In this document: piece after piece, positions 1 to 64,000 of the stretch
Position numbering within the stretch: the stretch's first letter is position 1
How the letters are laid out: each line of letters starts with the position of its first letter
NCBI GenBank assembly: GCA_963751075.1
Contig: CAVVTE010000011.1
Span: 291,177-355,176 of the forward strand
DNA from: an uncultured Chloroflexia bacterium
GTDB taxonomy: Bacteria > Chloroflexota > Chloroflexia > Thermomicrobiales > UBA6265
Length of the DNA: 64,000 bases
Reading direction: 5' to 3'
The notes under the pieces: model-generated
The model's database searches: none
What the model saw: the letters and a program-made list of their open reading frames with translations, nothing else
Told to the model about the DNA's origin: nothing
Translations under genes and position numbers: made by a program

Positions 1-85
1 CTGAAGTCCTTCCACGTGAAAACCGAACGGTGAGCGGGCGCGGCGCTCATCGGCGTCCGACCATTGGTCCCGCATCCAGACCATT

Positions 86-1123
86 TCACTGGGTCTTACG
101 CGGATCGAGCGCATCGCGCAGGCCATCGCCGATGTAGTTGATCGATAGCACGGTCAGGAAGATCATCGTTCCCGGAAAAATAGCCTCATGCGGTGCGATC
201 TCGAACCGATCTTTCGCCTCGTAGAGCATGCTGCCCCACGTCGGGATGTCGGACGGGAAGCCGAGACCAAGGAACGAGAGAGCCGACTCGGTGATGATGG
301 CCGCGCCGACCCCGAGGGTAGCCGCGACGATGATCGGACTCATCACATTCGGCAGGATGTGCCGGAACATCTGGGACGCCCGGGAAGAGCCCATAGATTC
401 GGCCGCTTCCACAAACTCCTTCTGCTTGGTTGACAGAAAGCTCGCTCGGACAAGGCGGGATGTCGGCATCCAGTTGAGTAGGCCGATCACCAGGACGATC
501 AACACGAAGATGCCGGTCACTCCGCTCCCTGTGCGTCTCTGGAAAAAGTCATAGAACGCCTGCTTGTACAGGAAGCTGATTACCAGTAAGAGCGGCACTT
601 GTGGCAGGGAGATGAACAGATCCGTCAGGCGCATCAGCAACGTATCCGCTAGCCCACCGAAAAACCCCGAGATGGCCCCGATTGCGGTCCCCAACAGGAT
701 GGCCACAAGAGCCGCAACGATCCCGACGGCGAGCGAGATTCGGCCACCCCACAGCATCCGCGCCAGCATGTCCCGTCCAAGAGAGTCGGTCCCGAAGGGA
801 TGTTCCCAGGATACGCTGCTCCCGCTGACGGAGAAATCGATCTCATCGATCGCTTGCGGGTAGAGAGGGGACCAGATGAACGTCGCCAGCAACATGAACA
901 AGAAGAGCGCCAGTCCTGCCATTGCCAGCTTGTGCTTGCGGAACTGGCGCCAGGCGTCGCCCCACAGTGAGCGCTGCTCCTTTACCAGCAGCCGAGAATC
1001 AATGGTGCGAAGCGCGGGCAACGCGTAGTCAGGAGCGGTCGCCGTGGCGGATTGTGTTGCCCCCCTCCTGCCGAGTGTTCCCGGGGGAGCGGACTTGAGA
1101 TTGATATCAACACCCTGCGTCAT
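86..1123 (-). CDS. ABC transporter permease, peptide/nickel family (DppC/OppC-type)
   Basis: ORF 86..1231. Polytopic membrane protein with family-typical C-terminus INYIGDGLRDALDPR. Start placed at ATG 1123 because GGAGG lies 6 nt upstream; the extra 36 codons of the long ORF are Arg/Gly-rich and look non-coding. Confidence 0.85.
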   Translation of the reverse strand: MTQGVDINLKSAPPGTLGRRGATQSATATAPDYALPALRTIDSRLLVKEQRSLWGDAWRQFRKHKLAMAGLALFLFMLLATFIWSPLYPQAIDEIDFSVSGSSVSWEHPFGTDSLGRDMLARMLWGGRISLAVGIVAALVAILLGTAIGAISGFFGGLADTLLMRLTDLFISLPQVPLLLVISFLYKQAFYDFFQRRTGSGVTGIFVLIVLVIGLLNWMPTSRLVRASFLSTKQKEFVEAAESMGSSRASQMFRHILPNVMSPIIVAATLGVGAAIITESALSFLGLGFPSDIPTWGSMLYEAKDRFEIAPHEAIFPGTMIFLTVLSINYIGDGLRDALDPRKTQ

Positions 1124-1255
1124 ACCTGGCCTCCGCAACCGAGAGAGGTACGGCGGTGAACATCCGCTCGACCAGTAGCCGCCCGTGACTGTCCCAGCCA
1201 TTTCCCGCGCATCGCGATGCGTTGTACCCACCGCACGTGCACGAACGAATGGCGC

Positions 1256-2200
1256 CTACGAGTAGCGTATGCGCGGATCGAGAACGGCATAGAGAATGTC
1301 CGCGATGACGTTGAAGAGCACGACAAGGACGGCGATGCCAAAGGTGATCGCCATGACGACAGGGACATCCTTGCTGTAGATGCCGTCGATGAGCGCGCGA
1401 CCGATACCCGGAATGCGAAAGATCTGCTCGGTGATGATCGCGCCACCGAAAATCTCCGGCACTTGCAGCGCGAGCACGGTCACCACTGGAATCAATGCAT
1501 TGCGCATCGCGTGCAGGACGACCACCGACTGCTCCCGTAGGCCCTTCGCTCGGGCCGTGCGGACGTAATCCTGGCTAATCGTCTCCAGCATCGACGCGCG
1601 GACAAAACGCATGAGCTGCGCCGCGCCGGCAAGACCAAGCACCATGATCGGCATGATGGACTGTTTCACATTCGGCAAGAAACCACTGACCTCGGAGTCG
1701 TAGACAAATGGCAACCAACCAAGAGAGACACTGAAAATGAGAATTAACAGAATGCCTGAGAAGAACGTAGGAATGCTGAAGCCCAGAAAGGCGAACGTCG
1801 TCGCGACCTGGTCGAAGAGCGAATATTGCTTGATCGCGGATAACACACCGATTGGCACCGCTACGAGGATGCTAAGTAACAACGCCGAACCGGAGATTGC
1901 GAGCGTGGTGGGCAGTCGAGACAGGACATAATCGCGGACCGGAATCTTGGCGGAATAGGACTGCAGCCAATCTCCTTGCACGTACGCTGATGCCCAGCGC
2001 AAATACTGGACGTGGATCGGATCGTCGAGTCCCATCGTCTCGCGGATACGTGCGCGCAACTCGGGCGGAACATTGGGGTTGTTGGCGAAACCAGACAGCG
2101 GATCGCCGGGCGCCAGCGCAAGGATGGCATACACAACCATGCTGATAGCGATGAGCGTGAAAATCGAGATGATCGTGCGGCGAATCAGGTAACGTCCCAA
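1256..2200 (-). CDS. ABC transporter permease, peptide/nickel family (DppB/OppB-type)
   Basis: 314-aa ORF with LAPGDPL near the N-terminus, YVRTARAKGL loop and C-terminal LYAVLDPRIRY. TTG start with GGAGGA 6 nt upstream. Confidence 0.9.
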   Translation of the reverse strand: MGRYLIRRTIISIFTLIAISMVVYAILALAPGDPLSGFANNPNVPPELRARIRETMGLDDPIHVQYLRWASAYVQGDWLQSYSAKIPVRDYVLSRLPTTLAISGSALLLSILVAVPIGVLSAIKQYSLFDQVATTFAFLGFSIPTFFSGILLILIFSVSLGWLPFVYDSEVSGFLPNVKQSIMPIMVLGLAGAAQLMRFVRASMLETISQDYVRTARAKGLREQSVVVLHAMRNALIPVVTVLALQVPEIFGGAIITEQIFRIPGIGRALIDGIYSKDVPVVMAITFGIAVLVVLFNVIADILYAVLDPRIRYS

Positions 2201-2446
2201 CCCGCGTCCTCCATGTCAGCCGTTTCGAGTTTGGACACTCCAGCGATTGCCGGTATTGGTCGGTACTGTCAGCAATGAGTCGGCGCTCCCCGGCTGATGC
2301 GTCGGAGCGCCGGGGCGCGTCACTCGTCAGGAAGATTCGGCTGATGGTACGGCCCGCATTTAGGAGCGTCAAGCAATAGTCTTCGCATACACGGCGAATG
2401 GGCGTCAACGGTCGACTGCGTTCTGTGGTAGGATGCGGGGTCGCGT

Positions 2447-2484
2447 TTCCGGGCTGGTTCGTACCAGGCCCCCGGAATTTTTTT
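2447..2484 (+). terminator. Intrinsic-terminator-like hairpin plus T7 run in the leader of the bL25 gene
   Basis: Imperfect stem ttccgggctggt / accaggcccccggaa followed by ttttttt (2478-2484), about 50 nt upstream of the ATG at 2537. Confidence 0.4.
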
Positions 2485-2536
2485 GTTCCGTGACCCATCG
2501 GGCTAAGCGGGTGTTCGGATTCACGAGCAGGTAAGG

Positions 2537-3181
2537 ATGATGGCGCGCCAAGAATTCACGGCACAACGTCGCACAGTGCTCGGGAAGAAGGTCCGCCGGC
2601 TTCGTCGCGAAGGACTGGTGCCCGGCGTTGTCTACGGCCCAGTTGTCGAAGGAACGGTTCCGGTGAGCGTCGATCGCCGGGAGTTCGTCAAGTTCTATCA
2701 GACCAACGGGCACTCGACGCTCTTCGTTCTCCGTTGGGAGGACGGCGATGAATCCGTGTTCATCCGAGAGGTGCAGCAGGATCCGGTTCGCCGCGAGCCG
2801 CTCCATATCGACTTTTTCGCCCCGAACCTGAGGATGCCGGTCCGCGCGGTTGTGCCAATCGTCTTTCACAACCCCAGTTCGACGATCGACGGCATGCTTT
2901 CCGAGATCCGCACTGAAGTTGAAGTCGAGGCGCTGCCGGCGACTATTCCACACCAGATCGACGTCGATGTCTCACAACTTGTCCAGCCAGGCGATGTGAT
3001 CCGGGTCGGAGACCTTCCGCTACCTGACGGCGTGACCGTCGTCACGGACGAAGGTGAGTCCGTGGTCCAGATCGAAGCCGTCTACCAGGAGCCAGTGGAG
3101 GCAGAAGAGGCTCCGGCAGCCGAGGCGACGACGGCAGAGGAGTCGGCCGCCACTGCCGACGAAACCACGGACCAGGAGTAA
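2537..3181 (+). CDS. rplY: 50S ribosomal protein bL25 / general stress protein Ctc
   Basis: 214 aa. N-terminus RRTVLGKKVRRLRREGLVPGVVYG and HIDFF core typical of the long Ctc form, with an acidic C-terminal tail. Confidence 0.9.
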   Translation: MMARQEFTAQRRTVLGKKVRRLRREGLVPGVVYGPVVEGTVPVSVDRREFVKFYQTNGHSTLFVLRWEDGDESVFIREVQQDPVRREPLHIDFFAPNLRMPVRAVVPIVFHNPSSTIDGMLSEIRTEVEVEALPATIPHQIDVDVSQLVQPGDVIRVGDLPLPDGVTVVTDEGESVVQIEAVYQEPVEAEEAPAAEATTAEESAATADETTDQE

Positions 3182-3193
3182 AGACTGGGACCA

Positions 3194-3232
3194 GGAACTT
3201 CCCTGCCGTGTTAAAAACGGCAGGGAAGTTCC
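3194..3232 (+). terminator. Perfect 15-bp hairpin after rplY
   Basis: ggaacttccctgccg (3194-3208), 9-nt loop, cggcagggaagttcc (3218-3232), 13 nt after the rplY stop. No clear T-run. Confidence 0.55.
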
Positions 3233-3447
3233 GGACCCCGTCACCAGTCTTTCTGTGGTCGACCGGCAAGGTGATATCCGGGCCCTGAGCCGAGGTCAGG
3301 CGTCAGGCAGAGGTCGCTGGCCCCACGGTGCTCTCAGGAGTGCTACAAGTCTGTCGCATGGGACCCCGACGCCGGCCTCCTGGATGACGGCTTGTCACAG
3401 ACAGCGTGTTGTCACCCATCAATTTCAGATCACCTTTACCTTGGACT

Positions 3448-4067
3448 CTACGCCAGAGCGGCACACAACCCGGCAAGATCCCCATCAAGAGCCTCGTGCG
3501 GTCCGGCCTGGAACGTCACCAGGTTGCCCGCTTGATTCGTCACGATCCGCCCGATATCAAGGAAAACGGCGCCAGCGCCAGGGACGGTGACCTTGAAGAT
3601 GATTCCCATGTTCGCCCCGAGTCTCGTCTGGGGATCGATGAGCACGGTGTTGTGATATGGGGCCGCGATTTCTTTGCCGTGACCGAGTTGATAAAGACTT
3701 CGGTTCCCCGCACGGTTTCGACACCTTTGACCCGCGTGCCGACTTTGTCGGTGAACCATTTGATCGTGAAGTCCAACTCACCCTTGGTCAGTATCGTGAA
3801 TGAGTCGCAATCCCAAAATGGCTCCTCGGGGAAACTGAGGTGGTCGCTTTCGAACAGCGGTTTCCCCTACGCCTGAAGGCGAGCGCCTCTCCGCCGTCTT
3901 GCCCGGTGCATGTCGCGGCGCTTGCCACTGCTCTTGGCGTTGCTCGTGGCGGCAGTGCTGAACGAATTGCCCAGGAGTGTGATTTCGAGCAGCGTCCCAA
4001 TTGCGGCGCGACGCGTCCCCGACGTACCAAAGTCCTGACCGAGACGATCGAGGATGTCGGGGGCCAT
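3448..4067 (-). pseudogene. Frameshifted remnant of a gene of unknown function
   Basis: Protein-like segments fall in different minus frames and are interrupted by stops: 3867..4067, 3540..3776 (DFTIKWFTDKVGTRVKGVETVRGTEVF) and 3448..3759 (GKEIAAPYHNTVLIDPQTRLGANMGIIFKVTVPG). Local GC is lower than in the flanks. Confidence 0.3.
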
Positions 4068-4136
4068 TGAGCATCTCCTCCACGGATGGGCGACAGCTTG
4101 CTTCGGGCTGGTCTCCCTGGGGCGAGCGGCCGATCG

Positions 4137-4565
4137 CTAGTGCACGGGAGCGGCGACTGGCGGGGTGCCGACGACTTGTTGGCCGAGCGGCATCATGGGT
4201 TGGTCAAACGTCGAGACTACCTCGGCCGCGGCGAAGAAGCCGACGCATCGCGCCGTCTCGTTGCCGATGTTGCGGATCCCGTGCGGCACCATCGCCGGAA
4301 TGAGCGCCGCTTGCCCGGCCGACAACTGTCCCCGCTCCTCACCCAGGCTCGCCTCGACCGTGCCCGCCAGGATCAGCACGATCTCCTCGGCGCTATCGGT
4401 ATGCGTGCCGAGGTAGTGCCCGGGGTCGATCTCAAAGTAGACGACCGACGAGCTCTCATTGCCCGTGGCCGCAAAGAAGGGGAAGGTCACCCGGATGCGC
4501 ATCGCCGGATCCTGCTCGTACCAGGCGTCGATCAATTCGAGGTGGTTGAAATCGCTAGTCTGCAT
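4137..4565 (-). CDS. Cupin domain protein
   Basis: 142 aa with the cupin-2-like pattern GTHTDSAEEIVLILAGTVE ... ALIPAMVPHGIRN. Confidence 0.8.
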   Translation of the reverse strand: MQTSDFNHLELIDAWYEQDPAMRIRVTFPFFAATGNESSSVVYFEIDPGHYLGTHTDSAEEIVLILAGTVEASLGEERGQLSAGQAALIPAMVPHGIRNIGNETARCVGFFAAAEVVSTFDQPMMPLGQQVVGTPPVAAPVH

Positions 4566-4613
4566 GTCGAGCCTCCATGCTCCGTTGCGTTCGGCCGTTT
4601 CGGTTCGAGGCTG

Positions 4614-5048
4614 CTACGCGCTCGGCGGAGCGAACAACTCGATTTGGACGTTGTCGGGATCACGAAAGACCAGAATCGAACCGAAGTAGTGATCCTCGAT
4701 GGGAGATTGGGTGCAGGGTTCATTGGCCATCGGAGAGCGGCGCACGCCCAGGGCGTCCAGGTGGATCTGCCAGACCTCCAGATCATCCCGGCTTGGGAGC
4801 CCCAGTCCGACGTGATCGAGGCCGGTCCGCGTCTCGACGAAGACCTCACCCCCATTGGCATCATGTCGATGCAGGGCGAAGACCAACTCCCGGCCGTCGT
4901 CGGCGAGAATCTTTCCCGTGCCACCGGGGTGCGGCACTTCCATCTGGCACGAGATCCCAAAGACGCGCTCGTACCAGTCGATGCTCGCGTCGAGATCCGT
5001 GACCGTGATCGCAATGTGATGCAAACGGGGACGAGGCGGACTTGGCAT
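4614..5048 (-). CDS. VOC family protein (glyoxalase/bleomycin-resistance fold)
   Basis: 144 aa. LHHIAITVTDLDASIDWY at the N-terminus and VFRDPDNVQIELF at the C-terminus. Confidence 0.8.
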   Translation of the reverse strand: MPSPPRPRLHHIAITVTDLDASIDWYERVFGISCQMEVPHPGGTGKILADDGRELVFALHRHDANGGEVFVETRTGLDHVGLGLPSRDDLEVWQIHLDALGVRRSPMANEPCTQSPIEDHYFGSILVFRDPDNVQIELFAPPSA

Positions 5049-5074
5049 CGCATACTCCTTGGGGGTATCGGTCG

Positions 5075-5839
5075 TTACGGACGATTCCTGTTATGCCGGG
5101 TTTCCGTCGATCGTCGCCCTCCCTTCTCTGACAAACGCACATCGACTCGTCCCACGCCGGCTCCCCGCGGATCCCACTTCGCGCGGAAGAGCGCAACCGC
5201 GGCCGGAATCTGACTCCCGAACCTTCCCGACCCGATCGGCAACTCAGGCTCGTTCGCCATGTGGTGGGCGGTGAGACCATGGATCATCCCGATAAGTAGA
5301 TCGCGCGCTTGCGCTACTGGCACGTCGAGCACGACCTCGCCTGCGGCGACGGCGTCGCCGAGCATCTGCTCGAGCCCGGCCGGCGCCCGGAAGGCCTCCT
5401 CCAGGCTCTCCCTGGAGGGGGTGAAGCCCGGGACGGGGCGTTCATAGGCGAGTTGATAGAGGTCCGGGTTCTCCTGGGCGAATCGAAAGTAGCTCTCGAA
5501 GCGCCCCTCGAGCCGGTCCCAGAATCCCTCGCGACCCGCGTCGTCACGATCGCGGTACTCGGCACGCAGCCGAACCGCCGTCAAAAAAAGCGCGTCATAG
5601 AGCGCCATCTTGCTAGGGAAATAGGCATACAACGAGGGCGCTTGCATATGCACCCGACGGGCTACCTCACGGAGGCTGAGCGCCGCCACACCCTGTTCCC
5701 GCATCACGGCACGGGCGGCATCCAGAATTGCGAGGCGCATCTCCTCGCGATTGCGCTGCCGGCGTTCAGCCGGGGATGGAAACGAGGTCGACTGGGCATC
5801 CGGGCGCGTCGCACCCCGTTGGACGTGCTCCCTGCTCAC
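5075..5839 (-). CDS. TetR family transcriptional regulator
   Basis: 254 aa. HTH region ILDAARAVMREQGVAALSLREVARRVHMQAPSLYAYFPSK. Confidence 0.9.
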   Translation of the reverse strand: MSREHVQRGATRPDAQSTSFPSPAERRQRNREEMRLAILDAARAVMREQGVAALSLREVARRVHMQAPSLYAYFPSKMALYDALFLTAVRLRAEYRDRDDAGREGFWDRLEGRFESYFRFAQENPDLYQLAYERPVPGFTPSRESLEEAFRAPAGLEQMLGDAVAAGEVVLDVPVAQARDLLIGMIHGLTAHHMANEPELPIGSGRFGSQIPAAVALFRAKWDPRGAGVGRVDVRLSEKGGRRSTETRHNRNRP

Positions 5840-6119
5840 GCATTATCCTCGATAGCTTTACCTAACAGCGTTAGCTCACTCTATTATCGTATGGTATGCA
5901 GAGGGTGCTGTCAAGCGGGCAAAGAGATGCCCGGCCGGGTGAACTCCTGATCATGACGCGAGTCGACGGACCATCTGTGCCGGGAAAGAAACCCAAAAGA
6001 TCTGAAAAGAGCCTTTCTCCAGAGCCGCCGTCAGAAGGACTGTCGATTCGTGGTGCCCGGCAGGGACGTGGGCCGGTGTTGAAAGCGTCGCGTACTTGCT
6101 GCTGGGCAGCTGACGAGCG

Positions 6120-7021
6120 GTGGAGAAGGGGTACGACCGCCACACGCAAGGAATGACCATGGACACCGAGCCGATGGTGCGCGACGAGATGGTCACGCTG
6201 GACGGCCTGCGCTTCCACTATTGCGACTGGGAGAACCCCTCAGCCCCGACGGTGCTGCTGCTCCATGCCTTCACCAGCCATGCCCGGAGCTGGGACACCG
6301 TCGCCAGGGGTCTAGCCGGCCGCTTCCGGGTGCTAGCCCTGGACCTGCGTGGGCATGGGGAGTCGGCCTGGGCGCCGAGCTACCAGGAGCTGCGGCTGGT
6401 TGGCGACATAGCGGAGTTCGTCGACACGCTGGGGCTCGGCATCTTCTCCCTGGTCGGCTTCTCCATCGGCGGCTCGGCGGCCATCACCTTATGCCCAGCT
6501 CTACCCAGACCGGGTGGAGCGGCTGGTGGCATTTGAGTGCTTCACGGACCCGGATGTGCCCGAGGAGGCGCCCTACCGCCACACTCTGCTCGCCCATTTG
6601 CGCCTCGTCCGCTCGCTGCCCGAGACGTTCAACGCACCCGAGGAGGCCGTCGCGGCGTTTCGGCCACTCGCGCCGTACGCTGCTGAGGATGAACTGCGCC
6701 AGTGGACTCGGTGGCCTCAGGCAGGAGCCCAATGGTCCCTGGACGTGGCGCTACGACCCGATTTCTCGTGTCCCCGCCAGCACACCGCAACGCCTGAATG
6801 CGGCTCCGGATGTCCTGGCCCAGCGCCTGGCGGGCGTACGGTGCCCGACGCTGCCAGTAGCAGGAGCGGAGTCGTGGATGGTGGAGCCAACACAGCGCAT
6901 GCAGACGCTCAATCCGCGGGCGCTCAAGGTCACCGTCCCCCAGGCTGGGCATTGGGTGCCGCTGGACAACCCACGTGCCTTACTCTCGGCCGTGAGCCAA
7001 TTCCTCAGCGAGGAACCCTGA
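6120..7021 (+). pseudogene. Alpha/beta hydrolase, two frameshifts
   Basis: One homologous protein reads through three consecutive frames. Frame 0 runs to about 6489 (VLLLHAFTSHARSW, nucleophile elbow GFSIGGSAAIT). Frame 1 runs to about 6712 (YAQLYPDRVERLVAFECF). Frame 2 runs to 7021 (PNGPWTWRYDP ... QAGHWVPLDNP). Confidence 0.75.
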
Positions 7022-7237
7022 CGCGCGTGCCCGGCGTCGCGGGGCTCGCACGATCTCGCAGTGCGGCCGCATCAGCATCGGCCATAGCGGGATTTTCCAA
7101 CAGTTCCTCACAGCCGTGAGGGCCATGAGCGGGGCGCAAAAATAGCCCCTCGGCGGAACCAACCGGCTGACCACCTGGGGCTATTTTGAGACAAGACTGT
7201 TTCGTTCCGGGCTTCGCCTAAAAATTCGCGTAAAAAA

Positions 7238-7271
7238 GAACGAGGGTCGGCCAGCTGGCCGACCCTCGTTC
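7238..7271 (-). terminator. Rho-independent terminator of the micro-gene
   Basis: Perfect 17-bp-arm palindrome gaacgagggtcggccag/ctggccgaccctcgttc, followed on the minus strand by TTTTTT (7232-7237). Confidence 0.7.
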
Positions 7272-7294
7272 TCAGGCATCACGGCAGCCGTGCC

Positions 7295-7345
7295 TTAGTG
7301 GCGAGCGGCCTCCACCGTGATGCCCTTTGTACCGTGACTACTCAT
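7295..7345 (-). CDS. Candidate 16-aa micro-ORF (MSSHGTKGITVEAARH)
   Basis: ATG preceded by AAAGGAGGTGA at 5-6 nt spacing. Stop TAA lies 24 nt before the strong terminator. Below the ORF-track length cutoff, and I recognise no homolog. Confidence 0.4.
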   Translation of the reverse strand: MSSHGTKGITVEAARH

Positions 7346-7409
7346 GGGCATCACCTCCTTTACCCTAATCGGTCTCGGAATTTACGCCGCTTCTCGCGGC
7401 GTGAGTTGA

Positions 7410-7439
7410 AAGGTACCACGATCACTGAGTGATGGTCAA
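7410..7439 (-). promoter_or_regulatory. Putative promoter with embedded palindrome for the micro-gene
   Basis: On the minus strand: TTGACC (7434-7439), 18-nt spacer, TACCTT (7410-7415). The spacer contains the palindrome ATCACT-C-AGTGAT (7421-7433). Confidence 0.3.
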
Positions 7440-7451
7440 GGGTGCGAGTAC

Positions 7452-8444
7452 TGAATTGCACCCCAAACGCCTGACCATCGCCAAAGTCAACGTCTCCCCG
7501 GAGGGGACAGCACGCGAGTCGTTGCGGTAGGAGGTGCAGGCAATCGGACGCGGACGGGCGTTCGGCCGCGAGTTCAAGCTGGCGATGGTGCGGCAAGTCA
7601 TCAGTGGCGAGAAGCAACCGTCCAGTTCTGCCGCGAGCAGGGGACCGCTGAACGCTTGCTCCTGCGTTGGCGGCGCCATTACGAAGCGCACGGGGGGGCA
7701 CTCGCTCCGTGTCAGCGAACTGAGACGGAGTCCTTGAAACAGAGGGTCGGAGCTGGAGCGCTTGTGCGGCAAGCTCGCCCTCAAGAAATGCGGTCCCAAA
7801 AGGGGGCATAAGGCGGCCCCCCTCGCGGAGCGGCACGCGATGTTCACCCGAGCGCGACATGACCATGCGCGGCCGCCGGGGCGTCCGCTCTGCGATCTGC
7901 GCGTCGGGCAAGCTGGTACTACGAGCGCCCCAACACGCCGACCCAAGCCGAACGGGATGTCGCCCTGCGCGATGCCATCGAGCGGCTCGGCTGGAGTTCT
8001 CGCGTATGGCTACCGCCGGGTCACAAGGCGCTGGCCTGCGAGGGCTGGGCGGTCAACCACAAACGCGTGCTGCGACTGATGCGGCAGGAATCGTTGTTCT
8101 GCCAGCGCAAGCGGCGCTTCGTCGCCACTGCCGACTCGGGGCACGCGCTGGGCACGTACCCAAACCACAGCGGCGACTACGTCGCGAAGTTGGAAGCGAC
8201 CAGGGCGCGGATCAGCATGATGGCCGTGGGCACCCCATTCGAGAACGCCAACGCCGAGAGCTTCTTCAAGACGTTCAAGCGCGAGAAGGTGTTTTGCAGG
8301 AGTAGCGGGCGTTTGTTGAGGCCGAGGCCAAGCCCGGCCGCTTCATTGATGACGTCTACAATCCCAAGCGGGTGCATGCGAGCCTGGGACAGCTGCCGCC
8401 GGCAGCGTGCGAGGCGCGTCGGGCGATCAGGTCGGAGGGTGAGC
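7452..8444 (+). mobile_element. Decayed IS3-family insertion sequence (transposase pseudogene with internal deletion)
   Basis: OrfA-like RAFGREFKLAMVRQVISGEK, OrfB-like EGWAVNHKRVLRLMRQESL and C-terminal NAESFFKTFKREKV / FIDDVYNPKRVHASLG lie in several frames. Most of the DDE core is absent. The left end TGAATTGCACCCC resembles IS3/IS150-type termini. Confidence 0.7.
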
Positions 8445-8984
8445 ATGCCGTCGCACCGAGAGCACGAAGGGCAGGGCCAGCCACTCGACGCCGCCTTTGA
8501 CGCGGAGGTGGGGCGGGGATGGTCGCTCGCCCGTGCCGGCCAGGAGGATGCGGCAATCGCCCTCTTCGGGGCGCTGGTCGAGCGCTACCCGGATGAGCCG
8601 CGTGCCCACTTCGAGTACGCCGGTGCCCTGGACTACGCCGGGCGCGAAGCCGAGGCGGTCGCCCCCTACCGCCAGGCGTTCGTGCTCGGGCTGTCCGGTG
8701 ACGATCTGCCGCGGCTCTACGTCCAGTTGGGGAGCACGCTGCGCACCGTCGGCGAGGTCGCCGAGGCCGTGCGCTGGCTCGGCGAAGGCCGGGAGCGCTT
8801 CTCGGACGACGCGGCGATTCGGATCTTCCATGCGCTCGCGCTCGAGAGCGCAGGGCGGTGCCGGGAGGCCGTCGTCGAGTTGCTTGAACTGGTGGTGGCG
8901 GGTGCGGACGGCATCGACTTGCGCGGCTACGACCGGGCGATTCGGTACTACACCGACGAGGTGGCTGCCCGCCTCGGGCCGTAG
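8445..8984 (+). CDS. TPR-like repeat protein
   Basis: 179-aa C-terminal part of ORF 8067..8984. ATG 8445 has GGAGGG 5 nt upstream. Helical repeats such as ALFGALVERYPDEPRAHFEYAGALDYAGREAEAVAPYRQA. Confidence 0.65.
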   Translation: MPSHREHEGQGQPLDAAFDAEVGRGWSLARAGQEDAAIALFGALVERYPDEPRAHFEYAGALDYAGREAEAVAPYRQAFVLGLSGDDLPRLYVQLGSTLRTVGEVAEAVRWLGEGRERFSDDAAIRIFHALALESAGRCREAVVELLELVVAGADGIDLRGYDRAIRYYTDEVAARLGP

Positions 8985-9128
8985 GCTGCGATGCTGCCCG
9001 TGCGGCGAACCCATCGGCGCGATCCTGGGTACGACTCCGATGGAGTGAGTCTGGTCGAAAATTGACTTAGGGTCGAGTGCGGTAAACGGGGGGCACTCCA
9101 TACAGTTGGCACACATCGCCCGCGACAA

Positions 9129-9431
9129 TCATGGCTGCGCGGGTGGGATGACAAGCTCCTGTCCCACTAACAGGCGATCACGGTCCGAGAGCGGGTTTGC
9201 GTCGAGAATCGCGTCTTCCGGGACACCGAACCGAGCCGCGATCCCGGAGAGCGTATCCCCTTCCCGCACCACATATCGTTGCTGCTCACCCGGTGTCGGA
9301 ACCGGCGGGGGGCCGGGAGTCGCCGTGACGACCGCGAGGGTCGGGGCGGGCTCGGGTGTCGGCTCCTCACGGCTCTCCCCACAAGCCGCAAGGATCAGGA
9401 TCGCCGCCCATGCGATTCCGGCGATCTTCAT
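9129..9431 (-). CDS. LysM domain lipoprotein
   Basis: Start at MKIAGIAWAAILILAACGE (lipobox LAAC). C-terminal LysM YVVREGDTLSGIAARFGVPEDAILDAN. The longer ORF to 9503 would overlap the upstream gene. Confidence 0.8.
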   Translation of the reverse strand: MKIAGIAWAAILILAACGESREEPTPEPAPTLAVVTATPGPPPVPTPGEQQRYVVREGDTLSGIAARFGVPEDAILDANPLSDRDRLLVGQELVIPPAQP

Positions 9432-9454
9432 TGCGCCGCGTGTAGCTTGCCCCG

Positions 9455-10357
9455 CTAGACCGCGAGGCGCCCCGTCACGAGTGCTGCTGATTCCTCGGGC
9501 CACAGGTAGGTCTCAGGTCGACGGTTCGCCAGCGAAGGAATCTGACGGCGGACCGTTTCGACTCGGGTCGAATCGATGGTCGCTTGGGCCGTTCCCACGC
9601 CGTCCGTTGCGGTGGCCAGGACAGTGCCCCATGGATCGACAACCATCGAGCGGCCGTAGCACCATTTGCCTGGCTGATATGTCCCCCACTGTGCCGGAGC
9701 GACCATGTAGATCTCGTTCTCAATTGCCCGAGCGCGGATCAGTGTCTCCCAGTGGTCCTTCCCGGTCATCAGGGTGAACGCGGCGGGCAGAATCACCGCT
9801 TGCGCGCCTTTCAGGGCCAGAATGCGAAAGAGCTCGGGGAAGCGTAAGTCATAGCAAATTGCCAGACCCACCTGAATGCCGTCGATCTCGGTGACCACCA
9901 TCTCGTTACCAGGCGTGACGGTGGCTGATTCCCGGTACTCGTCGCCGCCATCCAGGACCACGTCGAACATGTGGATCTTGCTGTAGCGGGCGATAATCTC
10001 TCCCCGAGGATCGATCACGACCGTCGTGTTGTACATGCCGGGGTCGCCGGGACGACTCTCGTAGATGCTCCCGCCGTGGACATAGATGCCGTGGCGCCGC
10101 GCTCGCTCGGCCAAAAGATCCGTAATTGGCCCCGGTATCGTCTCAGCGTGCTCGCGATTTGCATCCTCTGGACCGAGATATGGCCAGACTTCAGGGAGGG
10201 CGACCACGCGGGCGCCTGTCGCGGCCGCCCGGTCGATAAGCGTCAGCGCGGTGGCGATGTTTTCTCCTCTGTCGGCTTTCGAGTTCATCTGGAGGACGGC
10301 GATGTTCAAAGATGCGGGCCCGGTTCCGTTTGTGTGACCGTTTTGACGTGAAGACAT
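9455..10357 (-). CDS. Carbon-nitrogen hydrolase family protein (nitrilase superfamily)
   Basis: 300 aa. LNIAVLQMNS ... VVALPEVW ... KIHMFD ... LAICYDLRFPELF, which gives the Glu/Lys/Cys triad context. Confidence 0.9.
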   Translation of the reverse strand: MSSRQNGHTNGTGPASLNIAVLQMNSKADRGENIATALTLIDRAAATGARVVALPEVWPYLGPEDANREHAETIPGPITDLLAERARRHGIYVHGGSIYESRPGDPGMYNTTVVIDPRGEIIARYSKIHMFDVVLDGGDEYRESATVTPGNEMVVTEIDGIQVGLAICYDLRFPELFRILALKGAQAVILPAAFTLMTGKDHWETLIRARAIENEIYMVAPAQWGTYQPGKWCYGRSMVVDPWGTVLATATDGVGTAQATIDSTRVETVRRQIPSLANRRPETYLWPEESAALVTGRLAV

Positions 10358-10436
10358 GATGTTCTTACCCCTCGAGCCGATGAAAGCGTCTCAAGGGATC
10401 ATAGCATCGCAGGTGTGGCGCGGATCACTGGCGAGA

Positions 10437-10646
10437 TTACTGACCAACTCCGGTGGCGCGAAACCCGATCCAGACGCACAGGATAAGCAGGATGACAAGC
10501 CCAAGCACCAGAATCGCCATGCAGGATCGGCCGGCCGACTCGACGTCCGCGGCCGTTGTCAAGACAGCCTCGGTCCCCAATTCCTCCGCGTCGCGGTCCG
10601 TTCGGCCGTCAGGCTCGCTGTCACCGCGCCCAGGGGCTGGTCCCAT
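10437..10646 (-). CDS. Small membrane protein (hypothetical)
   Basis: 69 aa, starting 4 nt after the upstream stop. C-terminal hydrophobic helix MAILVLGLVILLILCVWIGF. Weak SD. Confidence 0.35.
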   Translation of the reverse strand: MGPAPGRGDSEPDGRTDRDAEELGTEAVLTTAADVESAGRSCMAILVLGLVILLILCVWIGFRATGVGQ

Positions 10647-10649
10647 GCC

Positions 10650-11249
10650 TCAACTTGCTCGCGCTTGGGCCGGCCGCGAGAGACGCCAGACATGGGTCAT
10701 TCGAGTCACGACGGTGAGATGAGTGCCGATTGCCAGGATCCAGAGAGCAGGGACAACATAACCCGTAAGGAGACCGAGGGCGAGGATAAGCACGCGCTCG
10801 GGGCGTGCCAGGAGACCGACTGAGGCTTTGAAGCCGGCAGCTTCGGCCCGCGCCCGCGCGTAGCTGATCAAGAGAGATCCCGCCGTCGCGACAAAGACTA
10901 GCAGCGAGCCAACCCTGAAATCCTGTGTGCCGAGCAGAAACAGCAGCACACCGCCGTAGACAACCGATTCCGAGTATCGATCGATCGTCGAATCGAGAAA
11001 GCCACCAAACTTGGTGACCGTTCCGGTTGCCCGGGCAACCGCGCCATCCAGCATGTCGAAACCGCTCGCAATGAGGAGAAGCACGCCGCCAAGCCGGAGG
11101 TTGCCACTGGCGATCACCGCGGCAACGAGCAAGTTGAGCAGTAGCCCGACCGCGGTAAGCAGATTCGGGGTGAGACCCCAGCGTGCCAGTGCCTCCCCCA
11201 GACGTAACGTGGAGTTCCGGATTCGCGCCCCGATAAGCTCGGAGATCAT
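10650..11249 (-). CDS. CDP-alcohol phosphatidyltransferase (PgsA/PIP-synthase-like)
   Basis: 199 aa with the full motif DGAVARATGTVTKFGGFLDSTIDRYSE (D-G-x2-A-R-x8-G-x3-D-x3-D). Confidence 0.9.
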   Translation of the reverse strand: MISELIGARIRNSTLRLGEALARWGLTPNLLTAVGLLLNLLVAAVIASGNLRLGGVLLLIASGFDMLDGAVARATGTVTKFGGFLDSTIDRYSESVVYGGVLLFLLGTQDFRVGSLLVFVATAGSLLISYARARAEAAGFKASVGLLARPERVLILALGLLTGYVVPALWILAIGTHLTVVTRMTHVWRLSRPAQARAS

Positions 11250-11262
11250 CCGCTGCCGCCCA

Positions 11263-12402
11263 TCAGACCGTGGTGCTCAACCGCGGCGCGTTTGAACTGA
11301 GTAACGCCCGGTCATAGACGGCGAGCACGCGAGAGGCGATCTCCGACCAGGCATAGTGCGCGGCAGTTTCCCGACCGGCGGCAGCCATCCGGCGCCGCAA
11401 TGGCGCATCAGATAGTAAGCGGACGATGGCAAGCGCCAGGGCTTGCGAATCCTTCGGAGGCGTCAGAAGTCCCTCATTCCCGTTGGTCATGACGCTGCGA
11501 TAACCGGGTATATCGCCGGCGATCGCTGGTCTGCCTGACGCCATCGCTTCAAGGAGGACGATGCCGAAGCTTTCCCCCGAAATAGAAGGGGCGCAAAACA
11601 GGTCGCAGCTCGCATAGTACCGAGGAAGTTCCGTGGGAGAGGCCAGTCCGACGAAATCGACATTGCGGACTCCGTAGCGCTCCATCAGTCCATCGAATCG
11701 ATCCCGCTTACCCCCGCCGACCACCACTAATCGCGCCTCAGGAAATTGCTGGTGAATGAGGGGCATGGCGCGAAGCAGGTATTTGAAGCCCTTGCGCGGC
11801 TCGTTGAATCGTCCCACAAAGAGGATGCGCGGAATGCCATCGCGTGCCCAGGGAAACGGTTCGATGTTATGGAAGCGGTCGACGTCGATGCCATTGGGAA
11901 CGATGTCATATGGACCGTGAAAATACTGGCTGACGAAGGTCCGCGCCGGTTCGGAGACGGCGATCCGCGCGTCGAGCCGGGACATCATGAACGTCATGTA
12001 CGGTTTGAACGCGGTGTACCACGGGCTCGAGGCCCGGAACGCGTGAAACGTTGCCACGTTTACCGCCCGGGAATTGAGTAGCACCAGGTAGGGCAGCACC
12101 GGAATGAGCGGCTCATGCAAGTGGATCACGTCGAACTGCTCGTTGCGCAGCAGCGTCTTCACTGCGGTATAGAGAGTCACATCGAAGGTCACACGAACGG
12201 TGCTGCCGTTGGCCGGAATCGGCACCGTGCGGCCAATCCCATAGAATCCGTCCCGGACCTCCAGGCCCCCCTTACGGCCTCGAGGCGCAAGCACCGTCAC
12301 ATCGTGTCCGTGTCGCACAAACTCCGAGCGCAGGTGTCCGATGTGCTCGAATACTCCGCCAGGGTGGCCGGTGTCATACGGGGAGACCAGCGCGATTTTC
12401 AT
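11263..12402 (-). CDS. Glycosyltransferase family 4 (PimA-like)
   Basis: 379 aa. MKIALVSPYDTGHPGGVFEHI at the N-terminus and the C-terminal GT-B region SISGESFGIVLLEAMASGRPAIAGDIPGY. Confidence 0.9.
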   Translation of the reverse strand: MKIALVSPYDTGHPGGVFEHIGHLRSEFVRHGHDVTVLAPRGRKGGLEVRDGFYGIGRTVPIPANGSTVRVTFDVTLYTAVKTLLRNEQFDVIHLHEPLIPVLPYLVLLNSRAVNVATFHAFRASSPWYTAFKPYMTFMMSRLDARIAVSEPARTFVSQYFHGPYDIVPNGIDVDRFHNIEPFPWARDGIPRILFVGRFNEPRKGFKYLLRAMPLIHQQFPEARLVVVGGGKRDRFDGLMERYGVRNVDFVGLASPTELPRYYASCDLFCAPSISGESFGIVLLEAMASGRPAIAGDIPGYRSVMTNGNEGLLTPPKDSQALALAIVRLLSDAPLRRRMAAAGRETAAHYAWSEIASRVLAVYDRALLSSNAPRLSTTV

Positions 12403-12590
12403 CGGTCTGCGCCAGGGGATTTTCCAGCAGTATTGAAGTGGTCCAGAAGCATTGCACGACCCAGGCGTCTCGTGGGGCTCACCGCGGCTGACATCGTCAT
12501 GTGGCCCTCAATGCGTGTCCCGCAAGCGAGGTAGGACGACGATGCCGAGCTTGCTCCTGCCGATCATAACAAAGCTTGGGAGCCGAAATG

Positions 12591-13628
12591 TCAGGCTGAT
12601 CGTGCCGACCCTTCACCGGTGGCCAGATCTTCCGCGTAATGGCAGGCGACCCAGTGTCCGGGCTCGAGCGGCCTGAGCGGCGGCACTTCCTCCGCACAGC
12701 GGACGGTGGCAAAAGGACAGCGTGTGCGAAATCGGCAACCAGATGGGGGCGAAATTGGACTAGGGGGATCGCCAGGTATTGGTGCCCGGGTGCGCCGGAG
12801 TCGAGGATTCGCCACCGGCGCCGCGGCCAGGAGCGCACGCGTGTACGGGTGCAGTGGCCGCTCGTAGAGCGCGGCGGTTGTCGCCCGCTCCACGATGACG
12901 CCCAGATACATGACGGCGACTTCATCCGATATGTGCCTGACCACGCCAAGATCGTGACTGATGAAGAGGTAGGAGAGGTCGCGCTCGTCGCGGAGGCGCT
13001 CCAGCAACTGGAGGATCTGGGCCTGAACGGAAACATCGAGCGCGCTCACCGGTTCGTCGGCAACGATGAGCTCCGGTTCGACAGCAAGCGCCCGCGCAAT
13101 GCCGACCCGCTGCCGCTGCCCCCCGGAGAGCTCATTCGGGTAACGGCCTGCTTGCTGACCGCTTAGTCCCACCGTCTCGAGGAGCTCCCTAACGGCTTCG
13201 GAGCGCCCACGTTGTTCAACCATCTTGTGAAAGGTGAGCACCTCGCCGAGTGTCTGGCCGATCGTCATCCGCGGGTTCAGGGACGAGTTCGGATCCTGGA
13301 AGACGATCTGGAGCTGTTTGCGCCGAAGCCGCATTCCTGCCTCGTCACGTGAATCGATGCGTTCACCCTTGATCATCACCTCGCCTGAGGTCGGCTCCTG
13401 CAGGAACAGGACACAGCGTCCCGTCGTTGTCTTGCCGCAGCCACTCTCACCAACCAGCGCCAGCGTTTGCCCCTTGCAGACACTGAAGCTCACGCCGTCG
13501 ACCGCGCGTACGGCCCGATGTGGCAATCGGCGCACGGCATCGCTGACGGAACGCCGCACCGGGAAGTGCTTGACCAGATTCCGCACGTCAAGGAGCGGCG
13601 CCTCGCCGTTCCCGCTTGCCGAGGTCAT
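12591..13628 (-). CDS. ABC transporter ATP-binding protein, peptide family (OppF/DppF-type)
   Basis: Walker A GESGCGKTT, signature LSGGQRQR, Walker B LIVADEP, and a C-terminal oligopeptide-type Cys-rich extension. Confidence 0.9.
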   Translation of the reverse strand: MTSASGNGEAPLLDVRNLVKHFPVRRSVSDAVRRLPHRAVRAVDGVSFSVCKGQTLALVGESGCGKTTTGRCVLFLQEPTSGEVMIKGERIDSRDEAGMRLRRKQLQIVFQDPNSSLNPRMTIGQTLGEVLTFHKMVEQRGRSEAVRELLETVGLSGQQAGRYPNELSGGQRQRVGIARALAVEPELIVADEPVSALDVSVQAQILQLLERLRDERDLSYLFISHDLGVVRHISDEVAVMYLGVIVERATTAALYERPLHPYTRALLAAAPVANPRLRRTRAPIPGDPPSPISPPSGCRFRTRCPFATVRCAEEVPPLRPLEPGHWVACHYAEDLATGEGSARSA

Positions 13629-14647
13629 CCGCTGGCGGCCTCCGCGAATACGTCAATTCTGCGCCGCGAAGAGATCGTCCCCGCGAAATGACAGGCCGCC
13701 AAGTGACCGGGAGCTACCTCTCGCATCGGGGGAACGACCTGGGCGCAGACCGGCTCCCGATAGGGACAGCGCGGATGGAACGGGCAACCAGGCGGCGGGT
13801 GAGCCATGTCCGGTGGCGCTCCCTCGATCGGTTGTGGTGCAACGCCAGGAAGATCGGGTCGGGGGATCGCGTTCATCAGCCCCAGGCTGTAAGGGTGCTC
13901 TGGATCATCAAAGAGCGTGTCGATCGGCGCTTGCTCGACAATGCGTCCGGCGTACATGACGGCGACGCGATCGCACATCTCGGCGACGACACCTAGGTCG
14001 TGCGTGATGAGCAGGATGCTCATTCCGTACTTGCCTTGAAGGTCGCGAAGCAGCGCCAGAATCTGGGCCTGGATCGTGACGTCCAGGGCAGTCGTTGGCT
14101 CGTCCGCGATCAGCAGCTCCGGACGCGATGAAAGCGCCATAGCGATCATGACGCGCTGGCGGAGACCGCCCGAAAGCTGATGAGGGTACGCGGCGTATCG
14201 CAGCTCGGGACTTGGAATACCGACTTCCCGAAAGAGCCGGATCACCTCATCAGAGGCGGCGGACCGGCCGAGACCCTGATGCCGTCGAATTGCTTCGCTC
14301 ACCTGCTCGCCTGCGCTGAAGAGGGGGTTCAGAAACGTCATCGGGTCCTGGAAGATCATGGAGATTCGGCTGCCGCGGAGATCTTCCATGTCGCTTTCAC
14401 GGAGTGTCGCAAGGTCCTGGTCGTGAAAGAGAATCCGGCCGGAAACGTGTTTGCCCGGCGGCATTGGCACCAGCCGCATGATCGCTCGCGCGGTGACGCT
14501 CTTTCCGGAGCCGGACTCGCCGACAAGTCCTACCACTTCACCGGACCGGATCTCGAGATTGACGCCGTTGACCGCGCGCACATCGCTGGTGCGCGTCGCA
14601 AAGGAGATGCGCAAGTCTTCGATGCTCAGCAATGGTGAATCGGTCAT
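13625..14647 (-). CDS. ABC transporter ATP-binding protein, peptide family (OppD/DppD-type)
   Basis: Start [16 protein letters not shown] at 14647, an ATGA overlap with the upstream permease stop. Walker [26 protein letters not shown]. Confidence 0.9.
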
Positions 14648-15537
14648 CGCTGCGCCTGCCGCGGATCGAGAACATCGCGCAGGCCGTCCCCAAGCAGGTT
14701 GAACCCCAGGACAGCCAGGACGATAGCGAACCCTGCCGCCAGCGCCACGTGCGGTGAAGTCAGGAGCACGAGCTGTCCTTCGGAGAGCATCGTTCCCCAA
14801 TCGGGGGTCGGCGGTTGCACACCGAGTCCCAGGTAGGATAGCGCGGCGAGGTCGAGTAGCGCGTACGCGATGTCGATCGACGAGACCACAATGATCGGGG
14901 AGATGCAATTGGGCAGGATGTGGCGGAAGATGATCCGGCCCTGGCCGTAGCCGAGCGCTCGCGCCGCTTCGGTGTAGGCCATCTCTTTCTGGACGAGCGT
15001 GACGCTGCGGACGACGCGGGCAATGAACGGGACGTAAAGAATACCCAGCGCGACCGCCGCTTTCGCTAGTCCCGGTCCAAATGCGGCAACGACGGCGAAC
15101 GCGAGCAGTAATGGTGGAAACGCCAGCAACATGTCCCAGACACGCGTGACGGTTTCGTCGACCCACCCGCCCCGATAAGCGGCCCAGATGCCGATGGGCA
15201 CACCGATGACCTCGGAGATGATTACGATCATCAGCGCGCCGCCGAGTGCCGTGCGCGTTCCATAGGTCAGCCGGCTCAGGATATCTCGCCCGTTCTTGTC
15301 CGCTCCGAGCACATAGGCTTGACCTGGTGCGGCGAGACTGTCAGCCAGTTCACCATCCGTCGGGTCCTTCGGTGCAATCAGTGGCGCGCTGATGGCGACC
15401 GCCAGCAGGAATACCACGATGACCGAGCCGACCACGGCTTTCGGGTTGTGGCGCATCCTCCACCAGAACATCGACCACGGTGAGTGGACGGCGTCTGGTA
15501 CTTGCGGGATCGCCAGCGGAGCGACGTCGACCGCCAC
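14644..15537 (-). CDS. ABC transporter permease (DppC/OppC-type)
   Basis: 297 aa, polytopic, C-terminus NLLGDGLRDVLDPRQ. Confidence 0.9.
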   Translation of the reverse strand: MAVDVAPLAIPQVPDAVHSPWSMFWWRMRHNPKAVVGSVIVVFLLAVAISAPLIAPKDPTDGELADSLAAPGQAYVLGADKNGRDILSRLTYGTRTALGGALMIVIISEVIGVPIGIWAAYRGGWVDETVTRVWDMLLAFPPLLLAFAVVAAFGPGLAKAAVALGILYVPFIARVVRSVTLVQKEMAYTEAARALGYGQGRIIFRHILPNCISPIIVVSSIDIAYALLDLAALSYLGLGVQPPTPDWGTMLSEGQLVLLTSPHVALAAGFAIVLAVLGFNLLGDGLRDVLDPRQAQR

Positions 15538-15539
15538 GA

Positions 15540-16487
15540 TCAGGCCTTCCCGCCGAAGCGGACTCGGGGATCGATGACCGCGTAGAGCACGTCGACGAGC
15601 AAGTTGATAACGATGAAGAGCCCGGCGATGAAGATGGTTGCCCCTTGCACGACCGGGTAATCGCGCACCTGCACGGCATCGATCAGTAGCGAGCCAAGTC
15701 CCCCAAGGCCAAATGTGTGCTCGACGAGCACCGTGCCAACGATGAGGAACCCAAAAAGGAGACCGAAGACAGTCACAACGGGGATCAGGGCATTGCGGAA
15801 GGCGTGCTTCATGATCACCTTGCGACTGGAAAGCCCTTTTGCCCGCGCAGTCTCGATGTAGTCCTGTGTCAGGGCCTCGACCATCGACGAGCGAGTGATG
15901 CGCGTGGTGATCGCCGCCAGCGAAATACCGAGCGTCAGCGACGGCAAAAACAGGTGCTTGACGGTATCCAGCCCACCGTCACCGGCGCCGAGCGCCGGTA
16001 GCCACCCGAGCTTGTAGGAGAAGACCAGGATCAGCAGAATCCCGGTGAAAAATACCGGGGACGACGCTACCAGGACCGCGAATATCGTCGCCCCGACGTC
16101 GACCCAGGTATTGCGGTGAACCGCCGCCAGAACGCCGAGGGGTAAGGCAATCACCAGCGCCAGCATGAATGAAAACGCGGCGAGCTTCGCCGTCAGCGGT
16201 AGCCGCTCGACGATCAGCGTCGTGACCTCGGTTCGTTGCCGGTACGAGCGGCCCAGGTTCCCGTTCAGGAGGTCGCCGACCCAGAGACGGTATTGGGTTA
16301 GCAGTGGCTGATCGAGACGATACGCCGCCCGGATGTTTGCCAGGTTCTGCTCGCTGATGCGCTGGCCGCCGACCATGATCCGTGCCGGATCGCCGGGGAC
16401 GAAGCGCACCATGAAAAAGACGATCGACGTGATCACGAACATGAGCGGGATCAATGTGAGCAGTCTGGTCAGGATCAGCCGCGCCAT
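15540..16487 (-). CDS. ABC transporter permease (DppB/OppB-type)
   Basis: 315 aa. VPGDPARIM, YIETARAKGLS, C-terminus VLYAVIDPRVRF. Confidence 0.9.
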   Translation of the reverse strand: MARLILTRLLTLIPLMFVITSIVFFMVRFVPGDPARIMVGGQRISEQNLANIRAAYRLDQPLLTQYRLWVGDLLNGNLGRSYRQRTEVTTLIVERLPLTAKLAAFSFMLALVIALPLGVLAAVHRNTWVDVGATIFAVLVASSPVFFTGILLILVFSYKLGWLPALGAGDGGLDTVKHLFLPSLTLGISLAAITTRITRSSMVEALTQDYIETARAKGLSSRKVIMKHAFRNALIPVVTVFGLLFGFLIVGTVLVEHTFGLGGLGSLLIDAVQVRDYPVVQGATIFIAGLFIVINLLVDVLYAVIDPRVRFGGKA

Positions 16488-16521
16488 CGGCGACGCCCCC
16501 TGTATTGCCTTGAGTTGTGCA

Positions 16522-17446
16522 TCATCGTGGCGATGCTGTTGTCACGCTACTTGGTTCATCGACCCGGTTGAGGAAGTCGAGGAGCACGGCGCGGTAGTGC
16601 TCGTAATCTTCCAGATGCACAGCATGCCCACATCCGGGGAAGATCTGCAGCTCCGATCCTGGAATGCCCGCCTGTAGCGTTCGCGCGCACGATGGGTGAA
16701 CTTCGTCGAATTCACCGACCGTGATCAGCGTCGGCGTGGAGATCTCGCCGAGCCGGTCAGTGCGGTCCCACTCCAGCAGGTTTCCGGTACAGGTGAACTC
16801 GTTCGGGCCCCACATGGTGTTATAGACCGGCGCCGCCATGTGCTTTATTGCCCGTGCCAGCGGTTCCGGGTAGGGCCAGACCCGGCAAAAGTTCCGGCGA
16901 TACAGGGTCTCCAGTGCCGCAAGATAGTCGGGGTGCTGGTAGTCCTGCGCCGCCTCATAGCGCGCCATGGTTGCTTGGGTCTCGGGTGGGAGCTCCTGTC
17001 TCCATGCGTTCATGCCGGTGACGCACTCTGTGGTGCTGGCCGCTCCCGAGGCGAGCGAGAGACTGCGCAGATGCTCGCCGTGGTGTAGCGCGTATTCGAT
17101 CGCCAGGAACGCGCCCCAGGACTGTCCCAACAAGTGCATCAGCCCGAGATCGAGCGCCTGGCGAACTTTTTCGACCTCGGCGACGAAGCGCGGCACTTGC
17201 CAGAGCGTGATGTCGTCCGGTTTGTCGGAGCGCCAGGAGCCGAGCTGATCGTAGCGAACGACGCGAAATCCCTCCTCGGCAAGATCGAGAAAGGGAGACA
17301 AGTCCTCGGAGTTTCCGCCGGGTCCGCCATGGAGCAAAAGCAGCGTCCGTTCGCCCTCGCCGGCGCTCTCATACCAGACCCGGCCGGCGTCCGACGTCGA
17401 TATATCCCTGCTGTTCGTGGCATATCGGAACTGTGGATTCCTTCAT
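16522..17446 (-). pseudogene. Proline iminopeptidase-family alpha/beta hydrolase with a 5' frameshift
   Basis: The main ORF 16522..17337 begins inside LLLLHGGPGG and has GQSWGA. The natural N-terminus MKESTVPICHEQQGYIDVG starts at ATG 17446 in another frame and joins DAGRVWYESAGEGERTLLLLHGGPGG after a 1-nt indel near 17390. Confidence 0.7.
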
Positions 17447-17509
17447 GTAAAGGCGGGTCTCGCGGTGTAGTGCAGGACCCGACGATGGTTCCGGTATGAC
17501 TCAGGCCGG

Positions 17510-19192
17510 TTATGCGTCCGCTGGCTTCAGGTCCCGCGTGAACGCATCCCAGTACCAAAGTGCGGTGATCTGGTAGCCGGTTATGCCCCTGGTCATCGGC
17601 ATATACCACTTGTAGTGTTCAAAGAAAATCCAGGGTTGGTCGGCGGAGATCAGTTTCTGTGCGTCGACGAGCATCTGCCGCCGTTTCTCCTCATCCAGTT
17701 CGACCTCGGAATCATCCAACAACCCGTCGACGTCGGGGTTGTTGTAGTAGGCGTGGTTGTTCTGCGGTGGGAAGTTCTGCGAGTGGAAAAGAGGGATCAG
17801 GTTACCAGCAGCGTCCGGGAAGTCGGAGGCCCACTGGTACGACATCATTCCCTCATAATCGCCAGCCTGCTGAAGGCTGATCCAGTCGGCGTAAGGCATA
17901 CTGAACGATCTCAACCTCGATGTTCAACTCTTTGAGGGCTTCCTGGACAGCGATTGCCTGCGGGACCCATACATCATTCGGCGCGATCACGGATAACTTC
18001 GTCGAAAATCCATCCGGCATGGCTCGACTCCGCCATCAGTTGCTTGGCCTTGTCGAGGTCATAGGGAACCGGTTCCAACTGGCTTGCGGCGCTGCCCGGC
18101 ATCTCGGTGGGACGGAGGTGTTGCGGGCGTGAATGCCGGTGTCCCGAACGATGTTGTCCATGATCGCTTCAATGTCGACTGCATAGTTGACTGCCTGACG
18201 GACTTTGATGTCGTCGAACGGAGGTCTGTCGGTGCGCAGCACTATGCAGTTGATGGTATAGCCGACGATCTCCTGGAAGTCGACGTTCTCGAATCCCATG
18301 ACCGCGTCGACCTGGTCCGCGGGCACTTGCGTCATGGCTTGATTTCGTCATTCTTCTGGGCCGGTGACCCGCGTGGTTCCTTCCTCGACGATCTTGAGAT
18401 GATCACTCTGTCGAAGTAGGGTTTGCCTTCCTGCCAGTACTTCGTGTTCTTCTCGAGCACGATCTCGCTGCCGGCATGCCCAATTGACGAACTTGTACGG
18501 GCCGGTGCCGATCGGGTTGCGAAGCAGGTCGAGTCCGTACGTGCTCGATAGCCGCCTTCGGGATGACATGGCCCGCAGTTGTGGCGGGCACGTACTGGAA
18601 GAGGGCACTCGGGGTCTTGAGCCTGATCGTCATAGTCTGATCGTCGATCCGCTCGACCGTCGCCTCAGGGCCGTCGTACATCCAAGCCAGCGGGCCAGCT
18701 ACCTCCGGGTCTCGGACCCGGGCAATCGACGCGATGACATCGTCGACAGTTACCGGCGAGCCGTCGTGAGAAAATGATGCCGTCGCGAAGAGTGTAGATG
18801 TAAGTCAGCTCATCGGGGTGATCCCACTTTTCCGCCAATAATGGCTGGAGACCGCCCTCGGCGTCGAAAATCAGCAAGCCCTCGGAGATTTGGCAAACCA
18901 CAGGGTTGGCAGTGAAGTCGTAGGACAGGGCGGGCTCCAGGCCGCGGACGTCGCCCTCGAGGCCAAAGGTGAACGTATCGTCTTCTACCTGAACCGCAGA
19001 AAGCCCGGGCAGAAAGCGCATTCCCCACTGCCTCGGCTGGTCCGCCGAGTGCGGAGTCAGTGTCGCGGCGCCAGCCGAACCAGCCGCCAGTTTCAGGAAA
19101 CCGCGCCGGTTGGTCCATGTCTGGCGCAACCCGGACAGATACCGTGCCATTTTGTGATCGAATTCGCGCCCGGGGTCTCGCCCTTCAGTCAC
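17510..19192 (-). pseudogene. ABC transporter substrate-binding protein, family 5 (peptide/nickel), heavily frameshifted
   Basis: The TAT-signal N-terminus (NRRGFLKLAAGSAGAATL) and successive SBP_bac_5-like segments (GTGPYKFVNW, RQAVNYAVD, PYDLDKAKQLM, C-terminal FFEHYKWYMPMTRGITGY) sit in alternating frames. At least 8 frame changes or stops by eye. Confidence 0.85.
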
Positions 19193-19345
19193 GGTCCTCT
19201 CCTAACACATGCCTGGGTGGCCGTCACACGACAACCAGCTCGCAGGAGCCGTCCAAAGCTGTCTGAGTTCTGACGTCTACTACCGTGCGCCAGATAGTAC
19301 AGCAGTCCGCCGATTGTCGCGCTCTTGTGGCGACGAATGCGGTGG

Positions 19346-20119
19346 TCAACTACCTGGTGTCGTGATCACCATTCCATCCCAGGCGATCTCGATCCCAGCC
19401 GGGAGAAGCTTTTCGGCATCCGCATGGCTGGTTTCGTGGGAGAGGTGCACCAGGTATGTGCGCCGAGGCCGCACGACTCGCACCACCTCAACCGCTTCCG
19501 AGAAGCTGAGGTGCGTCGGGTGACTCCGCTCTCGCAATGCATTGAGCACGAGTACGTCCAGATCATGCAGGAGGTCGAGAGACGTGGGGGGAAGCTCCTT
19601 GGCATCAGTGATGTAGGCAAGATCGTCGAACCGGAAGCCACTGATCGGCAACCTTCCATGCAGGACAGGAACGGGGATGATCTGGTGACCAAAGAGGTCG
19701 AAGGGGCCGTCGATCTCGTGCAGGATGAGGTCGGGTTTGCCACCGTAGAAGGGGAACATGTCGGTAAAGGTGTACGCGTACCGCTCGCGCAGCATCGAGC
19801 TCGTGTGGGGATTGGCATAGACCGGAATGTGATGACCTTGTAGCTCATTGAAGCGCCGCAGATCGTCGAAGCCTCCGGTATGGTCGGCATGGGCATGGGT
19901 CATGAGCACGGCGTCCACCCGGCGCATACCGTTGGCGATCGCCTGCGAACGGAGTTCGGTAGCGGTATCGATCAGGAGATTGTGCTCGCCGAGACGGACG
20001 ACTGCCGAGGTGCGCGTGCGCCGGTCACGGGGGTCAGAAGAGCGACAGACCGCGCAATCACAACCGATCACCGGAATGCCGTTTGACGTTCCGGTGCCGA
20101 GAAGAGTTATCTCAGGCAT
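19346..20119 (-). CDS. MBL-fold metallo-hydrolase (PhnP-like)
   Basis: 257 aa. LGTGTSNGIPVIGCDCAVC and the metal motif THAHADH. Confidence 0.85.
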   Translation of the reverse strand: MPEITLLGTGTSNGIPVIGCDCAVCRSSDPRDRRTRTSAVVRLGEHNLLIDTATELRSQAIANGMRRVDAVLMTHAHADHTGGFDDLRRFNELQGHHIPVYANPHTSSMLRERYAYTFTDMFPFYGGKPDLILHEIDGPFDLFGHQIIPVPVLHGRLPISGFRFDDLAYITDAKELPPTSLDLLHDLDVLVLNALRERSHPTHLSFSEAVEVVRVVRPRRTYLVHLSHETSHADAEKLLPAGIEIAWDGMVITTPGS

Positions 20120-20193
20120 ACTCGATCGAGTATAGCGCCGCCGTCGCCGCCCGATTGCGGATCGCTGGGATGCTGCGTGAGGAGCAGAAAGGC

Positions 20194-21169
20194 ATGTCGA
20201 GGGTGCCTCCAGCCTCCAGTTCCATCGTCGATGCCGTTGGACACACTCCAGCTATCTGGCTCGATCGCCTCACCGTGGGGTTACCAGGCCGCGTCTTGCT
20301 GAAACTCGAATCGATGAATCCCGGTGGCAGCATCAAGGACCGTGCGGCTCTGCAGTGCCTGCGCGATGCGGAGCATGACGGCCGGTTGCGGCCTGGAATG
20401 GCCGTGGTCGAGCTGACCAGCGGCAACATGGGCATCGGTTTGGCCGTCGCCTGTGCCGTGATGGGATATCGCATGATTGCCGTGATGAGCGAGGGTAATA
20501 GCCCCGAGCGGCGGCAGCTCCTCGCGGCGTACGGAGCGGAGATCGAGCTTGTTCCGCAGGCGCCCGGCTCGCGACCGGGTCAGGTCAGCGGGGAGGATCT
20601 CGCGCTCGTCGAGATACGGACCTCGGCGCTCGTGGATGAGCTGAACGCGTGGCGTCCCGATCAGTTCAACAATCCATCGAATCCGCGCGCTCATGAGCTT
20701 GGGCACGGGACCGGAGCTCTGGGAGCAGGCCGGGGGCGAACTCGGTGCGTTCGTCGCCATCGTCGGAACCGGGGGCACATTTGTCGGCATCGCGAGGGCG
20801 CTCAAGGCACGAGATTCAGCGATCCGCTGTCTGGCGGTGGAGCCAGCCGGCGCACAACCCCTGGCGGGTGTAGGCGTCACCAATGCCTCCCACAAGCTCC
20901 AGGGTGCCGGCTACGCGCTGATCCCGCCACAGTGGGACTCGACGCTCTGTGACGGGACGATCCCGATCGGGGACGACGAAGCGGTCAGCGTGGCGCGGGA
21001 CCTGGCCCGCCGCGAGGGAATCCTTGCCGGATTCTCCACCGGGGCGAATGTCGCGGCAGCGCTAAAGCTGGCCGCGACCGCGCCCCCGGGATTCACCGTC
21101 GCCACCGTCGCCTGCGACACCGGTACGCGTTATCTGAGCACCGATCTCTTCGTCACTGACTCGACGTAA
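20194..21169 (+). pseudogene. Cysteine synthase (CysK/CysM family), one frameshift
   Basis: N-terminal part reads LKLESMNPGGSIKDRAA ... TSGNMGIGLA up to NPSNPRAHE. It then switches frame near 20705 into TGPELWEQ ... GTGGTFVGI ... GFSTGAN. Confidence 0.8.
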
Positions 21170-21302
21170 CGCTAGAAGGGCTTGAGTGCGGAGTGGGAAG
21201 ATGTGATTTCCCGAGGAACGAGGGATCTCTTAGTTGCCGTCCGGACGCGGAACGACGAGATTCCTCGCCAGCTCGGAATGACACTGCTTGGGATCGCGTG
21301 CT

Positions 21303-21707
21303 TTAGAGTAGGTTCGCCTCCGGCACCGTGAGATGGACCGTGTTGTTTTCGACCCGCGCAATCTGGCCCGCCCCGGCGTAGCGGTCGTCCGCCCAGGACA
21401 CGTCGATATGGATGAAACCGACCCGCATGAGCTGATGCTGAGCTTGCGCGGGAAGGTCGCCCATGTCGTACGAGTCATCGCCGAGCCCGAGGAATCCCGG
21501 GTCGTCATCTTCTTGGCCTTCGGTCGTGGCGGCATTTGGGTCGCCCATCTTGACGAACTTGACCGTTCCGACTTCCTTTCCACTCGAGTCGACGACGGTG
21601 TCGCCAATCATGACCTGGCTGATAGGGCCTCCCTCGACGGTATCGGAATACATCCGTCCTTCGGCTGTATTGTCGGTCGACATATCGAGTGGATCGCGGT
21701 CGGTCAT
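21303..21707 (-). CDS. Hypothetical protein (PRC-barrel/DUF2171-like)
   Basis: Start MTDRDPL at 21707 has GGAGGAGG 7 nt upstream. Acidic middle, C-terminal VGFIHIDV ... VHLTVP. Confidence 0.55.
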   Translation of the reverse strand: MTDRDPLDMSTDNTAEGRMYSDTVEGGPISQVMIGDTVVDSSGKEVGTVKFVKMGDPNAATTEGQEDDDPGFLGLGDDSYDMGDLPAQAQHQLMRVGFIHIDVSWADDRYAGAGQIARVENNTVHLTVPEANLL

Positions 21708-22086
21708 CGGTGCGCCTCCTCCGTTCAATCCGTGGGCGTCATAGCGCCGATCAGGGCAGAGCGTCCGCTCGTCGGCTGCCAACGAGGGCAGCCACCGACT
21801 TCGTGAAGTCTCGGCATCCTATCAGATTGCTTGTCACTCGCGTTGGAGCACCTTCATGGCGCCGTGTTTTAAGCTCTTGCTGCGGCAATCGCAATAAGCG
21901 CTACACAAACAAGGAGAATGGCCAGGATCGCCACGACCACCGCGACCCAGAAAAGGCGCGAACGTTTCCAGGAAAAGCCTGGCTGGTCTAGTGGGGTTGG
22001 TCGGTCGTCTGGCTCGATCCATAGTGTCAGGGTATCAAGAGCGGACGTGATCCAAATTCGCGCACGCGTGCGAAGGAGTGAAGAAC

Positions 22087-22494
22087 ATGATCCAGATCGA
22101 TGGATTGGCGGAGGTCGTGCTCAACGTTCGCGACGCGCCACGCGCGGTAGCCTTCTACGGCGAGTTGCTTGGACTCCAGCGCCTTTCCGCGGAGGGACAG
22201 CCCGGGCCGATCTTCTTTCGCGTCGGGCAGGCGAACAGCCAGATTCCGTCTCTCCTTGTCCTGGTGCCTCTTCCGGCCGACGCGCCTGAGTTTGCCGCAC
22301 CACGCACGTTGCATCACCTCGCACTGACCCTGCCCGCCGCCGTGTTCGACGAGACTCGGAGCACTCTGGTCGAGGCCGGCATCGAGGTCCGGGATGGTCA
22401 GCACCCACTGCTCGCGGTCCGAACCATGTACATCACGGATCCCGATGGCAACGAAGTCGAGTTGATCTCGCCACTGTCCGTGAACTTGCATTAG
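22087..22494 (+). CDS. VOC family protein (glyoxalase fold)
   Basis: MIQIDGLAEVVLNVRDAPRAVAFY ... MYITDPDGNEVELI. AAGGAG lies 10 nt upstream of ATG 22087. Confidence 0.8.
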   Translation: MIQIDGLAEVVLNVRDAPRAVAFYGELLGLQRLSAEGQPGPIFFRVGQANSQIPSLLVLVPLPADAPEFAAPRTLHHLALTLPAAVFDETRSTLVEAGIEVRDGQHPLLAVRTMYITDPDGNEVELISPLSVNLH

Positions 22495-23876
22495 AGCGCC
22501 GCGCCCAATAGTGGCATCAGCAACCGTTCCCAGTTCGCCGAAAGTGCGTCCCGATATGGCTCGGCGGTAACGATCCGGATCAGACGCCGGTGCTCCTCGT
22601 AACGCTTGAAGTCTTCGTCGGTGAGACCGACAACGTCCCGCCACGGCATAGTCGGCGCAAACCCGACCGGCGGCCTGTCGAACGCGACCCACACCTCTGA
22701 ACGCCAGCGCTCGGGTTTCGGGATGTCGATCAGCACCGCTTCGGCAGGAACCGCCTGTCCAATCTCCTCGGCGAGTGCGGCGGAGAGACGGATTTCGACG
22801 TCTCGCCGGGCCACGGGATCAAAAAAGAGGTTCCCGAGTCTGGCGTAGAGCTCGAATGCCCGGGACCCGATCTCGACCGCCCGCTTGTGGATGCGACGGT
22901 CGCGCAACGCTCGCGCCAGACCGCGCGTGCCGGCGGGCATTGCCTCCGAGTCGAGGCGAGCCAGCAGGGAGGCGTCGTCGTGGCTCAGGAGATCGTCGGC
23001 CTCGAGGGCGCCGTTAAGCATGGCTTCCTGGATGGAGCGGAGCAGCATGACCATGCACGCGCGGTTGGTGTGGTGCCAGTAGATGTTGTCAAACATTTCC
23101 TGTCGCGCGTTGATGAGGGAGTGCAGTGGACTGATGCCCTTCTCACCAATTGCGATGCGAAGCGTTTCTTCGCCCCCCGGCCCTTCGACCCTGGCGATGG
23201 TCAGCGCGTCGATGAGGCGGCCGGTGTCGACACCGCCGTACGGCACGTTGCACGCCCTGGCGTCACGAGGCAGATAGTCCAGTTTGTCCATATCGAGGGC
23301 GCCGGAGAGTATCCCGCGCAGCAATCGGTCAGCGGGCAGCAGCTCGCCGTTGGCGGGATCGACCATTAGGCCCACCCGTCGCGGGTCGACTCCCCATGCC
23401 TCTTCCAGAATGGGAGCGATCTCCGGTCCCTCGATGATGCGACGGCCGGCATGCTCATGCGGGATGATTGGCGCTCCCAGCTCTTCGATAGCGTGTGAAA
23501 ACGGATAGTGCCCGATGTCGTGCAGGAGGGCCGCGGCGACCGCGACTCGAGCATCCTCATCGGTCAGCCACCCTCCCTCGGCGCTGCCCCGAACGTGGTC
23601 GACCGCCATTCGGGTGAGATGCATGACGCCCAGGGAATGCTCGAAGCGCGTGTGGCGAGCGCCTGGCCATACCCGCGAGACGAATCCCAATTGCTGGATC
23701 CGTTCCAGGCGCACGAATGCCGGGGTGCCGATCAGCGCGATGTCCGGGCGGCCCAACGGAATCCGGTCGTACAGGGCGTCGCGGACGGTGGTTTCAATCG
23801 AGAACCCCGTAGCTGGCGCTCTCCCTCGCTCAATCATGGTGGGAAGGATAAACGGGCCAAAGTCGCGTCCGGCCAA
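22491..23876 (-). CDS. HD domain phosphohydrolase (dNTP triphosphohydrolase-like)
   Basis: 461 aa. RFEHSLGVMHL and AALLHDIGHYPFSH. Confidence 0.85.
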   Translation of the reverse strand: MAGRDFGPFILPTMIERGRAPATGFSIETTVRDALYDRIPLGRPDIALIGTPAFVRLERIQQLGFVSRVWPGARHTRFEHSLGVMHLTRMAVDHVRGSAEGGWLTDEDARVAVAAALLHDIGHYPFSHAIEELGAPIIPHEHAGRRIIEGPEIAPILEEAWGVDPRRVGLMVDPANGELLPADRLLRGILSGALDMDKLDYLPRDARACNVPYGGVDTGRLIDALTIARVEGPGGEETLRIAIGEKGISPLHSLINARQEMFDNIYWHHTNRACMVMLLRSIQEAMLNGALEADDLLSHDDASLLARLDSEAMPAGTRGLARALRDRRIHKRAVEIGSRAFELYARLGNLFFDPVARRDVEIRLSAALAEEIGQAVPAEAVLIDIPKPERWRSEVWVAFDRPPVGFAPTMPWRDVVGLTDEDFKRYEEHRRLIRIVTAEPYRDALSANWERLLMPLLGAAL

Positions 23877-23936
23877 GCTCTCGGGAGAGAGGTATGCTCC
23901 TCGCTAACGAGTGGTAGCAAGAGAGCGGGGACGTCG

Positions 23937-25169
23937 GTGGGCCGGTCGCGAGTCAGGGTCGTCGGGAACGCGCTGGCGGGAACCCCGAGAGCGGCAGTTT
24001 TTCCGGCCCCCGCCGCGCTTCCGTTACGCATCTCGCTGGCCATTCTCTTTTTTTCCTACTGGTGCGTCGACATTGTCTCCCCCGCGCTACCCGCCATCCG
24101 CGAGTCTCTCGGGCTTAGCGCGACAGGCGCCGGACTCGTCTTCTCCGTCTTTTTCGCCGGGCGCCTGATTACCAATCTCCCAGCCGCCTGGCTCGTCGAG
24201 CAGGTGGGGACGAAGTGGACCGCCGTCACCGGGTCTGCCGCCCTCCTGTTAGGCTCCGCGCTCGCCGCGTCGGCAAGTTCACAGGCGACGCTGCTTCCGG
24301 CGCGCGGCATTCAGGGCGTCGGCGTGGCCTTGCTCGCGACCGCCGGGTTGCTCTCCGTGCTGCGTGCTCTACCGGGAGGAGGCGCGGCGATGACCGCTTT
24401 TAATCTTTCGACGGGCGCCGGTGGCAGCTGTGGCCTCCTTGCCGGTGGCTACCTGACGGCCGAGTTCGGTTGGCGAGCCATCTATTGGCTGTCGACGATC
24501 ATTTCTGGACTCCTACTAGCGGGGTCGTTGCTGGCCCGGGTACAGGCGGCGATCTCCCGACCGGGGCAACCGGGGCGCGAAGAACCGGCGGCTGAGGGCG
24601 CTCCGTCCCGTTCCCGGGAGTTCGCTGCGGTCGCGGCGAATCTCCTCGTGTTCGTCAATTATTCGATCTGGGTGGTCTCCCTGCCGTTGCTTGGCGCTGT
24701 GAAATTCGGATTTAGCGCTGAACAGGTTGGCCTGATGCTCCTCTTTGTCAACGTCGTTCACCTTGCCAGCGCTCTTCCGATCGGCGGCATCATTCGCCGT
24801 GCCGGGGCGGCGCGAGCATTGGCGGTCGGCTTCGGTATTGGCGGCGCCGGGCTGCTGCTCGTGCCGCTTGCGCCGAGCGCGCTCTGGCTGGCAGCACCAA
24901 TGGCGTTGTATGCCGTTGGCCAGGTTGCGGGAAACAGCTCAGCCGGCGATCTGATCCTGCGTCTCGGTGGCGGTGGCGGGCGAGCGGTCGGGGCCGTCCG
25001 GTTGTCGAGTGATATCGGGCTCGTCGCGGGGCCCGCCGCCGCTGGGGCACTTGCTGACGCGGCGGGAGTTGAAGCGCCGTTTTTCGCACTCGGCGTGATA
25101 GCGCTGGCCGCGATGGTGGCGGTCCTGGTCGGATTGCGGCCAGCAACATGGAGACGCGTATTCGCATGA
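23937..25169 (+). CDS. MFS transporter
   Basis: About 12 hydrophobic segments. The upstream part of the 553-aa ORF is antisense to the HD gene, so the start is placed at in-frame GTG 23937 (uncertain). Confidence 0.75.
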   Translation: MGRSRVRVVGNALAGTPRAAVFPAPAALPLRISLAILFFSYWCVDIVSPALPAIRESLGLSATGAGLVFSVFFAGRLITNLPAAWLVEQVGTKWTAVTGSAALLLGSALAASASSQATLLPARGIQGVGVALLATAGLLSVLRALPGGGAAMTAFNLSTGAGGSCGLLAGGYLTAEFGWRAIYWLSTIISGLLLAGSLLARVQAAISRPGQPGREEPAAEGAPSRSREFAAVAANLLVFVNYSIWVVSLPLLGAVKFGFSAEQVGLMLLFVNVVHLASALPIGGIIRRAGAARALAVGFGIGGAGLLLVPLAPSALWLAAPMALYAVGQVAGNSSAGDLILRLGGGGGRAVGAVRLSSDIGLVAGPAAAGALADAAGVEAPFFALGVIALAAMVAVLVGLRPATWRRVFA

Positions 25170-26092
25170 TTGCATCGCGGTTACGAAGTGGGATCCTGGC
25201 CGTGGCTGGACGGGAAGAGGTTGAACGATTCCTGCGCGATAGCCGTTTTTCGCGCAACCTCGTCACTCGCTTCGTCGCCGGTGAGACGGTCGATACGGCG
25301 CTAGCCGCCGCCAAGAGATTGGCCGCCGACGGACTGAAGACCACGCTCGACCGACTTGGCGAGAACGTGCTTACCCCGGCCGAGGCTCGGTCAGCGGTCG
25401 ATTCGTACGCCGCGACTCTAAACGCGATGGCCACCGCGGGGCTTGAGCCCAATATCTCGGTCAAACTCACGATGCTCGGCCTCGATATCGACGAAGACGT
25501 CGCATACGACAACATGGTGGTATTGCTGGAGACCGCCTCAGCCATCGACGGATTCGTCCGGATCGACATGGAGGGGTCGGCCTACACGAAATCGACGCTG
25601 AGTATCGCCGAGGCGCTGCACGAGCGATTCCCCGATCATGTGGGAACCGTGATTCAGGCGTATCTTCACCGCTCCGATCGCGACGTCGAGCGACTGATCG
25701 ACAGACGGATGCGCGTCCGGCTCGTCAAAGGCGCCTACGCTGAGCCATCGAGCATCGCGTTGCAGAAACCCCGTGAGATCGACGACGCCTTCGTCCACCT
25801 CATGGAACGATTGCTCGAGGATGGCCGCTACCCGGCCATCGCGACTCACGACCCGGCCCTCATTCGCGCGACCCAGGGGTTTGCCCTCCGCATGGGCATC
25901 GATCGCGATCGCTGGGAGTTCCAGATGCTCTATGGCGTCCGCCGTGAGGCACAAACCGCCCTCGCGGCCGAGGGATACGGAATGCGAATCTACGTGCCAT
26001 TCGGTTCCGATTGGTATCCCTATTTCGCGCGCCGAATCGCTGAACGGCCGGCCAATTTAGCGTTTGTTTTGCGACAATTGGTAACCCAATAG
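25148..26092 (+). CDS. Proline dehydrogenase
   Basis: 314 aa. VSVKLTMLG, VRIDMEGS, VRLVKGAY, ATHD. An alternative start at ATG 25166 forms an ATGA overlap with the MFS stop. Confidence 0.85.
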   Translation: METRIRMIASRLRSGILAVAGREEVERFLRDSRFSRNLVTRFVAGETVDTALAAAKRLAADGLKTTLDRLGENVLTPAEARSAVDSYAATLNAMATAGLEPNISVKLTMLGLDIDEDVAYDNMVVLLETASAIDGFVRIDMEGSAYTKSTLSIAEALHERFPDHVGTVIQAYLHRSDRDVERLIDRRMRVRLVKGAYAEPSSIALQKPREIDDAFVHLMERLLEDGRYPAIATHDPALIRATQGFALRMGIDRDRWEFQMLYGVRREAQTALAAEGYGMRIYVPFGSDWYPYFARRIAERPANLAFVLRQLVTQ

Positions 26093-26268
26093 TAAACAGC
26101 CGGCCTGCCAGCTCCTAACCACAGGCTATACTGCAAAAGAGTCCCGGATTGGGACTTCCCCGGAGCGGAGCTGCTCTCGGGGCGCTGGGGTGATCCGGAC
26201 GCTCGTTACTTTCCCCTTAGGGGTGAGCGAACAGACGGAGTTCTCCCAGAAGAAGGGGTGGTTTGAAC

Positions 26269-26574
26269 ATGAGCCGCGAGCGACGCCGGCTCTTCCTCGA
26301 GGAAGAGCAGACGGCGGAGCCGGGGCGCTTCGGGTGTCCGATGCTTGTCCGCGCGCATTGCGGACCATTGCGTGGGAGGGTTGAGCCGGTTTACCGCTGC
26401 TCGTTAGCGTGGGCCCTCCACGGAGAAGTCGAGGTGATGCGTTGCCGCGCCACCGATGTGGTGACTGATTGCTGGAAAGTGCACCCTGAGCGCCTCCCGG
26501 CTGTAGCCGAGGTTGAGGTTATCGAGGTCATCGAGGTGATTGATGAGGCTCCCGCAAGAATCGCGGGGGACTAA
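26269..26574 (+). CDS. Hypothetical Cys-containing protein
   Basis: AAGGGGTGG lies 7 nt upstream of ATG 26269. It has 5 Cys and an acidic EVEVIEVIEVIDE tail, and I recognise no family. Confidence 0.5.
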   Translation: MSRERRRLFLEEEQTAEPGRFGCPMLVRAHCGPLRGRVEPVYRCSLAWALHGEVEVMRCRATDVVTDCWKVHPERLPAVAEVEVIEVIEVIDEAPARIAGD

Positions 26575-26595
26575 ACGAACACTCGAGCCCGAACC

Positions 26596-26635
26596 ACACA
26601 ACCACCGCCGCGAATATTCGCGGCGGTGGTTGTGT
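26596..26635. terminator. Bidirectional terminator hairpin
   Basis: Perfect 20-bp-arm palindrome acacaaccaccgccgcgaat/attcgcggcggtggttgtgt between convergent genes. TT follows on the plus strand. Confidence 0.7.
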
Positions 26636-26657
26636 TTCTGGGACCGTGACAGCGTGG

Positions 26658-27083
26658 TCAGTTTCTCGGTGCGGTGCGCTTGATGAATTCCTCGACGTCC
26701 GCCGGCGCGTGCTCCCGTAGATCCATCGCTGGATACTTCAGGTCCGGCGGGATATAGAGATGAAACGTGAACCGCACCGGCTCGATGCGCTCCTGGTCCG
26801 CCCACCAGTCGTACAGCGCCGGAAGCCACCCGAACGTCCGCGCGCGTATTCTCCAGAGCGCAACCGCGGCTCCACGCTCGTAGGTCAAGGCCTCGCCAAA
26901 ATAGACCACCGCGCCGGAATCACTCTCAATGATGCGGAGAACGTCGTCGTAGAAACGCGGCGATCCCTTGAGCGAGAATCGCCAGCCATCGGTCACCGGG
27001 CTGCCCTGGGTGACCTGCTCGAGTAAAGACCCGGCATTCCGGTCTGACCCAGCGTTACGCCCTCTGCCGAACAGCGCCGCCAT
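26658..27083 (-). CDS. Hypothetical protein
   Basis: Start MAALFGRGRN at 27083 is preceded by GGGAGGAG. I recognise no motif. Confidence 0.5.
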   Translation of the reverse strand: MAALFGRGRNAGSDRNAGSLLEQVTQGSPVTDGWRFSLKGSPRFYDDVLRIIESDSGAVVYFGEALTYERGAAVALWRIRARTFGWLPALYDWWADQERIEPVRFTFHLYIPPDLKYPAMDLREHAPADVEEFIKRTAPRN

Positions 27084-27285
27084 GCTCCTCCCGCCCTGTT
27101 CCGTGGTTGGGACTCTCCCGCATCCACCGACCGACACTGGCGCGATTGTACCCCGCCTGAATCACTGCTACGTGATGGCGCTCGCTGGCAGTCTTGGCGG
27201 TTACCTCCACCGGGGCGTACAGTGCGCCGAACTCGTGCTGCCAGGAGAGTCCAGTGTCAATCGTGATCCGAGTCAAGGAGTAGGC

Positions 27286-28191
27286 GTGAAAATCGGAATC
27301 CTCTTGCCGATTGCGGAGACGGACAGCGGCACGATACTGCGCTACAAGGACATTCGCGATGCGGCGCTACAAGCTGAGCGCGACGGATTCAACTCCGTCT
27401 GGATCGTCGACCATCTCCTGTTCGAGTGGGACGGCCAGCGGCGAGGCATTTGGGAAGGGTGGACGCTCCTCTCGGCACTTGCCGAGGCGACCGAACGTGT
27501 TGAGCTCGGCACACTGGTTATGTGCACGGCGTTCCGCAATCCCGCACTACTGGCCAAGATGGCAGACGCGGTCGACGAAGTCAGCGACGGTCGGTTCATT
27601 TTCGGTCTGGGCGCCGGCTGGCACGAACCCGAGTTCACGGCGTTCGGCTATCCCTTCGATCATCTGGCCAGCCGATTCGAAGACGCGCTGCGGATCATCG
27701 CGCCACTCGTTCGCACTGGCGTCGCCGATTATCAGGGAACCTACGAGCGCGCTATTCGCTGCGTCAGCTTGCCGCGAGGACCTCGTCCAGAAGGACCTCC
27801 CATTCTTGTCGGCGCGTCACGTCCTCGAATGCTTCGGCTTACGGCAGAACTTGCCGATGCCTGGAATACCTGCTGGTTGGGCCGGGCCAGTGAGCTACCC
27901 GAACGACTCGCGCCAATGCACACCGCCTGTGCCGAGGTTGGTCGAGATCCCGCAACCCTCGAAGTGACGGTCGGACAGATTGTGACTATGCCTGAGCCGA
28001 CTCGAGAGGGCGAGGATGAAGGCGACGAGCGATTCAAATTTACCAATCCGGACGCACTGGCCGAGGAATGGAGACTATTCCAAGAACAGGGCGTCGGCCA
28101 TCTCATTGTTTGGCCGCAGCCATATGATGCCGGCTGTCTGAACCTGCTGACCGCGGCACAACGCATCTACCGTGATAGGAGCGGCGAATGA
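27286..28191 (+). CDS. LLM-class (luciferase-like) flavin/F420-dependent oxidoreductase
   Basis: GTG 27286 has AAGGAG 5 nt upstream. FNSVWIVDHL ... FIFGLGAGW. The longer ORF from 26968 overlaps the convergent gene. Confidence 0.85.
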   Translation: MKIGILLPIAETDSGTILRYKDIRDAALQAERDGFNSVWIVDHLLFEWDGQRRGIWEGWTLLSALAEATERVELGTLVMCTAFRNPALLAKMADAVDEVSDGRFIFGLGAGWHEPEFTAFGYPFDHLASRFEDALRIIAPLVRTGVADYQGTYERAIRCVSLPRGPRPEGPPILVGASRPRMLRLTAELADAWNTCWLGRASELPERLAPMHTACAEVGRDPATLEVTVGQIVTMPEPTREGEDEGDERFKFTNPDALAEEWRLFQEQGVGHLIVWPQPYDAGCLNLLTAAQRIYRDRSGE

Positions 28192-29036
28192 GTCAACCCC
28201 GCTCGGGCTCTGAACAGGTCAACGGCATCCGCCTGGCGTATCGCCATTGGCCCGCTCCTGCCGCCGCTCAGGCTCCGGCCGTCGTCCTTTTGCATGGCGT
28301 GTTGCAAACCGGTGACGGCATGCGCCACCTCGCGGAGCGACTTTCGAGCGACCGCGAGGTTCTGGTTCCCGATCTCCGAGGTCGCGGTGACAGTGATCGC
28401 CCGGCCGGCGGCTATGATCCGGGGACCATGGCGACCGATGTGGCCGCGTTGATGGAACGGGTTGAAATCGAGCGACCGGCGCTGATCGGGCGGCTGCACG
28501 GTGGGCTCATTGCCTACCACCTTGCGGCCGCGCGCCCTGAGCTCGTGTCCGGGATAATCCTGGGCGACGCCAATCCTGAGGTGGGCGAGGATCGCGCGGC
28601 GGAAGCCCTCGCCTCAATTGCCTCATTGCCAGGTGGTTTCGCGTCGCGGGAAGACGCGGCCCGGTTTTACGAGCAAGACCTCGGACTCCCGCCGGATCGA
28701 GCGCGCCACGACATCCCGAGTGATCTCGAGGCGCTGCCTGATGGAGGGTACCGCTGGCGACATGATCTCGAGATCGTGCGCCGGATCGAGGCCGCGGCTA
28801 TTCCGCGCTCCGATTGGCCGATCCTGGCTCAGGTCCAATGTCCGGCTCTGATCCTGCGCGGTCAGCGAGGTGAAATCGGACGGGAGACCGCCCAACGCAT
28901 GCTGGCGACGATGCCACGCGCCCGGGTGATGACGATCTACGGCGCGACCCACGACGTGTTCCTGGGGCCGGGATCGGAGCAGGCGCTGGCGGCAATCCAG
29001 CTCTTTCTATTCAGTCTGGACGGTGGCGAGAACTGA
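28188..29036 (+). CDS. Alpha/beta hydrolase
   Basis: 282 aa. VVLLHGVLQTGDGM ... DLRGRGDSD, C-terminal THDVF. Confidence 0.85.
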   Translation: MSQPRSGSEQVNGIRLAYRHWPAPAAAQAPAVVLLHGVLQTGDGMRHLAERLSSDREVLVPDLRGRGDSDRPAGGYDPGTMATDVAALMERVEIERPALIGRLHGGLIAYHLAAARPELVSGIILGDANPEVGEDRAAEALASIASLPGGFASREDAARFYEQDLGLPPDRARHDIPSDLEALPDGGYRWRHDLEIVRRIEAAAIPRSDWPILAQVQCPALILRGQRGEIGRETAQRMLATMPRARVMTIYGATHDVFLGPGSEQALAAIQLFLFSLDGGEN

Positions 29037-29058
29037 CCCTCACCCGGGTGATTCCGCG

Positions 29059-29797
29059 CTAATACGTTGCCCGCCCGCCCGAGATGTCGTAGACCGCACC
29101 GGTCGAGAACGTGAGATCTGGCGAGCAGAGAAAGGCCACCAGACGCGGCCACTTCCTCCGGCTTGCCGACCCGGCCCATCGGGATCCGGCTGGTCATGTA
29201 CGCGATGTGCTCGTCGCTCACCTGCGCCAGGATCGGCGTTTCGATCACGGCCGGCGCTACGGCGTTCACCAACACCCCTTTTGTCGCAACCTCCTTGGCG
29301 ACCGCTTTCGTCAGCCCGATGACCCCCGCCTTGGCGGCGGAGTAGGGAACCGCGTTCGGGTTCCCCTCCTTGCCCGCGATCGACGCAATATTGACGATGT
29401 GGCCCGAGCCGGCATCGACCATTACCGGGATCACCGCCCTGCAGCCAAGGAAGACGCCGGTCAGGTCGATGTCGATGACCTGCTGCCACTCATCGACGCC
29501 GAGCTCCCAGATCGGCGCGGAGCGGCCCGCGATGCCGGCATTGTTCACTAGCGCGTCGATTCGCCCCCAAAGATCGAGCGCGCGGCGAACCGCGGCGTCC
29601 CAGGAGACGAGTTCAGTCACGTCGAGTTGTTGCGCGACCGCCAGATCGCCAATCGCCGCCGCGGCTTCTTCCGCCGCTGTCTGGTCGATGTCGGCAATCA
29701 TCACGGTGGCGCCTTCACTGGCGAGGCGCCGCGCGATCGCTTCGCCAATGCCGCGCGCGGCCCCTGTAACAATGGCCGCCTGTCCCTCGAACCGCAT
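29059..29797 (-). pseudogene. SDR family oxidoreductase (3-hydroxyacyl-CoA/3-oxoacyl reductase-like) with a 3' frameshift
   Basis: TGAARGIGEAIA, NNAG and YSAAKAG are intact. After GKPEEVAA the canonical tail LVAFLCSPDLTFSTGAVYDISGGRATY-stop is in another frame (1-nt insertion near 29143). The ORF as written runs on to 28937. Confidence 0.75.
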
Positions 29798-29851
29798 GTC
29801 TCCTCAACCCCTTATCAATCGAGCTATCACCTGTCGGCCGCTACTATCCTC

Positions 29852-29965
29852 GCATGCTCTCCAGAGCCGGGTGGATTCAATTCAGTTTCCGTAGATCGGC
29901 CCCTCCGGGCATGCTCTTCAGAGCCGGGTGGATACAATTCAGTTTCCGTAGATCGGCCCCTCCGG
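29852..29965. repeat. Tandem duplication, 2 x 57 bp
   Basis: Copy 1 is 29852-29908 and copy 2 is 29909-29965, differing at 2 positions. It fills the gap between the enoyl-CoA hydratase stop and the SDR gene. Confidence 0.9.
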
Positions 29966-29968
29966 GGA

Positions 29969-30745
29969 TCAGGAGTCGTCCGCGAACGAGGCTGGCCGTT
30001 TCTCGATAAATGCCCGCATGCCTTCGCGTTGATCTGGCGCCGCAAACGCGGCGGCGAAGGCCGCTACTTCAGCCGCCAACCCGGCTCCCGGCTCACCGGT
30101 GAAGGCCATGCCGATCAGGCGCTTCGATGCGCGCACCGCGGCGGGACTGTTCTTCGCGATCTGCGCCGCCAGCTCTCGTGCCGCCCCGATGAGCTGGTCG
30201 AGCGGGTGGACCGCATTCACCAGTCCGATGCGAAGCGCTTCCTGAGCATTCACCTGGCGCCCGCTGTAGATCATCTCCGCGGCAACGCCCGGTCCGACGA
30301 GGCGGGGCAGCCGTTGCGTGCCTCCCCACCCGGGCGGGATACCGAGTCCGACCTCCGGCTGTGCGAAGCGCGCGTTCTCCGACGCCAGGCGAATATCACA
30401 GGCGATGGCCAGCTCGCAGCCACCGCCGAAGGCATACCCATTGACCGCGGCAATCACTGGTTGCGGCAGAAGCTCGACCGCGTTCGTCAGCGCCTGTCCC
30501 TTGCGCCCGAATGCCAGGCCCTCGGCGGCGGTCAACTCGACCATCTCTTTGATGTCAGCGCCGGCGGCGAACGCGCGGTCCCCGGCCCCGGTCAGGATTA
30601 CAACGCGGACCGTGCGATCCTGACCGATCGCGCGTACTACGGCACCGAGGTGATCGAGTTGCTCGGTATTGAAGGCGTTAAGGGCCTGTGGACGATTCAT
30701 GGTGACGACCGCCACACCGTCTGCCATGTCGACGTCAACCGCCAT
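29969..30745 (-). CDS. Enoyl-CoA hydratase/isomerase (crotonase)
   Basis: Start MAVDVDMADGVAVVTMNRPQALNAF at 30745. ILTGAGDRAFAAGADI, GYAFGGGCELA. Confidence 0.9.
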   Translation of the reverse strand: MAVDVDMADGVAVVTMNRPQALNAFNTEQLDHLGAVVRAIGQDRTVRVVILTGAGDRAFAAGADIKEMVELTAAEGLAFGRKGQALTNAVELLPQPVIAAVNGYAFGGGCELAIACDIRLASENARFAQPEVGLGIPPGWGGTQRLPRLVGPGVAAEMIYSGRQVNAQEALRIGLVNAVHPLDQLIGAARELAAQIAKNSPAAVRASKRLIGMAFTGEPGAGLAAEVAAFAAAFAAPDQREGMRAFIEKRPASFADDS

Positions 30746-30746
30746 C

Positions 30747-31288
30747 TCAGCCCCTGCCCGCTTCCGCGTAACTGACTCGGTACCTGGCGGCGTTGCGGAC
30801 GTAACGGCGCGCGTTCTCCCGCGAAGCGGCACGCTCTTCGTCTGACAACTGGCGCTTCTCGCGGGCGGGCACCCCCATCACGAGGGCACGCCGGGAGAAA
30901 CAATCGCGTCTTCAGGCACCAGGGCCGCGGCGGCAACGATCGCCTCCATGCCGATCGAGGAGCGGGAGAGAACGACCGCGCCCATACCGATGGTGACGCC
31001 GTCTCCGACAGTCGTGCCGTGGACGATCGCGGAGTGCCCGATGGTGACCTCGTCGCCGACCATGCACGGGGTGCCCGTGTCGACGTGGAGCACCGCGCCA
31101 TCCTGAACGTTCGATCGCTGCCCGATGCGGATGGGAGCAACATCGCCCCGGATGACGGCGTTGAACCAGATGCTCGATTCCTCGCCGATCTCGACGTTGC
31201 CGATGACCACTGATCCCGGCGCGAGATACACCCCGGATGCCACGCGAGGATAGACCCCGTCAAACGGAAGCAGCAGACCTGAGCTCAC
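30747..31288 (-). pseudogene. Left-handed beta-helix protein (gamma-carbonic-anhydrase/PaaY-like) with a frameshift
   Basis: Hexapeptide repeats run to IVSPG. The expected tail ALVMGVPAREKRQLSDEERAASRENARRYVRNAARY is in another frame (1-nt deletion near 30890) and ends at a TGA 1 nt before the next gene's ATG. Confidence 0.7.
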
Positions 31289-32487
31289 GCTGCTCCTGGC
31301 ACCTCGAGCACGACCGCGTCGCCGCCGCCGCCCCCTGAGCAGATCGCGGCCACACCGAGACCTCCGCCACGACGCCGCAACTCTTCGATCAAGCTGAGGA
31401 TGATCCGGGCGCCGCTGGCGCCAATCGGGTGGCCCAGCGCGATTGCTCCACCATTGACATTGACGCAGTTCGGATCGATGCCAAGACGCTTGCTGGAGAT
31501 GATCGGGACGCTGGCGAAGGCTTCGTTGATCTCCCAGAGGTCGATGTCCGCGGCTTTGAGCCCGGCTTTAGCAAGGGCTTTCTCTGCGGCCATGGCTGGG
31601 GTGTACGCCAGGTACGGAACGTCCCAGGCAGCTTCCCCATGCGACAGAATCTGCGCACGTGGCGAAAGCCCCTGTGCCGCGGACCAGTCTGCGCTGGTAA
31701 CCACGAGCGCCGCGGCCCCGTCATTGATGCCAGGAGCATTGCCGGCGGTCACTGTGCCGTCCGGATCAAATGCGGGTTTCAAGCGCGCCAGCGCGTCGTC
31801 GCTCGTATCTCGCCGCGGCGACTCGTCTTGATCGACGACGGTTGTAATGCCCTTGGTTGCGATCTCGACTGGTGCGATCTCGCGGGCTAGCAATCCCGCG
31901 TCTTGCGCGGCCACCGCGCTCCGGTGAGAGCGCAACGCCCAGGCATCTTGCTCCTTACGGGTGATCTCTTCTTCTGCCGCCACATTGCCACCGTGGATGC
32001 CCATATGACAGCTGGCGATCGCGCATTGCAGCCCGTCGCCGATCATCATGTCCTCCAACACGCCGTCACCCATACGGTATCCCGAACGGGCCTTGCGTAG
32101 GAGATACGGCGCGTTGCTCATGCTCTCCATGCCGCCGGCGAGGACGACGTCAAAATCGCCGGCGCGGATGAGCGTCTCGGCGAGCGTGACCGCGCGCATC
32201 CCGGAGCCGCAGACGCGGTTGATCGTTTCGGCCGGCACCTCGACGCCGATTCCCGTGTGCAGCGCGACCTGACGGGCCGGGTTCTGCCCGGCGCCACCTT
32301 GCAGCACCTGGCCGAAAATCGTGTCTTCGACGTCACCGGCGGATATTCCGGCCCGCTCGATCGCGGCGCGCGCGGCCACGGTTCCGAGCTCGACCGCGCT
32401 CTGACTCGAGAGCGCGCCATTAAGTTTGGCAAACGGAGTGCGCGCCCCGCCCATGATCACGGCGCGTCGGGTTACATCAGATTTCAT
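31285..32487 (-). CDS. Acetyl-CoA acetyltransferase (thiolase)
   Basis: Start MKSDVTRRAVIMGGARTPF at 32487. Active-site contexts NRVCGSGMRA, NGGAIALGHPIGASG and CSGGGGG. Confidence 0.9.
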   Translation of the reverse strand: MKSDVTRRAVIMGGARTPFAKLNGALSSQSAVELGTVAARAAIERAGISAGDVEDTIFGQVLQGGAGQNPARQVALHTGIGVEVPAETINRVCGSGMRAVTLAETLIRAGDFDVVLAGGMESMSNAPYLLRKARSGYRMGDGVLEDMMIGDGLQCAIASCHMGIHGGNVAAEEEITRKEQDAWALRSHRSAVAAQDAGLLAREIAPVEIATKGITTVVDQDESPRRDTSDDALARLKPAFDPDGTVTAGNAPGINDGAAALVVTSADWSAAQGLSPRAQILSHGEAAWDVPYLAYTPAMAAEKALAKAGLKAADIDLWEINEAFASVPIISSKRLGIDPNCVNVNGGAIALGHPIGASGARIILSLIEELRRRGGGLGVAAICSGGGGGDAVVLEVPGAA

Positions 32488-32672
32488 TACTCGCCTCACC
32501 GCAGTCGTTGTGGAACAGTCGGTCTCATTGAATCGTAAGGAACAAAACAACCTCAGCAGGCGGGCAAAAGCTGCCCCGCCTGCTGATGCTACCCCGAACT
32601 GATGGTTGACTGCCTGCCCGCGGGTGCCGGTCCTGCTAGGCAGTGGCGCGGCCTCGGAGAGGTCTGTCGCGG

Positions 32673-34297
32673 CTACGGTTCGAGCGGGATTGACCCACCA
32701 CGCACAGTTCCCGATCCCTGGCCAAGCGTCTGCCCGTCTGGAGAAACGACGGAGAATTCGAATGTCCCGTCGATCGTGCGACGTTCAGGGTCTAGTTGGC
32801 CCTGGGCCTCGATCGTGACTGTGCCGGCGAACCGTTGATTCGCATCGTTCATCAGCGCAACGAGCGCTACAGTACAGACATCATCCCGTACCACCCACTC
32901 GCCGCGGCCGGCACTGAGGGTGGCCGATGGCGTATCGGTTCCCGGGCCCGGCGTGAAGTCAGCTTCGACCATGCCACTGTGTTCAAAAGCAACCAGAGCC
33001 TGTTGCGCGCCCAGCACTGACTCGTCGTCGGGCAAGAGTGAGAAGAGCCAAACGCCCTCGGGTCCATCGCCATTCGCCACCACAGGCGTGGCTCCTGCCG
33101 GCTCGACACCCGCGCCGGCGCTGACACTGACGGTTCCCTCCATCTGGGGGTGAATCGCGCAGAAGTAGCCGAACTCGCCGCCCTCGGTGAATGTGTGTGA
33201 GAACGTCTGTCCCGGCTCCAGGACGCCGGAGTCGGCGAAGTCGCCGGTGACCGTGTGCGGCGCCTGACCCTCGTTGGTCCAGACCACGGTCGCGCCGGTG
33301 GACGCCGAGAGCGTCGCTGGTTCGAACGCGAAATCGACAATCGAGACGGCCAGTTCACCCTCCGCGGTAGTTGTTGTTGTTGTGCGGCGGGCTGGCTTTC
33401 GTCTCCAGACGTGGCCGCAGACGGGGCGCCGGCTGTCGCCTCACCCTCAACGATCACCGTGCCCTGCATCTGGGGATGAAGTTGGCAAACGTAGGGAAAC
33501 GTCCCAGGCTGATCGAATGTCCAACTGAAACTTCCACCCGGATCGAAGATGCCCGAGTCGAAAATGCCGTCCACGGAGGTGACCGTGTGTGGCACGCTAT
33601 CCTCATTTGCCCAGGCCACCGCCGTCCCGGTCGGAACCGTGACCTCTGCTGGGTCGAAGGAGAGGTTGATGATGCGCACTGGAGTAGCGTCGGCAGGGAT
33701 TTCTTGCGCGGCTGCAGGTGCTTCCGGTACGACGCCGTCTTCCCCGCGTACGGCGATGCTGCCGGTCATCTCCGGATGAATCTGGCAGGCGTAGGCAAAC
33801 GACCCGGGCGTATCGAGCACAACAGTGGCCACCTGACCGGGATTGATCACTCCAGTGTCGAAACCGGATCCGGTGGCGGTATGCTCGTCGTCGTGGGCAT
33901 TGACGAACGCCACTGTTTGCCCCAGGTCGACGGTCAATTCCCCGGGATCGAACCCACCAGCGTCATCGCTGATGATGCGAACTTCGACCGCCCCCTCCGG
34001 AACGACCCCTGACACCGGTACTGGCGCGTCGCCCTCTTCTTGGGCCTCACCCGCGTCAGGGTCATCGGCATTGCCAGGTCCACTATTGTCTCGATCATCA
34101 CCACCGCGCCCCCGACCGCGGCCGCGGCCCGAGTTGTCGTCATCGTCGCTGTCCTGCGCGAGCACGAACCGACTTCGTTCACCGGCGGCGGCCGTGATCA
34201 ACAGCAGGCTTCCAGCCGCCGCTAGAGATTGCGCGGCGCGTCTCCGGGTCTGGCGGGACTCCAGCAACCCGACTGCCGCCGGCCTTGTTCCTGACAT
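32673..34297 (-). pseudogene. Secreted protein with three amicyanin-like cupredoxin domains plus an unknown C-terminal domain; one frameshift
   Basis: ATG 34297 with AGGAG 9 nt upstream. TAT-like TRRRAAQSLAAAGSLLLITAAA. Three repeats have an HT...C-x2-H-x2-M pattern (YACQIHPEM, YVCQLHPQM, YFCAIHPQM). The frame switches at the (TTG)4 run at 33371-33382. Confidence 0.75.
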
Positions 34298-34493
34298 CTC
34301 ATTCGGCTCCTGATTCGTGCGGTGGTCGAACCGCATGGTGCACAGTTCCGCCGCGGGCCCAGAGATTGGCCGGTCGGTAGGGATTGCCCTTCATGCATCG
34401 TGCCACGTGGTCCGCAGCCGTCGGGACATTGGCTGGGTTGGTTGCATTGCCCAGATAGTCGACGATCACCCTCGAGTCTACGGGGGAGATTGC

Positions 34494-35721
34494 TCAGAGA
34501 GCCAACGCCGGCACACGGTCGTCTTCGCGCACGAAGCCCTCAGCTGGTGGTTGCGGGCAGCGTAGCGGTTTGTCCTGCCGATAGCCGAGCGCGTAGTCGG
34601 CCTGCAAGATCGTGTGGATCTCCCGCGTTCCCTCGTAGATCACCGCACCGCGTGAGTTTCGCCAGAAGCGCTCGACCGGGTACTCGTTGGAGTACCCGTA
34701 AGACCCGTGGATCTGGATCGCGTCATTTGCCGCTTCGAGGGCCGCGTCGCAGCCGTACCACTTCATCAACGACGTCTCGCGGGTATTACGGATGCCGCGG
34801 TTCTTCAGTTCGGCGGCCTGCATCGTCAGCAGGCGAGACGCCTCATATCCAGCGACCATCTTGGCAATCATCTGCTTGACCAGCTCGAAGCGACCGATCT
34901 CCTGTCCGAAGGCAAGGCGCTCGTTCGCATACTTGGTGCTGGCGTCGAGGCAGGCACGGATGAGACCAACCGCGCCCAGCGCCGACGGTGAAGCGACCCT
35001 GGTCGATACAGCTCATGGCGATCTTGAATCCTTCGCCCTCCTCGCCAATCCGGTTCTCGACCGGGACGCGCACGTTGTTGAACGCGAGCTCGCCGGTGTT
35101 GCCGGCCCGGACCCCCAGCTTGCCCTTGATCGTCCCGGTGGTGAGACCAGGCATGCCTCGCTCCAGCATGAAGGCGGTCAGTCCGTTGTGCTTCTTGCTG
35201 CGGTCGAACGACGCGAACACCAGGAAATGATCGGCAAAGTCGGCGAGGGAGATCCACATCTTCGCGCCATTGAGGACGTAGGCGTCGCCGTCCTGAGTGT
35301 AGGTAGACTCGATTGATCCCGCATCGGACCCCGCGTTCGGCTCGGTCAACGCGAAGGTGCCGAACTTTTCCCCTTGGGCCTGCGGCACCAGGAAGCGCTG
35401 CTTCTGCTCCTCGTTTGCCCACTGCAGAAGCGCGAGGCTATTGAGCCCGACATGAACGCTCATCACCACGCGCAGGAAGGTATCGACGTATTCGAGCTCC
35501 TCACAAGCGAGGGCGAGGGCGACGTAGTCGAAGCCAGAGCCGCCGTACTCCTCGGGAATGGGAAGGCCGAGGATGCCGAGCTCCCCCATGGTTCGTAGGG
35601 CCTCCGGGTGAAACTCACCCTTGGCGTCCCACTCCTGGATGTGCGGTGCGACCTCACGCGCCGCGAACTCGCGTACCGTGTCGCGAACCTGAATCTGCTC
35701 TGGAGTAAGTGAGAAGTCCAT
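34494..35721 (-). pseudogene. Acyl-CoA dehydrogenase, one frameshift
   Basis: N-terminal and middle domains are in the 35721 frame (FALTEPNAGSDAGS). After QGRFTV the sequence continues in another frame as ALGAVGLIRACLDASTKYANER ... YEGTREIH. The indel lies near 34980. Confidence 0.85.
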
Positions 35722-35920
35722 GAACCTGTCTGCCCCTTACATACTATTGGCGAAAAAGCGCCGTTTGGCGCGGTTTGTGTGGTGTTCCGGTGCCTCAGAG
35801 AAGCATCGGGCAGTATAGCGGCGTGGAACGAGGGTGTTTGAGTGTTAGGGTGATCGGGTGATGGGTTCACTAACCGACTTGCTGACTCGCCGAATTGCCG
35901 ACTAGACGAAGGATCTGAGC

Positions 35921-37216
35921 TTGGACGACGATCGATTCGATGCCATTGTCGTAGGGGCCGGACCGGCCGGAATTACGGCCGCCAGGGAGATGGCGGCCGC
36001 GGGGCTCTCAGTCGTGGTCCTCGAGCGTGGGCAGTTCCCGGGGGCGAAGAATGTCTGGGGCGGCATCCTCTATCGAGAGCCGACCGAAGCAATCGTGCCC
36101 GGTTTTGAGGATGAGGCCCCTCTGGAGCGTCCAATCATCGAGCAGCGCTATGTGATGCTGACCGATGACGCGATGATGGGTCTGACGTATCGCTCTGAGC
36201 GCTTCGCGGAGCCGCCGTTCAACGCCTATTCGGTGCTGCGCGCACCCTTCGATCGCTGGTACGCGACGAAAGCCGAAGAGGCCGGAGCCGAGGTCTACCC
36301 CGAGTTCACCGTCGTCGATTTGCTCTGGGAGGATGGCGCGGTAGTCGGCGTCACGACCGGCGACCCCGATGGCGAATTGAATGCCCGCTGCGTCGTTATC
36401 GCCGACGGCGCGAATTCGTTGCTGGCGCAGAAGATTGGGCTGCATCGGGAATGGGCGCCGATCGAACAGGCCCTGGTTGCCAAAGAGCTCATCGCGCTCC
36501 CCTCGGACACGATCGAGGCGCGCTTCGCACTGCCAGCGGGCAAGGGCACGGCACTCGAGATCTTTGGCGAATCCACTGCTGGTTTGCTCGGCTACGGCTT
36601 TATCTACACCAACAAGGAGAGCCTCTCGATTGGCACCGGAGCGCTCCTCGAAGATCTCATCGAGACCGGCATCAACGTCAACGACATGCTCGACCGCTTC
36701 AAGGCGCATCCCGCCATCGCTCCCCTGATCGCGGGGGGAGAGACGATCGAGTATTCGGGGCACCTCATCCCCGAAGGGGGCTACAACCGGCTGCCGCAAG
36801 TCTTCGCGGACGGCGCGGTCGTGATTGGCGACGCGGCACAGCTCGTGAACCCCGTGAACCGGGAGGGCGCCAACCTGGCGATGCTGTCGGGCAAGCTCGC
36901 GGCGCAGGCGATCATCGAGGCGAAAGCGAGCGATGATTTCTCGGCGATGGCCTTGTCGCGCTACCGGGAGTTGCTCGACGAAAGCGTCGTCATCGCCGAC
37001 TTGCACAAGATCCGGAATATCACGGACTACGCCCATGCGCGGCCGCATCTACTGCGGGACTACCCGCGGGTCCTCTCGGCAATGCTCGAGGAGTACCTGC
37101 GTGTTGATAGCGTGCCGAAGAAGGCGAAGCAGAAGAACATCGTGGCCATGGCGAAGCGGCTACCGAAGCGCCGGCTCCTGGACGACCTCGTCGGCGCGGT
37201 ACGTTCGCTGGCGTAA
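35921..37216 (+). CDS. FAD-dependent oxidoreductase, FixC / ETF-quinone oxidoreductase-like
   Basis: 431 aa. FDAIVVGAGPAGITAA Rossmann motif. TTG start with GAAGGA upstream. Divergent from the acyl-CoA dehydrogenase. Confidence 0.85.
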   Translation: MDDDRFDAIVVGAGPAGITAAREMAAAGLSVVVLERGQFPGAKNVWGGILYREPTEAIVPGFEDEAPLERPIIEQRYVMLTDDAMMGLTYRSERFAEPPFNAYSVLRAPFDRWYATKAEEAGAEVYPEFTVVDLLWEDGAVVGVTTGDPDGELNARCVVIADGANSLLAQKIGLHREWAPIEQALVAKELIALPSDTIEARFALPAGKGTALEIFGESTAGLLGYGFIYTNKESLSIGTGALLEDLIETGINVNDMLDRFKAHPAIAPLIAGGETIEYSGHLIPEGGYNRLPQVFADGAVVIGDAAQLVNPVNREGANLAMLSGKLAAQAIIEAKASDDFSAMALSRYRELLDESVVIADLHKIRNITDYAHARPHLLRDYPRVLSAMLEEYLRVDSVPKKAKQKNIVAMAKRLPKRRLLDDLVGAVRSLA

Positions 37217-37220
37217 GCAG

Positions 37221-37955
37221 TTGACCACCTTCGAGGATATTCATCGGGTGCTCGATGCGGCGGTCGACGCGCACATGTTCCGGTCGGTGGACGATCCCAA
37301 CGGGATCTGGAGGGCCCGAGTGGGGGACGTCGCCGTTGTCGGACTCCTGCTCGAACCATGGGACGGATTGGAAACGTGGGTCTCGGAGGAAGGGATCGAC
37401 GTACTGGTCATTCACCGGCCTTGGGGTCTACCAGAGCATATATCCGGCGATCCGGGCGTCCTGGCCTACCACCTCGCCTTCGATGAGCGGATGACCGTCG
37501 GATTCAACCCTCTACTCGCGTCATTCCTCGAGATGTCGGGACTCGAACCATTAGGACTCAAGGCGGGACGCCCCATCGGTATGATCGGCAACATCACTGC
37601 GCGATCCGCGTCCGAGTTCACTAGCCTGCTTGCGACTACTTTTGGTGTCGAACCTGCGGCGGTCGGGCCGACCGCCTCTCGAGTAGACCGCGTCGCTATT
37701 GCCGGCGCGAGTTGGCCGGAACTGATTACCGAAGCGGTGGAACGAGGGGCGGACATGTTCGTGACCGGAGCGTTGCGTGTCCCTGCGCGTTCCGCGGTGA
37801 AGGAGACCGGGTTACCGGTCCTCGCGCTTGGTCACCATCCCGTAGAAATCTGGGGCTTGCACGCCTTGGCCCGTGTACTCGGACGGGCGTTTCCCGACCT
37901 CACCGTACATGTGTCTCCGTCCGAGATTCACACGGACTTGGCAATTTGGAGTTAA
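37221..37955 (+). CDS. NIF3-like dinuclear metal centre protein
   Basis: The C-terminal 245 codons of ORF 36933..37955 lie beyond the FixC stop. VLVIHRPWG ... AYHLAFDE ... FVTGALR ... LGHHPVE. Start uncertain (TTG 37221 or ATG 37275). Confidence 0.7.
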   Translation: MTTFEDIHRVLDAAVDAHMFRSVDDPNGIWRARVGDVAVVGLLLEPWDGLETWVSEEGIDVLVIHRPWGLPEHISGDPGVLAYHLAFDERMTVGFNPLLASFLEMSGLEPLGLKAGRPIGMIGNITARSASEFTSLLATTFGVEPAAVGPTASRVDRVAIAGASWPELITEAVERGADMFVTGALRVPARSAVKETGLPVLALGHHPVEIWGLHALARVLGRAFPDLTVHVSPSEIHTDLAIWS

Positions 37956-38063
37956 CTCCTGCTTGGAACACTGCGTCCACAACGACGTCGGCTCTTCAGG
38001 ACAGTGGGAGATAACTCCTGCTTGGAACAATGCATCCACAACGACGTCGGCTCTTCAGGACAG
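37947..38063. repeat. Tandem duplication, 58 + 59 bp
   Basis: Copy 1 is 37947-38004 and copy 2 is 38005-38063, with a few mismatches. It overlaps the stop of the NIF3-like gene and the last codons of the convergent GMC gene. Confidence 0.9.
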
Positions 38064-39530
38064 AATGTGATCACCGGCTTTCCAGCCGATCATCGTCGAG
38101 GCCGCGTTCGTGTTCACGGAAACGATGTCAGGCATGACTGAGGCGTCCGCCACCCGGAGTCCAGCCACGCCGTACACACGCAGCGCGGGGTCGACTACCG
38201 CATCCGCGCCCGTTCCCATTCGGCAGGTGCCAACGGGGTGAAACCAGGTGCTCACGTCCGCCTCCACGTACTGCGCGATTTCGTCGTCTTCGCTGACCGC
38301 GGGTCCCGGGAAGTACTCTCCGGCGTTCCATTCGGTTAACGCTGCCTGCTCGCCGATCTTCCGGCTGAGCCGGACAGCCTGGATCATGGTTGCCATATCG
38401 TCTGGATGGCTGAAGTAGCGCGGGTCGATCTCCAGCGGCGCATCGGGATCGGCGGCCGTCAGGCAGACCGTGCCGCGACTCTTGGGCCGCGTGATCCCCG
38501 GGATGATCGTGAACCGCGGCATGCCGTCGTTCGCCTCCGGCGCGAAATGCGGCTCCTTGGCGAACGAGATCTGGATATCGCAGTCGGCTCGGTCCGGTGT
38601 GGAACGGGCGAAAACGCATCCCTCCGTCGCGTAGGCGTTGCAGTCGGAGATCGGTAGATGCGAGTCGTACACGATTCCAATCAAGAGGTGGTCGATGAGA
38701 TTTTCGCCCACCGGCAAATCGACGATTGGCGGGATGCCGTGCTGCTCGAGCTGGGCCGACGGTCCGATGCCGGAGAGCATCAGCAGGCGAGGTGAGTCGA
38801 ATGCCCCAGCCGAGAGGATCACCTCGCCCGCGACGATCGTCTCAGTCGAGCCATCCTCGCGCTGGACTGCAACTCCGCGGGCGCGGGTGCCGTCCATCTC
38901 GATTCGCAGAGCTCGGTGGTTGGGCAGCACGCGCAGGTTCGGGCGATCGAGCACAGGCGCCAGGAACGCGCGATACGCATTGACGCGTGCACCCTCGGCG
39001 ATCGTCGACTTGTTCCAGCCAACGCCGTCCAGCGTTCCATTGTCGAACGACGGGTTGCTGGGAAAACCCGCCTGCTGGGCCGCTGCGGCCATAGCCTCCG
39101 TCAAGGGGTTGTGCGGCTGCAACACCGCGGGGCGCAACCATTCTTCGAGTTCCTCGAAGGCACCGCGCACCGATGACCAGTCCCAGCCGATGCAGCCGGC
39201 TTCGCGCCACCGGTCATAGTCCGACGCCGCACCGCGCAGGTAGACCATGCCATTGAGACTGCTGGTGCCGCCGAGAACGCGTCCGCGGGGCATGAGATGT
39301 GAACGGCCGGCCGTTCCGGGCTGGGGCGTCGAGACATACTGCCAGTCGACGTCCGTGCCCCACAGGGAGAAGTATTGACGCGGGACCCGGATCGCCTCCC
39401 GGTCGTCCGCCCCACCGGCTTCCAGAACGAGGACCGAGATTGTCGGATCGCTCGAGAGCCGGTTGGCGAGCGCGCACCCGGCCGATCCCGCGCCGACGAT
39501 GATGAAATCCCATGCAGCGGTGGTGCCCAT
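38055..39530 (-). CDS. GMC family oxidoreductase (choline dehydrogenase-like)
   Basis: Start MGTTAAWDFIIVGAGSAGCALANRLS at 39530. GGTSSLNGMVY, C-terminal HPVGTCRMG. Confidence 0.9.
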   Translation of the reverse strand: MGTTAAWDFIIVGAGSAGCALANRLSSDPTISVLVLEAGGADDREAIRVPRQYFSLWGTDVDWQYVSTPQPGTAGRSHLMPRGRVLGGTSSLNGMVYLRGAASDYDRWREAGCIGWDWSSVRGAFEELEEWLRPAVLQPHNPLTEAMAAAAQQAGFPSNPSFDNGTLDGVGWNKSTIAEGARVNAYRAFLAPVLDRPNLRVLPNHRALRIEMDGTRARGVAVQREDGSTETIVAGEVILSAGAFDSPRLLMLSGIGPSAQLEQHGIPPIVDLPVGENLIDHLLIGIVYDSHLPISDCNAYATEGCVFARSTPDRADCDIQISFAKEPHFAPEANDGMPRFTIIPGITRPKSRGTVCLTAADPDAPLEIDPRYFSHPDDMATMIQAVRLSRKIGEQAALTEWNAGEYFPGPAVSEDDEIAQYVEADVSTWFHPVGTCRMGTGADAVVDPALRVYGVAGLRVADASVMPDIVSVNTNAASTMIGWKAGDHILS

Positions 39531-39534
39531 CGTC

Positions 39535-39867
39535 CTAACTCGCAGTTCCCGGGGCGAAGTGCCAGATCTCTCGCAGCTCTCGCGAATCGATGATCCCGTC
39601 ATCGCGGTAGTGCATCAAGGGATTCATCAGCTCGCCCCAACGGCGGTGGACTTCAGAGTCCCACAGCCGCGTCCAGGCATCGGCGTCGTTGACCCGGGAG
39701 TGAAGGAAAATCATGTCATCGAGTTGGAAGAGGGAGATCTCGGCAATCCCCTGCCGCGCGATCTCCTCTTGCAGCTCTGGCCAGATGTTGTCGTGCCAGT
39801 GGATGTACTCATCCAGGGCACCCGGCTTGAGCTTCAGCACATACGCTTTCCGGATCGTCTCGGCCAC
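39535..39867 (-). CDS. rhaM: L-rhamnose mutarotase
   Basis: GTG 39867 with AAGGAG 7 nt upstream. YVLKLKPGALDEYIHWHDNIWPELQEEI matches the RhaM H..IWPE pattern. Confidence 0.8.
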   Translation of the reverse strand: MAETIRKAYVLKLKPGALDEYIHWHDNIWPELQEEIARQGIAEISLFQLDDMIFLHSRVNDADAWTRLWDSEVHRRWGELMNPLMHYRDDGIIDSRELREIWHFAPGTAS

Positions 39868-40063
39868 GAGGTAACTCCTTCCGCACGCCATCGTGCATCG
39901 CCATAATCGGTGTAAAGCGAGTGGATCGTAGTGGATGGTCCCCGGCGCGTCTATAGACCGTACGACTCTGATTCCGGCCATATCTTGACGGGGCGCCCGT
40001 CCAACGCGACTATGCTTTGCCTTCAGCACGAGACGTTACGAGATGCGGAAGGGAGCACTGAAG

Positions 40064-41185
40064 ATGGCGGAATCATCAGGCGTTGGCGCTAGCGGTTCGA
40101 TCGTCGCTCGCGGCGTCATCGCCCGCGAGCCCGGCGAGCCTGGGGTTGTCGAGGAGTTCACGATCGATCCCCCCGGTCCCGGCGAAGCGCTCGTTCGTAT
40201 CCTCGCCAGTGGTGTTTGTCACACCGATCTTTCCGCAAAGAACGGCGTCTTTGGCACGGACGCCTTTCCCTTCCTGCTTGGGCACGAGGGAGCCGGGATT
40301 GTCGAGCGGGTGGGAGAGGGCGTCACGAATGTCGCCCCTGGCGATCACGTGATTCTTGCCTGGCGTGCACCCTGTGGTCAGTGCCGCTTCTGTCTGTCTG
40401 GCCAACCTCATCTCTGCGCCGCCAGCCTGAATGCCGAAAAGCGCATGCGCACCATGGACGGCATCACGCTGACTCCGATTCTCGGCATCGGCACCTTCTG
40501 TACTCACACCCTGGTCCACAGCAAGCAGTGCATCCCGTATGACCCGGCCCTGCCTCCGGAGCAGATGAGCCTGATCGGATGCGGCGTGATGACCGGCGTC
40601 GGTGCCGCGCTCTACTCGGCTGGGGTGAAACCGGGGACGTCAGTCGCCGTTTTCGGCTGTGGCGGCGTCGGCGACTCGGTCATCATGGGTAGTCGCATCG
40701 CCGGCGCGACGACGATCATCGGCGTCGACATCGACCCGCGCAAGTTGGAGTGGGCGCGCGAGTTCGGCGCTACCCACACTGTCAACCCGACCGAGGGGGA
40801 TCCGATCGAGGCGATCAAGGCAATTACCGGCGGCTACGGGGTGAACTACTCGTTCGAGGCTGTCGGTCGCCCGGATACGACCCTGCAGGCGATCTTCAGC
40901 CGGGACCTCGCCGGCACCTGCGTCATCATCGGGGTGGCCGGGCCGAGATCGACACTGGAGGAATTGCCGCTCGGCAAGTTCTTCGACCTCGGTGGCAGTC
41001 TCCGCGTCTCCTGGTACGGCGATTGCCTCCCGACGCGGGATTTCCCGATGCTGGCCCAGTGGTATCAGCAGGGTCAGCTCGATCTCGATCGCGTCGTGAC
41101 CCGAATCATCTCGCTCGACGAGTCCGAAGAAGGCTTCCACGCGATGGAGCGAGGGGAGACATTGAGATCGGTGATCCGGATCTGA
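40064..41185 (+). CDS. Zinc-dependent alcohol dehydrogenase (class III-like)
   Basis: ATG 40064 after GGAAGGGAG. GVCHTDL, GHEGAGIVE, a structural-zinc Cys cluster CGQCRFCLSGQPHLC and GCGGVG. Confidence 0.9.
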   Translation: MAESSGVGASGSIVARGVIAREPGEPGVVEEFTIDPPGPGEALVRILASGVCHTDLSAKNGVFGTDAFPFLLGHEGAGIVERVGEGVTNVAPGDHVILAWRAPCGQCRFCLSGQPHLCAASLNAEKRMRTMDGITLTPILGIGTFCTHTLVHSKQCIPYDPALPPEQMSLIGCGVMTGVGAALYSAGVKPGTSVAVFGCGGVGDSVIMGSRIAGATTIIGVDIDPRKLEWAREFGATHTVNPTEGDPIEAIKAITGGYGVNYSFEAVGRPDTTLQAIFSRDLAGTCVIIGVAGPRSTLEELPLGKFFDLGGSLRVSWYGDCLPTRDFPMLAQWYQQGQLDLDRVVTRIISLDESEEGFHAMERGETLRSVIRI

Positions 41186-41434
41186 CCCCTTGGCCCACAC
41201 ATGCGGCGTCATCGCCGATCGTAGCCGGGAGAGCTGCTGTCGAACCGGGGTTCCTGACGGCGAATGTCAGGGCACTTGCTCTGGCACGAGTTAACTGGCA
41301 AACGTACGAAATCGGTCTATTGGCGCGGACAACGACTCGGTAATCTACGGTCGGAATCAAATGCCGACCTGTGCATCCACTCGATTTGGTCGCAGAACGG
41401 CGCATACGGTGCCGGATCCTGAGCGGAGGCTACG

Positions 41435-41977
41435 ATGGAGATACCGACAACCGGGGTGCATCACATCACCCTGATCGGCTCGAATCGGCAGGATACGATC
41501 GACTTCTACCAGGGCGTTCTTGGTATGCCGCTCATCTTCGAGCAGCCGAATCTGGACGTTCCAGAGGAGATCCATCTCTACTTTGACGCGGGTGATGGCT
41601 GTCTCATCACCTTCTTTGTCCGGGAGCGGCGGGCGACAGACGCCACCCCGGTTCCTGAGGTCGTCGGCAACGTCCACCACATTGCGTACTCGGTCTCGCG
41701 TGAGACATTCGACCGCGCGGCGGCGGGGTTGGAAGCGTTGGGTTTCCCCAACACCGGCCGCGTTGACCGGGGATTCATGGACTCGCTCTACTTCCGCGAC
41801 CCGAACGGACTGCTGTTGGAGTTGGCCACCTACACGTTCGAGACGCCTCCCGGCGTCACGAGACGTGCCGTCTTCGAGCTCGCTCATCGCCTGCGTGTCG
41901 AACGTGGCGACTATGCCATCGGGCAGGAGCACCTCCAGGCGGCGATTGATCGGCTTCAACCTGCCTCGGTGTCGTAA
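41435..41977 (+). CDS. VOC family / ring-cleavage-dioxygenase-like protein
   Basis: 180 aa. GVHHITLIGSNRQDTIDFY and VHHIAYSV ... LYFRDPNGLLLEL. Confidence 0.8.
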   Translation: MEIPTTGVHHITLIGSNRQDTIDFYQGVLGMPLIFEQPNLDVPEEIHLYFDAGDGCLITFFVRERRATDATPVPEVVGNVHHIAYSVSRETFDRAAAGLEALGFPNTGRVDRGFMDSLYFRDPNGLLLELATYTFETPPGVTRRAVFELAHRLRVERGDYAIGQEHLQAAIDRLQPASVS

Positions 41978-42009
41978 CCAATGGCGATTCGTCATCCGTG
42001 GGCGGCCAC

Positions 42010-43156
42010 ATGAAGCGCAGCACGGAGCGAATGCTTACGACCCACACCGGTAGCTTGCCGCGCCCTCCCGACCTCCTCGCGGAACTACTGGGTCCGGGCG
42101 GGTCAATTTTCGAGACCGAAGTACGCGATCGGGTGCGGACGGCGGTGCGTGAGGTCGTTCAAAAACAGGTGGCGGCCGGGATCGACATCGTCAGCGACGG
42201 CGAGATCGGCAAACCCGGGTTCGCACACTACGTCAAGGATCGGCTGACCGGCTTTCAGGGTGCGGTCGCGCCCAGACCGTTTGCTCCGCGAGACTTGCTC
42301 GACTTCCCCGAAGTCGCGCGGCATCTCTTCGTGTCTGATGGGAAAGAGCTCCCGCGGCCCCCGATGCCGACCAACGACGGCCCCATCGCCTACGACGGTC
42401 GCGAACAACTTGTGATGGATCTGGACAATTTCTCGGCTGCGATCGAAGGCTTGCCCATGCGAAGGCTTCCTTCCCGCTGTATCTCCAGGCTGCGTCGCCA
42501 TGCTCATGGGCACCACCTATTACCCCAGCCGCCGGGACTTCCTGTTTGCGCTGGCGGATGCGCTGCGCGAGGAGTACCAGGCGATCGTCGACCGCGGCTT
42601 CGTCCTGCAGATCGACTGCCCGGATCTTGCCCTGGGCTACCACCTGGAGTTCGTAGATCGGCCCATCTCGGAGTTTCGAGCCGTCATTGAGCTCCATGTC
42701 GAGGTCCTGAACCACGCGCTAGCCGGAATAGATCCCGATTGGATCCGGGTCCACGTCTGTTGGGGCAACTACCCTGGCCCGCACCACCACGATATAGCCC
42801 TGGCCGACATTCTCGACATCATCTACAACGTAAATGCAACCGGTCTTTCGATCGAGGGCGCAAACCCCCGCCATGAGCACGAGTGGGCGGTGTTTGAGCA
42901 ACTTCCGTTGCCCGCTGGCAAGATCTTGATCCCGGGCGTGATTGATACCTGTACCAACTGCATCGAGCACCCGGAGACGGTCGCGCAGCGGATCGAGCGG
43001 TACGCGCGGGTCGTCGGTCGCGAGCAGGTGATCGCCGGTACCGACTGCGGATTCGCGACCATCGCCGGGAGATCAGCCGTCGCGCCTGACGTCGCCTACG
43101 CCAAGCTGGCCAGCCTCGCGGAAGGTGCGCGGCTGGCCAGTGCCAGGCTTTGGTAA
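42010..43156 (+). pseudogene. Cobalamin-independent methionine synthase-like (MetE C-terminal family), one frameshift
   Basis: THTGSLPRP ... DIVSDGEIGK in the first frame. After AAIEGLP the sequence continues as EGFLPAVSPGCVAMLM ... HVCWGNY ... GTDCGF in the +1 frame, shifting near 42460. Confidence 0.8.
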
Positions 43157-43244
43157 CGATTCGATGACTCTGGAAGGGACCCCTCAAGTCCTATCCCTTC
43201 GAGAATCAAGCCACTCGGTTTTCCCGCTGCAACTCGTCAGTGAC

Positions 43245-43276
43245 ACCGCGCCTGGGCCGCCTGGCCCAGGCGCGGT
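43245..43276. terminator. Bidirectional terminator hairpin
   Basis: accgcgcctgggcc (43245-43258), loop gcct, ggcccaggcgcggt (43263-43276), between convergent genes. Confidence 0.65.
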
Positions 43277-43292
43277 CGCCTGCCGTCGCGTA

Positions 43293-44402
43293 CTACTGCC
43301 CGGCGGCTGCGGCGGCTTCTTCCACGTTGTCGATGTTGTAGATGCTAAACGGGCCCATCAGCACACGTAGCCCCTCGACATCAGGCCGGGTCGGATCCAG
43401 GGTGATCTCGTACTCACCCATCCTGCCGGCCACGAAGGTCTCGCCCTCTACGCCTTCAATTGCTCCGGTCGCCAGCAAATAGGAGACATAGTACGTCAGG
43501 TAGCCGAGATCGACGAAGCTCCAGAGCGCGTACTCCGGCGCGCATCCGTTCAGCGTGTACTCCAGCATTTCTGTCGGGTCGCCGAGACCGGAGACCTTGA
43601 TCTCGTCACAAAGCCCCTCGTCCTGAACGGCCTTCGCCGCCGAGACAATGCCGACCGAGGTCGGGGCCATGATCAGTTCCATATCCGGGTGCTTGGAGAT
43701 CAGCGCCTGCGCCTGCTCGTAGCTCTTCTCGGACTGGTCATCGCCGTAGACGACCTCTAACAGCTCGAGATTGGCGTATTTAGGATCCTCGAGATACTGT
43801 TCCAGTGCCGCGATCCAGGAGTTCTGATTCGCCGCGTCGGGCGACGCGGAGAGAATGGCAAATTGCCCACCATCCTCGCCCAGGATCGAGAGCGCCATGT
43901 CGGCCATCACCTCACCGGTTTCCGTGAAGTCGACCTGGGCTACGAACAGACTCTCGCCCTCCCCGGACGGAATAAAGGAGTCCCACGTGACCACCCTTGT
44001 CCCCGCCTCCTGAGCCGCAACGGCCGCAGGTGCGATCTGGTCGCCGGAGTTGTTGGACAGCATCACGACGTCGTAGCCGCCTGCCGGCGCATTGGTCACG
44101 AACTCGATCTGGCCCGCGACGCTGTTCTCGGCGGTCGGTCCAACGAAGTCGAGTGCCGTCGGGTTGCCCAGTTCCTCCGCGGCTTCCTGGGCGCCCTGAT
44201 TTGCCTGATCAAACACCGCGATGCCCAGGAACTTGGGCAGCAACATCATCTTGACGTCCTGCCCGGGCTCCGCGGTTACCGCCTCTCCGGCGACCGGTGA
44301 CCCAGCGACCGGGGTCTGCGCCAGAGTGACAGCCCCCATGTTCGCGACCAGCAGACCGGCGCACATGACACCGGTCAATAACCCACGCCTCTTCACGTTC
44401 AC
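43293..44402 (-). CDS. Sugar ABC transporter substrate-binding protein (RhaS/LsrB-like periplasmic binding fold)
   Basis: 369 aa. Signal peptide, then [23 protein letters not shown] typical of type-I sugar binding proteins. It is the last gene of the operon. Confidence 0.85.
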
Positions 44403-44478
44403 CTGTTCCTCCTCTTCATCGCCGAAGAATCGCCGGACTTCATCATCGCATGCTTGTGCTGGCGCCGCCGCACAGCAC

Positions 44479-45516
44479 TTACCCGGGCGCTGCCTGCGAG
44501 CGCGTGGACTCCGCCACCCCGGACGGAGGAGCGCGCATGCTCGGATCTGCCTGTCGCCGGCGAAGCCGGTCCTGCACCCGGCCGGCGAGGTTGGGCACGA
44601 GCACCGACAGAATCAACAGCAGGCCAATGATCCCCGTTTGGGTATTGCCCGTAACGCCGGCGATGATCAGGCCGTTGCGGAGGTTGAGCACCAGGTACGT
44701 CGAGAGAAGCACGCCGACCATCGACCCGACGCCGCCGAAGATGCTCACCCCGCCCAGCAGCACCACCGTGATGATGTCGAGCTCGAATCCTTCTGCCGTG
44801 CTGGCTCGCACCGCGCCCAGCCGGGCCGCCATCAGCACCCCGGCCAGCGCCGAGATGAAACCGCTCAGCGTGAAGATGATCATTCTGGTGCGCGCTACCG
44901 AGACCCCCGAAAACCGGGCCACCTGCGCGCTGTTGCCGATCACGTAGGTCAGCCGTCCCAGCCCGCTCCGGTGAAGCACGACGGCGGCAATCACGGCCAG
45001 CACCGCGAAGATCAGGATTGAAAGCGTCAGCGGCCCGATCAGACCCCGCTGTCCCAAATTCGTAAACCACTCGGGAAACCCACCGACCGACCGGTCCTGG
45101 ACCAGCAAGCGCGCGAGGCCGCGAAATCCAACGTAGCCCGCCAGCGTCACCGCTAGCGAGCTCAATCCAACGACGGCGACGAAGTAGCCGTTGAGCAGAC
45201 CGAATCCGATGCCGACGCCCAGTGCCACAAGAATGGCCAGCACCATCGGCGCCCCGGACTCGAAGAGGGCCGCCGTGACAGCCGCCGAGAGTCCCATCAT
45301 CGAGGCCACCGACAGGTCGATCTCGCCACTGATGATGACGAAGGTCATGATCAGGACGACGATGGCCTTCTCGATCCCGAGCTGAAAGAGATTGACCTGG
45401 TTGCTAATCGTCAGGAAGTTGGGCACGCGGGTGATGTTGTAGGCCAGGATCACCAGCAGGACGACGAGGAGCAGTCCCTCCCAGCTCCGCAGGCGACGGA
45501 GCATCTCACGCGCCAT
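44479..45516 (-). CDS. Sugar ABC transporter permease (RhaQ/RbsC-like)
   Basis: 345 aa, about 9-10 TM segments, branched-chain/ribose-type permease pattern [13 protein letters not shown]. Confidence 0.9.
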
Positions 45517-46576
45517 GGGCCACTCCTCGCTCCTCGGCTATGGCGGCCTGCGCGCGCGCGTGATCGCGGCGGCGAACGCGAACCCACATCTCCCGCAATC
45601 GACCCAGGATGATCGTATCTGCCGTAACGGCGACCAGAATCAGGAGACCGAGGATGGCGTCCTTGACGAACTCGCTGACGCCCGCCCAGCGTAAGAGACT
45701 CTGTTGCAGGGTCTCGATCATGAGCACGCCGAGCACCGCTCCGAACATCGAGCCCGCTCCCCCGAAGATATTGACTCCACCGACGACCACCGCGGCCACG
45801 ACCTGCAATTCCAGTCCTTGTGCCGCCGTCACCGTGATATTGCCAAATCGCACCAGGAACATGAACCCGGCCAGGCCAGAGAGCGTGCCGGAGATGGCGA
45901 ACGCGGTAAATACGTCCCGCTGCACCGGCAGCCCGGCCGTCCGCGCCGCCTCCGGATTCGATCCAATGGCATAGAGTCGGCGCCCGAACGGCAGGTACCG
46001 CAACACCAATTGACCGAGAATGGCGACCAACAACGCGACGCCCACCATCAGTCGCAGGTCGTAGCCTCCAGCAGACGCCAGGGTCGCGCTCGGTACGTCG
46101 TTCAGCCAGTCCGGAAGATCAGCGGTGGTGACCGTCCTGGCGCCGGAGAACTCGACGAGCACCACCCGGTAGAGTGCCAGCGTCCCTAACGTGGCGATGA
46201 TGGCCGGCACCTTGCCGTAGGCGACGATCAGACCGTTGATCGCACCCAGGACGAGACCGATCGCCATCGCCAGAGCCGCGGCAACAAGCGGATGCATCCC
46301 CTCGACCCGCGTCAGGAGCGTGCCGACGACGTAGGCCGTCAGCCCCACCATCGAGGAGACCGACAGGTCGATGTTCCGGGTCAGCACGACCAGCACCTGT
46401 CCGACCGCCACGACCAGCGTTATCGCCAGCCCCGTCGTGAGCCGGTTCACGCTTCGGGGGTCGAAATAGTTCGGAATCTGCGAGGCGAAAAAGAGGAGTA
46501 ATCCGATAGTCACGAAGAGCAGGATGAACTCGCGGAACTGCTCCGGCCGGACGCGGCGGAGAATCGAATCGCTCAC
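45506..46576 (-). CDS. Sugar ABC transporter permease (RhaP/RbsC-like)
   Basis: 356 aa. [12 protein letters not shown]. Overlaps both neighbouring genes. Confidence 0.9.
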
Positions 46577-48225
46577 TGACGCTCTCCATCAACAAGGCCG
46601 CCGCCTGCGACCAGTCGATCTATCGCTGCGATCGCCTCTGCCGCCGCGGCCCGGTCGATCCCTTCTTCCTCGGGGAGGACATCGCTGGATTGCCCCATGG
46701 CCGCCGAAAGCACCCGCTCCTGCGTGGCTTCGTGGTGGTCGAAGATGGCCATCTGCCGACCCTCACGCATGACCAGGACACGATCGCTCATCGCCAGCAC
46801 CTCAGGCAGATCCGAGCTAATGAGGATGATCGCCATTCCTCTGGCCGCCAGGTCGTCGATCAGCTGATGAACCTCCACCTTCGCGCCGACGTCGATGCCG
46901 CGCGTCGGCTCGTCGAGGATCAGCACCTTGGGGTTCGTCTCGAGCCACTTGCTGATCACCACCTTTTGCTGGTTGCCGCCGGAGAGTGATGCCGTTGGTG
47001 TTTCAACCGACGCGGCCCGAATGCTCAATCGTTGCCGGAAGGCCTCGGCGGCGGCGCGCTCCTGGGAGCGACGCACCATCCCACTTGGAGACAGAAAGCG
47101 TGGCAGAGAGGGCAACGAAACATTTGCTGCGATCGAAAGAGGCATCACCAGACCGAGTTGCCGCCGGTCCTCGGTGCTGTATGCGATCCCGAGCTCCATC
47201 GCGTCGCGAGGGTTGGTAATGGTCACCCGCCTCCCCTCGAGTTCGATCTCGCCGGCGTCCGCCGGGCCGATCCCGAACAACGCCAGTCCGATATCGGTCC
47301 GGCCTGCCCCCACGAGACCGGCAAACCCCAGCACCTCCCCGGCCCGCAGCTCGAAGGAAACGTCCTGAAACACGCCCTCCCGGCCGAGGCCACGCACAGC
47401 CAGCAACACCGCGCCCGGTTCTCGCCGTGAGCGCCGGAAGAGCTCCTGCACCTCGCGTCCGACCATCTGCCGAATCGCTGCCCCTGGCGTCAGCTCGGCA
47501 CGCGGTGTCGTCGAGATCCACCGGCCGTCGCGCAGAATCGTCACCCGATCGGCGATTTCGAACACCTCTTCCATTCGGTGCGAGATGAAGAGGATCGCCA
47601 CCCCTTGCTGGCGCAGCGTATGCACGATGCGAAAAAGCTGCTGCACCTCATGCGCTGAGAGCGACGCCGTCGGTTCGTCCATGATCAGCACGCGTACGTC
47701 GAGGGAGATCGCCTTCGCGATCTCGACCGTTTGCTGCTCGGCGAGGGTCAGGCCACGAGCTGGTTCGCCGACGTCGAGACTCATGTCGAGCCGGGCCAGC
47801 ACCTCCGCCGCCTCTCGCTCCATCCCCCGCCGGTCGACAAGCTTCCCCCGATTGCGGTGGCCAATGAAGATGTTCTCCGCCACGGACAAGTCCGGGAAGA
47901 TCATCGGCTCCTGATAGATCGCGGCGACGCCGAGCCGTTGCGCGTCCTGCGACGAGGTAACCCGGACCGGCTTCCCATCGATTCGGATCTCGCCCGCATC
48001 CTGGGTCTGGATGCCGGTCATGATCTTGATCAAGGTCGATTTGCCGGCGCCGTTCTCGCCCAACAGCGCGTGGATTTCGCCGCGTCGTAGCGCCAGAGAA
48101 ACGTCGTCGAGCGCTAACGTGGCCCCGAACTGCTTCGAGACGCGCTCCATCTCGAGCACCGGGTGCTCTTCCCCGGTCGCCATGGGCTCTACGTTAAGCG
48201 ACCGCTCCGTCACGGACTGGATCAT
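46573..48225 (-). CDS. Sugar ABC transporter ATP-binding protein, duplicated ATPase (RhaT/RbsA-like)
   Basis: Two NBDs: GENGAGKST / [11 protein letters not shown] / LIMDEPT and LSGGNQQKV / LILDEPTRG. An alternative start is ATG 48183. Confidence 0.9.
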
Positions 48226-48248
48226 TCCGTTCGCGCCCCTCGTTCCGG

Positions 48249-48280
48249 GCCCCGGGAGCCGAGGCCTCGGCTCCCGGGGC
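48249..48280. repeat. Perfect 32-bp GC-rich palindrome
   Basis: gccccgggagccgagg/cctcggctcccggggc, about 25 nt upstream of the ATPase ORF start at 48225 (minus strand). Confidence 0.6.
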
Positions 48281-48337
48281 TCGGTCGGTCTTCTTGAACT
48301 CTGAGGGCCGCCATGAAAGCACAGTCGGCTTCAGGAC

Positions 48338-48425
48338 GCAACCGGCAGCACTAGCGACAACGCTCGCCCAACCGCAGCACCCACGGCTGCGCTTACCCAA
48401 CCAGAGCACTCACGACTCCGCTCAC
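48338..48425. repeat. Three degenerate tandem repeats of about 29 bp
   Basis: Units 48338-48367, 48368-48396 and 48397-48425 share CCAACC(G/A).AGCAC..ACG.CT.CGCT.AC. Units 2 and 3 match at about 23 of 29 positions by eye. Confidence 0.5.
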
Positions 48426-48646
48426 CCGACCACCCTCGTCTTCAAATGATCCCCTCGGACTCATCACCGATCGGGCAGCACGAGCCCGTCGCGGCTCGAC
48501 GCGCCGCAGCGCAACGAGGCATCCAGGTGGAGAACGGCGTCACGATTCGGCAGCTCCTCGAGGGATAACGCGCCGGTCGTCTGTCACGGCGTGATCTCCT
48601 GATCCAGGTCCGTTCCCCTGAAATCACAAAATCCTCTTTCAAAATA

Positions 48647-48660
48647 AGAACATATGTTCT
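48647..48660 (+). promoter_or_regulatory. LexA (SOS) box of the GAAC-N4-GTTC type overlapping a -10-like hexamer
   Basis: AGAACATATGTTCT is a perfect palindrome in a locally AT-rich stretch. TATTAT at 48660-48665. The RepA-like ORF starts about 95 nt downstream. Confidence 0.55.
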
Positions 48661-48759
48661 ATTATGGATGCTCTTGTTGGCCGATCAAGCGCTAATGCGG
48701 CTTTCGGCGCGTGATCTCACACGAATGCGCGACCACCGGGATCGCCTGGAGGGGACAGG

Positions 48760-50202
48760 ATGATGGCTGCAGACGGCGCGGACAACGAGCCGGACCAGGT
48801 GCCGGACGCCTTCTTGGAGGCCGTGCGCCCGGAGCACCGCGCGGACCTGCGCGCCCTCGTGCAAACCGCGCAAGAGCCGCCGCCGAACAATGCGGCGTCC
48901 GATCGGCGCGCCGACCGGACCCCGGATGACGACTCCGGCGCTGGCGAAGGTAGCCCGCGCTCCCCCAGGTCGACCCGCGAACCGTTCCCTGCCCTCAACC
49001 CGGCCCAGTCGGCGCGCGTCACCAACGCGTTGATCGTCGCCGCTGAACGATTGGCGGGAGTCCCCATCGCTCACAGCCTCATCCAGTCCCCGGACGCACC
49101 GTCCCGGACTACGGAGCTGCCGGGCACGACCGGCATGACCGGCCGTCAGTCGCTGGGAAACGCCGTCCGCCTCAGTGACGTCACCCCGGAGCGAATCCGC
49201 TGGCTCTGGCCGGGTCGTGTCCCCGCCGGTAAGATCACCGTCCTCGATGGCGATCCCGGTCTCGGCAAGAGCACGCTTCTCTGCGAGGTCGCCGCCCGCA
49301 TCACTCGTGGCGACCCCCTCCCCGGCGGCGAACCGGCTGCCCCCCGGGGCGTCCTCCTCTTGTCTGCCGAGGACGACCTCTCGACACCATCCGCCCTCGC
49401 ATCGATGCCGCCGGCGGCGATCCCGACCGCATCGGCACCCTCCTCGCCATTCCGGATCGCACCGAAACCGGACGGCCCTTCTCCATCCCTGGCGACCTCC
49501 CCATTCTCGATGCCGTCGTTGAACGGCTCGATGCTGCCCTCGTCATCGTCGACCCGCTCGTCGCCTATCTGCGCCCCGGCATCAGCGCCAATCGGGACCA
49601 GGATGTCCGCCGGGCCTTGGCCGCCCTCAAGGCCTCGGCTCGAGCGCACCGGCGCCGCCATCGTCGTCGTTCGCCATCTCAACAAGTCGGCGCAGACGAA
49701 CCCGCTCTATCGCGGCCTCGGCAGCATCGGTATCATCGGCGCCGCCCGCTGTGCCCTGCTCCTGGCCGCCGATCCCGACGATGCCGACCGCCGCATCCTT
49801 GCCGTCAGCAAAGGCAATCTCGCTCGTCCTCCCGCCGCCCTCGCCTTCCGCCTGGATGATGTTCCCGGCACCGATGTCGCGCGTATCGTCTGGGAAGGAG
49901 AGAGTCCCTGGACGGCTGGCGAGCTCCTCGGCCGCCTGCCGGCCGAGGAGGGTGATGAGTCGCGCTCCGCCGTCGATGACGCCCGTGCCTGGCTGCGCGA
50001 AGCCCTGGCGGCCGGACCGCGTCCCGCGAGTGAGCTGCGCCGGGAATCCGCCGCCCGCGGGATTGGCCTGTCCACCCTCTATGCGGCGCGCAAGGCCGAG
50101 GGCATCGCGACCGCGAAGGAGCACATCGCTAGGGGCCGCTGGCTGTGGATGCTCCAGGACAACTCAGGTGGACGTGAAGATGCGGTCCCTTCCGGCTCGT
50201 GA
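48760..50202 (+). pseudogene. RecA-fold AAA ATPase (RepA / AAA_25-like, mobile-element type) with two compensating frameshifts
   Basis: GGAGGGG-N5-ATG. ERIRWLWPGRVPAGKITVLDGDPGLGKSTL, with Walker A. Between about 49382 and 49641 the conserved sequence (DTIRPRIDAAGGDPDRIG ... LVIVDPLVAYL ... DVRRALAALKA) is in the +1 frame, then returns to ERTGAAIVVVRHLNKS. Confidence 0.75.
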
Positions 50203-50205
50203 GAT

Positions 50206-50232
50206 GTTCAACACCTTCAACATCTTCAACAC
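50206..50232 (+). repeat. Three tandem 9-bp iteron-like repeats
   Basis: GTTCAACAC CTTCAACAT CTTCAACAC, starting 4 nt after the ATPase stop. Confidence 0.6.
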
Positions 50233-50452
50233 ATTTGATCCCAACCAGCACCGCTGCGTGAACCGGTAATCCGCCACACCCAGCTGACATCGTGCCGTGA
50301 CAGACTCCTTCGCCGGAACTCCGTGGGACTGACTCCGGAGCGGAGCGAACGCACTTTCACAGGCAGCCCCGCGAAAGCGCTATTGGCGATACACTACAGA
50401 CGCCCTCGGCGCGATGTGACGCGGCCCATCTACTCTGGAGCGACGACTGCTT

Positions 50453-50731
50453 ATGGACGGCTCCTGGTTCAGTTGGCTGTCTCGTGCTCTTTCGAAGTTG
50501 TCCACCCGTCGAATGCTCTTAATACTAGTTGGCGCGGTTGCCGCTGGCCTCGGTCAGCGCGGTGTCTTCGGCACCCAGCTTGGGCCGGCGACCTGTGGAA
50601 GTGAGGGCGAAGCCTGCATCCTGGCGCATGGCTGTTGCAGTGGGTTCACCTGCGCGACCTCAGGTCTAACACCAACTATGGCGTTTGCGTTACTGGATCG
50701 GGCGGGATGCTGCCGGCGTCATCGTCCCTGA
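50453..50731 (+). CDS. TAT-signal cysteine-rich small secreted protein (hypothetical; frame uncertain at the 3' end)
   Basis: STRRMLLILVGAVAAGLG twin-arginine signal, then TCGSEGEACILAHGCCSGFTCA (C-x6-C-x5-CC-x4-C). Moderate SD, GGAG 12 nt upstream. Confidence 0.4.
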   Translation: MDGSWFSWLSRALSKLSTRRMLLILVGAVAAGLGQRGVFGTQLGPATCGSEGEACILAHGCCSGFTCATSGLTPTMAFALLDRAGCCRRHRP

Positions 50732-51097
50732 TCTCCCCCCATAGCAAGACTATCAATGAAGACGTCGTTAGCCTTGCGGAATCGGTTGCCACCATTGAGT
50801 CCGCTGCCTCCGGAACAGACCTGGCGGCCGAAAGCGACGCCCGCATCGCCGCGGCCGGGACCGCAAGGACAAAAGCGCGACCAGGCGGAAGTCACGCCGG
50901 GACAACAAGCGGACCACCCGCCGGACGCGTAACGACGACCAACCGAATCGCCGAGCTGAGGCTACGAAGACACCAACCCCTACTCGGACGCCGAACCCAA
51001 CCCGGACACTCCGACCCGAACCCGCCCAACCCGGACTCCCACTCCTACGCGGACCCCGACCCCGACCCCAACGAGCACGCCGGACCCTGCGGAAGGT

Positions 51098-51520
51098 TTG
51101 GCGGTGGAGGTGACCTGCCCTCAAGGTCAGAGGGCGAGCCAGGTCGTCACAATAACGAACAACAGCACGAGAGACGTTGTCGTCGGCCAACTGACCTCCC
51201 TCGAGGTCACGCCTGGAGGTGACGAGCCGTTTCAAGCACTGGGAACAGTCCCTGCCGGATCCGCCCTTGAAATCTTCTTCGGTACGGCTCCATCAGGGGA
51301 CCCTTACTCCAACGAGCTGATCTTTAGCGCCTCTCCGCTAGAAGGCGTGCGCGTTACCTTCAGCACAGGAGCCGTCCTCACAGCTTGTTGCGACGGGGCG
51401 ACATCCTGTCTCGGGCAAGGAGCGCAGGTAGCCGGACTTCGAGCTGAGACCGCGGGAGAGCGTACGCCATCCGATCGCAGACCGATGAGCGACAAACGCA
51501 AGTCAAAGAAGAGACGATAG
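51098..51520 (+). CDS. Hypothetical beta-rich domain protein, or the C-terminal part of a frameshifted secreted protein
   Basis: 140-aa ORF VEVTCPQGQRASQVVTITNNSTRDVVVGQLTSLEVTPGG ... with a basic tail KRKSKKRR. The same frame upstream encodes a Pro/Thr linker from 50960. Lower GC than the flanks. Confidence 0.35.
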   Translation: MAVEVTCPQGQRASQVVTITNNSTRDVVVGQLTSLEVTPGGDEPFQALGTVPAGSALEIFFGTAPSGDPYSNELIFSASPLEGVRVTFSTGAVLTACCDGATSCLGQGAQVAGLRAETAGERTPSDRRPMSDKRKSKKRR

Positions 51521-51537
51521 AGGCGGGTTGATAGAGC

Positions 51538-52027
51538 GTGGGCGCCGATCTTGCCCGCCGTGGTCTCCGCACGGCCATTGTTCTGCCTGTGGCCTTGGTC
51601 GCCGTCTTCTACGGCCTTCGCCTCGCTCCAAGGGACCCGACAGGCGGCGTGCTCAGCCCGACTGTGCTGGAGGAGGTGCGCGCGGAGTACCGCGAGCGTC
51701 TTGGTCTCAATGAGCAGATCCTGGTCCAATACGGCGTGTACGTGAAAAATCTCGCCTGAGGAGACCTGGGCACGACACTCATTACCGGCAAGTCGATCGG
51801 CAAGTAGCTTGGATTCTATGGCTGCAACAGCCTGGTGCTCGGTCTCGCCGCGACCATCCTTATCTCCCCTTCCGAGCCTCGGGGTGATGATCGCCGAGGG
51901 GAGGAACTACATGCTGCAAAGCCACTGGGTGACCACCGTCCCGGGCGTTGCTATCGTGGCCGTCGTCCTGGGTTTGAACCTCCTCGGCGATGGGTTGCGC
52001 GACGTGCTCGATCCGAGACTGAAGTAG
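51538..52027 (+). pseudogene. Chimeric remnant of peptide ABC permease genes (DppB N-terminus fused to DppC C-terminus)
   Basis: N-terminus ...LRLAPRDPTGG...GLNEQILVQYGVYVKNLA, in-frame TGA, then GDLGTTL. A second stop follows, then the C-terminal GVMIAEGRNYML...LNLLGDGLRDVLDPRLK. More than 1 kb of the expected sequence is missing. Confidence 0.75.
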
Positions 52028-52156
52028 GCGGGCAGCCCAGGAGTCGAGACCTCGGGAGTCGCGGGCAAAGGAGCACCGGCAATCCAGAACCCAACACCCT
52101 TCTCCCCTTCACCCCGTCACCCCATTGCTGTCGACGTAGCGATCGTCGGCGGAGGC

Positions 52157-53356
52157 GTGGCTGGTTCGACGCTGGCCATCGTCCTCGCCAGAGCTGGAGT
52201 GAAGGTCGCCGTCATCGAGCGCGAACGTCGGTTTCGCGACCGTGTTCGCGGCGAAGCGCTGATGCCGTGGGGCGCGTCGCTTGCGGCCGCGCTAGGAATA
52301 GACGACCTCCTCCCCCAGTCGGGAGCGCACCCGCTGCCGATCTGGCAAACGTACATCGGCCGCGAGCCGCGGCCACCACACGACTGGCGATCAGACTCTC
52401 CAACCGGTGAAAGTCTGTGGGGTATCAGCCATCCCGGTCTTCAACAGACCTTGCTCGAGTCGGCACGTGCGGCCGGCGCCCTTGTTCTTCGTCCCGGCAA
52501 GGCCCATCAGCCTCAGCGGGATCGCCGGGGGTCGTTCGTCCTTCCAGTCGAGAGCGCCGATGGGTCGGGTGAAGTTCGGGCTCGGCTCGTCGTCGGCGCG
52601 GACGGACCCGAATCCGGCGTCCGGAGCTGGATGGGTGCGAAGACCATGCGCGATCCGGTTCGCCACGCTATTGGCGGCTGCTTGATCGATGGTATCGATC
52701 TCGATCCCGCCGCGGCGCACATCGGCTACTACCCGGGTGGAGCGTCGTTCATCTTTCGCCAGGAGACTGGGCGCGCCCGTGTCTACCTCTTTACGGGTCT
52801 CGAAGCCGCGAAGTCCATGCGCGGTGAGCGTGCTGCAAGTGCGATCATCGAGACGAGCAGGGCCTCGTTACCGGTGGGATCCCTCGAAGATGCCCGTCCG
52901 GTCGGACCCGCCGCGTTCTTTCCCGGCGCGGATATCTTTGCGAGTCATATTGCCGGGGAAGGCATCGTCCTCATCGGAGATGCCGCCGGGGCGAACGACC
53001 CGACGCAAGGGCAAGGACTATCTCTGGTGTTCAAGGACGTTTCAGTGCTGAGCGAGCTTCTCCTGTCGACAGCGGATTGGCAGGAGGCGATCGAGGAGTT
53101 CGCCGCCCAGCGGCGTCGCTGGTACGAGCCACTTCGAGCCTTTGCCGAGTGGGTTGGTCCATTGGTCATCGGCGTCGGGCCGGAGGCGGACGATGCCCGC
53201 GCGCGAGCGGATCGAGCCCGGGAGCTCGACCCGTTCCAGAATGGGTACGGAGCGATCCATACCGCCGGCCCGGACGGGCTTCCTGTGACCGAGGACGCCC
53301 GACGCCATCTTCTGGGCGAGGATCTGGACGATGACCTGGCGCGGGAGCCAACATGA
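52157..53356 (+). CDS. FAD-dependent monooxygenase (UbiH/aromatic hydroxylase-like)
   Basis: The Rossmann motif begins upstream of the called GTG (DVAIVGGGVAGSTLA spans 52133-52177). No ATG/GTG/TTG lies in frame between the stop at 52025 and 52157. C-terminal GDAAGANDPTQGQG. Confidence 0.75.
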   Translation: MAGSTLAIVLARAGVKVAVIERERRFRDRVRGEALMPWGASLAAALGIDDLLPQSGAHPLPIWQTYIGREPRPPHDWRSDSPTGESLWGISHPGLQQTLLESARAAGALVLRPGKAHQPQRDRRGSFVLPVESADGSGEVRARLVVGADGPESGVRSWMGAKTMRDPVRHAIGGCLIDGIDLDPAAAHIGYYPGGASFIFRQETGRARVYLFTGLEAAKSMRGERAASAIIETSRASLPVGSLEDARPVGPAAFFPGADIFASHIAGEGIVLIGDAAGANDPTQGQGLSLVFKDVSVLSELLLSTADWQEAIEEFAAQRRRWYEPLRAFAEWVGPLVIGVGPEADDARARADRARELDPFQNGYGAIHTAGPDGLPVTEDARRHLLGEDLDDDLAREPT

Positions 53357-54384
53357 CGGCGCGGCCAGAGGAAACTGTCAGAATCAACCGCGGCTCGTTC
53401 CCTGTGTCCACGTCGATTCTCGATCCCATAGCGCTCGCCAGGGTCGTTGCCTCCGACTACGAGCTTTCAGGACCACTTCGTTGCCAATTGGTGTCGCATG
53501 CGATGAACGACGTCTATCGCATCGGTAGCGGAGCGAATACCCACTACCTGCGTGTCACCCCACTTGGCTGGCGAGATCGACAGGAGCTCGAGGCGGAAGT
53601 CGCCATCATCGACTCCCTGAACGCGAAAGGGATTCACGTCGCCGCGGCATGTCCGCGGTCGGACGGGATTGCCCTGACCCGCTTGGACGCACCGGAAGGT
53701 GAGCGCCTGGCCATCCTCTTTCAAACGGCGGTCGGCGAACAGCCAGAGGACATCGACCTTATTCAGGCACGGGCGTTCGGCCGATTCGCGGCGGCGTTGC
53801 ACGAAGCCGCCGATAGTCTGGAGCTTGCAAGACCGCGACCGGCGATTGGTGTCGTTGAGCTGCTCCATGAGCCACTTGATGCGATTCGCGACCGGTTCTC
53901 CGACCACCCGGACGAGCTGGCGTACCTCGCTCTCATCGCCGCGCGCGTCGGCGATGCGATTGCGCAATTACCTCGCGACGCTCCCCTGTACGGCTTCTGC
54001 CATGGCGATCTGCATCCTGGGAACGTCTGCTTCGACAGCGGCGGTGTGCCGACCCTCTTCGATTTCGATCTGTGTGGTAGCGGGTGGCGCATCTACGATC
54101 TCTCGGTCTTTCTCTGGAACGCGTTCGGGGAGCGGCGGCCGAGGCGATGGCGAGATTCGCGGTGGCGAGCGTTTCTCTCCGGATATCAGCAATTGCGACC
54201 TCTGTCCCCGGAAGCGCTCGATGTCGTGCCAATCTTTCTCGCGGCACGGCAGATCTGGCTCATGGGTGTCGATTGCCAAAACCGAGGAGGATTGCCGATC
54301 CAATGGGTGAACTCTCGGTGGCTCAAGGAGATGATTCAACCCATCCAGGAATGGGAGTCACAGTATCCAATCCTGCGCGGCTGA
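53353..54384 (+). CDS. Phosphotransferase (APH / homoserine-kinase-II family)
   Basis: 343 aa. FCHGDLHPGNVCF ... LFDFDLCGSGWRIYDLS. ATGA overlap with the upstream gene. Confidence 0.85.
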   Translation: MTARPEETVRINRGSFPVSTSILDPIALARVVASDYELSGPLRCQLVSHAMNDVYRIGSGANTHYLRVTPLGWRDRQELEAEVAIIDSLNAKGIHVAAACPRSDGIALTRLDAPEGERLAILFQTAVGEQPEDIDLIQARAFGRFAAALHEAADSLELARPRPAIGVVELLHEPLDAIRDRFSDHPDELAYLALIAARVGDAIAQLPRDAPLYGFCHGDLHPGNVCFDSGGVPTLFDFDLCGSGWRIYDLSVFLWNAFGERRPRRWRDSRWRAFLSGYQQLRPLSPEALDVVPIFLAARQIWLMGVDCQNRGGLPIQWVNSRWLKEMIQPIQEWESQYPILRG

Positions 54385-54461
54385 ACGCCGTTGCCCGCAC
54401 AGACTGAGCTGGTCGAGCGCGACCAGCCGCTAACCGCACATCGCGGAGCCAACCTGCTAGC

Positions 54462-55472
54462 TCACTGCCTCGGCGGCATCTCTGGCCGCGGCCCGTGCAC
54501 CGGGCGCAGGTCGATCTGCTGCCCAGCGCGCTGCCGGGCGGCCTTGTGGAACCAGGGCGCGGCCAGCGAGACATAAATTCGTCCTTCGAGACCGTCGATC
54601 AGATCCTGCGGAATGCCGGATGCACCTCCCGCCGCGCCGGCCAGGGCCCCCGTCAACGCACCGACGGTATCGGTGGCGCCTCCGGCGTTGACGGCCGCGT
54701 AGACCGCGTCTTCGAACACCGTCTCAGTCATCACGGCCGCAAATGCCGCCAGGACCGCCTCGAGCGCGTCCAACCCGGTCCCGATACCCGCGAGGGTATC
54801 GGCAAGCGACCGCGTTGGAAGCATCTCGTCCAGGTCAGCGAGACGAGCGGCAAGTGCCCCGCCGCCGAGAAATTCGGCTGTCTCCCGCGCCCATGATTCT
54901 CGGGGCGCGCCGCTTGCCGCCAGCCGCACACCATAGGCGACCGCGGTCGCGGCGTTGAACGCGGCCGGTCCCCCATGAGTGAGACGAACCACGGCCTCCG
55001 CATCAGCCCGTAACCCCTCGGGACTGAACCTCCCCACGGAATGGATAAGTCCGACAGGCACTCCTCTCGCGGCGACGTCACCGGTTGCCGGCCCGTCCTC
55101 ATCCAGGGGAACAGAGAACTCGAGTGTTTCCGCCGCCGCGTCCAGTGCCAGCGCGGTGGCGGCATGCATCCAACGCCGCGACGGCCCTGACGCGAGGTGG
55201 ACCATCCGCACCCCGGCGGTCTCTGCGTCGAAAATGCCCCGGTTCGCCGTCATGGATTCGACGATGCATAGGGCAAGCTCGGACTCATCGGTGAACTCGC
55301 CCGGATGAATCTCTTCCATATCGGGCTGCGACCGCCCGTGGTAGCGGTCGATGGTTCCGAATCGAGCCTCGATCTCTCTACGGCTCATTCCACTTACAGG
55401 AGCGCCCAGAGCATCACCGATCGCCATGCCGAGCAATGCTCCGAGGAACTGGTTCTCCGTTGCGTCTGCCAT
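54462..55472 (-). CDS. ADP-ribosylglycohydrolase family protein
   Basis: 336 aa. LGALLGMAIGDALGAP at the N-terminus and GGATDTVGALTGALAGA at the C-terminus. Confidence 0.9.
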   Translation of the reverse strand: MADATENQFLGALLGMAIGDALGAPVSGMSRREIEARFGTIDRYHGRSQPDMEEIHPGEFTDESELALCIVESMTANRGIFDAETAGVRMVHLASGPSRRWMHAATALALDAAAETLEFSVPLDEDGPATGDVAARGVPVGLIHSVGRFSPEGLRADAEAVVRLTHGGPAAFNAATAVAYGVRLAASGAPRESWARETAEFLGGGALAARLADLDEMLPTRSLADTLAGIGTGLDALEAVLAAFAAVMTETVFEDAVYAAVNAGGATDTVGALTGALAGAAGGASGIPQDLIDGLEGRIYVSLAAPWFHKAARQRAGQQIDLRPVHGPRPEMPPRQ

Positions 55473-55580
55473 TGATCCATCCAGACTCGAGGGCGAGCGT
55501 AGCTCCGTTGACGCTCCGCCGGTCGGCTCCTAGACTCCCTGACGGTTACGACCGCCGTCGATGTACGTCAGGAGCGCCCG

Positions 55581-56808
55581 TTGACATCACCTGATTCAAG
55601 CGCGGAGATGAAGGGGCCCGCGGGCCTCGGGTTCTCCAGCCGCGCTGTCCACGTGGGAGAGCGTGGGCCGCGCCCCGACTTTACTCCAACCACCACACCG
55701 ATCTACCCCGCCACCGCCTTTGTCTACGACGACACCGATACACTCGACGCGGTATTCGGGAACGAGCGTCAAGGTTACGTATACACTCGCTATGCCAACC
55801 CGACTACGAGCGCGCTGGAAGCGGCGATCGCATCGCTCGAAGGTACGGAGGACGCCGTGGCGTTTGCGTCCGGAATGGGCGCCGTATATGCCGCAATGCT
55901 CCTCGACGCGCGCGCCGGGCAGTGCATCGTGGCCGCGCCTGATGTCTACGGCGCTACCTACGCCATTCTCCACCGGCTCCTGCCCACGCTTGGCATCGAG
56001 ACCACCTTTGTCGACCTCCGCGATCTCCAGCAGCTCGAGCGGGTGGTGGAGACCTCCCGCCCGGCGCTGATCTATGCCGAGACGATTTCGAATCCACTGC
56101 TGCGCGTCGCCGATCTCCGCGAGGTCACGACTCTCGCTCATCGCCATGGCGCTCGGGTCGCGGTCGATAACACCTTCGCCACACCCTGGTTGGTCAACCC
56201 CGCCGCGCTCGGCGTGGATTCCGTTATCCACTCGACCACCAAGTACCTTGGGGGACACGGCGACGTCACCGGTGGTGTGATTGCCACCACCGCCGAGCGC
56301 GGAGCGGAGCTGCGCGAGATCAACAAGCTGATTGGATCGGTCGCCGGTCCGTTCGAGTCATGGTTGACGCTGCGCGGATTGAAAACTCTTCCCCTGCGAA
56401 TGAAGCAGCAGAGCGATAACGCGCGTGCCGTGGCCGACTGGCTCGTCGGCGACTCCCGGGTCTCGCGGGTCAATTACCCCGGCCTGCAGCATCTCGGCGG
56501 CGCCGGAGGCGATGTTCAACCGGCCTGAGCGCGGTGGGATGATCTCGTTCGAGGTTCGCGACGCCGCACGGGACGACATTTTCCGCTTCTTCGAGGCGCT
56601 CACGCTCATCGTGCCGGCCACGACGCTCGGGGATGTCTACAGTCTCGTGCTCTATCCGACGATCTCCTCTCATCGGGCTGTGCCCGCGGAAGAGCGGGCG
56701 AAAATCGGAATCTCGGACGGGCTCGTGCGTTTGTCGGTCGGAATCGAGGATGTCGAAGACATCATCGCCGACCTGGACCGAGCATTGGCCGCGGCAGACC
56801 GGGGCTAG
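55581..56808 (+). pseudogene. PLP-dependent Cys/Met metabolism enzyme (cystathionine gamma-synthase / O-acylhomoserine sulfhydrylase-like), one frameshift
   Basis: YTRYANPT ... DNTFATP ... HSTTKYLGGHGD in frame 1 to VNYPGLQH. It then reads PEAMFNRPERGGMISFEV ... SLGDV.. ... RLSVGIEDVEDIIADL in another frame, shifting near 56495. Confidence 0.85.
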
Positions 56809-56838
56809 ACACGAGTCAACGAGCGGTTTAAGCAAGAT

Positions 56839-58033
56839 ATGGCAATCGCAATGGCAACGGATGCGAAAGTCGATACCTTGCGGGCACAGTTGCCCGCGGT
56901 GCAGACCACCGGCTATTTCAATGCCGGTTCCAATGGCCCGATTCCGAGAATCTCCTACGAAGCTGCCGACATGACCGCCCGCGCGCGAGCTCGAGCAGGG
57001 ACGGATCATTCCCGGGACATTTCGCGACAACCGCGAACGCAACCGGGGTGTAGCCGCACTGGCCGCCGGAATATTCGGCGCCGATCCTGACGAGATAGCC
57101 CTCACCCACAGCGCTACCGAAGGACTTTGCATGGCCCTCATGGGGCTAACGTGGGATCCGGGTGATGAAATCGTTACCACCCTGGAAGAGCATCCCGGGC
57201 TCCTGATGCCGCTCGCGCTCCTCGCTCGACGATTTGGCGTTGTTACCCGGTACGCTGATATTGGTGACGGCTCGTCGGGTGTAGTCGAGGCTCTGGCGAG
57301 TCAGATCACCTCTCGCACGCGTCTCATCGCTCTGTCGCACGTTCTCTGGTCGACGGGCGCCGTGCTTCCGCTGCGCGACATCAGCGAGCTTGCCCGGCGC
57401 CATGAGCTCATGGTCGTGGTGGATGGAGCGCAATCCGCCGGCCAGGTGCCAGTGGATCTCCACGCGTTGGGCATTGATGCCTATGCGATGGCCGGCCAGA
57501 AATGGCTCTGCGGGCCGGAAGGGACCGGCCTGCTCTATATCCGCCGGGATCGATTTGCCGATATCGCACCGACCTACGCCCGCTACGGACAGTTCGAGCC
57601 GAGTGGCTACTTCATCCCCGCGAAGGGCGCAATGCGGTACGAGATCGGCGAGTTCTACCCTCCGGCGGTGGCCTCCCAGGAGGCAACGCTGCGCTGGCTG
57701 CGCGACGATGTCGGGTTCCAATGGGCGTACGATCGCATCGCTGGCCTGGGCGCCGACTTCCGTCGCCGGCTGACGGACATAGACGGAGTGACCGTGGTTA
57801 CCCCGAGCGAACCAATGGCGGGGTTGGTGAACTTCAATATCGCGGGTCTGCCTCCACAGGAGGTGGAGACCCGGCTCTTCGAGCGCGGCTACACCATTCG
57901 CTATGTGGAATCAGTGCCCTGCACGGTTTCGGCTCGAGCATCGCTGGGATGGTGGAACACCGAAGATGAGGTGGCGGGTCTCGCGGATGCGGTGGCGGAT
58001 CTCGCACGGGAAGCGCGTGTGCTGAGTGGGTGA
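56839..58033 (+). pseudogene. Class V aminotransferase / cysteine-desulfurase-like, one frameshift
   Basis: N-terminus TGYFNAGSNGPIPRISYEAADMT, then a frame change near 56980 into ARELEQGRIIPGTFRDN ... LTHSATEGL ... VDGAQSAGQVPVD ... AMAGQKWLCGPEGTG. Confidence 0.85.
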
Positions 58034-58853
58034 CCCGAGTTCTAGCGGGTCAGAGCGGTGGCCCGCCGGCTACCGCTGCGCGCTCTCCGTGACGATCGAC
58101 GTCGACGGCCCCTATGGCGAGGCCAACTACCGGCCGGCAGACGATATGTACTGGATTTCGCAGACCGCGTATGACCCGAGAGGCACGGAGCGCTTGCTTG
58201 AACTGTTGGCCGACAGGGAGACGTTGGCAACCTTCTGCTGGGTCGGTCGAGCCGCGGTAGATCATCCCATGCACGTCCGCGGCGCCGTGGCCGCGGGTCA
58301 CGAGATCGCTCTTCATTCGTGGGACCATCGCCCGTACAACCGGATGACACCGCAGGAACAGCGCGCCGACATGGAGCAGTCTCTGGAAGCGCTCCAACGT
58401 ATCTCGGGCACGACTCCCGTTGGTCACAAGTCGGCGAGCTGGCGGTACGACGAGGCGACCCACCGGGTGGCGCAGGAGTTGGGTCTCCTTTGGGTGATGG
58501 ACGAACCAGGAGGCGACTTGCCGTATCTCATCCAGCCGGCGTCGAATCTGCCGCCGTTGGTGCAACTCCCGCCATCACGCTGGTTCGACGACTACACGCT
58601 CTTCGTCGATCATGTGCTGCCGCCACGCCATGCGTTCGAGTTGTGGCGTGACGATCTCGACGTCTTGCGCGACGAGGCCGGGATGATGTGCCTGACACTG
58701 CATCCATTCGTGTCCGGGAGACCCGGACCTTCGCGGACGCTCGCGTGGCTGCTCGACTACGCCATCGATCTGGGAGATGTCTGGATCGACCGGGCGGACC
58801 GGCTGGCCCGCTGGTGGTCGGGGCAAGCGGTTGACCTTCCGGAATCGGTTTGA
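58026..58853 (+). CDS. Polysaccharide deacetylase (NodB homology domain)
   Basis: 275 aa. LSVTIDVDG ... ATFCWVG ... HEIALHSWDH. Confidence 0.85.
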   Translation: MGDPSSSGSERWPAGYRCALSVTIDVDGPYGEANYRPADDMYWISQTAYDPRGTERLLELLADRETLATFCWVGRAAVDHPMHVRGAVAAGHEIALHSWDHRPYNRMTPQEQRADMEQSLEALQRISGTTPVGHKSASWRYDEATHRVAQELGLLWVMDEPGGDLPYLIQPASNLPPLVQLPPSRWFDDYTLFVDHVLPPRHAFELWRDDLDVLRDEAGMMCLTLHPFVSGRPGPSRTLAWLLDYAIDLGDVWIDRADRLARWWSGQAVDLPESV

Positions 58854-58970
58854 AATGGTGATTCAACTCGCGGTCGAAAAACAGGATTGATATGGGTCTC
58901 GATCCCATCGTCGCATTCACCGCGTGAGACAATCGGAAAGAACTCGCCAGAACTGGAAAGTTGGAGATGG

Positions 58971-61626
58971 ATGATGGGCGAATTGCCGCGTGGCACCGTC
59001 ACCTTTCTCTTCACCGACGTCGAGAATAGCAGCGCCCTCTGGGAGCGTGACGGTGCGACGATGATGACCGCGCTTGCCCGGCACGTCTCCCTGTTGAGGG
59101 AAACCGTGGAGGCTCACGGTGGGTGTCCTCTTCAAGACCGTTGGGGACGGGACGCAATCTGCCTTTCCGACCGCTCCCGCCGCGCTGAATGCCGCCTGTG
59201 CCGCGCAGCGTGTGCTTCTCGCCGAGCAATGGCCGGACACGCTCGGCCCGTTGCGGTCCTGTATGGCGCTCCACGCTGGCGAGGCTGAACCGCGAGACGG
59301 CGACTACCTCGCCGCTCCACTCAACCGCCTGGCGCGGCTCCTGGGCATGGCCCGCGGTGGTCAGATCCTGGTTAGCGAGGCCGTCGAGCAACTTGCGCAG
59401 GATGGTCTCCCTGTGGGTGGGAGGCTTCAGGAGCTCGGCGAGATGCGCCTGCGCGACCTGAATCGCGCCGAGCGGGTGTTCGTTCTCGTCCACCCGGACC
59501 TTCCGGGCGATATCGCCCTACCATCCGCCTCAGAACAGCAAACCCGGCACTTTCCGCCATCCTTGACCCCGTTCGTCGGCCGCGACGATGAAATTTGCGC
59601 TATCGCGGCGCTGGTGGAGGCGCCGAATGTCCACCTCGTCACACTGACCGGACCCGGCGGCATCGGCAAGACGCGACTGGCCATCCAGGTTGGCGAGCGC
59701 CTGGCTTCGTCGTTCGTGGGAGGAGCGGTATTTGTCGATCTTGCGCCATTGCGTGACCCGGCACAGGTATTGCCGGCGATAGCCACCGCGCTCGGTCTTC
59801 GCGAAGCAACCGGCCGCTCGCTCGTCAACCAGATCCACGGCTTTCTCGCGGAGCGGGAGACTTTGCTGATCCTCGACAACTTCGAGCACCTGCTCGGCTC
59901 GGCGACCATCATAGCCAATCTTCTCGGCGAATCGGACGTCGAGCTCCTCGTCACCAGTCGCGCGCCCCTGCGGCTTCAAGGCGAGCATGAGTACCCGGTG
60001 CCAACCTTACGGCTTCCGAGCGACGCGGAACGAAATGACGCCACTGCGCTTGCGATGAACGAGGCGGTCGCGCTCTTCGTCGATCGCGCCCAGGCGGTTC
60101 GCCCGGATTTCGTGTTGACCGACGCCAACGCCTCCGTGATTGCCGATATCTGCGCGCGGCTTGATGGATTGCCGCTGGCCATCGAGCTCGCCGCGGCCCG
60201 GGTCAAGGTCCTGCCTCCCGCGGCGTTGCTAAGCCGGTTGGAGCGACGGTTGCCATTACTCACGGGGGGCCGGCGTGATGCCCCGGAGCGGCAAAGAACG
60301 CTGCGTGACACCATCGCCTGGAGTCACGGTCTGCTTGCTCCCGAGGAATGCACGCTCTTCCGGCGGCTTGGGGTCTTTGTCGGCGGGTGGACGCTCGAGG
60401 CTGCCGAGGGGATCGTCAATCCGGACGAGGACCTCGACGTTCTGGGAGGTCTCACGACGTTAGTGGAGATGAGTCTTGTCCGCCTCGATGAGTCCGGCGC
60501 AGAGCCGCGCTTCGGCATGTTGGAGACTATCCGCGAGTTTGCCGTCGACCGGCTCAGTGAGGCAAACGAGGACGTCTCGATCCGCGAGCGCCACGCCGCC
60601 TTCTTTCTCGCCTTTGCTGAAGAGGCTGAACCAGAGCTCGTTCGCGCCAACCAGGTTGAATGGTTCGATCGGTTAAGCGCGGACGGCCCAAACATCACCG
60701 CCGTCCTCGGTTGGCTTCTTGAACAGAATCGGATAGAAGAGGGACTGCGGCTATGCGTTGCCATGCGGTTCTACTGGTTCCGGCGTGCGCCGTTCGGCGA
60801 GGGAAGCCGGTGGTTTTCGGCATTCCTGGAGAGACAAGTTCCCACAGTCGCGCCTCAAATCCGGGCCCGTGCGGTCGCCGCCGCCGGCACCTTCAATCAT
60901 TGGTTGGGCAACCTCGACAGGGCACGCGCGCTCTACGAGGAAGCACTTTCTCTGTTCCGAGAGGCCGTGGACCTGATTGGGGAGGCGCGACTCCTCCGGA
61001 ACCTCGCGAGTGTGTCGATCGACCTCGGCAAGCTGGACGAAGCTGAGACGCTTATTCACCAGAGTTGCGAGGTTGCCGAACGGAGTGGCAATCCCCGCAG
61101 TGTCGCCGACGCCATCGGACTGCGCGGAACGCTGGCGTTCGCCCAGGCGGATTATGAGCGCGCGGTGGCCGAGCTCAAGGACGCGAGCGAGCGCTACCGC
61201 GCCCTGGGAGACGTCGCGTCCCTCATGGACGCCACTGGAGACGCCGGGTACATGATGGCATTGCAGGGTGACGTTGCCGGAGCCGGCCGACTATTTGAAG
61301 AGTCTCTGAATCTGGCCGTTGAGCTCGGAGCGCGCGATCGGATCAGCTGGGCGCTTCTTGGCGCCGGGAACCTTGCGGCGAACACCGGTGAATCTGCACA
61401 GGCCGTTCGCCTGCTTGCCGCGGCCGACCTCATTCAGCGGTCCATGCAAGAGGATCTCAGGCCCAGTGTCGACAATATACAGAACCGAATCCTTGAGGAG
61501 CAGCGGCAGAGTCTTGGCGAGACCGCGTACCTGGCGGCCTGGGAAGAGGGTCGTGTCCTTCAGATGGAGCGGGCCGTGGCTGAGGCGCGAGCGGTTATCG
61601 CAACGCTCTCAGCGCGGGTTCGTTGA
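58971..61626 (+). pseudogene. Adenylate/guanylate-cyclase-domain / P-loop NTPase / TPR signal-transduction protein, one 5' frameshift
   Basis: MMGELPRGTVTFLFTDVENSSALWE ... EAHGG, then the +1 frame gives VLFKTVGDGTQSAF (shift near 59120). Walker A GPGGIGKTRLA, LILDNFEH, long C-terminal TPR-like repeats. Confidence 0.8.
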
Positions 61627-61723
61627 CCTTATCTTCCCGTTACGACCCTTTCCAGACTCGGCTCCACCACCCGCAGCCTCGATCAAGAAACAGCCCGGTC
61701 CTCTGAACGACTGAAACATCTGG

Positions 61724-61751
61724 TTGACGGCGATCTCACATTCTATAGAAT
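61724..61751 (+). promoter_or_regulatory. Putative promoter of the GntR gene with an overlapping palindrome
   Basis: TTGACG (61724-61729), 16-nt spacer, TAGAAT (61746-61751). The 10-bp palindrome TTCTATAGAA (61741-61750) overlaps the -10 in an AT-rich island. Confidence 0.4.
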
Positions 61752-61795
61752 ATAGAACTCTTCCTCATCTTCCTATGCTTACGTCGGGGCGACCA

Positions 61796-62545
61796 ATGAT
61801 CGATCTGCCGCCGTTGAGCATTGATTCCTCGCGGTCCGAGCGGGTGTATCTCCGGCTGAAGGAGGCCATCACATCGGTGTCCCTTCGGCCTGGCTCCTCC
61901 CTCGGTGAGGCCGAAGTCGCCCGCCAACTGGGCGTGAGCACAACACCAGTGCGAGAAGCGTTGCAACGCCTCGGGCAGGATGGCCTGGGCGTCCTGAGCC
62001 GGTACCGTGGGGCGACGGTCGCCTAGATTACGGAAACGGATGTCCGGGAAATCTATGAGCTGCGAGATGCGTTCGAACCGATGGCCGCCACCTTGGCCGT
62101 GCCCGTGCTGATCGAGGAGGACATCGCGGAGATGGGCAGCGCCATCGCGCACGCCTCGTCGGCAATTACACGGGGCGAGTGGCGGGAGCTCAGCCATTGG
62201 AACCGGACCTTCCATGGCACCCTGATTCGCCGATGCCAGAACCGCCGTCTCCGGCGAGTATTGGAAACCCTGCAGGATCAAAACCGAATCATCGCCCTCC
62301 TGACATGGGAAGGACGCGGATACGATGAACAGGAGCATGACGAGCACACGATGATCCTGGAGGCCGCATCCCGGCGAGAGCCCGATCTCGCCGCCGAACA
62401 TTTGCGGCACCACATCGCCCGGTTTGGTCGTGACGTTGTGCGGATGTGGGAGCAGCGTTCCACCCATGGCGGACAGGAATCGCCGGGGAGTGCAACGCAA
62501 GTCGGGATGATGACGCTCTCAGAAAGAGAGGGCATTCGAGGATGA
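61796..62545 (+). pseudogene. GntR family regulator (FadR/FCD type) with an in-frame TAG
   Basis: HTH part ERVYLRLKEAI...GEAEVARQLGVSTTPVREALQRL ends at TAG 62024-62026. The FCD domain (ITETDVREIYELRDAFEP ... HDEHTMILEA) continues in the same frame. Confidence 0.8.
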
Positions 62546-63207
62546 GGAGCCGCGTGCCCGGGCGGTGGACCGATCTGGCTCAGGCATTCCGCGGCGTCAC
62601 TGTGACCACGGTTAGCCCCTTCGTTCCGGGTACGCTCGATCTCGACATCGCTGGCTTCGACGCGAATCTCCGGTTTCTGCGGGACTGTGGAGTGTTGGTC
62701 GTCGTCCCTGCCGGGAATACCGGCGAGGTCACGAGTCTGACTACCGACGAGATTGGCGTAATTGCCGAGCGAGCCGTCGCAACCGTCGGATCCCATGCCG
62801 CCGTGGTGCTCGGGGTTGATGGTGACGTGAGAACGACTACGCGCTGCTGTCCATGCCCAGCAAGCGGGCACGGACGGGATCATGATCCAAGACAAGAACC
62901 ACCCCACCCGTTCATGTCCGGCGACGGACTCGTCGCGTATTTGGAGGACTTACGCGCGGCGGTCAGGCCGGCGTTCAATGTCTCCGTCATCAAGCACGCT
63001 ATGGAACTGGTGGGACTTGCTGTTGGCCCGGTGCGTCCACCCCTTTCACCGGTTGACACAGCGACCGCAGCTGCGGTCGCGTCGATGATCCGCGCCTGGG
63101 AGGATGGGCTTGGGTGGTTCATGTCTGCTGGCGTAGCCGTCACTAGCGCACCACGATCCGTGCGCTCGATCCCACCGATAAGGGGAACGGAGGTCGATAT
63201 GGCGTGA
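62542..63207 (+). pseudogene. DapA/N-acetylneuraminate-lyase family remnant (frameshifted, internally shortened)
   Basis: N-terminus GVTVTTVSPF ... VVVPAGNTGEVTSLTTDE and C-terminus SVIKHAMELVGLAVGPVRPPLSP are recognisable. The middle (Lys active-site region) is missing or out of frame. ATGA overlap with the GntR stop. Confidence 0.6.
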
Positions 63208-63275
63208 CTGCAAACTTCCGAAACTGGAATCAGGTGCACAGAGGCTAACGAAAACTTTCTAACATGGAGGACTTC

Positions 63276-64000
63276 AATGAAACGGCAACTTCCTCGTTTG
63301 TCACGTCGATCGTTGCTCGGGGCTGGATTCGGGGCCGTAACTGCTGCCACGATGCGGCTCCCCGGCGTTGGAACTGCGGTTCGGGCCCAGGAAACGACGC
63401 ACCTGGACTTCCATATCTGGCAGTATGGCGTCGAAACCGTCCAAGACAACATCCGACTTTTTGAGGAACTTTACCCCGACGTGACCGTTGCTCTGAGTGA
63501 TGTCTCATGGAATGCCTACCACGAGGCCACGGTGAACCGCCTTCGCTCGAAGACCCCGACCGATGTGCTCTACAACGGTGGAGACTGGCTTGAGGAGTTT
63601 GCGACTGCGGGCTGGGTCGTTCCTCTGGACCAGCACTTCGATTGGGTCGCAGGCTACCAGGACAAAGTGTTCGACTTCGCGTGGCAGGATATGGTCTTCA
63701 ACGATCAGGTCTACGGGTTGCCGTACTACGCTGACACGATCACCTTCATGTACAACGAGAAGATCTTGCAGGACGCGGGCATCTCCGCGCCTCCGGAGAC
63801 GTGGGAAGAGGTGACCGAGCAGTCCCTCGCCCTGAAGGGCAACGGGATGGAGTCCCCGTTCCTGTACGTACTGGCTCAGGACCTGCCAACCGTCTCCGAA
63901 ACCTTTGTCAGCACGGTTTTCGGCCGCGGGGGTGAGCTCATCGATGAGAACGATGATCCCCTGTGGACCGACCCGGAGAGCCCCGCCTATCAGCAGTTCA
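63276..64000 (+). CDS. ABC transporter substrate-binding protein, family 1 (sugar), 3'-truncated by the window edge
   Basis: GGAGGA 5 nt upstream of ATG 63276. TAT signal SRRSLLGAGFGAVTAA. The frame stays open to 64000 by manual translation (...VYGLPYYADTITFMYNEKIL...). It is absent from the ORF track, presumably because it has no stop. Confidence 0.85.

Follow-up and report, generated by a model that had tools for sequence, protein, structure and literature searches.

Does the density of broken genes in this DNA record a bacterial genome in decay, or were most of the breaks introduced when the sequence was assembled? The window, by which we mean the whole 64-kb stretch of DNA analysed, comes from a soil Chloroflexota bacterium that is Thermomicrobiales-like. 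We consider it likely, on the evidence of sequence comparison, that two things are mixed in it: the small indels would for the most part be long-read consensus errors, and four or five loci would be genuine remnants.

Disrupted loci in the window

Pfam scans of stop-free ORFs, combined with frameshift-aware alignments to orthologs, identified 17-18 disrupted loci among the ~60 genes of the window (Table 1). This agrees with the original prediction, which had reported many disrupted genes in these 64 kb, and the long neighbouring genes that it called clean are intact. In total, the lesions comprise ~24 small indels, 3 in-frame stops and 3 or 4 large deletions. The broken genes are all accessory, with metabolic, transport or regulatory functions; the sole ribosomal protein gene of the window is intact. 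Fragment proteins encoded by the window were found on a single contig only (380,476 bp), and for most of the small-indel genes no match above 90% identity was present in the databases searched.

Table 1. Disrupted loci of the window and their lesions
Locus	Coordinates	Strand	Lesion
Alpha/beta hydrolase	6114..7018	+	Two +1 frame changes, ~6497 (T to TT) and ~6745
IS3-family OrfB remnant	7863..8300	+	HTH_21 plus rve_3 stub; integrase (rve) core deleted
Proline iminopeptidase	16525..17447	-	Extra base ~17389; first ~12 codons cut off
SBP_bac_5 substrate-binding protein	17513..19190	-	10 small indels, perhaps 12; extra bases ~17900, 18019, 18361, 18401 (2 nt), 18478, 18543, 18769, 19016; missing bases ~18105, 18338
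Cysteine synthase (PALP)	20110..21166	+	Extra base 20698-20703, GG to GGG
SDR	29059..29797	-	Extra base ~29143; true C-terminus (...LVAFLCSPDLTFSTGAVYDISGGRATY) in next frame
LbH (hexapeptide-repeat) protein	30750..31288	-	-1/+2 frame change ~30888
Triple-cupredoxin protein	32676..34336	-	-1/+2 frame change ~33384, inside low-complexity (CAA)n linker
Acyl-CoA dehydrogenase	34497..35721	-	Extra base 34975-34977, GG to GGG
MetE-like (Meth_synt_2)	42010..43153	+	+1 frame change ~42455-42461
SBP_bac_5 stub	48527..48637	+	First 37 codons; complete gene in L164 (tblastn)
RepA-like AAA_25 ATPase	48760..50199	+	Two compensating frame changes: -1/+2 ~49381, +1 ~49645
DppB/DppC fusion remnant	51538..52024	+	DppB N-terminus (109 codons) plus last 46 codons of DppC; stops TGA 51757-51759, TAG 51805-51807
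CGS-like Cys/Met-metabolism PLP enzyme	55581..56805	+	Extra base ~56505
Class V aminotransferase (ATV)	56839..58030	+	Extra base ~56983 within CGCGCG run
Adenylate-cyclase / NB-ARC / TPR regulator	58971..61626	+	Extra base ~59121, GG to GGG
GntR/FCD regulator	61796..62545	+	In-frame TAG 62024-62026
DapA-like	62530..63207	+	~110 central codons missing, catalytic-lysine region included

Small indels in conserved genes

The ~24 small indels, each of 1-2 nt, are distributed over 13 genes, twelve of which carry one or two while the SBP_bac_5 gene carries ten. After frame correction, these 13 genes contain zero in-frame stops, zero 3n indels and zero longer deletions, and, when compared with intact orthologs from short-read contigs, they are full length and well conserved. 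The +1 type accounts for ~18 lesions and the -1/+2 type for ~6 (binomial p = 0.011). Several insertions convert GG to GGG or T to TT, and 7 of the 11 estimated frameshift intervals inspected lack any run of four or more identical bases. Assembly error, which had been proposed earlier as the second option, is the better fit for these ~24 indels, but the location in long homopolymers expected of it was not generally seen. Where the lesions lie outside such runs, they depart from the classic Nanopore error pattern.

Compared to their orthologs on short contigs, the genes for cysteine synthase, the CGS-like enzyme, acyl-CoA dehydrogenase, proline iminopeptidase, the regulator and the class V aminotransferase each have one extra base and are otherwise lesion-free, with 81-95% amino-acid identity after correction. 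For cysteine synthase, the PALP profile is split over two frames (positions 3-143 and 145-295), and alignment to the intact orthologs in L084 and L086-L088 gives a 1-nt insertion. Both fragments of acyl-CoA dehydrogenase fall in a 373-member cluster, in which nine of the 15 members listed are intact 408-aa orthologs, and the corrected protein is identical to P0024 at 389 of 408 positions. Alignment and inspection of the raw sequence place the proline iminopeptidase beside intact 300-aa orthologs on short JGI/ENA contigs, and the CGS-like gene aligns with an intact ortholog in L083. Orthologs that combine cyclase and NB-ARC in a single protein are matched by the corrected N-terminus of the regulator, with 81-87% identity at 100% coverage.

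Three-frame reading assigned to the +1 class also the SDR lesion, both alpha/beta hydrolase lesions, the MetE-like lesion and the second lesion of the RepA-like gene. The N-terminal 174 aa of the SDR are lesion-free in an alignment to its L167 ortholog. In the alpha/beta hydrolase, Pfam finds Abhydrolase_1 positions 1-86 in the first frame only, and the rest was read in the next two frames without an ortholog. A distant PDB alignment of the MetE-like protein favours a single extra base over a 16-nt insertion; its lesion type is less sure than elsewhere. In the RepA-like ATPase, Pfam and three-frame reading assign AAA_25 positions 14-83 and 85-180 to different frames; the collection searched contained no ortholog with more than 90% identity. 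The LbH and triple-cupredoxin proteins align with intact orthologs of 179 aa and 550 aa, respectively, in both L167 and L168.

If most or all of the lesions were real, relaxed selection or early genome reduction would recently have cost this genome ~17 accessory genes through frameshift, nonsense mutation and deletion. The restriction of the damage to accessory genes, with the ribosomal protein gene spared, and the apparent avoidance of long homopolymers both fit such a history. However, we regard it as unlikely: the damage to twelve genes is limited to one or two 1-nt indels, there is no continuum of decay leading from one-lesion genes to remnants, and insertions exceed deletions by ~3 to 1. 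Mira, Ochman and Moran reportedly described, in 2001, a deletion bias in real bacterial pseudogenes; the +1 excess is the opposite of this bias and thus counts against real decay of the small-indel genes.

An indel cluster in a substrate-binding protein gene

Alignment of the SBP_bac_5 gene to an 88%-identical ortholog revealed ten gaps of 1-2 nt each, eight being insertions and the other two deletions, so that an earlier figure of at least 8 lesions was slightly low. Stops in its 495 codons, 3n indels and longer deletions were looked for, and zero of each was found. The corrected protein is full length, 84% identical to P0072, and spans 99-100% of the length of over 100 homologs. Differences by codon position (36/28/103) show a strong third-position bias. 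Taken with the absence of stops, 3n indels and longer deletions, this bias argues against real decay of the gene in spite of its ten indels. As a check for relaxed selection, dN/dS had been suggested; at 0.13-0.16, compared with 0.085-0.135 for intact neighbours, it is not raised to the level of decay, in a test of limited power because dS is 0.38. The dN of the gene is somewhat above that of its neighbours. Across the available orthologs dS is high (0.4-1.7), and a brief recent period of relaxed selection would be invisible in dN/dS.

That lesions are concentrated in certain genes had been taken as a sign of decay. This argument does not hold, since the SBP_bac_5 cluster is made up entirely of 1-2-nt indels, within a gene that is otherwise conserved and stop-free, and the related contig L164 has an equivalent cluster, its 13 indels falling in a permease gene of which the window has an intact copy. 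Collapse of several co-occurring strains, or of paralogous reads, into one consensus would explain such clusters (10 indels in 1.7 kb here and 13 in 1 kb in L164). It would be in keeping with the several strains of the window's species, at 98-99% identity, in public metagenomes, and with the SBP_bac_5 paralogs in the window and in relatives. Nevertheless, the sequence gives nothing that separates collapse from low-coverage error; we treat collapse as a sub-variant of consensus error and give it little credence as the specific cause.

Comparison with related contigs

We compared the window with two related long contigs, L165 (ENA ERZ25039586 'contig_11738', 116 kb, a Flye-style name) and L164 (JGI Ga0456421_06514, 45.7 kb), which their length and naming suggest are long-read assemblies. 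In L165, single-base insertions number at least 21 and deletions are essentially lacking. These insertions lie in DppB, DppC, DppF, GT4, MBL, PALP (6), SBP, PIP and another DppC; none coincides with a site of the window, and several affect genes whose copies in the window are intact. L164 has at least 25 1-nt indels, mostly deletions, with the cluster of 13 confined to ~1 kb of the permease gene. It is intact at the window's CGS-like, ATV and regulator sites, and its CGS-like gene has a 1-nt deletion of its own 25 codons downstream. By contrast, ~25 short contigs of relatives or of the same species (~60 kb; L001, L002, L083-L092, L163 and L166-L174) have full-length ORFs throughout and zero frameshifts in control alignments. 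That two related long contigs share the syndrome at other sites, in genes intact in the window, and that the short contigs are lesion-free both weigh against real decay. Short-read contigs of the same species cover zero of the 1-2-nt lesion sites, so that the frameshifts might conceivably have arisen in a very recent burst confined to this strain.

The same comparison bears on the idea that the extra bases are really present in the DNA of a Thermomicrobiales-like soil lineage and are bypassed when the genes are expressed, through widespread +1 ribosomal frameshifting or through correction of the transcript. Lesions mainly of the +1 type, in otherwise conserved genes, occur independently in the window and in L165, which speaks for this idea. 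Yet the sites are not conserved among the window, L164 and L165, and L164 has mostly deletions. There is no shared slippery motif, the best k-mers being non-significant after correction, and in most cases dozens of codons follow the shift before the original frame meets a stop. Moreover, the same genes on short-read contigs of close relatives (80-96% identity) lack the insertions and are read in a single frame. We find recoding scarcely credible.

Probable genuine remnants

The large internal deletions reported earlier in the IS3 transposase, the DppB/DppC chimera and the DapA-like gene were all found, as were the in-frame stops in the GntR gene and the DppB remnant. The DapA-like protein aligns in PDB to 3d0c over residues 9-136 and then 247-301, and an identical gap-free structure is present in L163, an independent short contig of the same species. 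The DppB/DppC fusion is ~1.3 kb shorter than the corresponding region of L164, and it adjoins the inserted RepA-like gene. Pfam matches in the IS3 OrfB remnant run from HTH_21 (27-60/60) to rve_3 (2-29/67) and then TPR_5, in a single open frame that continues into a TPR protein, to 8984; the remnant sits within a ~6-kb island that is missing from L165.

Together with the SBP_bac_5 stub, these three loci are probably real leftovers of ordinary accessory-genome turnover. The preference of the original prediction for real pseudogenisation is upheld for the deletions and the DppB-remnant stops, which mark real remnants, but not for the ~24 small indels. The undoubted real remnants indicate that some gene decay occurs in the source genome, and their presence in the same window (the DapA-like deletion being shared with L163) is a point in favour of decay as the general cause. 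So is the GntR stop, a G-to-T substitution rather than an indel; however, L163 has GAG at this codon and does not share the stop. The GntR nonsense codon may be either a consensus error or a real remnant.

Origin of the lesions

The overall picture is ordinary and mostly artefact. Consensus error as the main source of the small indels draws on the types of lesion, the conservation of the corrected genes, and the presence of the syndrome on related long contigs but not on short ones. We infer that the 380,476-bp source contig was assembled from long reads, which would disagree with its consensus. Such an assembly would be a metagenomic one, probably of Nanopore/Flye type, of a low-coverage soil bacterium. 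Its consensus caller would have inserted bases and, more rarely, omitted them, in many cases within runs of two or three identical bases, and locally poor consensus could have placed many errors in one gene. Separately, the RepA-like gene and the 1.3-kb deletion break up a dpp-like operon.

Fragmentation of gene calls by indels in long-read-only assemblies is what the IDEEL test measures. The window resembles such assemblies in that isolated 1-nt indels split conserved genes that are otherwise intact and whose corrected proteins are full length, and in that the effect is seen on long contigs but not on the short-read contigs of relatives. It differs from the usual artefact in having mostly insertions in 1-3-base runs instead of deletions in long homopolymers, and in the strong clustering of errors in one gene; the source technology is itself deduced. 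Gene calls are broken up by indels in assemblies built from Nanopore reads alone, and short-read polishing is required for bins under ~40-fold coverage (Sereika et al. 2022, PMC9262707). In soil MAGs of low coverage, made with Flye and a single Medaka round, Nanopore-associated errors have likewise been observed (PMC12313526).

The window has in common with the pseudogene-rich, recently reduced genomes of Mycobacterium leprae, Sodalis glossinidius and Shigella a high proportion of interrupted genes (about a quarter), a mixture of frameshifts, stops and deletions, and an IS remnant. Those genomes show a bias towards deletions, numerous stops, deletions of greater length, lesions common to several strains and an elevated dN/dS. 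In contrast, the lesions of the window are mostly single-base insertions in otherwise undecayed genes, with four or five true remnants. The interrupted dpp-like operon, the IS3 remnant in its 6-kb island and the DapA-like deletion resemble ordinary accessory remnants of mobile DNA, with no notable difference.

Artefact can thus be recognised without reads from indel-only lesions, insertion bias, the same syndrome elsewhere on related long contigs and clean short contigs. The practical conclusion reached earlier, that ORF-based annotation of this contig misleads, stands. Our result is mainly a warning: read literally, the contig depicts a soil bacterium in which one gene in four is decaying. 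Pseudogene calling or metabolic reconstruction would mistakenly discard cysteine synthase, acyl-CoA dehydrogenase, the peptide-binding protein, several PLP enzymes and the large regulator. The 13 small-indel genes are probably intact in the living organism.

Interrupted genes in the window

Stop-free ORF fragments of the window were scanned against Pfam, and complementary profile coordinates in different frames were taken as the sign of a split gene. Together with later alignments, these scans bore out both the list of disrupted genes in the original prediction and their high density, with 17–18 of about 60 genes interrupted.

Interrupted genes, remnants and compared stretches of the window
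Feature	Window position	State or content	Basis
SBP_bac_5 substrate-binding protein gene (SBP)	17513..19190 (-)	Scattered over at least 5 fragments	Pfam
Cysteine synthase (PALP)		Profile 3-143 and 145-295, two frames	Pfam
Acyl-CoA dehydrogenase (ACAD)		C domain in a different frame from N and M domains	Pfam
CGS-like enzyme		Profile 3-282 and 296-380, two frames	Pfam
MetE-like protein		Profile 2-76 and 144-312, two frames	Pfam
RepA-like AAA_25 ATPase	48760..50199 (+)	14-83, then 85-180, then first frame again	Pfam
Triple-cupredoxin protein	32676-34336	Split between frames	Pfam
Cyclase regulator	58971..61626 (+)	Split between frames	Pfam
Class V aminotransferase		Main frame without N-terminus	Pfam
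Alpha/beta hydrolase		Split between frames	Pfam
SDR, LbH, proline iminopeptidase		Broken too	Later alignments
GntR		In-frame stop between wHTH and FCD domains	Pfam scan
DppB/DppC fusion	TGA 51757, TAG 51805	DppB N-terminus directly joined by DppC C-terminus	Pfam scan
IS3 OrfB		HTH_21 and rve_3 stub kept, integrase core gone	Pfam scan
DapA-like ORF		DHDPS positions 2-77 and second short stretch only	Pfam scan
SBP_bac_5 gene of dpp-like operon	48527-48637	First 37 codons only	Comparison with L164
Segment within dpp-like operon	48438-52032	RepA-like gene and about 1.3 kb of sequence	Comparison with L164
Segment of about 6 kb	3181-9132	ORFs without known identity, cupin, VOC/glyoxalase, TetR, alpha/beta hydrolase, IS3 remnant, TPR protein	Missing from L165
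FAD-dependent monooxygenase and APH-like kinase	52157-54384	Both missing from syntenic L164 region	Comparison with L164
Synteny with L165	1-22 kb	About 77% DNA identity
Synteny with L164	44.5-61.6 kb
Match to L002	10864-13667	98.9% identical
Match to L163	60869-63065	98.0% identical, gap-free

Small lesions are mostly single-base insertions

A frameshift-tolerant protein-to-DNA aligner was written for comparison with orthologs. Intact orthologs from short metagenome contigs share 90%-identity clusters with the window's fragments (ACAD, 408 aa; iminopeptidase, 300 aa; GntR, 249 aa). Syntenic short contigs of relatives were retrieved by further look-ups and by a JGI metagenome scan, whose query was a chimera of segments with one pattern per segment, including the cysteine-synthase motif TGPELWEQ. 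They carry intact genes for PALP (L084, L086–L088), the CGS-like enzyme (L083) and SBP (L084, L166), and intact cupredoxin, LbH, thiolase, ECH and FixC genes (L167, L168); for the aminotransferase, the regulator and MetE, the scan gave no locus among the matches listed.

In frameshift-tolerant alignments, one extra base was the sole difference from orthologs in PALP, the CGS-like enzyme, ACAD, the iminopeptidase, the regulator and the aminotransferase. Three-frame reading gave the same +1 class for SDR, both hydrolase lesions, the MetE-like gene and the second lesion of RepA; the -1/+2 class comprises the first lesion of RepA and those of LbH and cupredoxin. Overall, +1 lesions (about 18) outnumber those of the -1/+2 class (about 6; binomial p = 0.011). 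In several cases the inserted base lengthens GG to GGG or T to TT, and a homopolymer of at least 4 is absent from 7 of the 11 inspected, estimated frameshift intervals. Real bacterial pseudogenes are reportedly biased towards deletions, with indel lengths spread (Mira, Ochman and Moran 2001); the bias of the window's lesions towards insertions is the opposite.

An alternative reading of the MetE lesion as a 16-nt duplication (CGAAGGCTT occurs twice, 16 nt apart) was considered. Because the longer protein shows no gap in a distant PDB alignment, a single extra base is favoured, if without certainty. A search around 24 lesion sites (SDR entered at 29075 instead of 29143) for a motif that might indicate methylation-related basecalling error established none. 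Two k-mers were enriched, TGGGC/GCCCA (near 6 sites, against 0.8 expected) and GGCAT/ATGCC (near 5, against 0.9 expected), but neither reached significance once the number of k-mers was corrected for; the former enrichment may simply reflect the GG-to-GGG insertions.

Long contigs of relatives carry indels of their own

L165 (ENA ERZ25039586 contig_11738, 116 kb), a long contig of a relative, is affected by single-base insertions, at least 21 of them, with essentially no deletions (insertions in DppB, 2; DppC; DppF; GT4; MBL, 2; another DppC, 3; SBP, 2; PALP, 6; iminopeptidase, 3). None falls at a site affected in the window, and many lie in genes that are intact there. This one-sided signature may identify a particular basecaller/polisher combination. 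A second long contig, L164 (JGI Ga0456421_06514, 45.7 kb), contains at least 25 1-nt indels (ARH, 3; the CGS-like enzyme; the aminotransferase; deacetylase, 2; regulator, at least 2; one sugar-permease gene, 13), while the lesion sites of the window's CGS-like, aminotransferase and regulator genes are intact in L164. The 13 indels of the sugar-permease gene lie within 1 kb (L164 939-2009), and once its frame is corrected the gene is 87% identical to the intact one of the window.

About 25 short contigs from relatives and from the same species, a set that includes contigs named in the k141 style of MEGAHIT and JGI contigs whose names have 7-8 digits, show full-length ORFs only, and control alignments with the same aligner gave no frameshift in them. 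Since each of the three long contigs, all from different organisms, has 1-nt indels of its own in conserved genes and the short contigs are all clean, the comparison points to a technical cause of the small indels.

The SBP gene

The most heavily damaged gene, SBP, differs from its ortholog on L166 (88% nucleotide identity) by 10 gaps only, all of 1-2 nt (8 insertions, 2 deletions); it has neither an in-frame stop nor a 3n indel or longer deletion. The corrected protein is full length, with a best homolog 84% identical, and covers 99-100% of more than 100 others. A gene neutral for long enough to have gathered ten indels would be expected to hold stops and position-independent substitutions as well. 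Relaxed selection, as originally proposed, is not what the comparison with the ortholog indicates: dN/dS is 0.16, with 36/28/103 differences at codon positions 1/2/3. With dS at 0.38 this test has only moderate strength, and dN/dS against L084 is uninformative owing to saturation (dS 1.2-1.8). SBP is thus apparently no decayed gene. The L164 permease, intact in the window and carrying 13 indels, shows that the SBP cluster belongs to the same syndrome.

Genuine remnants

L163, a 2.2-kb JGI contig, can be assigned to the window's species because its match is 98.0% identical and gap-free. It also contains the DapA-like ORF, and several differences between the two copies alter the amino acid. Aligned to a solved DHDPS structure, this ORF covers residues 9-136 and 247-301, and therefore lacks about 110 central codons; judged by these alignments, it is a genuine remnant. 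The GntR stop arises from a single G-to-T change (TAG in the window, GAG in L163) in a gene otherwise 96% identical to orthologs, and could reflect either a true polymorphism between strains or a substitution error.

In the dpp-like operon of L164, an SBP_bac_5 gene precedes the genes for DppB and DppC, with an intervening ORF of 129 aa. In the window, the beginning of the SBP_bac_5 gene is followed by the RepA-like gene, codons 1-109 of DppB are kept, and the DppB part is fused to the last 46 DppC codons, with about 1.3 kb deleted. The segment at 48438-52032, which stands in place of the complete SBP_bac_5 gene of L164, looks like mobile DNA inserted into the operon, with a deletion afterwards. 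The segment that holds the IS3 remnant is probably an acquired island; in L165, the LysM and L25 genes that flank it lie about 300 nt apart. The APH-like kinase had no relative more than 90% identical in the protein collection.

Affinity of the contig and source of the small lesions

G+C is 59-68% across 2-kb windows, tRNA and Rfam scans of the window gave no match, and megablast of 25 kb of it gave no plasmid match. Gene content resembles Thermomicrobiales/Chloroflexota, and named homologs of SBP and the regulator are from Thermomicrobiales, Nitrolancea and Chloroflexia. In a thiolase-anchored scan with one genome per species (at least 80 loci listed; useful for ACAD and cupredoxin only), the closest thiolase among the matches listed was 65% identical, from a Sphaerobacteraceae MAG, and the window's own species was not found among them. 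The same-species short-read contig L002 (GCA_035641935.1, DASQTK010001011.1) sits in a MAG labelled Gemmatimonadales, and may be mis-binned because homologs of the window's genes all point to Thermomicrobiales/Chloroflexota.

The cupredoxin protein, conserved in relatives as 550 aa and encoded between the ACAD and thiolase genes, combines three cupredoxin domains in tandem with a C-terminal domain of about 190 aa that has no Pfam match; acidic low-complexity linkers connect the domains. With a repaired four-gene concatenate as homology query, the only matches were three fused proteins, including P0002 (887 aa), an acyl-CoA dehydrogenase fused to a GMC oxidoreductase domain; its ACAD part is 66-74% identical to that of the window (main tblastn segments).

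The window's gene fragments are recorded in NCBI and ENA on one contig only, of 380,476 bp, which is evidently the source. No same-species sequence covering any small-indel site was found, and most of the genes have no match above 90% identity in public collections. From the length of the contig and the absence of a short-read twin, we infer a Nanopore-type long-read pipeline. In Nanopore-only assemblies, gene calls are broken up by indels, and short-read polishing is needed for bins covered less than about 40-fold (PMC9262707); Nanopore-associated errors were also seen in low-coverage soil MAGs from Flye with one Medaka round (PMC12313526).

A burst of frameshifts, very recent and confined to the strain, is formally conceivable, but it would need an insertion bias without other decay, and two relatives, by chance both available as long contigs, would have to mimic it. 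Real pseudogenisation, as first suggested, holds for a few remnants (DapA-like, DppB/DppC, IS3) and probably does not account for the small indels, which appeared on the long contigs and on none of the short ones. We consider it likely that assembly errors explain most of the high density of disrupted genes, with a few ordinary remnants underneath. As anticipated, ORF-based annotation is misleading here, and ORF calls on the source contig are unreliable and should not be trusted before polishing.

Follow-up and report, generated by a model that had tools for sequence, protein, structure and literature searches.

A conserved palindrome with a LexA-type core in the promoter of a RepA-like helicase gene from Thermomicrobiales-like Chloroflexota

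The locus and its helicase gene

The stretch of DNA analysed here (64 kb, hereafter the window) carries a short palindrome lodged in a promoter, a gene for a replicative ATPase downstream of it and a small array of tandem repeats behind the stop codon of this gene. The palindrome, AGAACATATGTTCT at 48647-48660, is perfect over its 14 bp and has a GAAC-N4-GTTC core. The region has a single AT-rich patch, and the palindrome is in it; the G+C content is 0.545 there (positions 48500-48799) as compared with 0.63-0.74 on both sides. A promoter scan returned TTCAAA-16 nt-TATTAT at 48638-48665 of the forward strand, that is, a -35-like hexamer at 48638-48643 and a -10-like hexamer at 48660-48665, with the palindrome occupying the spacer and sharing one base, the first T of TATTAT, with the -10. 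The ATG at 48760 is 99 nt downstream of the palindrome, and a Shine-Dalgarno sequence, GGAGG (48748-48752, forward strand), can be read from the sequence 7 nt 5' of it and is conserved with L107, a homologous locus. On recheck, the coordinates and descriptions given in a first-pass annotation for the palindrome, the AT-rich patch, the overlap with TATTAT, the Shine-Dalgarno sequence and the ORF were all correct, and its placing of the site in a promoter agrees with the sigma-70-like TTCAAA/TATTAT pair that the promoter scan found around the palindrome.

Four GAAC-N4-GTTC sites are present in the 64-kb window, where 1.0 would be expected. The palindrome at 48647-48660 is the sole one with an A/T spacer; the remaining three have G+C spacers, and at least one of them lies within a coding region. 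A search of the window with GAACWWWWGTTC, allowing up to one mismatch, gave one match, again at 48647-48660, with 0.58 expected. A scan of the window against Rfam returned no match, and a literature search for the exact 14-mer found no report of it.

As a marker of the host we used ribosomal protein L25 (2537-3181, identified by Pfam). Its closest named relative comes from a "Chloroflexi bacterium" MAG (90% identity), and further named relatives come from "Thermomicrobiales bacterium" MAGs (74-80%) and "Chloroflexia bacterium" MAGs (74-76%). Judging from this protein, the host is a Thermomicrobiales-like member of the Chloroflexota, in line with the attribution to Chloroflexi made at first reading; BLAST comparisons with plasmid and phage sequences were uninformative as to taxonomy. 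Otherwise the window consists of ordinary chromosomal genes, such as those for ABC transporters, an F420-type oxidoreductase and a thiolase, and neither SOS genes nor an integrase were found in its 64 kb.

The gene downstream of the promoter (48760-50202, forward strand) encodes an AAA_25, RepA-like replicative ATPase with a C-terminal winged-helix-like domain, as assigned from Pfam and from the predicted fold. The Pfam AAA_25 match to this ORF (E 8e-18) covers residues 138-206 only, and the missing middle of the domain, including the Walker B-type segment VIVDPL, is present in another reading frame. Alignment of the proteins, together with blastn against L107, which is the closest intact homologue (87% nucleotide identity), located two frameshifts: a 1-nt deletion relative to the intact homologue at 49379-49380 (CCTCCTC to CCTCTC) and a 1-nt insertion at 49640 (GGC-CGA to GGCTCGA), both given for the forward strand. 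The first shifts the frame by -1 and the second, by +1, restores it, so that the frame of the window copy is not intact over ~88 residues, the VIVDPL segment among them. Since the two frameshifts compensate each other, the ORF of 480 codons stays open, and it is on record as a called protein (P0002).

Once repaired, the protein has ~2,600 homologues at E 1e-10 or better. A scan of a genome collection with the helicase gave a Gemmataceae homologue, 33% identical, as its only match. In alignments of 23 and 40 homologues the GDPGLGKST motif is invariant and DPL is nearly so. The AlphaFold model of an intact homologue, P0001, which is 85% identical to the window protein, has a mean pLDDT of 73 (80-95 in the core); its RecA-like core is well predicted, and its C-terminal helical, winged-helix-like domain is confidently modelled. 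When this model was run through Foldseek, the top matches were chains of the RSF1010 RepA helicase (1olo, 1g8y and 1nlf; E about 2e-8, target-normalised TM-score about 0.5), followed by RadA, Rad51, KaiC and DnaB. Matches to PHROGs fell in phage DNA polymerase/primase and primase/helicase families. AAA_25 homologues are also found on viral contigs and on Clostridia conjugative plasmids with relaxase and transposon genes, and in distant homologues a primase-polymerase domain is either part of the same protein or comes before it. The gene had been read at first as coding for a RepA-like RecA-fold ATPase of mobile-element type. The first part of that description is supported by the Pfam assignment and by the best Foldseek match, and the second by the phage PHROG families and by the relatives on viral contigs and conjugative plasmids. 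A possible identity as a defence system was dropped, the PADLOC matches being marginal only.

Tandem Repeats Finder detected three tandem 9-bp repeats, TTCAACACC, TTCAACATC and TTCAACACA, at 50207-50233 of the forward strand, starting 5 nt past the stop codon of the helicase gene. We consider them putative iterons, and the array a putative origin.

Conservation of the box and its surroundings

Upstream DNA was available for 13 loci of the close subfamily of the gene (the window, L002-L005, L014, L083, L084, L107, L108 and L240-L242), the 12 further ones coming from soil and desert metagenomes and MAGs and encoding proteins 56-85% identical to that of the window. The palindrome, referred to below as the box, occupies the same place in the promoter in all 13 loci, with a perfect GAAC-N4-GTTC core in 12. 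Seven loci carry AGAACATATGTTCT and two carry AGAACAAATGTTCT, the variants AGAACATAAGTTCT, AGAACGTATGTTCT and CGAACGTATGTTCT occur in one locus each, and the box of L002, AGAACATATGTCCT, has the single core mismatch of the whole set. Information content, calculated from a box-anchored alignment of the first ten loci, reaches 1.3-2.0 bits per position over the 14 positions of the box and is mostly 0-1 bit in the flanks; in blastn comparisons between the more distant loci the box is the only stretch that can be aligned. Kept in all 13 loci while its flanks are essentially random, the box is under strong selection.

The promoter around the box is recognizable in most of the homologous loci, where a TTGnnn hexamer lies 15-17 nt 5' of the -10 (TTGCTA in L002, TTGCAA in L003, TTGACA in L083). 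In seven other loci the hexamer at the position of the window's -10 reads TATTAT, TATAAT, TATCAT, TATGAT or TATACT; a hexamer of the GATAYT type follows 1-3 nt downstream of this position in L004, L005, L014 and L242, and the best candidate for a -10 of L083 and L084 is inside the box itself. In every locus of the subfamily the box is either within the promoter spacer or overlapping the -10. The gene behind the promoter is not always the first of its transcript, the box of L084 being found 5' of a two-gene operon in which the AAA_25 gene comes last.

Outside these promoters such sites are rare. In 592 kb made up by the window and fetched loci, perfect sites with an all-A/T spacer were found only at subfamily promoters, and just two sites with three A/T bases in the spacer occur away from them. 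The box is also absent upstream of the distant homologues, including the forms fused to a primase or following a primase-polymerase (55% identity or less), the copies on viral contigs and those on Clostridia conjugative plasmids. Other palindromes were enriched upstream of distant homologues and were rejected as operators; they correspond to conserved coding sequence of the upstream primase-polymerase domain.

The repeats behind the gene recur as well. Arrays of 3-4 copies with a 9-bp period are found at the stop codon, or shortly after it, in the window and in L002, L003, L004, L005, L084, L108, L240 and L242, and in L107 the repeat of the window starts before the contig ends. The repeat units differ between loci (TTCAACACC, AAACCCTTT, GTTTGCCAA, CGGGAAGTT and GAAGGGTGC). 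Among the distant homologues, tandem arrays within 300 nt downstream were detected in 23 of 87 loci, mostly with the same period of 9 bp. As is the case for iterons, these are short tandem repeats that adjoin a rep gene and whose sequence is specific to each element, and they look like iterons that the C-terminal domain of the helicase itself would bind. Given that the units differ between loci while the box is constant, the DNA-binding specificity of the module's own protein is predicted to evolve fast.

The conserved unit thus consists of the promoter with its box, the helicase gene and the repeats; neither the flanking DNA nor the neighbouring genes are conserved. Neighbours vary from locus to locus, ranging from McrBC-type restriction to glycine-cleavage and ribosome-silencing genes, and no neighbouring gene common to different subfamily loci was found. 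The genes next to the subfamily loci contain no integrase or phage Pfam domains, a tRNA scan of the window was negative, and we found no convincing att-like direct repeat flanking the module. The first-pass annotation had suggested an integrative or replicative element here. Lacking an integrase, a tRNA, an att-like repeat and any shared flanking gene, the locus offers nothing in support of an integrative element in the usual sense, and the module of this subfamily is instead a solitary one, set in varied chromosomal contexts.

Candidate readers of the box

A site within the spacer or overlapping the -10 is in the classic position of a repressor, which counts toward the box being a repressor operator. 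Taken together with the conservation, it makes it all but certain that a repressor does bind here. The module is not accompanied by any regulator gene, which implies that the factor binding the box would be encoded elsewhere, and be conserved.

We favour, with moderate confidence, host LexA as the repressor of this small replication module of promoter, helicase gene and repeats. GAAC-N4-GTTC is the core of the LexA site in Firmicutes and Actinobacteria (PMC3323433), and the box agrees with TACGAACATATGTTCGTA, the LexA footprint on a Firmicutes lexA promoter, in 12 of its 14 central positions (PMC2248561). The core is identical in the Cheo box or Gram-positive-type LexA operator, be it that of B. 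subtilis (CGAACRNRYGTTYC), of Actinobacteria (TCGAAC-N4-GTTCGA) or of Dehalococcoides (GAAC-N4-GTTC). The likeness extends to the palindromic structure, to the overlap with the promoter and to the RNRY spacer, which is ATAT in the window. Across the subfamily the spacer is RNRY (ATAT, GTAT or AAAT) in 10 of the 13 loci; AAAT departs from the pattern at the third base on one strand, and ATAA at the fourth. Two differences have to be set against this: the box begins with A and ends with T, in the window and in nearly all other loci, instead of the C...C or C...G seen in the consensus for Bacillus and Actinobacteria, which may not be that of the Chloroflexi, and the putative target is a replication helicase and not a repair gene. 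The host phylum is one for which the core has been reported; Fernandez de Henestrosa and colleagues are said to have established GAAC-N4-GTTC in 2002, by gel shift, as the LexA site of Dehalococcoides. LexA is the favoured candidate because the box has the published LexA core and because a GAAC-N4-GTTC LexA site is reported for the phylum of the host.

According to this reading, the palindrome would be an operator inside the core promoter of a small replication module, made up of the promoter with the box, a RepA-like ATPase of the hexameric-helicase type with a C-terminal DNA-binding domain, and the 9-bp iterons 3' of its gene. Its most likely binder would be the LexA repressor of the Thermomicrobiales-like host. 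Bound to AGAACATATGTTCT, a LexA dimer would extend over the spacer as far as the first base of the -10, and RNA polymerase would be shut out. Upon DNA damage, activated RecA would promote the self-cleavage of LexA, the promoter would fire, producing, from a start predicted near 48672, a leader of roughly 90 nt, and the helicase made from this transcript would act at the adjoining iterons and set off replication, either of the element or of the DNA around it. The anatomy of the locus and its conservation are observed, and from them we infer the successive steps. The box would, most likely, tie the helicase to DNA damage.

The same site turned up in a different setting. L206, a phage contig of 61% G+C without an AAA_25 gene, contains the identical 14-mer followed by TATTAT; here the box is the centre of a 26-bp palindrome, with a leftward operon on one side and the terminase genes on the other. 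As no AAA_25 gene accompanies it, an unrelated element seems to use the same site.

Possible as well, though in our estimate less likely, is that the box is the operator of another conserved repressor acting in trans, either a so far undescribed host regulator of Thermomicrobiales or one encoded by a helper phage, with the modules under its control as satellites. Conservation and promoter position indicate that a repressor is bound and not which one, and the A...T flanks depart from the canonical LexA consensus. Nor did we find a box-bearing SOS gene: in the megaplasmid of Thermomicrobium roseum (918 kb), a member of the Thermomicrobiales, the first 400 kb contain neither lexA nor a GAAC-N4-GTTC site with an A/T spacer. 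When B. subtilis LexA was compared with plasmids by tblastn, T. roseum was not among the best 60 records. LexA and RecA were not found in loci L001-L084, and in the later viral loci the only LexA-like match is a gene in L135, a phage contig of low G+C. Candidate regulators do occur in two cases: L002 has a divergent Xre-type HTH gene ~450 nt upstream, and an HTH_3 protein is encoded on the phage contig L206. No counterpart of the L002 gene was found, however, in the window or at any other locus with the box; tblastn gave one match, a weak one, in a distant locus, L040. Moreover, the operators of phage immunity are usually variable and present in multiple copies, whereas the box is single and stays identical between loci whose proteins are only 56% identical. 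No other regulator that uses a GAAC-N4-GTTC site is known to us. Were the box not a LexA site, it would point to an unknown conserved repressor.

We regard it as improbable that the box is read by the helicase itself, be it for autorepression, in the manner of the inverted repeats in rep promoters of iteron plasmids, or as part of the origin. Autorepression of plasmid rep genes through promoter palindromes is common, the C-terminal helical, winged-helix-like domain of the protein is modelled with confidence, and among AAA_25 homologues the box is limited to the protein's own subfamily. Yet the units of the iterons diverge between loci while the box remains invariant, which makes the helicase an unlikely reader of it. 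Box and iterons do not resemble each other, the box is missing from homologues that share the C-terminal domain, and the box of L206 occurs where there is no AAA_25 gene at all.

That the palindrome is a functionless chance occurrence in an AT-rich intergenic patch is a reading to which we give practically no weight: one site in one window would by itself have been insufficient, with 0.58 matches to GAACWWWWGTTC expected at up to one mismatch, but the comparative data, in which the box recurs at the same promoter position in every one of the homologous loci and the all-A/T-spacer sites of 592 kb of fetched DNA are confined to subfamily promoters, have already refuted it, the conservation of the box weighing most heavily against chance.

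Related systems and the state of the gene copies

Control by host LexA would not be without parallel. In Vibrio cholerae, host LexA binds the rstA promoter of CTX-phi, and DNA damage switches replication of the element on; in phage GIL01 of Bacillus thuringiensis, LexA and gp7 control the promoter of the replication genes, which is likewise switched by damage. LexA control of mobile-element replication genes is therefore known already, and the present module is most likely a further, putative case, with a candidate host LexA site in the promoter of a replication gene of mobile-element type. CTX-phi and GIL01 are, however, complete phages with the accessory proteins RstR and gp7, whereas what is conserved in our case amounts to a promoter, one gene and an array of repeats, and both the phylum and the replication protein are different. 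What is unusual in our case is that the unit of promoter, gene and repeats is solitary, and that it occurs in a phylum in which SOS control is almost unstudied. To our knowledge, nothing experimental is available on the SOS regulon of Thermomicrobiales or on the control of their mobile elements, and the operator conserved in 13 loci provides a defined target on which the binding of LexA could be assayed in this order.

As regards the protein, it has in common with the hexameric replicative helicase RepA of RSF1010 (PDB 1g8y, 1olo and 1nlf) the RecA-fold core, the Walker A and B motifs and the Pfam AAA_25 assignment, with a sequence identity of only about 20%. The proteins of the subfamily add a variable N-terminal region and the C-terminal winged-helix-like domain, and their genes are chromosomal, whereas RSF1010 is an IncQ plasmid. 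The arrangement of the module recalls that of phage P4 alpha with its ori/crr iterons, and of the primase-helicases of satellites and phages (PHROGs 906 and 10729), in that a helicase with a C-terminal DNA-binding domain adjoins short tandem repeats, the presumed origin. Unlike these proteins, the subfamily has no primase domain, and its repeats have a 9-bp period and start directly at the stop codon. As far as we know, P4 is not under control of the SOS type.

The operator suggests that a small module of helicase and iterons has its replication linked to DNA damage, in the way known from CTX-phi and GIL01. The occurrence of the module on its own in varied contexts raises the question of what it replicates and how it moves. 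A bolder reading, which we put forward as speculative and rather doubtful, is that these modules are self-contained, damage-triggered replication cassettes, each combining an SOS-type operator and promoter, a RepA-like helicase with a DNA-binding domain of its own and private 9-bp iterons, and scattered singly among the ordinary chromosomal genes of soil Thermomicrobiales, where neither an integrase nor further element genes accompany them. If active, they would respond to DNA damage by starting to over-replicate the chromosome locally around themselves; such a cassette would be a minimal satellite-type mobile element or else a domesticated device for gene amplification. We know of no description of either for the Chloroflexota.

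The activity of the copy in the window bears on the suggestion, made at first reading, that the element is now degraded. The two frameshifts in the helicase gene are real in the sequence, and, because they put the VIVDPL segment out of frame, this copy is either non-functional or mis-assembled. Decay is, however, not the only explanation for them. Other genes of the window are split too, among them those for an acyl-CoA dehydrogenase (34494-34871 and 34843-35721) and a Cys/Met PLP-dependent enzyme (55581-56528 and 56425-56808), and several more ORFs of the window match their Pfam models only in part. Related contigs, moreover, are named contig_N, in the style of long-read assemblers. With other window genes split and contigs so named, indels introduced during assembly are as likely a source of the frameshifts as decay, and degradation of the element is thus one of two equal explanations. 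Judging from their sequences, the gene is often inactivated in other loci too: in the L003 copy, conserved Gln and Trp codons are replaced by TAG and TAA, and the L005 copy has TGA where its closest relative, L004, has a Gly codon.

Interrupted copies of the helicase gene

At least two metabolic genes of the window are divided between reading frames, namely those for an acyl-CoA dehydrogenase (34494-35721) and a Cys/Met PLP-dependent enzyme (55581-56808), and several further ORFs match their Pfam model only in part; other members of this set of split or partially matched ORFs lie at 56839-58033, 42500-43156 and 62446-63207. The pattern points to an indel-rich (long-read) assembly or, alternatively, to pseudogenes being widespread and, because genes other than the helicase gene (AAA_25/RepA-like ATPase) are affected, it weakens the reading of the helicase frameshifts as decay. 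Two related loci bear on the same question. The helicase gene of L003 has in-frame stops at nt 929 and 1220, at conserved Gln and Trp positions, and that of L005 has one at nt 1158, at a Gly position. Both are short-read metagenome contigs. Some copies of the gene thus look truly inactivated, with the box (the GAAC-N4-GTTC palindrome of the promoter) still intact.

Repeats and genes adjoining the module

Tandem 9-bp repeats of three or four units start at or just past the helicase stop codon in the window (50207-50233) and at seven related loci: L002 (4259-4294), L003 (1544-1570), L004 (2947-2984), L005 (1479-1507), L084 (3207-3245), L108 (about 3380-3425) and L242 (just past 9101). The repeat sequence is another one at every locus, as would be expected for iterons. 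Arrays are also found 3' of distant helicase homologues, at 23 of 87 loci (about one quarter), mostly with a period of 9 bp and some of them paired.

Cysteine-rich proteins adjoin the module at three of the 13 loci: the window (50453-50731), L083 (8959-9486 and 11563-13440) and L004 (771-1061, minus strand). Those of L083 and the window carry a twin-arginine-type signal motif, RFDxLxRxL...RR, at the N-terminus. An Xre-type HTH gene near the box was seen in L002 only (2068-2292, minus strand), where it is divergent and lies about 450 nt 5' of the box.

DNA flanking the module in the window

Within the 415-nt non-coding stretch 5' of the box, a 29-bp unit (CGCTCACCCAACCACAGCACCCACGACTC) is present 2.5 times (48361-48433). 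A 40-bp near-perfect hairpin with arms CCGGGCCCCGGGAGCCGAGG and CCTCGGCTCCCGGGGCTCGG (48245-48284) stands just 5' of the start of a minus-strand sugar ABC-transporter operon. The promoter scan predicted a second promoter, TTGATC-16-CATAAT, on the minus strand (48661-48688), its -10 element adjoining the box; nothing obvious lies downstream of it across about 430 nt. Neither the 29-bp repeat nor this promoter is conserved at the other loci.

On the 3' side of the module, a degenerate ACCCCG hexamer occurs about 16 times (50976-51069) inside a Pro/Asp/Asn-rich ORF, followed by what resemble, by eye, N- and C-terminal fragments of Dpp/Opp permease genes (51538-52027). The region therefore looks scrambled.

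Similar boxes at other loci

The 14-mer of the window is enclosed in a 26-bp perfect palindrome, GATAATAGAACATATGTTCTATTATC, on the phage contig L206 (IMG/VR, 61% G+C; 4039-4064). It is flanked by the genes for the two terminase subunits (small and large) and by a leftward operon encoding an HTH_3 protein; no AAA_25 gene is present on this contig. On the related contig L240, GGAACGCTAGTTC occurs twice in tandem (3319-3346), with perfect GAAC-N4-GTTC cores spaced 16 nt, 4.7 kb 5' of the helicase gene. Finally, the viral contig L087 (65% G+C) carries GCGAACACCTGTTCGC (5791-5802), an SOS box of the Actinobacteria style. It lies between TTGCCA and TACGAT, a promoter-like setting, and is 4.2 kb from a distant helicase homologue.

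Follow-up and report, generated by a model that had tools for sequence, protein, structure and literature searches.

The question raised by this locus is whether a short open reading frame (ORF) in a 64,000-nt stretch of Chloroflexota DNA (hereafter, the window) encodes a small exported knottin or is what remains of something larger. Knottins, which are valued as exceptionally stable scaffolds, are known essentially from eukaryotes. A sequence-only reading had drawn attention to a 92-aa ORF at 50453-50731 (+ strand) in which a twin-arginine (RR) signal is followed by C-x6-C-x5-CC-x4-C, with a sixth Cys nearby in the adjacent frame. It proposed that either a 1-nt indel had broken a six-Cys knot, or the product was a 7-Cys peptide of a different fold. 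We conclude with high confidence that the ORF is the 5' fragment (the front quarter) of a disrupted gene of ~1.07 kb (50453-51520), ancestrally encoding ~355 aa. The same high confidence applies to the identity and anatomy of the window gene as a member of an unannotated six-Cys family. The family is interesting, but the window copy looks dead.

The flagged ORF and the gene it belongs to

The ORF, its RR signal, and its cysteines are exactly where they had been placed, and the sequence given for it is correct. It starts with ATG, has GGAG 13 nt upstream, and encodes an intact signal peptide with the twin Arg at codons 19-20 (50507-50512) and five Cys at residues 48, 55, 61, 62, and 67 (50594-50653; codons 50594-96, 50615-17, 50633-35, 50636-38, and 50651-53). 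The sixth Cys (context NTNYGVCV) was likewise found out of frame, at 50686-50688 in ORF 50635.. of the neighbouring frame. The five-Cys pattern occurs once in the six-frame translation of the window and never in 50 shuffles, and it cannot be put down to chance because it is invariant in homologues. Intact relatives read through the whole motif in a single frame (…CCSGFTCVTSxxNTxYGxCV…), confirming that a 1-nt indel split off the sixth Cys, and in a DNA alignment with the intact locus L001 the window is one base short after 50660, no more than 5 nt from the proposed site near 50665, and again after 50861. What did not survive is the idea of a single indel: the one at 50660/61 is real, but there are three frameshifts in all, and adjacent operon genes are destroyed as well.

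Using tblastn with four homologues (P0001, P0037, P0042, and P0104), the protein can be traced through frames 2, 1, 0, and 2 to a stop codon at 51518-51520, a path involving three single-base deletions. The predicted Tat-type signal peptide (aa 1-40; 50453..50572, + strand, as for all features of the gene), with an RR pair that is nearly invariant in the family, leads into the start of the mature protein and Cys I-V of the knot domain (QLGPATCGSEGEACILAHGCCSGFTCATS; 50573..50660). At 50660..50661 one base is missing (window ACCT-CAGG vs. ACCTCCGG in L001), the frame changes from 2 to 1, and the annotated ORF continues out of frame to its stop at 50729-50731. The remainder of the knot (50662..50861, frame 1; 66% identity to P0001) includes Cys VI, a conserved extension (TGSGGMLPASSSLISPHSK), and a linker. 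A second base is missing at 50861..50862 (window GGGAC-CGCAAGG vs. AAGGCTCGCAAGG in L001; frame 1 to 0), and the following stretch (50862..51005, frame 0), comprising an Arg/Lys-rich segment (RKDKSATRRKSRRDNKRTTRRTRNDDQ) and the start of a Pro/Thr linker, corresponds to the long basic helix of intact orthologues. The third frameshift, a net 1-nt loss (frame 0 to 2), lies inside an ACNCCN Pro/Thr repeat and is placed to the interval 50985..51010 rather than to an exact base. The last part (51008..51520, frame 2) carries on the Pro/Thr linker and adds an Ig-like beta-sandwich (LAVEVTCPQGQ…GVRVTFSTGAVLTACCDG) and the polybasic tail SDKRKSKKRR; a single high-scoring pair with the intact, 309-aa P0042 spans the sandwich domain. 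The ancestral window protein thus consisted, in order, of a Tat-type signal, ICK-like (inhibitor cystine knot-like) knot, Arg-rich helix, PT linker, Ig-like beta-sandwich, and polybasic tail. What had been taken for a knottin-like peptide is instead the N-terminal domain of a multidomain protein of ~300-355 aa.

Pseudogene or assembly error

Most likely, the window copy is a genuine pseudogene and the operon that holds it has decayed. Immediately upstream lies the remnant of a phage/plasmid-type AAA_25 (RepA-like) replication ATPase gene (48760..50202, + strand) with two frameshifts (frame 1 to 0 to 1), in agreement with the earlier remark that mobile-element remnants adjoin the ORF. Downstream, a DppB-type permease remnant (51538..51861, + strand) covers aa 1-108 only and has in-frame stops at 51757-59 and 51805-07, and a DppC-type remnant (51821..52027, + strand) retains the last ~65 aa; relative to L002 and L007, ~1.4 kb of the permease pair has been deleted. 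The binding-protein (SBP) gene is absent from the locus. Beyond the remnants, an intact FAD_binding_3 monooxygenase gene (52157..53356, + strand), a frequent downstream neighbour in the family, serves as a synteny anchor only. An Rfam search of 49800-52200 returned no match, and no regulatory RNA was found in the 250-nt leader. Because the permeases are reduced to fragments, with two stops and the ~1.4-kb deletion, the locus is probably truly decayed; the nonsense codons, the deletion, and the missing SBP gene are all signs that indel errors cannot give.

It is possible, if appreciably less likely, that the gene is intact in the organism and that the missing bases (50660/61, 50861/62, and ~50985-51010, relative to intact orthologues) are indel errors in the assembly, such as those left by uncorrected long reads. 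At least 10 further genes in the 64 kb, well-conserved ones among them, are interrupted by single changes of frame, so indel errors could explain the three frameshifts. These genes include PALP, Cys_Met_Meta_PP, Aminotran_5, Meth_synt_2, and, probably, acyl-CoA dehydrogenase and DHDPS. The CysMet gene, for example, has a 1-nt insertion in a G run, and the parts flanking it match the orthologue at 74% and 80% identity. In addition, dN/dS against L001, at 0.24 for the whole window gene and 0.14 for its knot, indicates that the knot gene was constrained for most of its history, and the corrected frames retain the GC3 bias of intact orthologues. However, the frameshifts are clustered (five in 48.7-51.5 kb, none in ~14 kb of neighbouring long genes), those in the knot gene do not fall in long homopolymers, and the substitution-type stops of the DppB remnant, like the ~1.4-kb deletion, go beyond indel noise.

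Scanning a genome collection for a copy from the same strain recovered only a 38%-identical orthologue, and a metagenome scan with close-relative patterns found no near-identical copy. A codon-usage frame scan gave no coding signal over the knot gene and was too noisy to place the frameshifts; the absence of signal is due to the unusual amino-acid composition of the family, intact orthologues included, and not to decay. We recommend that the flagged ORF, a truncated reading of a broken gene, be labelled a pseudogene or else verified with read data.

We reject as very improbable both remaining options, that the ORF is used as written, giving a 92-aa seven-Cys secreted peptide containing …TSGLTPTMAFALLDR…, and that programmed ribosomal frameshifting restores the frame: despite the start codon, GGAG, and intact signal peptide, the post-shift tail (LTPTMAFALLDRAGCCRRHRP) has no counterpart in any of ~110 homologues, whose frame is in every case continuous, 50655-50665 contains no slippery heptamer, and three successive shifts would be needed.

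A six-cysteine family with a predicted Tat signal

The conserved family envisaged in the sequence-only reading, combining an RR signal with C-x6-C-x5-CC-x4-C-x(10-11)-C, does exist in Chloroflexota (Thermomicrobiales). It numbers ~110 relatives with six invariant Cys, and those with taxonomic names are all Thermomicrobiales or Chloroflexota. A knot-domain profile search of 1.84 billion proteins yielded 92 representatives. Among 126 proteins fetched, 110 contain C-x6-C-x5-CC-x4-C-x9-12-C, an upstream RR is present in 105, and 75 end in a polybasic tail; P0099 and P0107, which lack the knot motif, were discarded as spurious profile matches. The length is about 280-355 aa in 42 homologues. The only close homologue of the window gene, P0001 (65% identity), is uninterrupted across all six Cys, as is the orthologue at the syntenic position of a Sphaerobacteraceae MAG (L002, 7366-8388; 340 aa). 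The six Cys are invariant in the alignment of full-length members (A3) and invariant or nearly so in a second alignment that takes in N-terminally truncated fragments (A4). By alignment, the six-Cys domain (~60 aa) is the most conserved part of the protein (mean column identity 79% in the knot vs. 45% for the whole protein). Elsewhere, the linker is Thr- or Pro/Thr-rich, the C-terminal tail is Lys/Arg-rich, and an Arg-rich helix of ~50 aa is found in a core subfamily that includes the window copy. For the mature proteins, the median net charge is +10 and the median pI 9.3.

Pfam and NCBIfam scans gave no match to the flagged ORF, the frame-corrected N-terminus, or the C-terminal domain, and no match above cut-off to 42 members and 10 distant relatives. 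The relatives show sub-threshold matches (toxin, LTD, and Dickkopf) and low-complexity noise (New_glue, SCO2400_fam, and MAP_0585_fam at 15-17 bits vs. cut-offs of 55-170). Literature searches found no description of this family.

Tat signals carry the consensus (S/T)-R-R-x-F-L-K at the boundary of the n- and h-regions, and the typical Tat cargo is a folded enzyme, cofactor-containing or oligomeric. In the window copy, an n-region helix (MDGSWFSWLSRAL) is followed by S-T-R-R-M-L-L, which fits this consensus, then by a short Gly/Ala-rich h-region and a basic c-region (GQRG), with cleavage likely between VFG and TQLGP. Across the family, conservation of R15 and R16 reaches 90% or more, and 38 of the 40 full members match the motif. 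The uncharged h-region spans 11-17 residues (Kyte-Doolittle 0.2-2.6, mostly 1.1-2.6), and c-regions include QRGRAA (cleaved before Q), ARGANA (before S), and, in the window, GQRGVFG (before T), with AxA-like sites among members. Scored in this way, by regular expression and hydropathy, the weak h-region, basic "Sec-avoidance" residue in the c-region, and AxA site are consistent with Tat signals throughout the family. The neighbouring binding protein in L002 bears a comparable RR signal. There are no Tat genes within the 64-kb window; Tat components have been reported for Chloroflexi genomes (PMC3827258).

As for the knot itself, the family spacing, C-x6-C-x5-CC-x4-C-x11-C (x10-11 in distant members), falls inside the ICK consensus (CX3-7CX3-8CX0-7CX1-4CX4-13C), into which the window copy fits only once its frame is corrected. 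An AF2 model of the family member P0002 (mean pLDDT 79.8) has values of 76-80 in the knot and >90 in both the helix (119-170) and the sandwich (174-297). A knot-only model (pLDDT 73) predicts strands at 14-16, 25-29, 36-41, and 47-49, with Cys V (27) and Cys VI (39) on the central beta-hairpin. The top five PDB matches to this model are all knottins (Magi4, asteropsin A, asteropsin B, bleogen, and JzTX-V; target-normalised TM-scores of 0.32-0.62, with the top four at 0.46-0.62), but Foldseek found nothing significant in the PDB (E 2.1-5.3 for the five). Similarly, knottins account for 7 of the 11 best PDB sequence matches (DkTx, wrightide, SHL-I, Aca toxin, and tachystatin), none significant by hmmsearch with the family (best, DkTx, E 0.05), and the commonest Pfam matches are the knottin families Toxin_7, Toxin_12, Tachystatin_A, and conotoxin O, all below cut-off (E at least 0.007; at least 0.024 for Toxin_7 and Toxin_12). 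The resemblance to knottins pointed out earlier thus holds for the spacing and for the structural and sequence neighbours, but the family shows no significant similarity to an established knottin family. An ICK pairs its cysteines I-IV, II-V, and III-VI, with the third bond threading the ring; for the family, this pairing, the knot fold, and dependence on Tat are no more than predicted.

Possible role and comparison with known systems

In most loci, the knot gene belongs to a peptide ABC importer cluster, preceded by the binding-protein gene and followed by those for the permeases. The order SBP_bac_5, (a second Tat/Cys protein), knot gene, DppB, DppC is present in whole or in part in ~22 of 36 loci, and the gap between the knot gene and DppB, which ranges from ~15 nt to >300 nt, is often short. 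In these loci the knot gene is probably co-transcribed with the Dpp/Opp-type importer, and its product would therefore be likely to act in the same extracytoplasmic space. The coupling is not obligatory: one lineage has UDG, the knot gene, and the FAD monooxygenase without a transporter, and in L021 the knot gene is kept beside decayed permeases.

We tentatively propose that the intact protein is exported by Tat and cleaved after the AxA-like site (its polybasic stretches would make it a poor Sec substrate), that the disulfide-locked head may form a heat- and protease-stable binding module, and that the helix and tail, being polycationic, probably tether the protein to anionic polymers of the envelope or to other polyanions. 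The fuller claim, that this is a real bacterial cystine-knot family in which a polycationic, Tat-exported, envelope-bound protein with a three-disulfide ICK head works beside a peptide ABC importer, is more speculative still. It should be noted that Tat normally carries folded proteins and that three disulfides would usually form outside the cell, and therefore either the Tat route or the knot fold assignment may be wrong.

An unlikely alternative is that the protein, rather than being an envelope-tethered accessory of the importer, is secreted as a polycationic antimicrobial or an effector of competition, with a knottin head like those of tachystatin or plant knottin antimicrobial peptides. 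This would be in keeping with the high charge and pI of the mature protein, the sub-threshold likeness to tachystatin A and toxins, the fast evolution outside the knot (32-45% identity vs. 75-85% for the flanking permeases), and the persistence of the gene without a transporter in some lineages. However, there is no conserved immunity or export partner gene adjoining it, its chromosomal position is stable across the order (not that of a variable island), and a protein of 300-355 aa with a structured sandwich is unlike known knottin antimicrobial peptides.

Many Tat substrates take that route because they bear cofactors, and the six Cys could in principle bind a metal or Fe-S cofactor instead of forming a disulfide knot; insertion of the cofactor in the cytoplasm would then explain the Tat signal. 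The six invariant Cys do lie directly behind the signal, and all the knottin matches are sub-threshold. We nevertheless consider a metalloprotein improbable, given that the C6C5CC4C11C spacing exactly fits the ICK consensus, there is a CC doublet with no CxxC or CxxCxxC motif, and conserved His or Asp ligands are lacking. Furthermore, the AF2 model shows a knottin-like beta-hairpin bearing Cys V and Cys VI, every one of the best structural neighbours is a disulfide knot, and the conserved Cys pair of the sandwich fits an oxidising destination.

If the proposed Tat-exported cystine-knot protein is real, it would be the first bacterial knottin that is tractable both structurally and genetically, and it would pose a question of Tat quality control, namely whether these thermophile-related bacteria oxidise the knot in the cytoplasm or Tat carries it unfolded. 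The family offers a concrete set for experimental tests: it has ~110 members, its six-Cys head is very strongly conserved, its signal is predicted to be of the Tat type, and its place in the operon recurs. It could address whether the ICK fold really exists in bacteria and how Tat can move a cargo that is polybasic and has several disulfides.

Regarding known systems, the best structural matches of the C-terminal domain are the Ig-like folds of lamin A/C, lamin B1, and ApaG (target-normalised TM ~0.5), a weak likeness (Foldseek E 0.01-0.04) that is generic to sandwiches and has no functional implication. Identification as a lamin tail domain (LTD, PF00932) was rejected: LTD matches appear in 2 of 42 members (E 0.0023), none passes the Pfam gathering threshold, and the window domain has no Pfam match at E up to 1. 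The family sandwich also differs from LTD proteins by its own conserved Cys pair.

The family loci resemble Dpp/Opp (PepT-family) importer operons, with the knot gene inserted between SBP_bac_5 and two BPD_transp_1 genes, but the operon is without ATPase genes of its own, and the knot gene survives where the transporter has been lost. We know of no Dpp/Opp system that contains such a component. With Tat substrates that have cleavable signals, the family shares the motif (S/T)-R-R-x-(F/L)-(L/F), an h-region that is short and only weakly hydrophobic, basic residues in the c-region, and cleavage at an AxA-like site. Unlike typical Tat cargo, the protein is Cys-rich and strongly polybasic, and its signal has a conserved n-region helix (MDxxRFDxLTRxL) that is unusual for Tat signals.

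For bacteria, knottins exist solely as database predictions: "bacterial knottins" are listed in the KNOTTIN database on the basis of sequence signatures, without experimental structures (PMC5753296). These may include the Thermomicrobiales family, but the paper gives no Tat signal, architecture, or operon context for them (PMC5753296). With the knottins of spiders (the toxins DkTx, or Tau-theraphotoxin-Hs1a, Magi4, and JzTX-V), sponges (the asteropsins), and plants (wrightide and bleogen), the family domain has in common the six-Cys spacing, a Gly before and after the CC doublet, and the predicted Cys V/VI beta-hairpin. Unlike them, it occurs in bacteria behind a twin-arginine rather than an ER/Sec signal, it measures ~60 aa and has a conserved 20-aa extension (SGGSGGTVxxGTSLISPFSE), and, whereas knottins are free peptides of 30-40 aa, it forms the head of a multidomain protein of 300-355 aa.

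Reading frame of the knot gene

The sequence-only reading had picked out an ORF at 50453-50731 (+), and this ORF does translate to the 92 residues it quoted, with a twin-arginine motif (S-T-R-R-M-L-L, residues 17-23) followed by a Gly/Ala-rich hydrophobic stretch, and with Cys 48, 55, 61, 62, and 67 in the spacing C-x6-C-x5-CC-x4-C. Across all six frames of the 64 kb, this five-Cys pattern occurs a single time; 50 shuffles gave none. The sixth Cys, placed in the next frame, is indeed read there by an overlapping ORF from 50635 (…SNTNYGVCVTGSGG…), and an indel near 50665 had been suspected correctly: in a DNA alignment with L001, a 714-bp contig with 80% DNA identity, the window has a single-base gap after 50660 (ACCT-CAGG vs. 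ACCTCCGG). The protein carried by L001 (P0001; 165 aa, 65% identical) was the sole match to the frame-joined sequence in a protein search, and is uninterrupted across the shift region (…GCCSGFTCVTSGTNTSYGICVTGSGGMMAASSSLISPHSE…).

The DNA alignment places a second single-base gap relative to L001 after 50861, and a third shift lies within an ACNCCN repeat at about 50985-51010; each of the three is the loss of one base. Tracked by tblastn with family members, the window protein falls into four segments on the + strand: the signal and Cys I-V in frame 2 (50453-50660), Cys VI and linker in frame 1 (up to 50861), RKDKSATRRKSRRDNKRTTRRTRNDDQ and the first PT repeats in frame 0 (up to ~51005), and then the PT linker, a beta-sandwich, and the tail in frame 2 (up to the stop at 51518-51520). 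Given these losses and segments, the flagged ORF is the first quarter of a gene of about 355 codons (50453-51520), here termed the knot gene after its six-Cys head. The last domain is close to that of an intact 309-aa homolog, P0042 (…ASPLEGVRVTLASGVVLHACCDGTTTCLGQ… vs. …ASPLEGVRVTFSTGAVLTACCDGATSCLGQ… in the window). The other suggestion, a 7-Cys peptide, is unsupported because the out-of-frame tail has no homolog. The gene of P0001, the window's closest relative (L001 211-708), stops at a TAG right after the Arg-rich helix, six bases short of the contig end, and another homolog, P0104 (152 aa), terminates inside the PT linker; the two are either natural short forms without the beta-sandwich or further decayed copies.

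Family conservation and signal type

Scanning one genome per species identified the syntenic locus L002, from an uncultured Sphaerobacteraceae MAG, where the knot gene is intact (340 aa, 7366-8388). A search with its protein returned 42 homologs of about 280-355 aa, all "hypothetical" and without a Pfam domain; the few with taxonomic names are all from Thermomicrobiales or Chloroflexota MAGs. No family member reached threshold in Pfam or NCBIfam. Both in the alignment of full-length members and in that including N-terminally truncated fragments, the six Cys are invariant or nearly so, as are the Gly residues on either side of the CC doublet, T61, T64, S65, N68, Y71, and G72 (knot consensus QLGPxTCGxAGDVCTMLxGCCxGLTCVTSAINTNYGVCVSGGSGGTVxxGTSLISPFSE). 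Mean column identity is 79% in the 60-aa knot block vs. 45% over the whole protein, and the sandwich carries a conserved Cys pair besides the knot's six.

Searched against 1.84 billion representatives, a profile of the knot block matched 92 proteins at E ≤ 1e-3 (69 at ≤ 1e-10). The weaker matches share the N-terminal signal type, and their C-x6-C-x5-CC-x4-C-x10-11-C ends in NPNxGxC; after it come PT linkers, one or two different beta-sandwich domains, and, in many, a poly-Arg tail. Among 126 fetched proteins, the six-Cys motif is present in 110, an upstream RR in 105, and a polybasic C-terminus in 75. Three profile matches (P0119, P0122, and P0120) have Sec-type signals or lipoprotein-like N-termini and two to four tandem units of a similar C-x6-C-x5-CC-x4-C-x(6-9)-C (e.g., DRCYQDGEICINAFVCCGGLSCVRRSGQRVGIC); the Cys motif appears to occur as repeats outside Thermomicrobiales as well.

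In the family signal, RR conservation is at least 90%, the uncharged h-region spans just 11-17 residues and in most cases is moderately hydrophobic, Arg or Lys is found in the c-region, and the apparent cleavage site reads RAA|QLGP or ANA|SQPGP (VFG|TQLGP in the window). Twin arginines, a short h-region, a basic c-region, and such cleavage sites typify Tat signals, and the family signal is a predicted Tat signal by sequence. Tat components are present in Chloroflexi genomes (PMC3827258). The mature proteins are strongly basic (median net charge +10, median pI 9.3). Clustered positive charges impede Sec translocation, so the polybasic charge may be the reason for Tat signal use. An amphipathic n-region helix, MDxxRFDxL(T/A)RxL, is conserved ahead of the twin arginines (P0002-P0126 and the product of L002 5810-6880), and within the clade it fronts different, unrelated mature proteins; it could be an addition to the Tat signal specific to this lineage, such as a chaperone or targeting element.

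The importer operon and its probable decay in the window

The conserved gene order in relatives is FAD oxidoreductase, SBP_bac_5 binding protein, in some cases a second RR-signal polybasic Cys-rich protein, the knot gene, DppB-type and DppC-type permeases of a peptide ABC importer, FAD_binding_3 monooxygenase, ADP-ribosylglycohydrolase (opposite strand), Cys_Met_Meta_PP, and Aminotran_5. It is present whole or partly in ~22 of 36 related loci, many of which are on short contigs showing only the adjacent SBP or DppB gene, and is identical in the distant members P0043 and P0042. Across loci the permeases are 75%-85% identical vs. 32%-45% for the knot protein. The knot gene and first permease often lie close together, with gaps ranging from about 15 nt to more than 300 nt. 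In a second lineage the order is UDG, the knot gene, and FAD monooxygenase, with no transporter, and in the metagenome locus L021 (3233-4044) fragmented DppB and DppC adjoin an apparently intact knot gene, a parallel to the window's transporter decay and a sign that the knot gene can persist after the importer is lost. The shared order and short gaps make co-expression with the importer likely in most lineages, yet the gene can be kept without it. The second Cys-rich gene, often 5′ of the knot gene (L002 5810-6880; L007 3845-5221; L006 4641-5528; L034 1846-3192), encodes the MDxxRFDRF…SRR signal type of the knot family, followed by a polybasic stretch (KSRRNKRRDRRKERQEKKKKRNEE), a Cys-rich region distinct from the knot, and a domain of ~230 aa that matches nothing in Pfam.

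At the window locus, this second gene and the SBP are absent. The spacing from the knot-gene stop (51520) to the DppB remnant (51538) is as in orthologs. The remnants (51538-52027, +) comprise an N-terminal DppB piece that ends at residue 108, with in-frame stops at 51757-51759 and 51805-51807 where the ortholog has Gln and Glu, and a C-terminal DppC piece (51821-52027); relative to L002 and L007, ~1.4 kb is lost up to DppC residue ~243. The FAD oxidoreductase (35921-37216; 83% identical to its L007 counterpart) is separated from the knot gene by ~13 kb of other genes (37217-50452, set against L007 1328-5538 and L002 3678-7365), including NIF3, GMC oxidoreductase, Zn-ADH, Meth_synt_2, and a sugar-type ABC transporter. 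This stretch is a rearrangement or insertion, and it ends in the remnant of an AAA_25 (RepA-like) phage/plasmid-type replication ATPase (48760-50202) with two frameshifts, hidden by a 480-aa ORF; the true middle part (…DTIRPRIDAAGG…LVIVDPLVAYL…) is in another frame, and once the frame is repaired the protein matches phage AAA+ and replication proteins at ~30% identity along >90% of its length. Elsewhere in the window, and unrelated to the knot gene, are an 835-aa STAND-type NTPase (AAA_22/NB-ARC plus TPR; 59119-61626) and a cupredoxin/plastocyanin-domain protein of 489 aa (32867-34336).

We consider it probable that the window operon has truly decayed, because indel noise does not account for nonsense substitutions or a large deletion. 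An error-prone assembly is a possible but less probable source of the frameshifts, given that many other window genes are split, some of them strongly conserved both before and after the shift. These include PALP (20083-21169; two ORFs matching profile positions 3-143 and 146-295), an SBP_bac_5 paralog spread over three frames (19153-18135, − strand), Cys_Met_Meta_PP (55590-56766) and Aminotran_5 (56863-58006) with one shift each, Meth_synt_2, and probably acyl-CoA dehydrogenase, NIF3, and DHDPS (in these last four, the ORF covers the gene only partly); besides the coordinates just given, the spans of the split genes are 34843-35721, 36933-37955, 41998-43156, and 62446-63207. Such splitting fits either a pseudogene-rich genome or an indel-prone assembly. 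Against assembly error, the shifts cluster (five fall in 48.7-51.5 kb, but the long genes alongside, about 14 kb, have none), and such error would not explain the DppB nonsense codons or the deletion. If decay is real, inactivation of the knot gene would be recent relative to the divergence of window and L001, since dN/dS between them is 0.24 overall and 0.14 in the knot at a dS of about 1.1.

Proposed function and likeness to known knottins

Domain order, six-Cys invariance together with the conserved sandwich Cys pair, RR signal features, basic charge, and operon position are the observed basis for a tentative functional picture. The protein would be exported by Tat and its signal cleaved; the head, oxidatively locked into a stable knot, would serve as a module for binding or inhibition; electrostatic attraction through the Arg-rich helix and Lys/Arg tail would hold the protein on anionic envelope polymers or other polyanions; and it would act in the extracytoplasmic compartment shared with the peptide importer. 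We regard this picture, taken whole, as possible rather than probable. A secreted cationic antimicrobial effector seems unlikely, and a metal-binding cluster of the six Cys, which would explain Tat use, more unlikely still. As sequenced, the window copy would be expected to perform none of these functions. What was flagged as an ORF is a truncated reading of a broken gene; for the family, fold, export route, and function are predictions. A literature search found no description of the family, its architecture, or its genomic context.

AlphaFold2 modeling of the homolog P0002 on the 42-sequence alignment gave a mean pLDDT of 79.8. The model has an n-region helix (residues 3-15, pLDDT 51-61 as 10-residue block means), a disordered signal (16-40, below 50), the knot domain (43-84, 76-80), a single long helix (119-170) and the beta-sandwich (174-297), both above 90, and a C-terminal helix (306-335, 65-90 as block means). 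The sandwich weakly resembles the lamin Ig-fold and ApaG (Foldseek E 0.01-0.04). Modeled alone (pLDDT 73), the knot domain has a central hairpin bearing Cys V and Cys VI, and its best five PDB neighbors are knottins (Magi4, asteropsin B and A, bleogen, and JzTX-V), with target-normalized TM-scores of 0.32-0.62 (top four 0.46-0.62) and sequence identities of 20%-33%; their E-values of 2-5 carry no weight for a domain so small. Knottins also make up seven of 11 matches of the knot profile to PDB sequences, among them DkTx (E 0.05), wrightide R1, SHL-I, Aca toxin, and tachystatin A; further matches include Xt3a, prokineticin Bv8, and Dickkopf-2. The commonest Pfam matches, all sub-threshold, are the knottin families Toxin_7, Toxin_12, Tachystatin_A, and conotoxin O, alongside Dickkopf_N, Colipase_C, and Stig1. 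Given these sub-threshold likenesses in predicted structure and sequence, "knottin-like" is consistent but unproven. Predicted bacterial knottins, without any structure, are mentioned in the KNOTTIN database paper (PMC5753296). The knot family is a good experimental target both for bacterial knottins and for the rules that govern Tat cargo.
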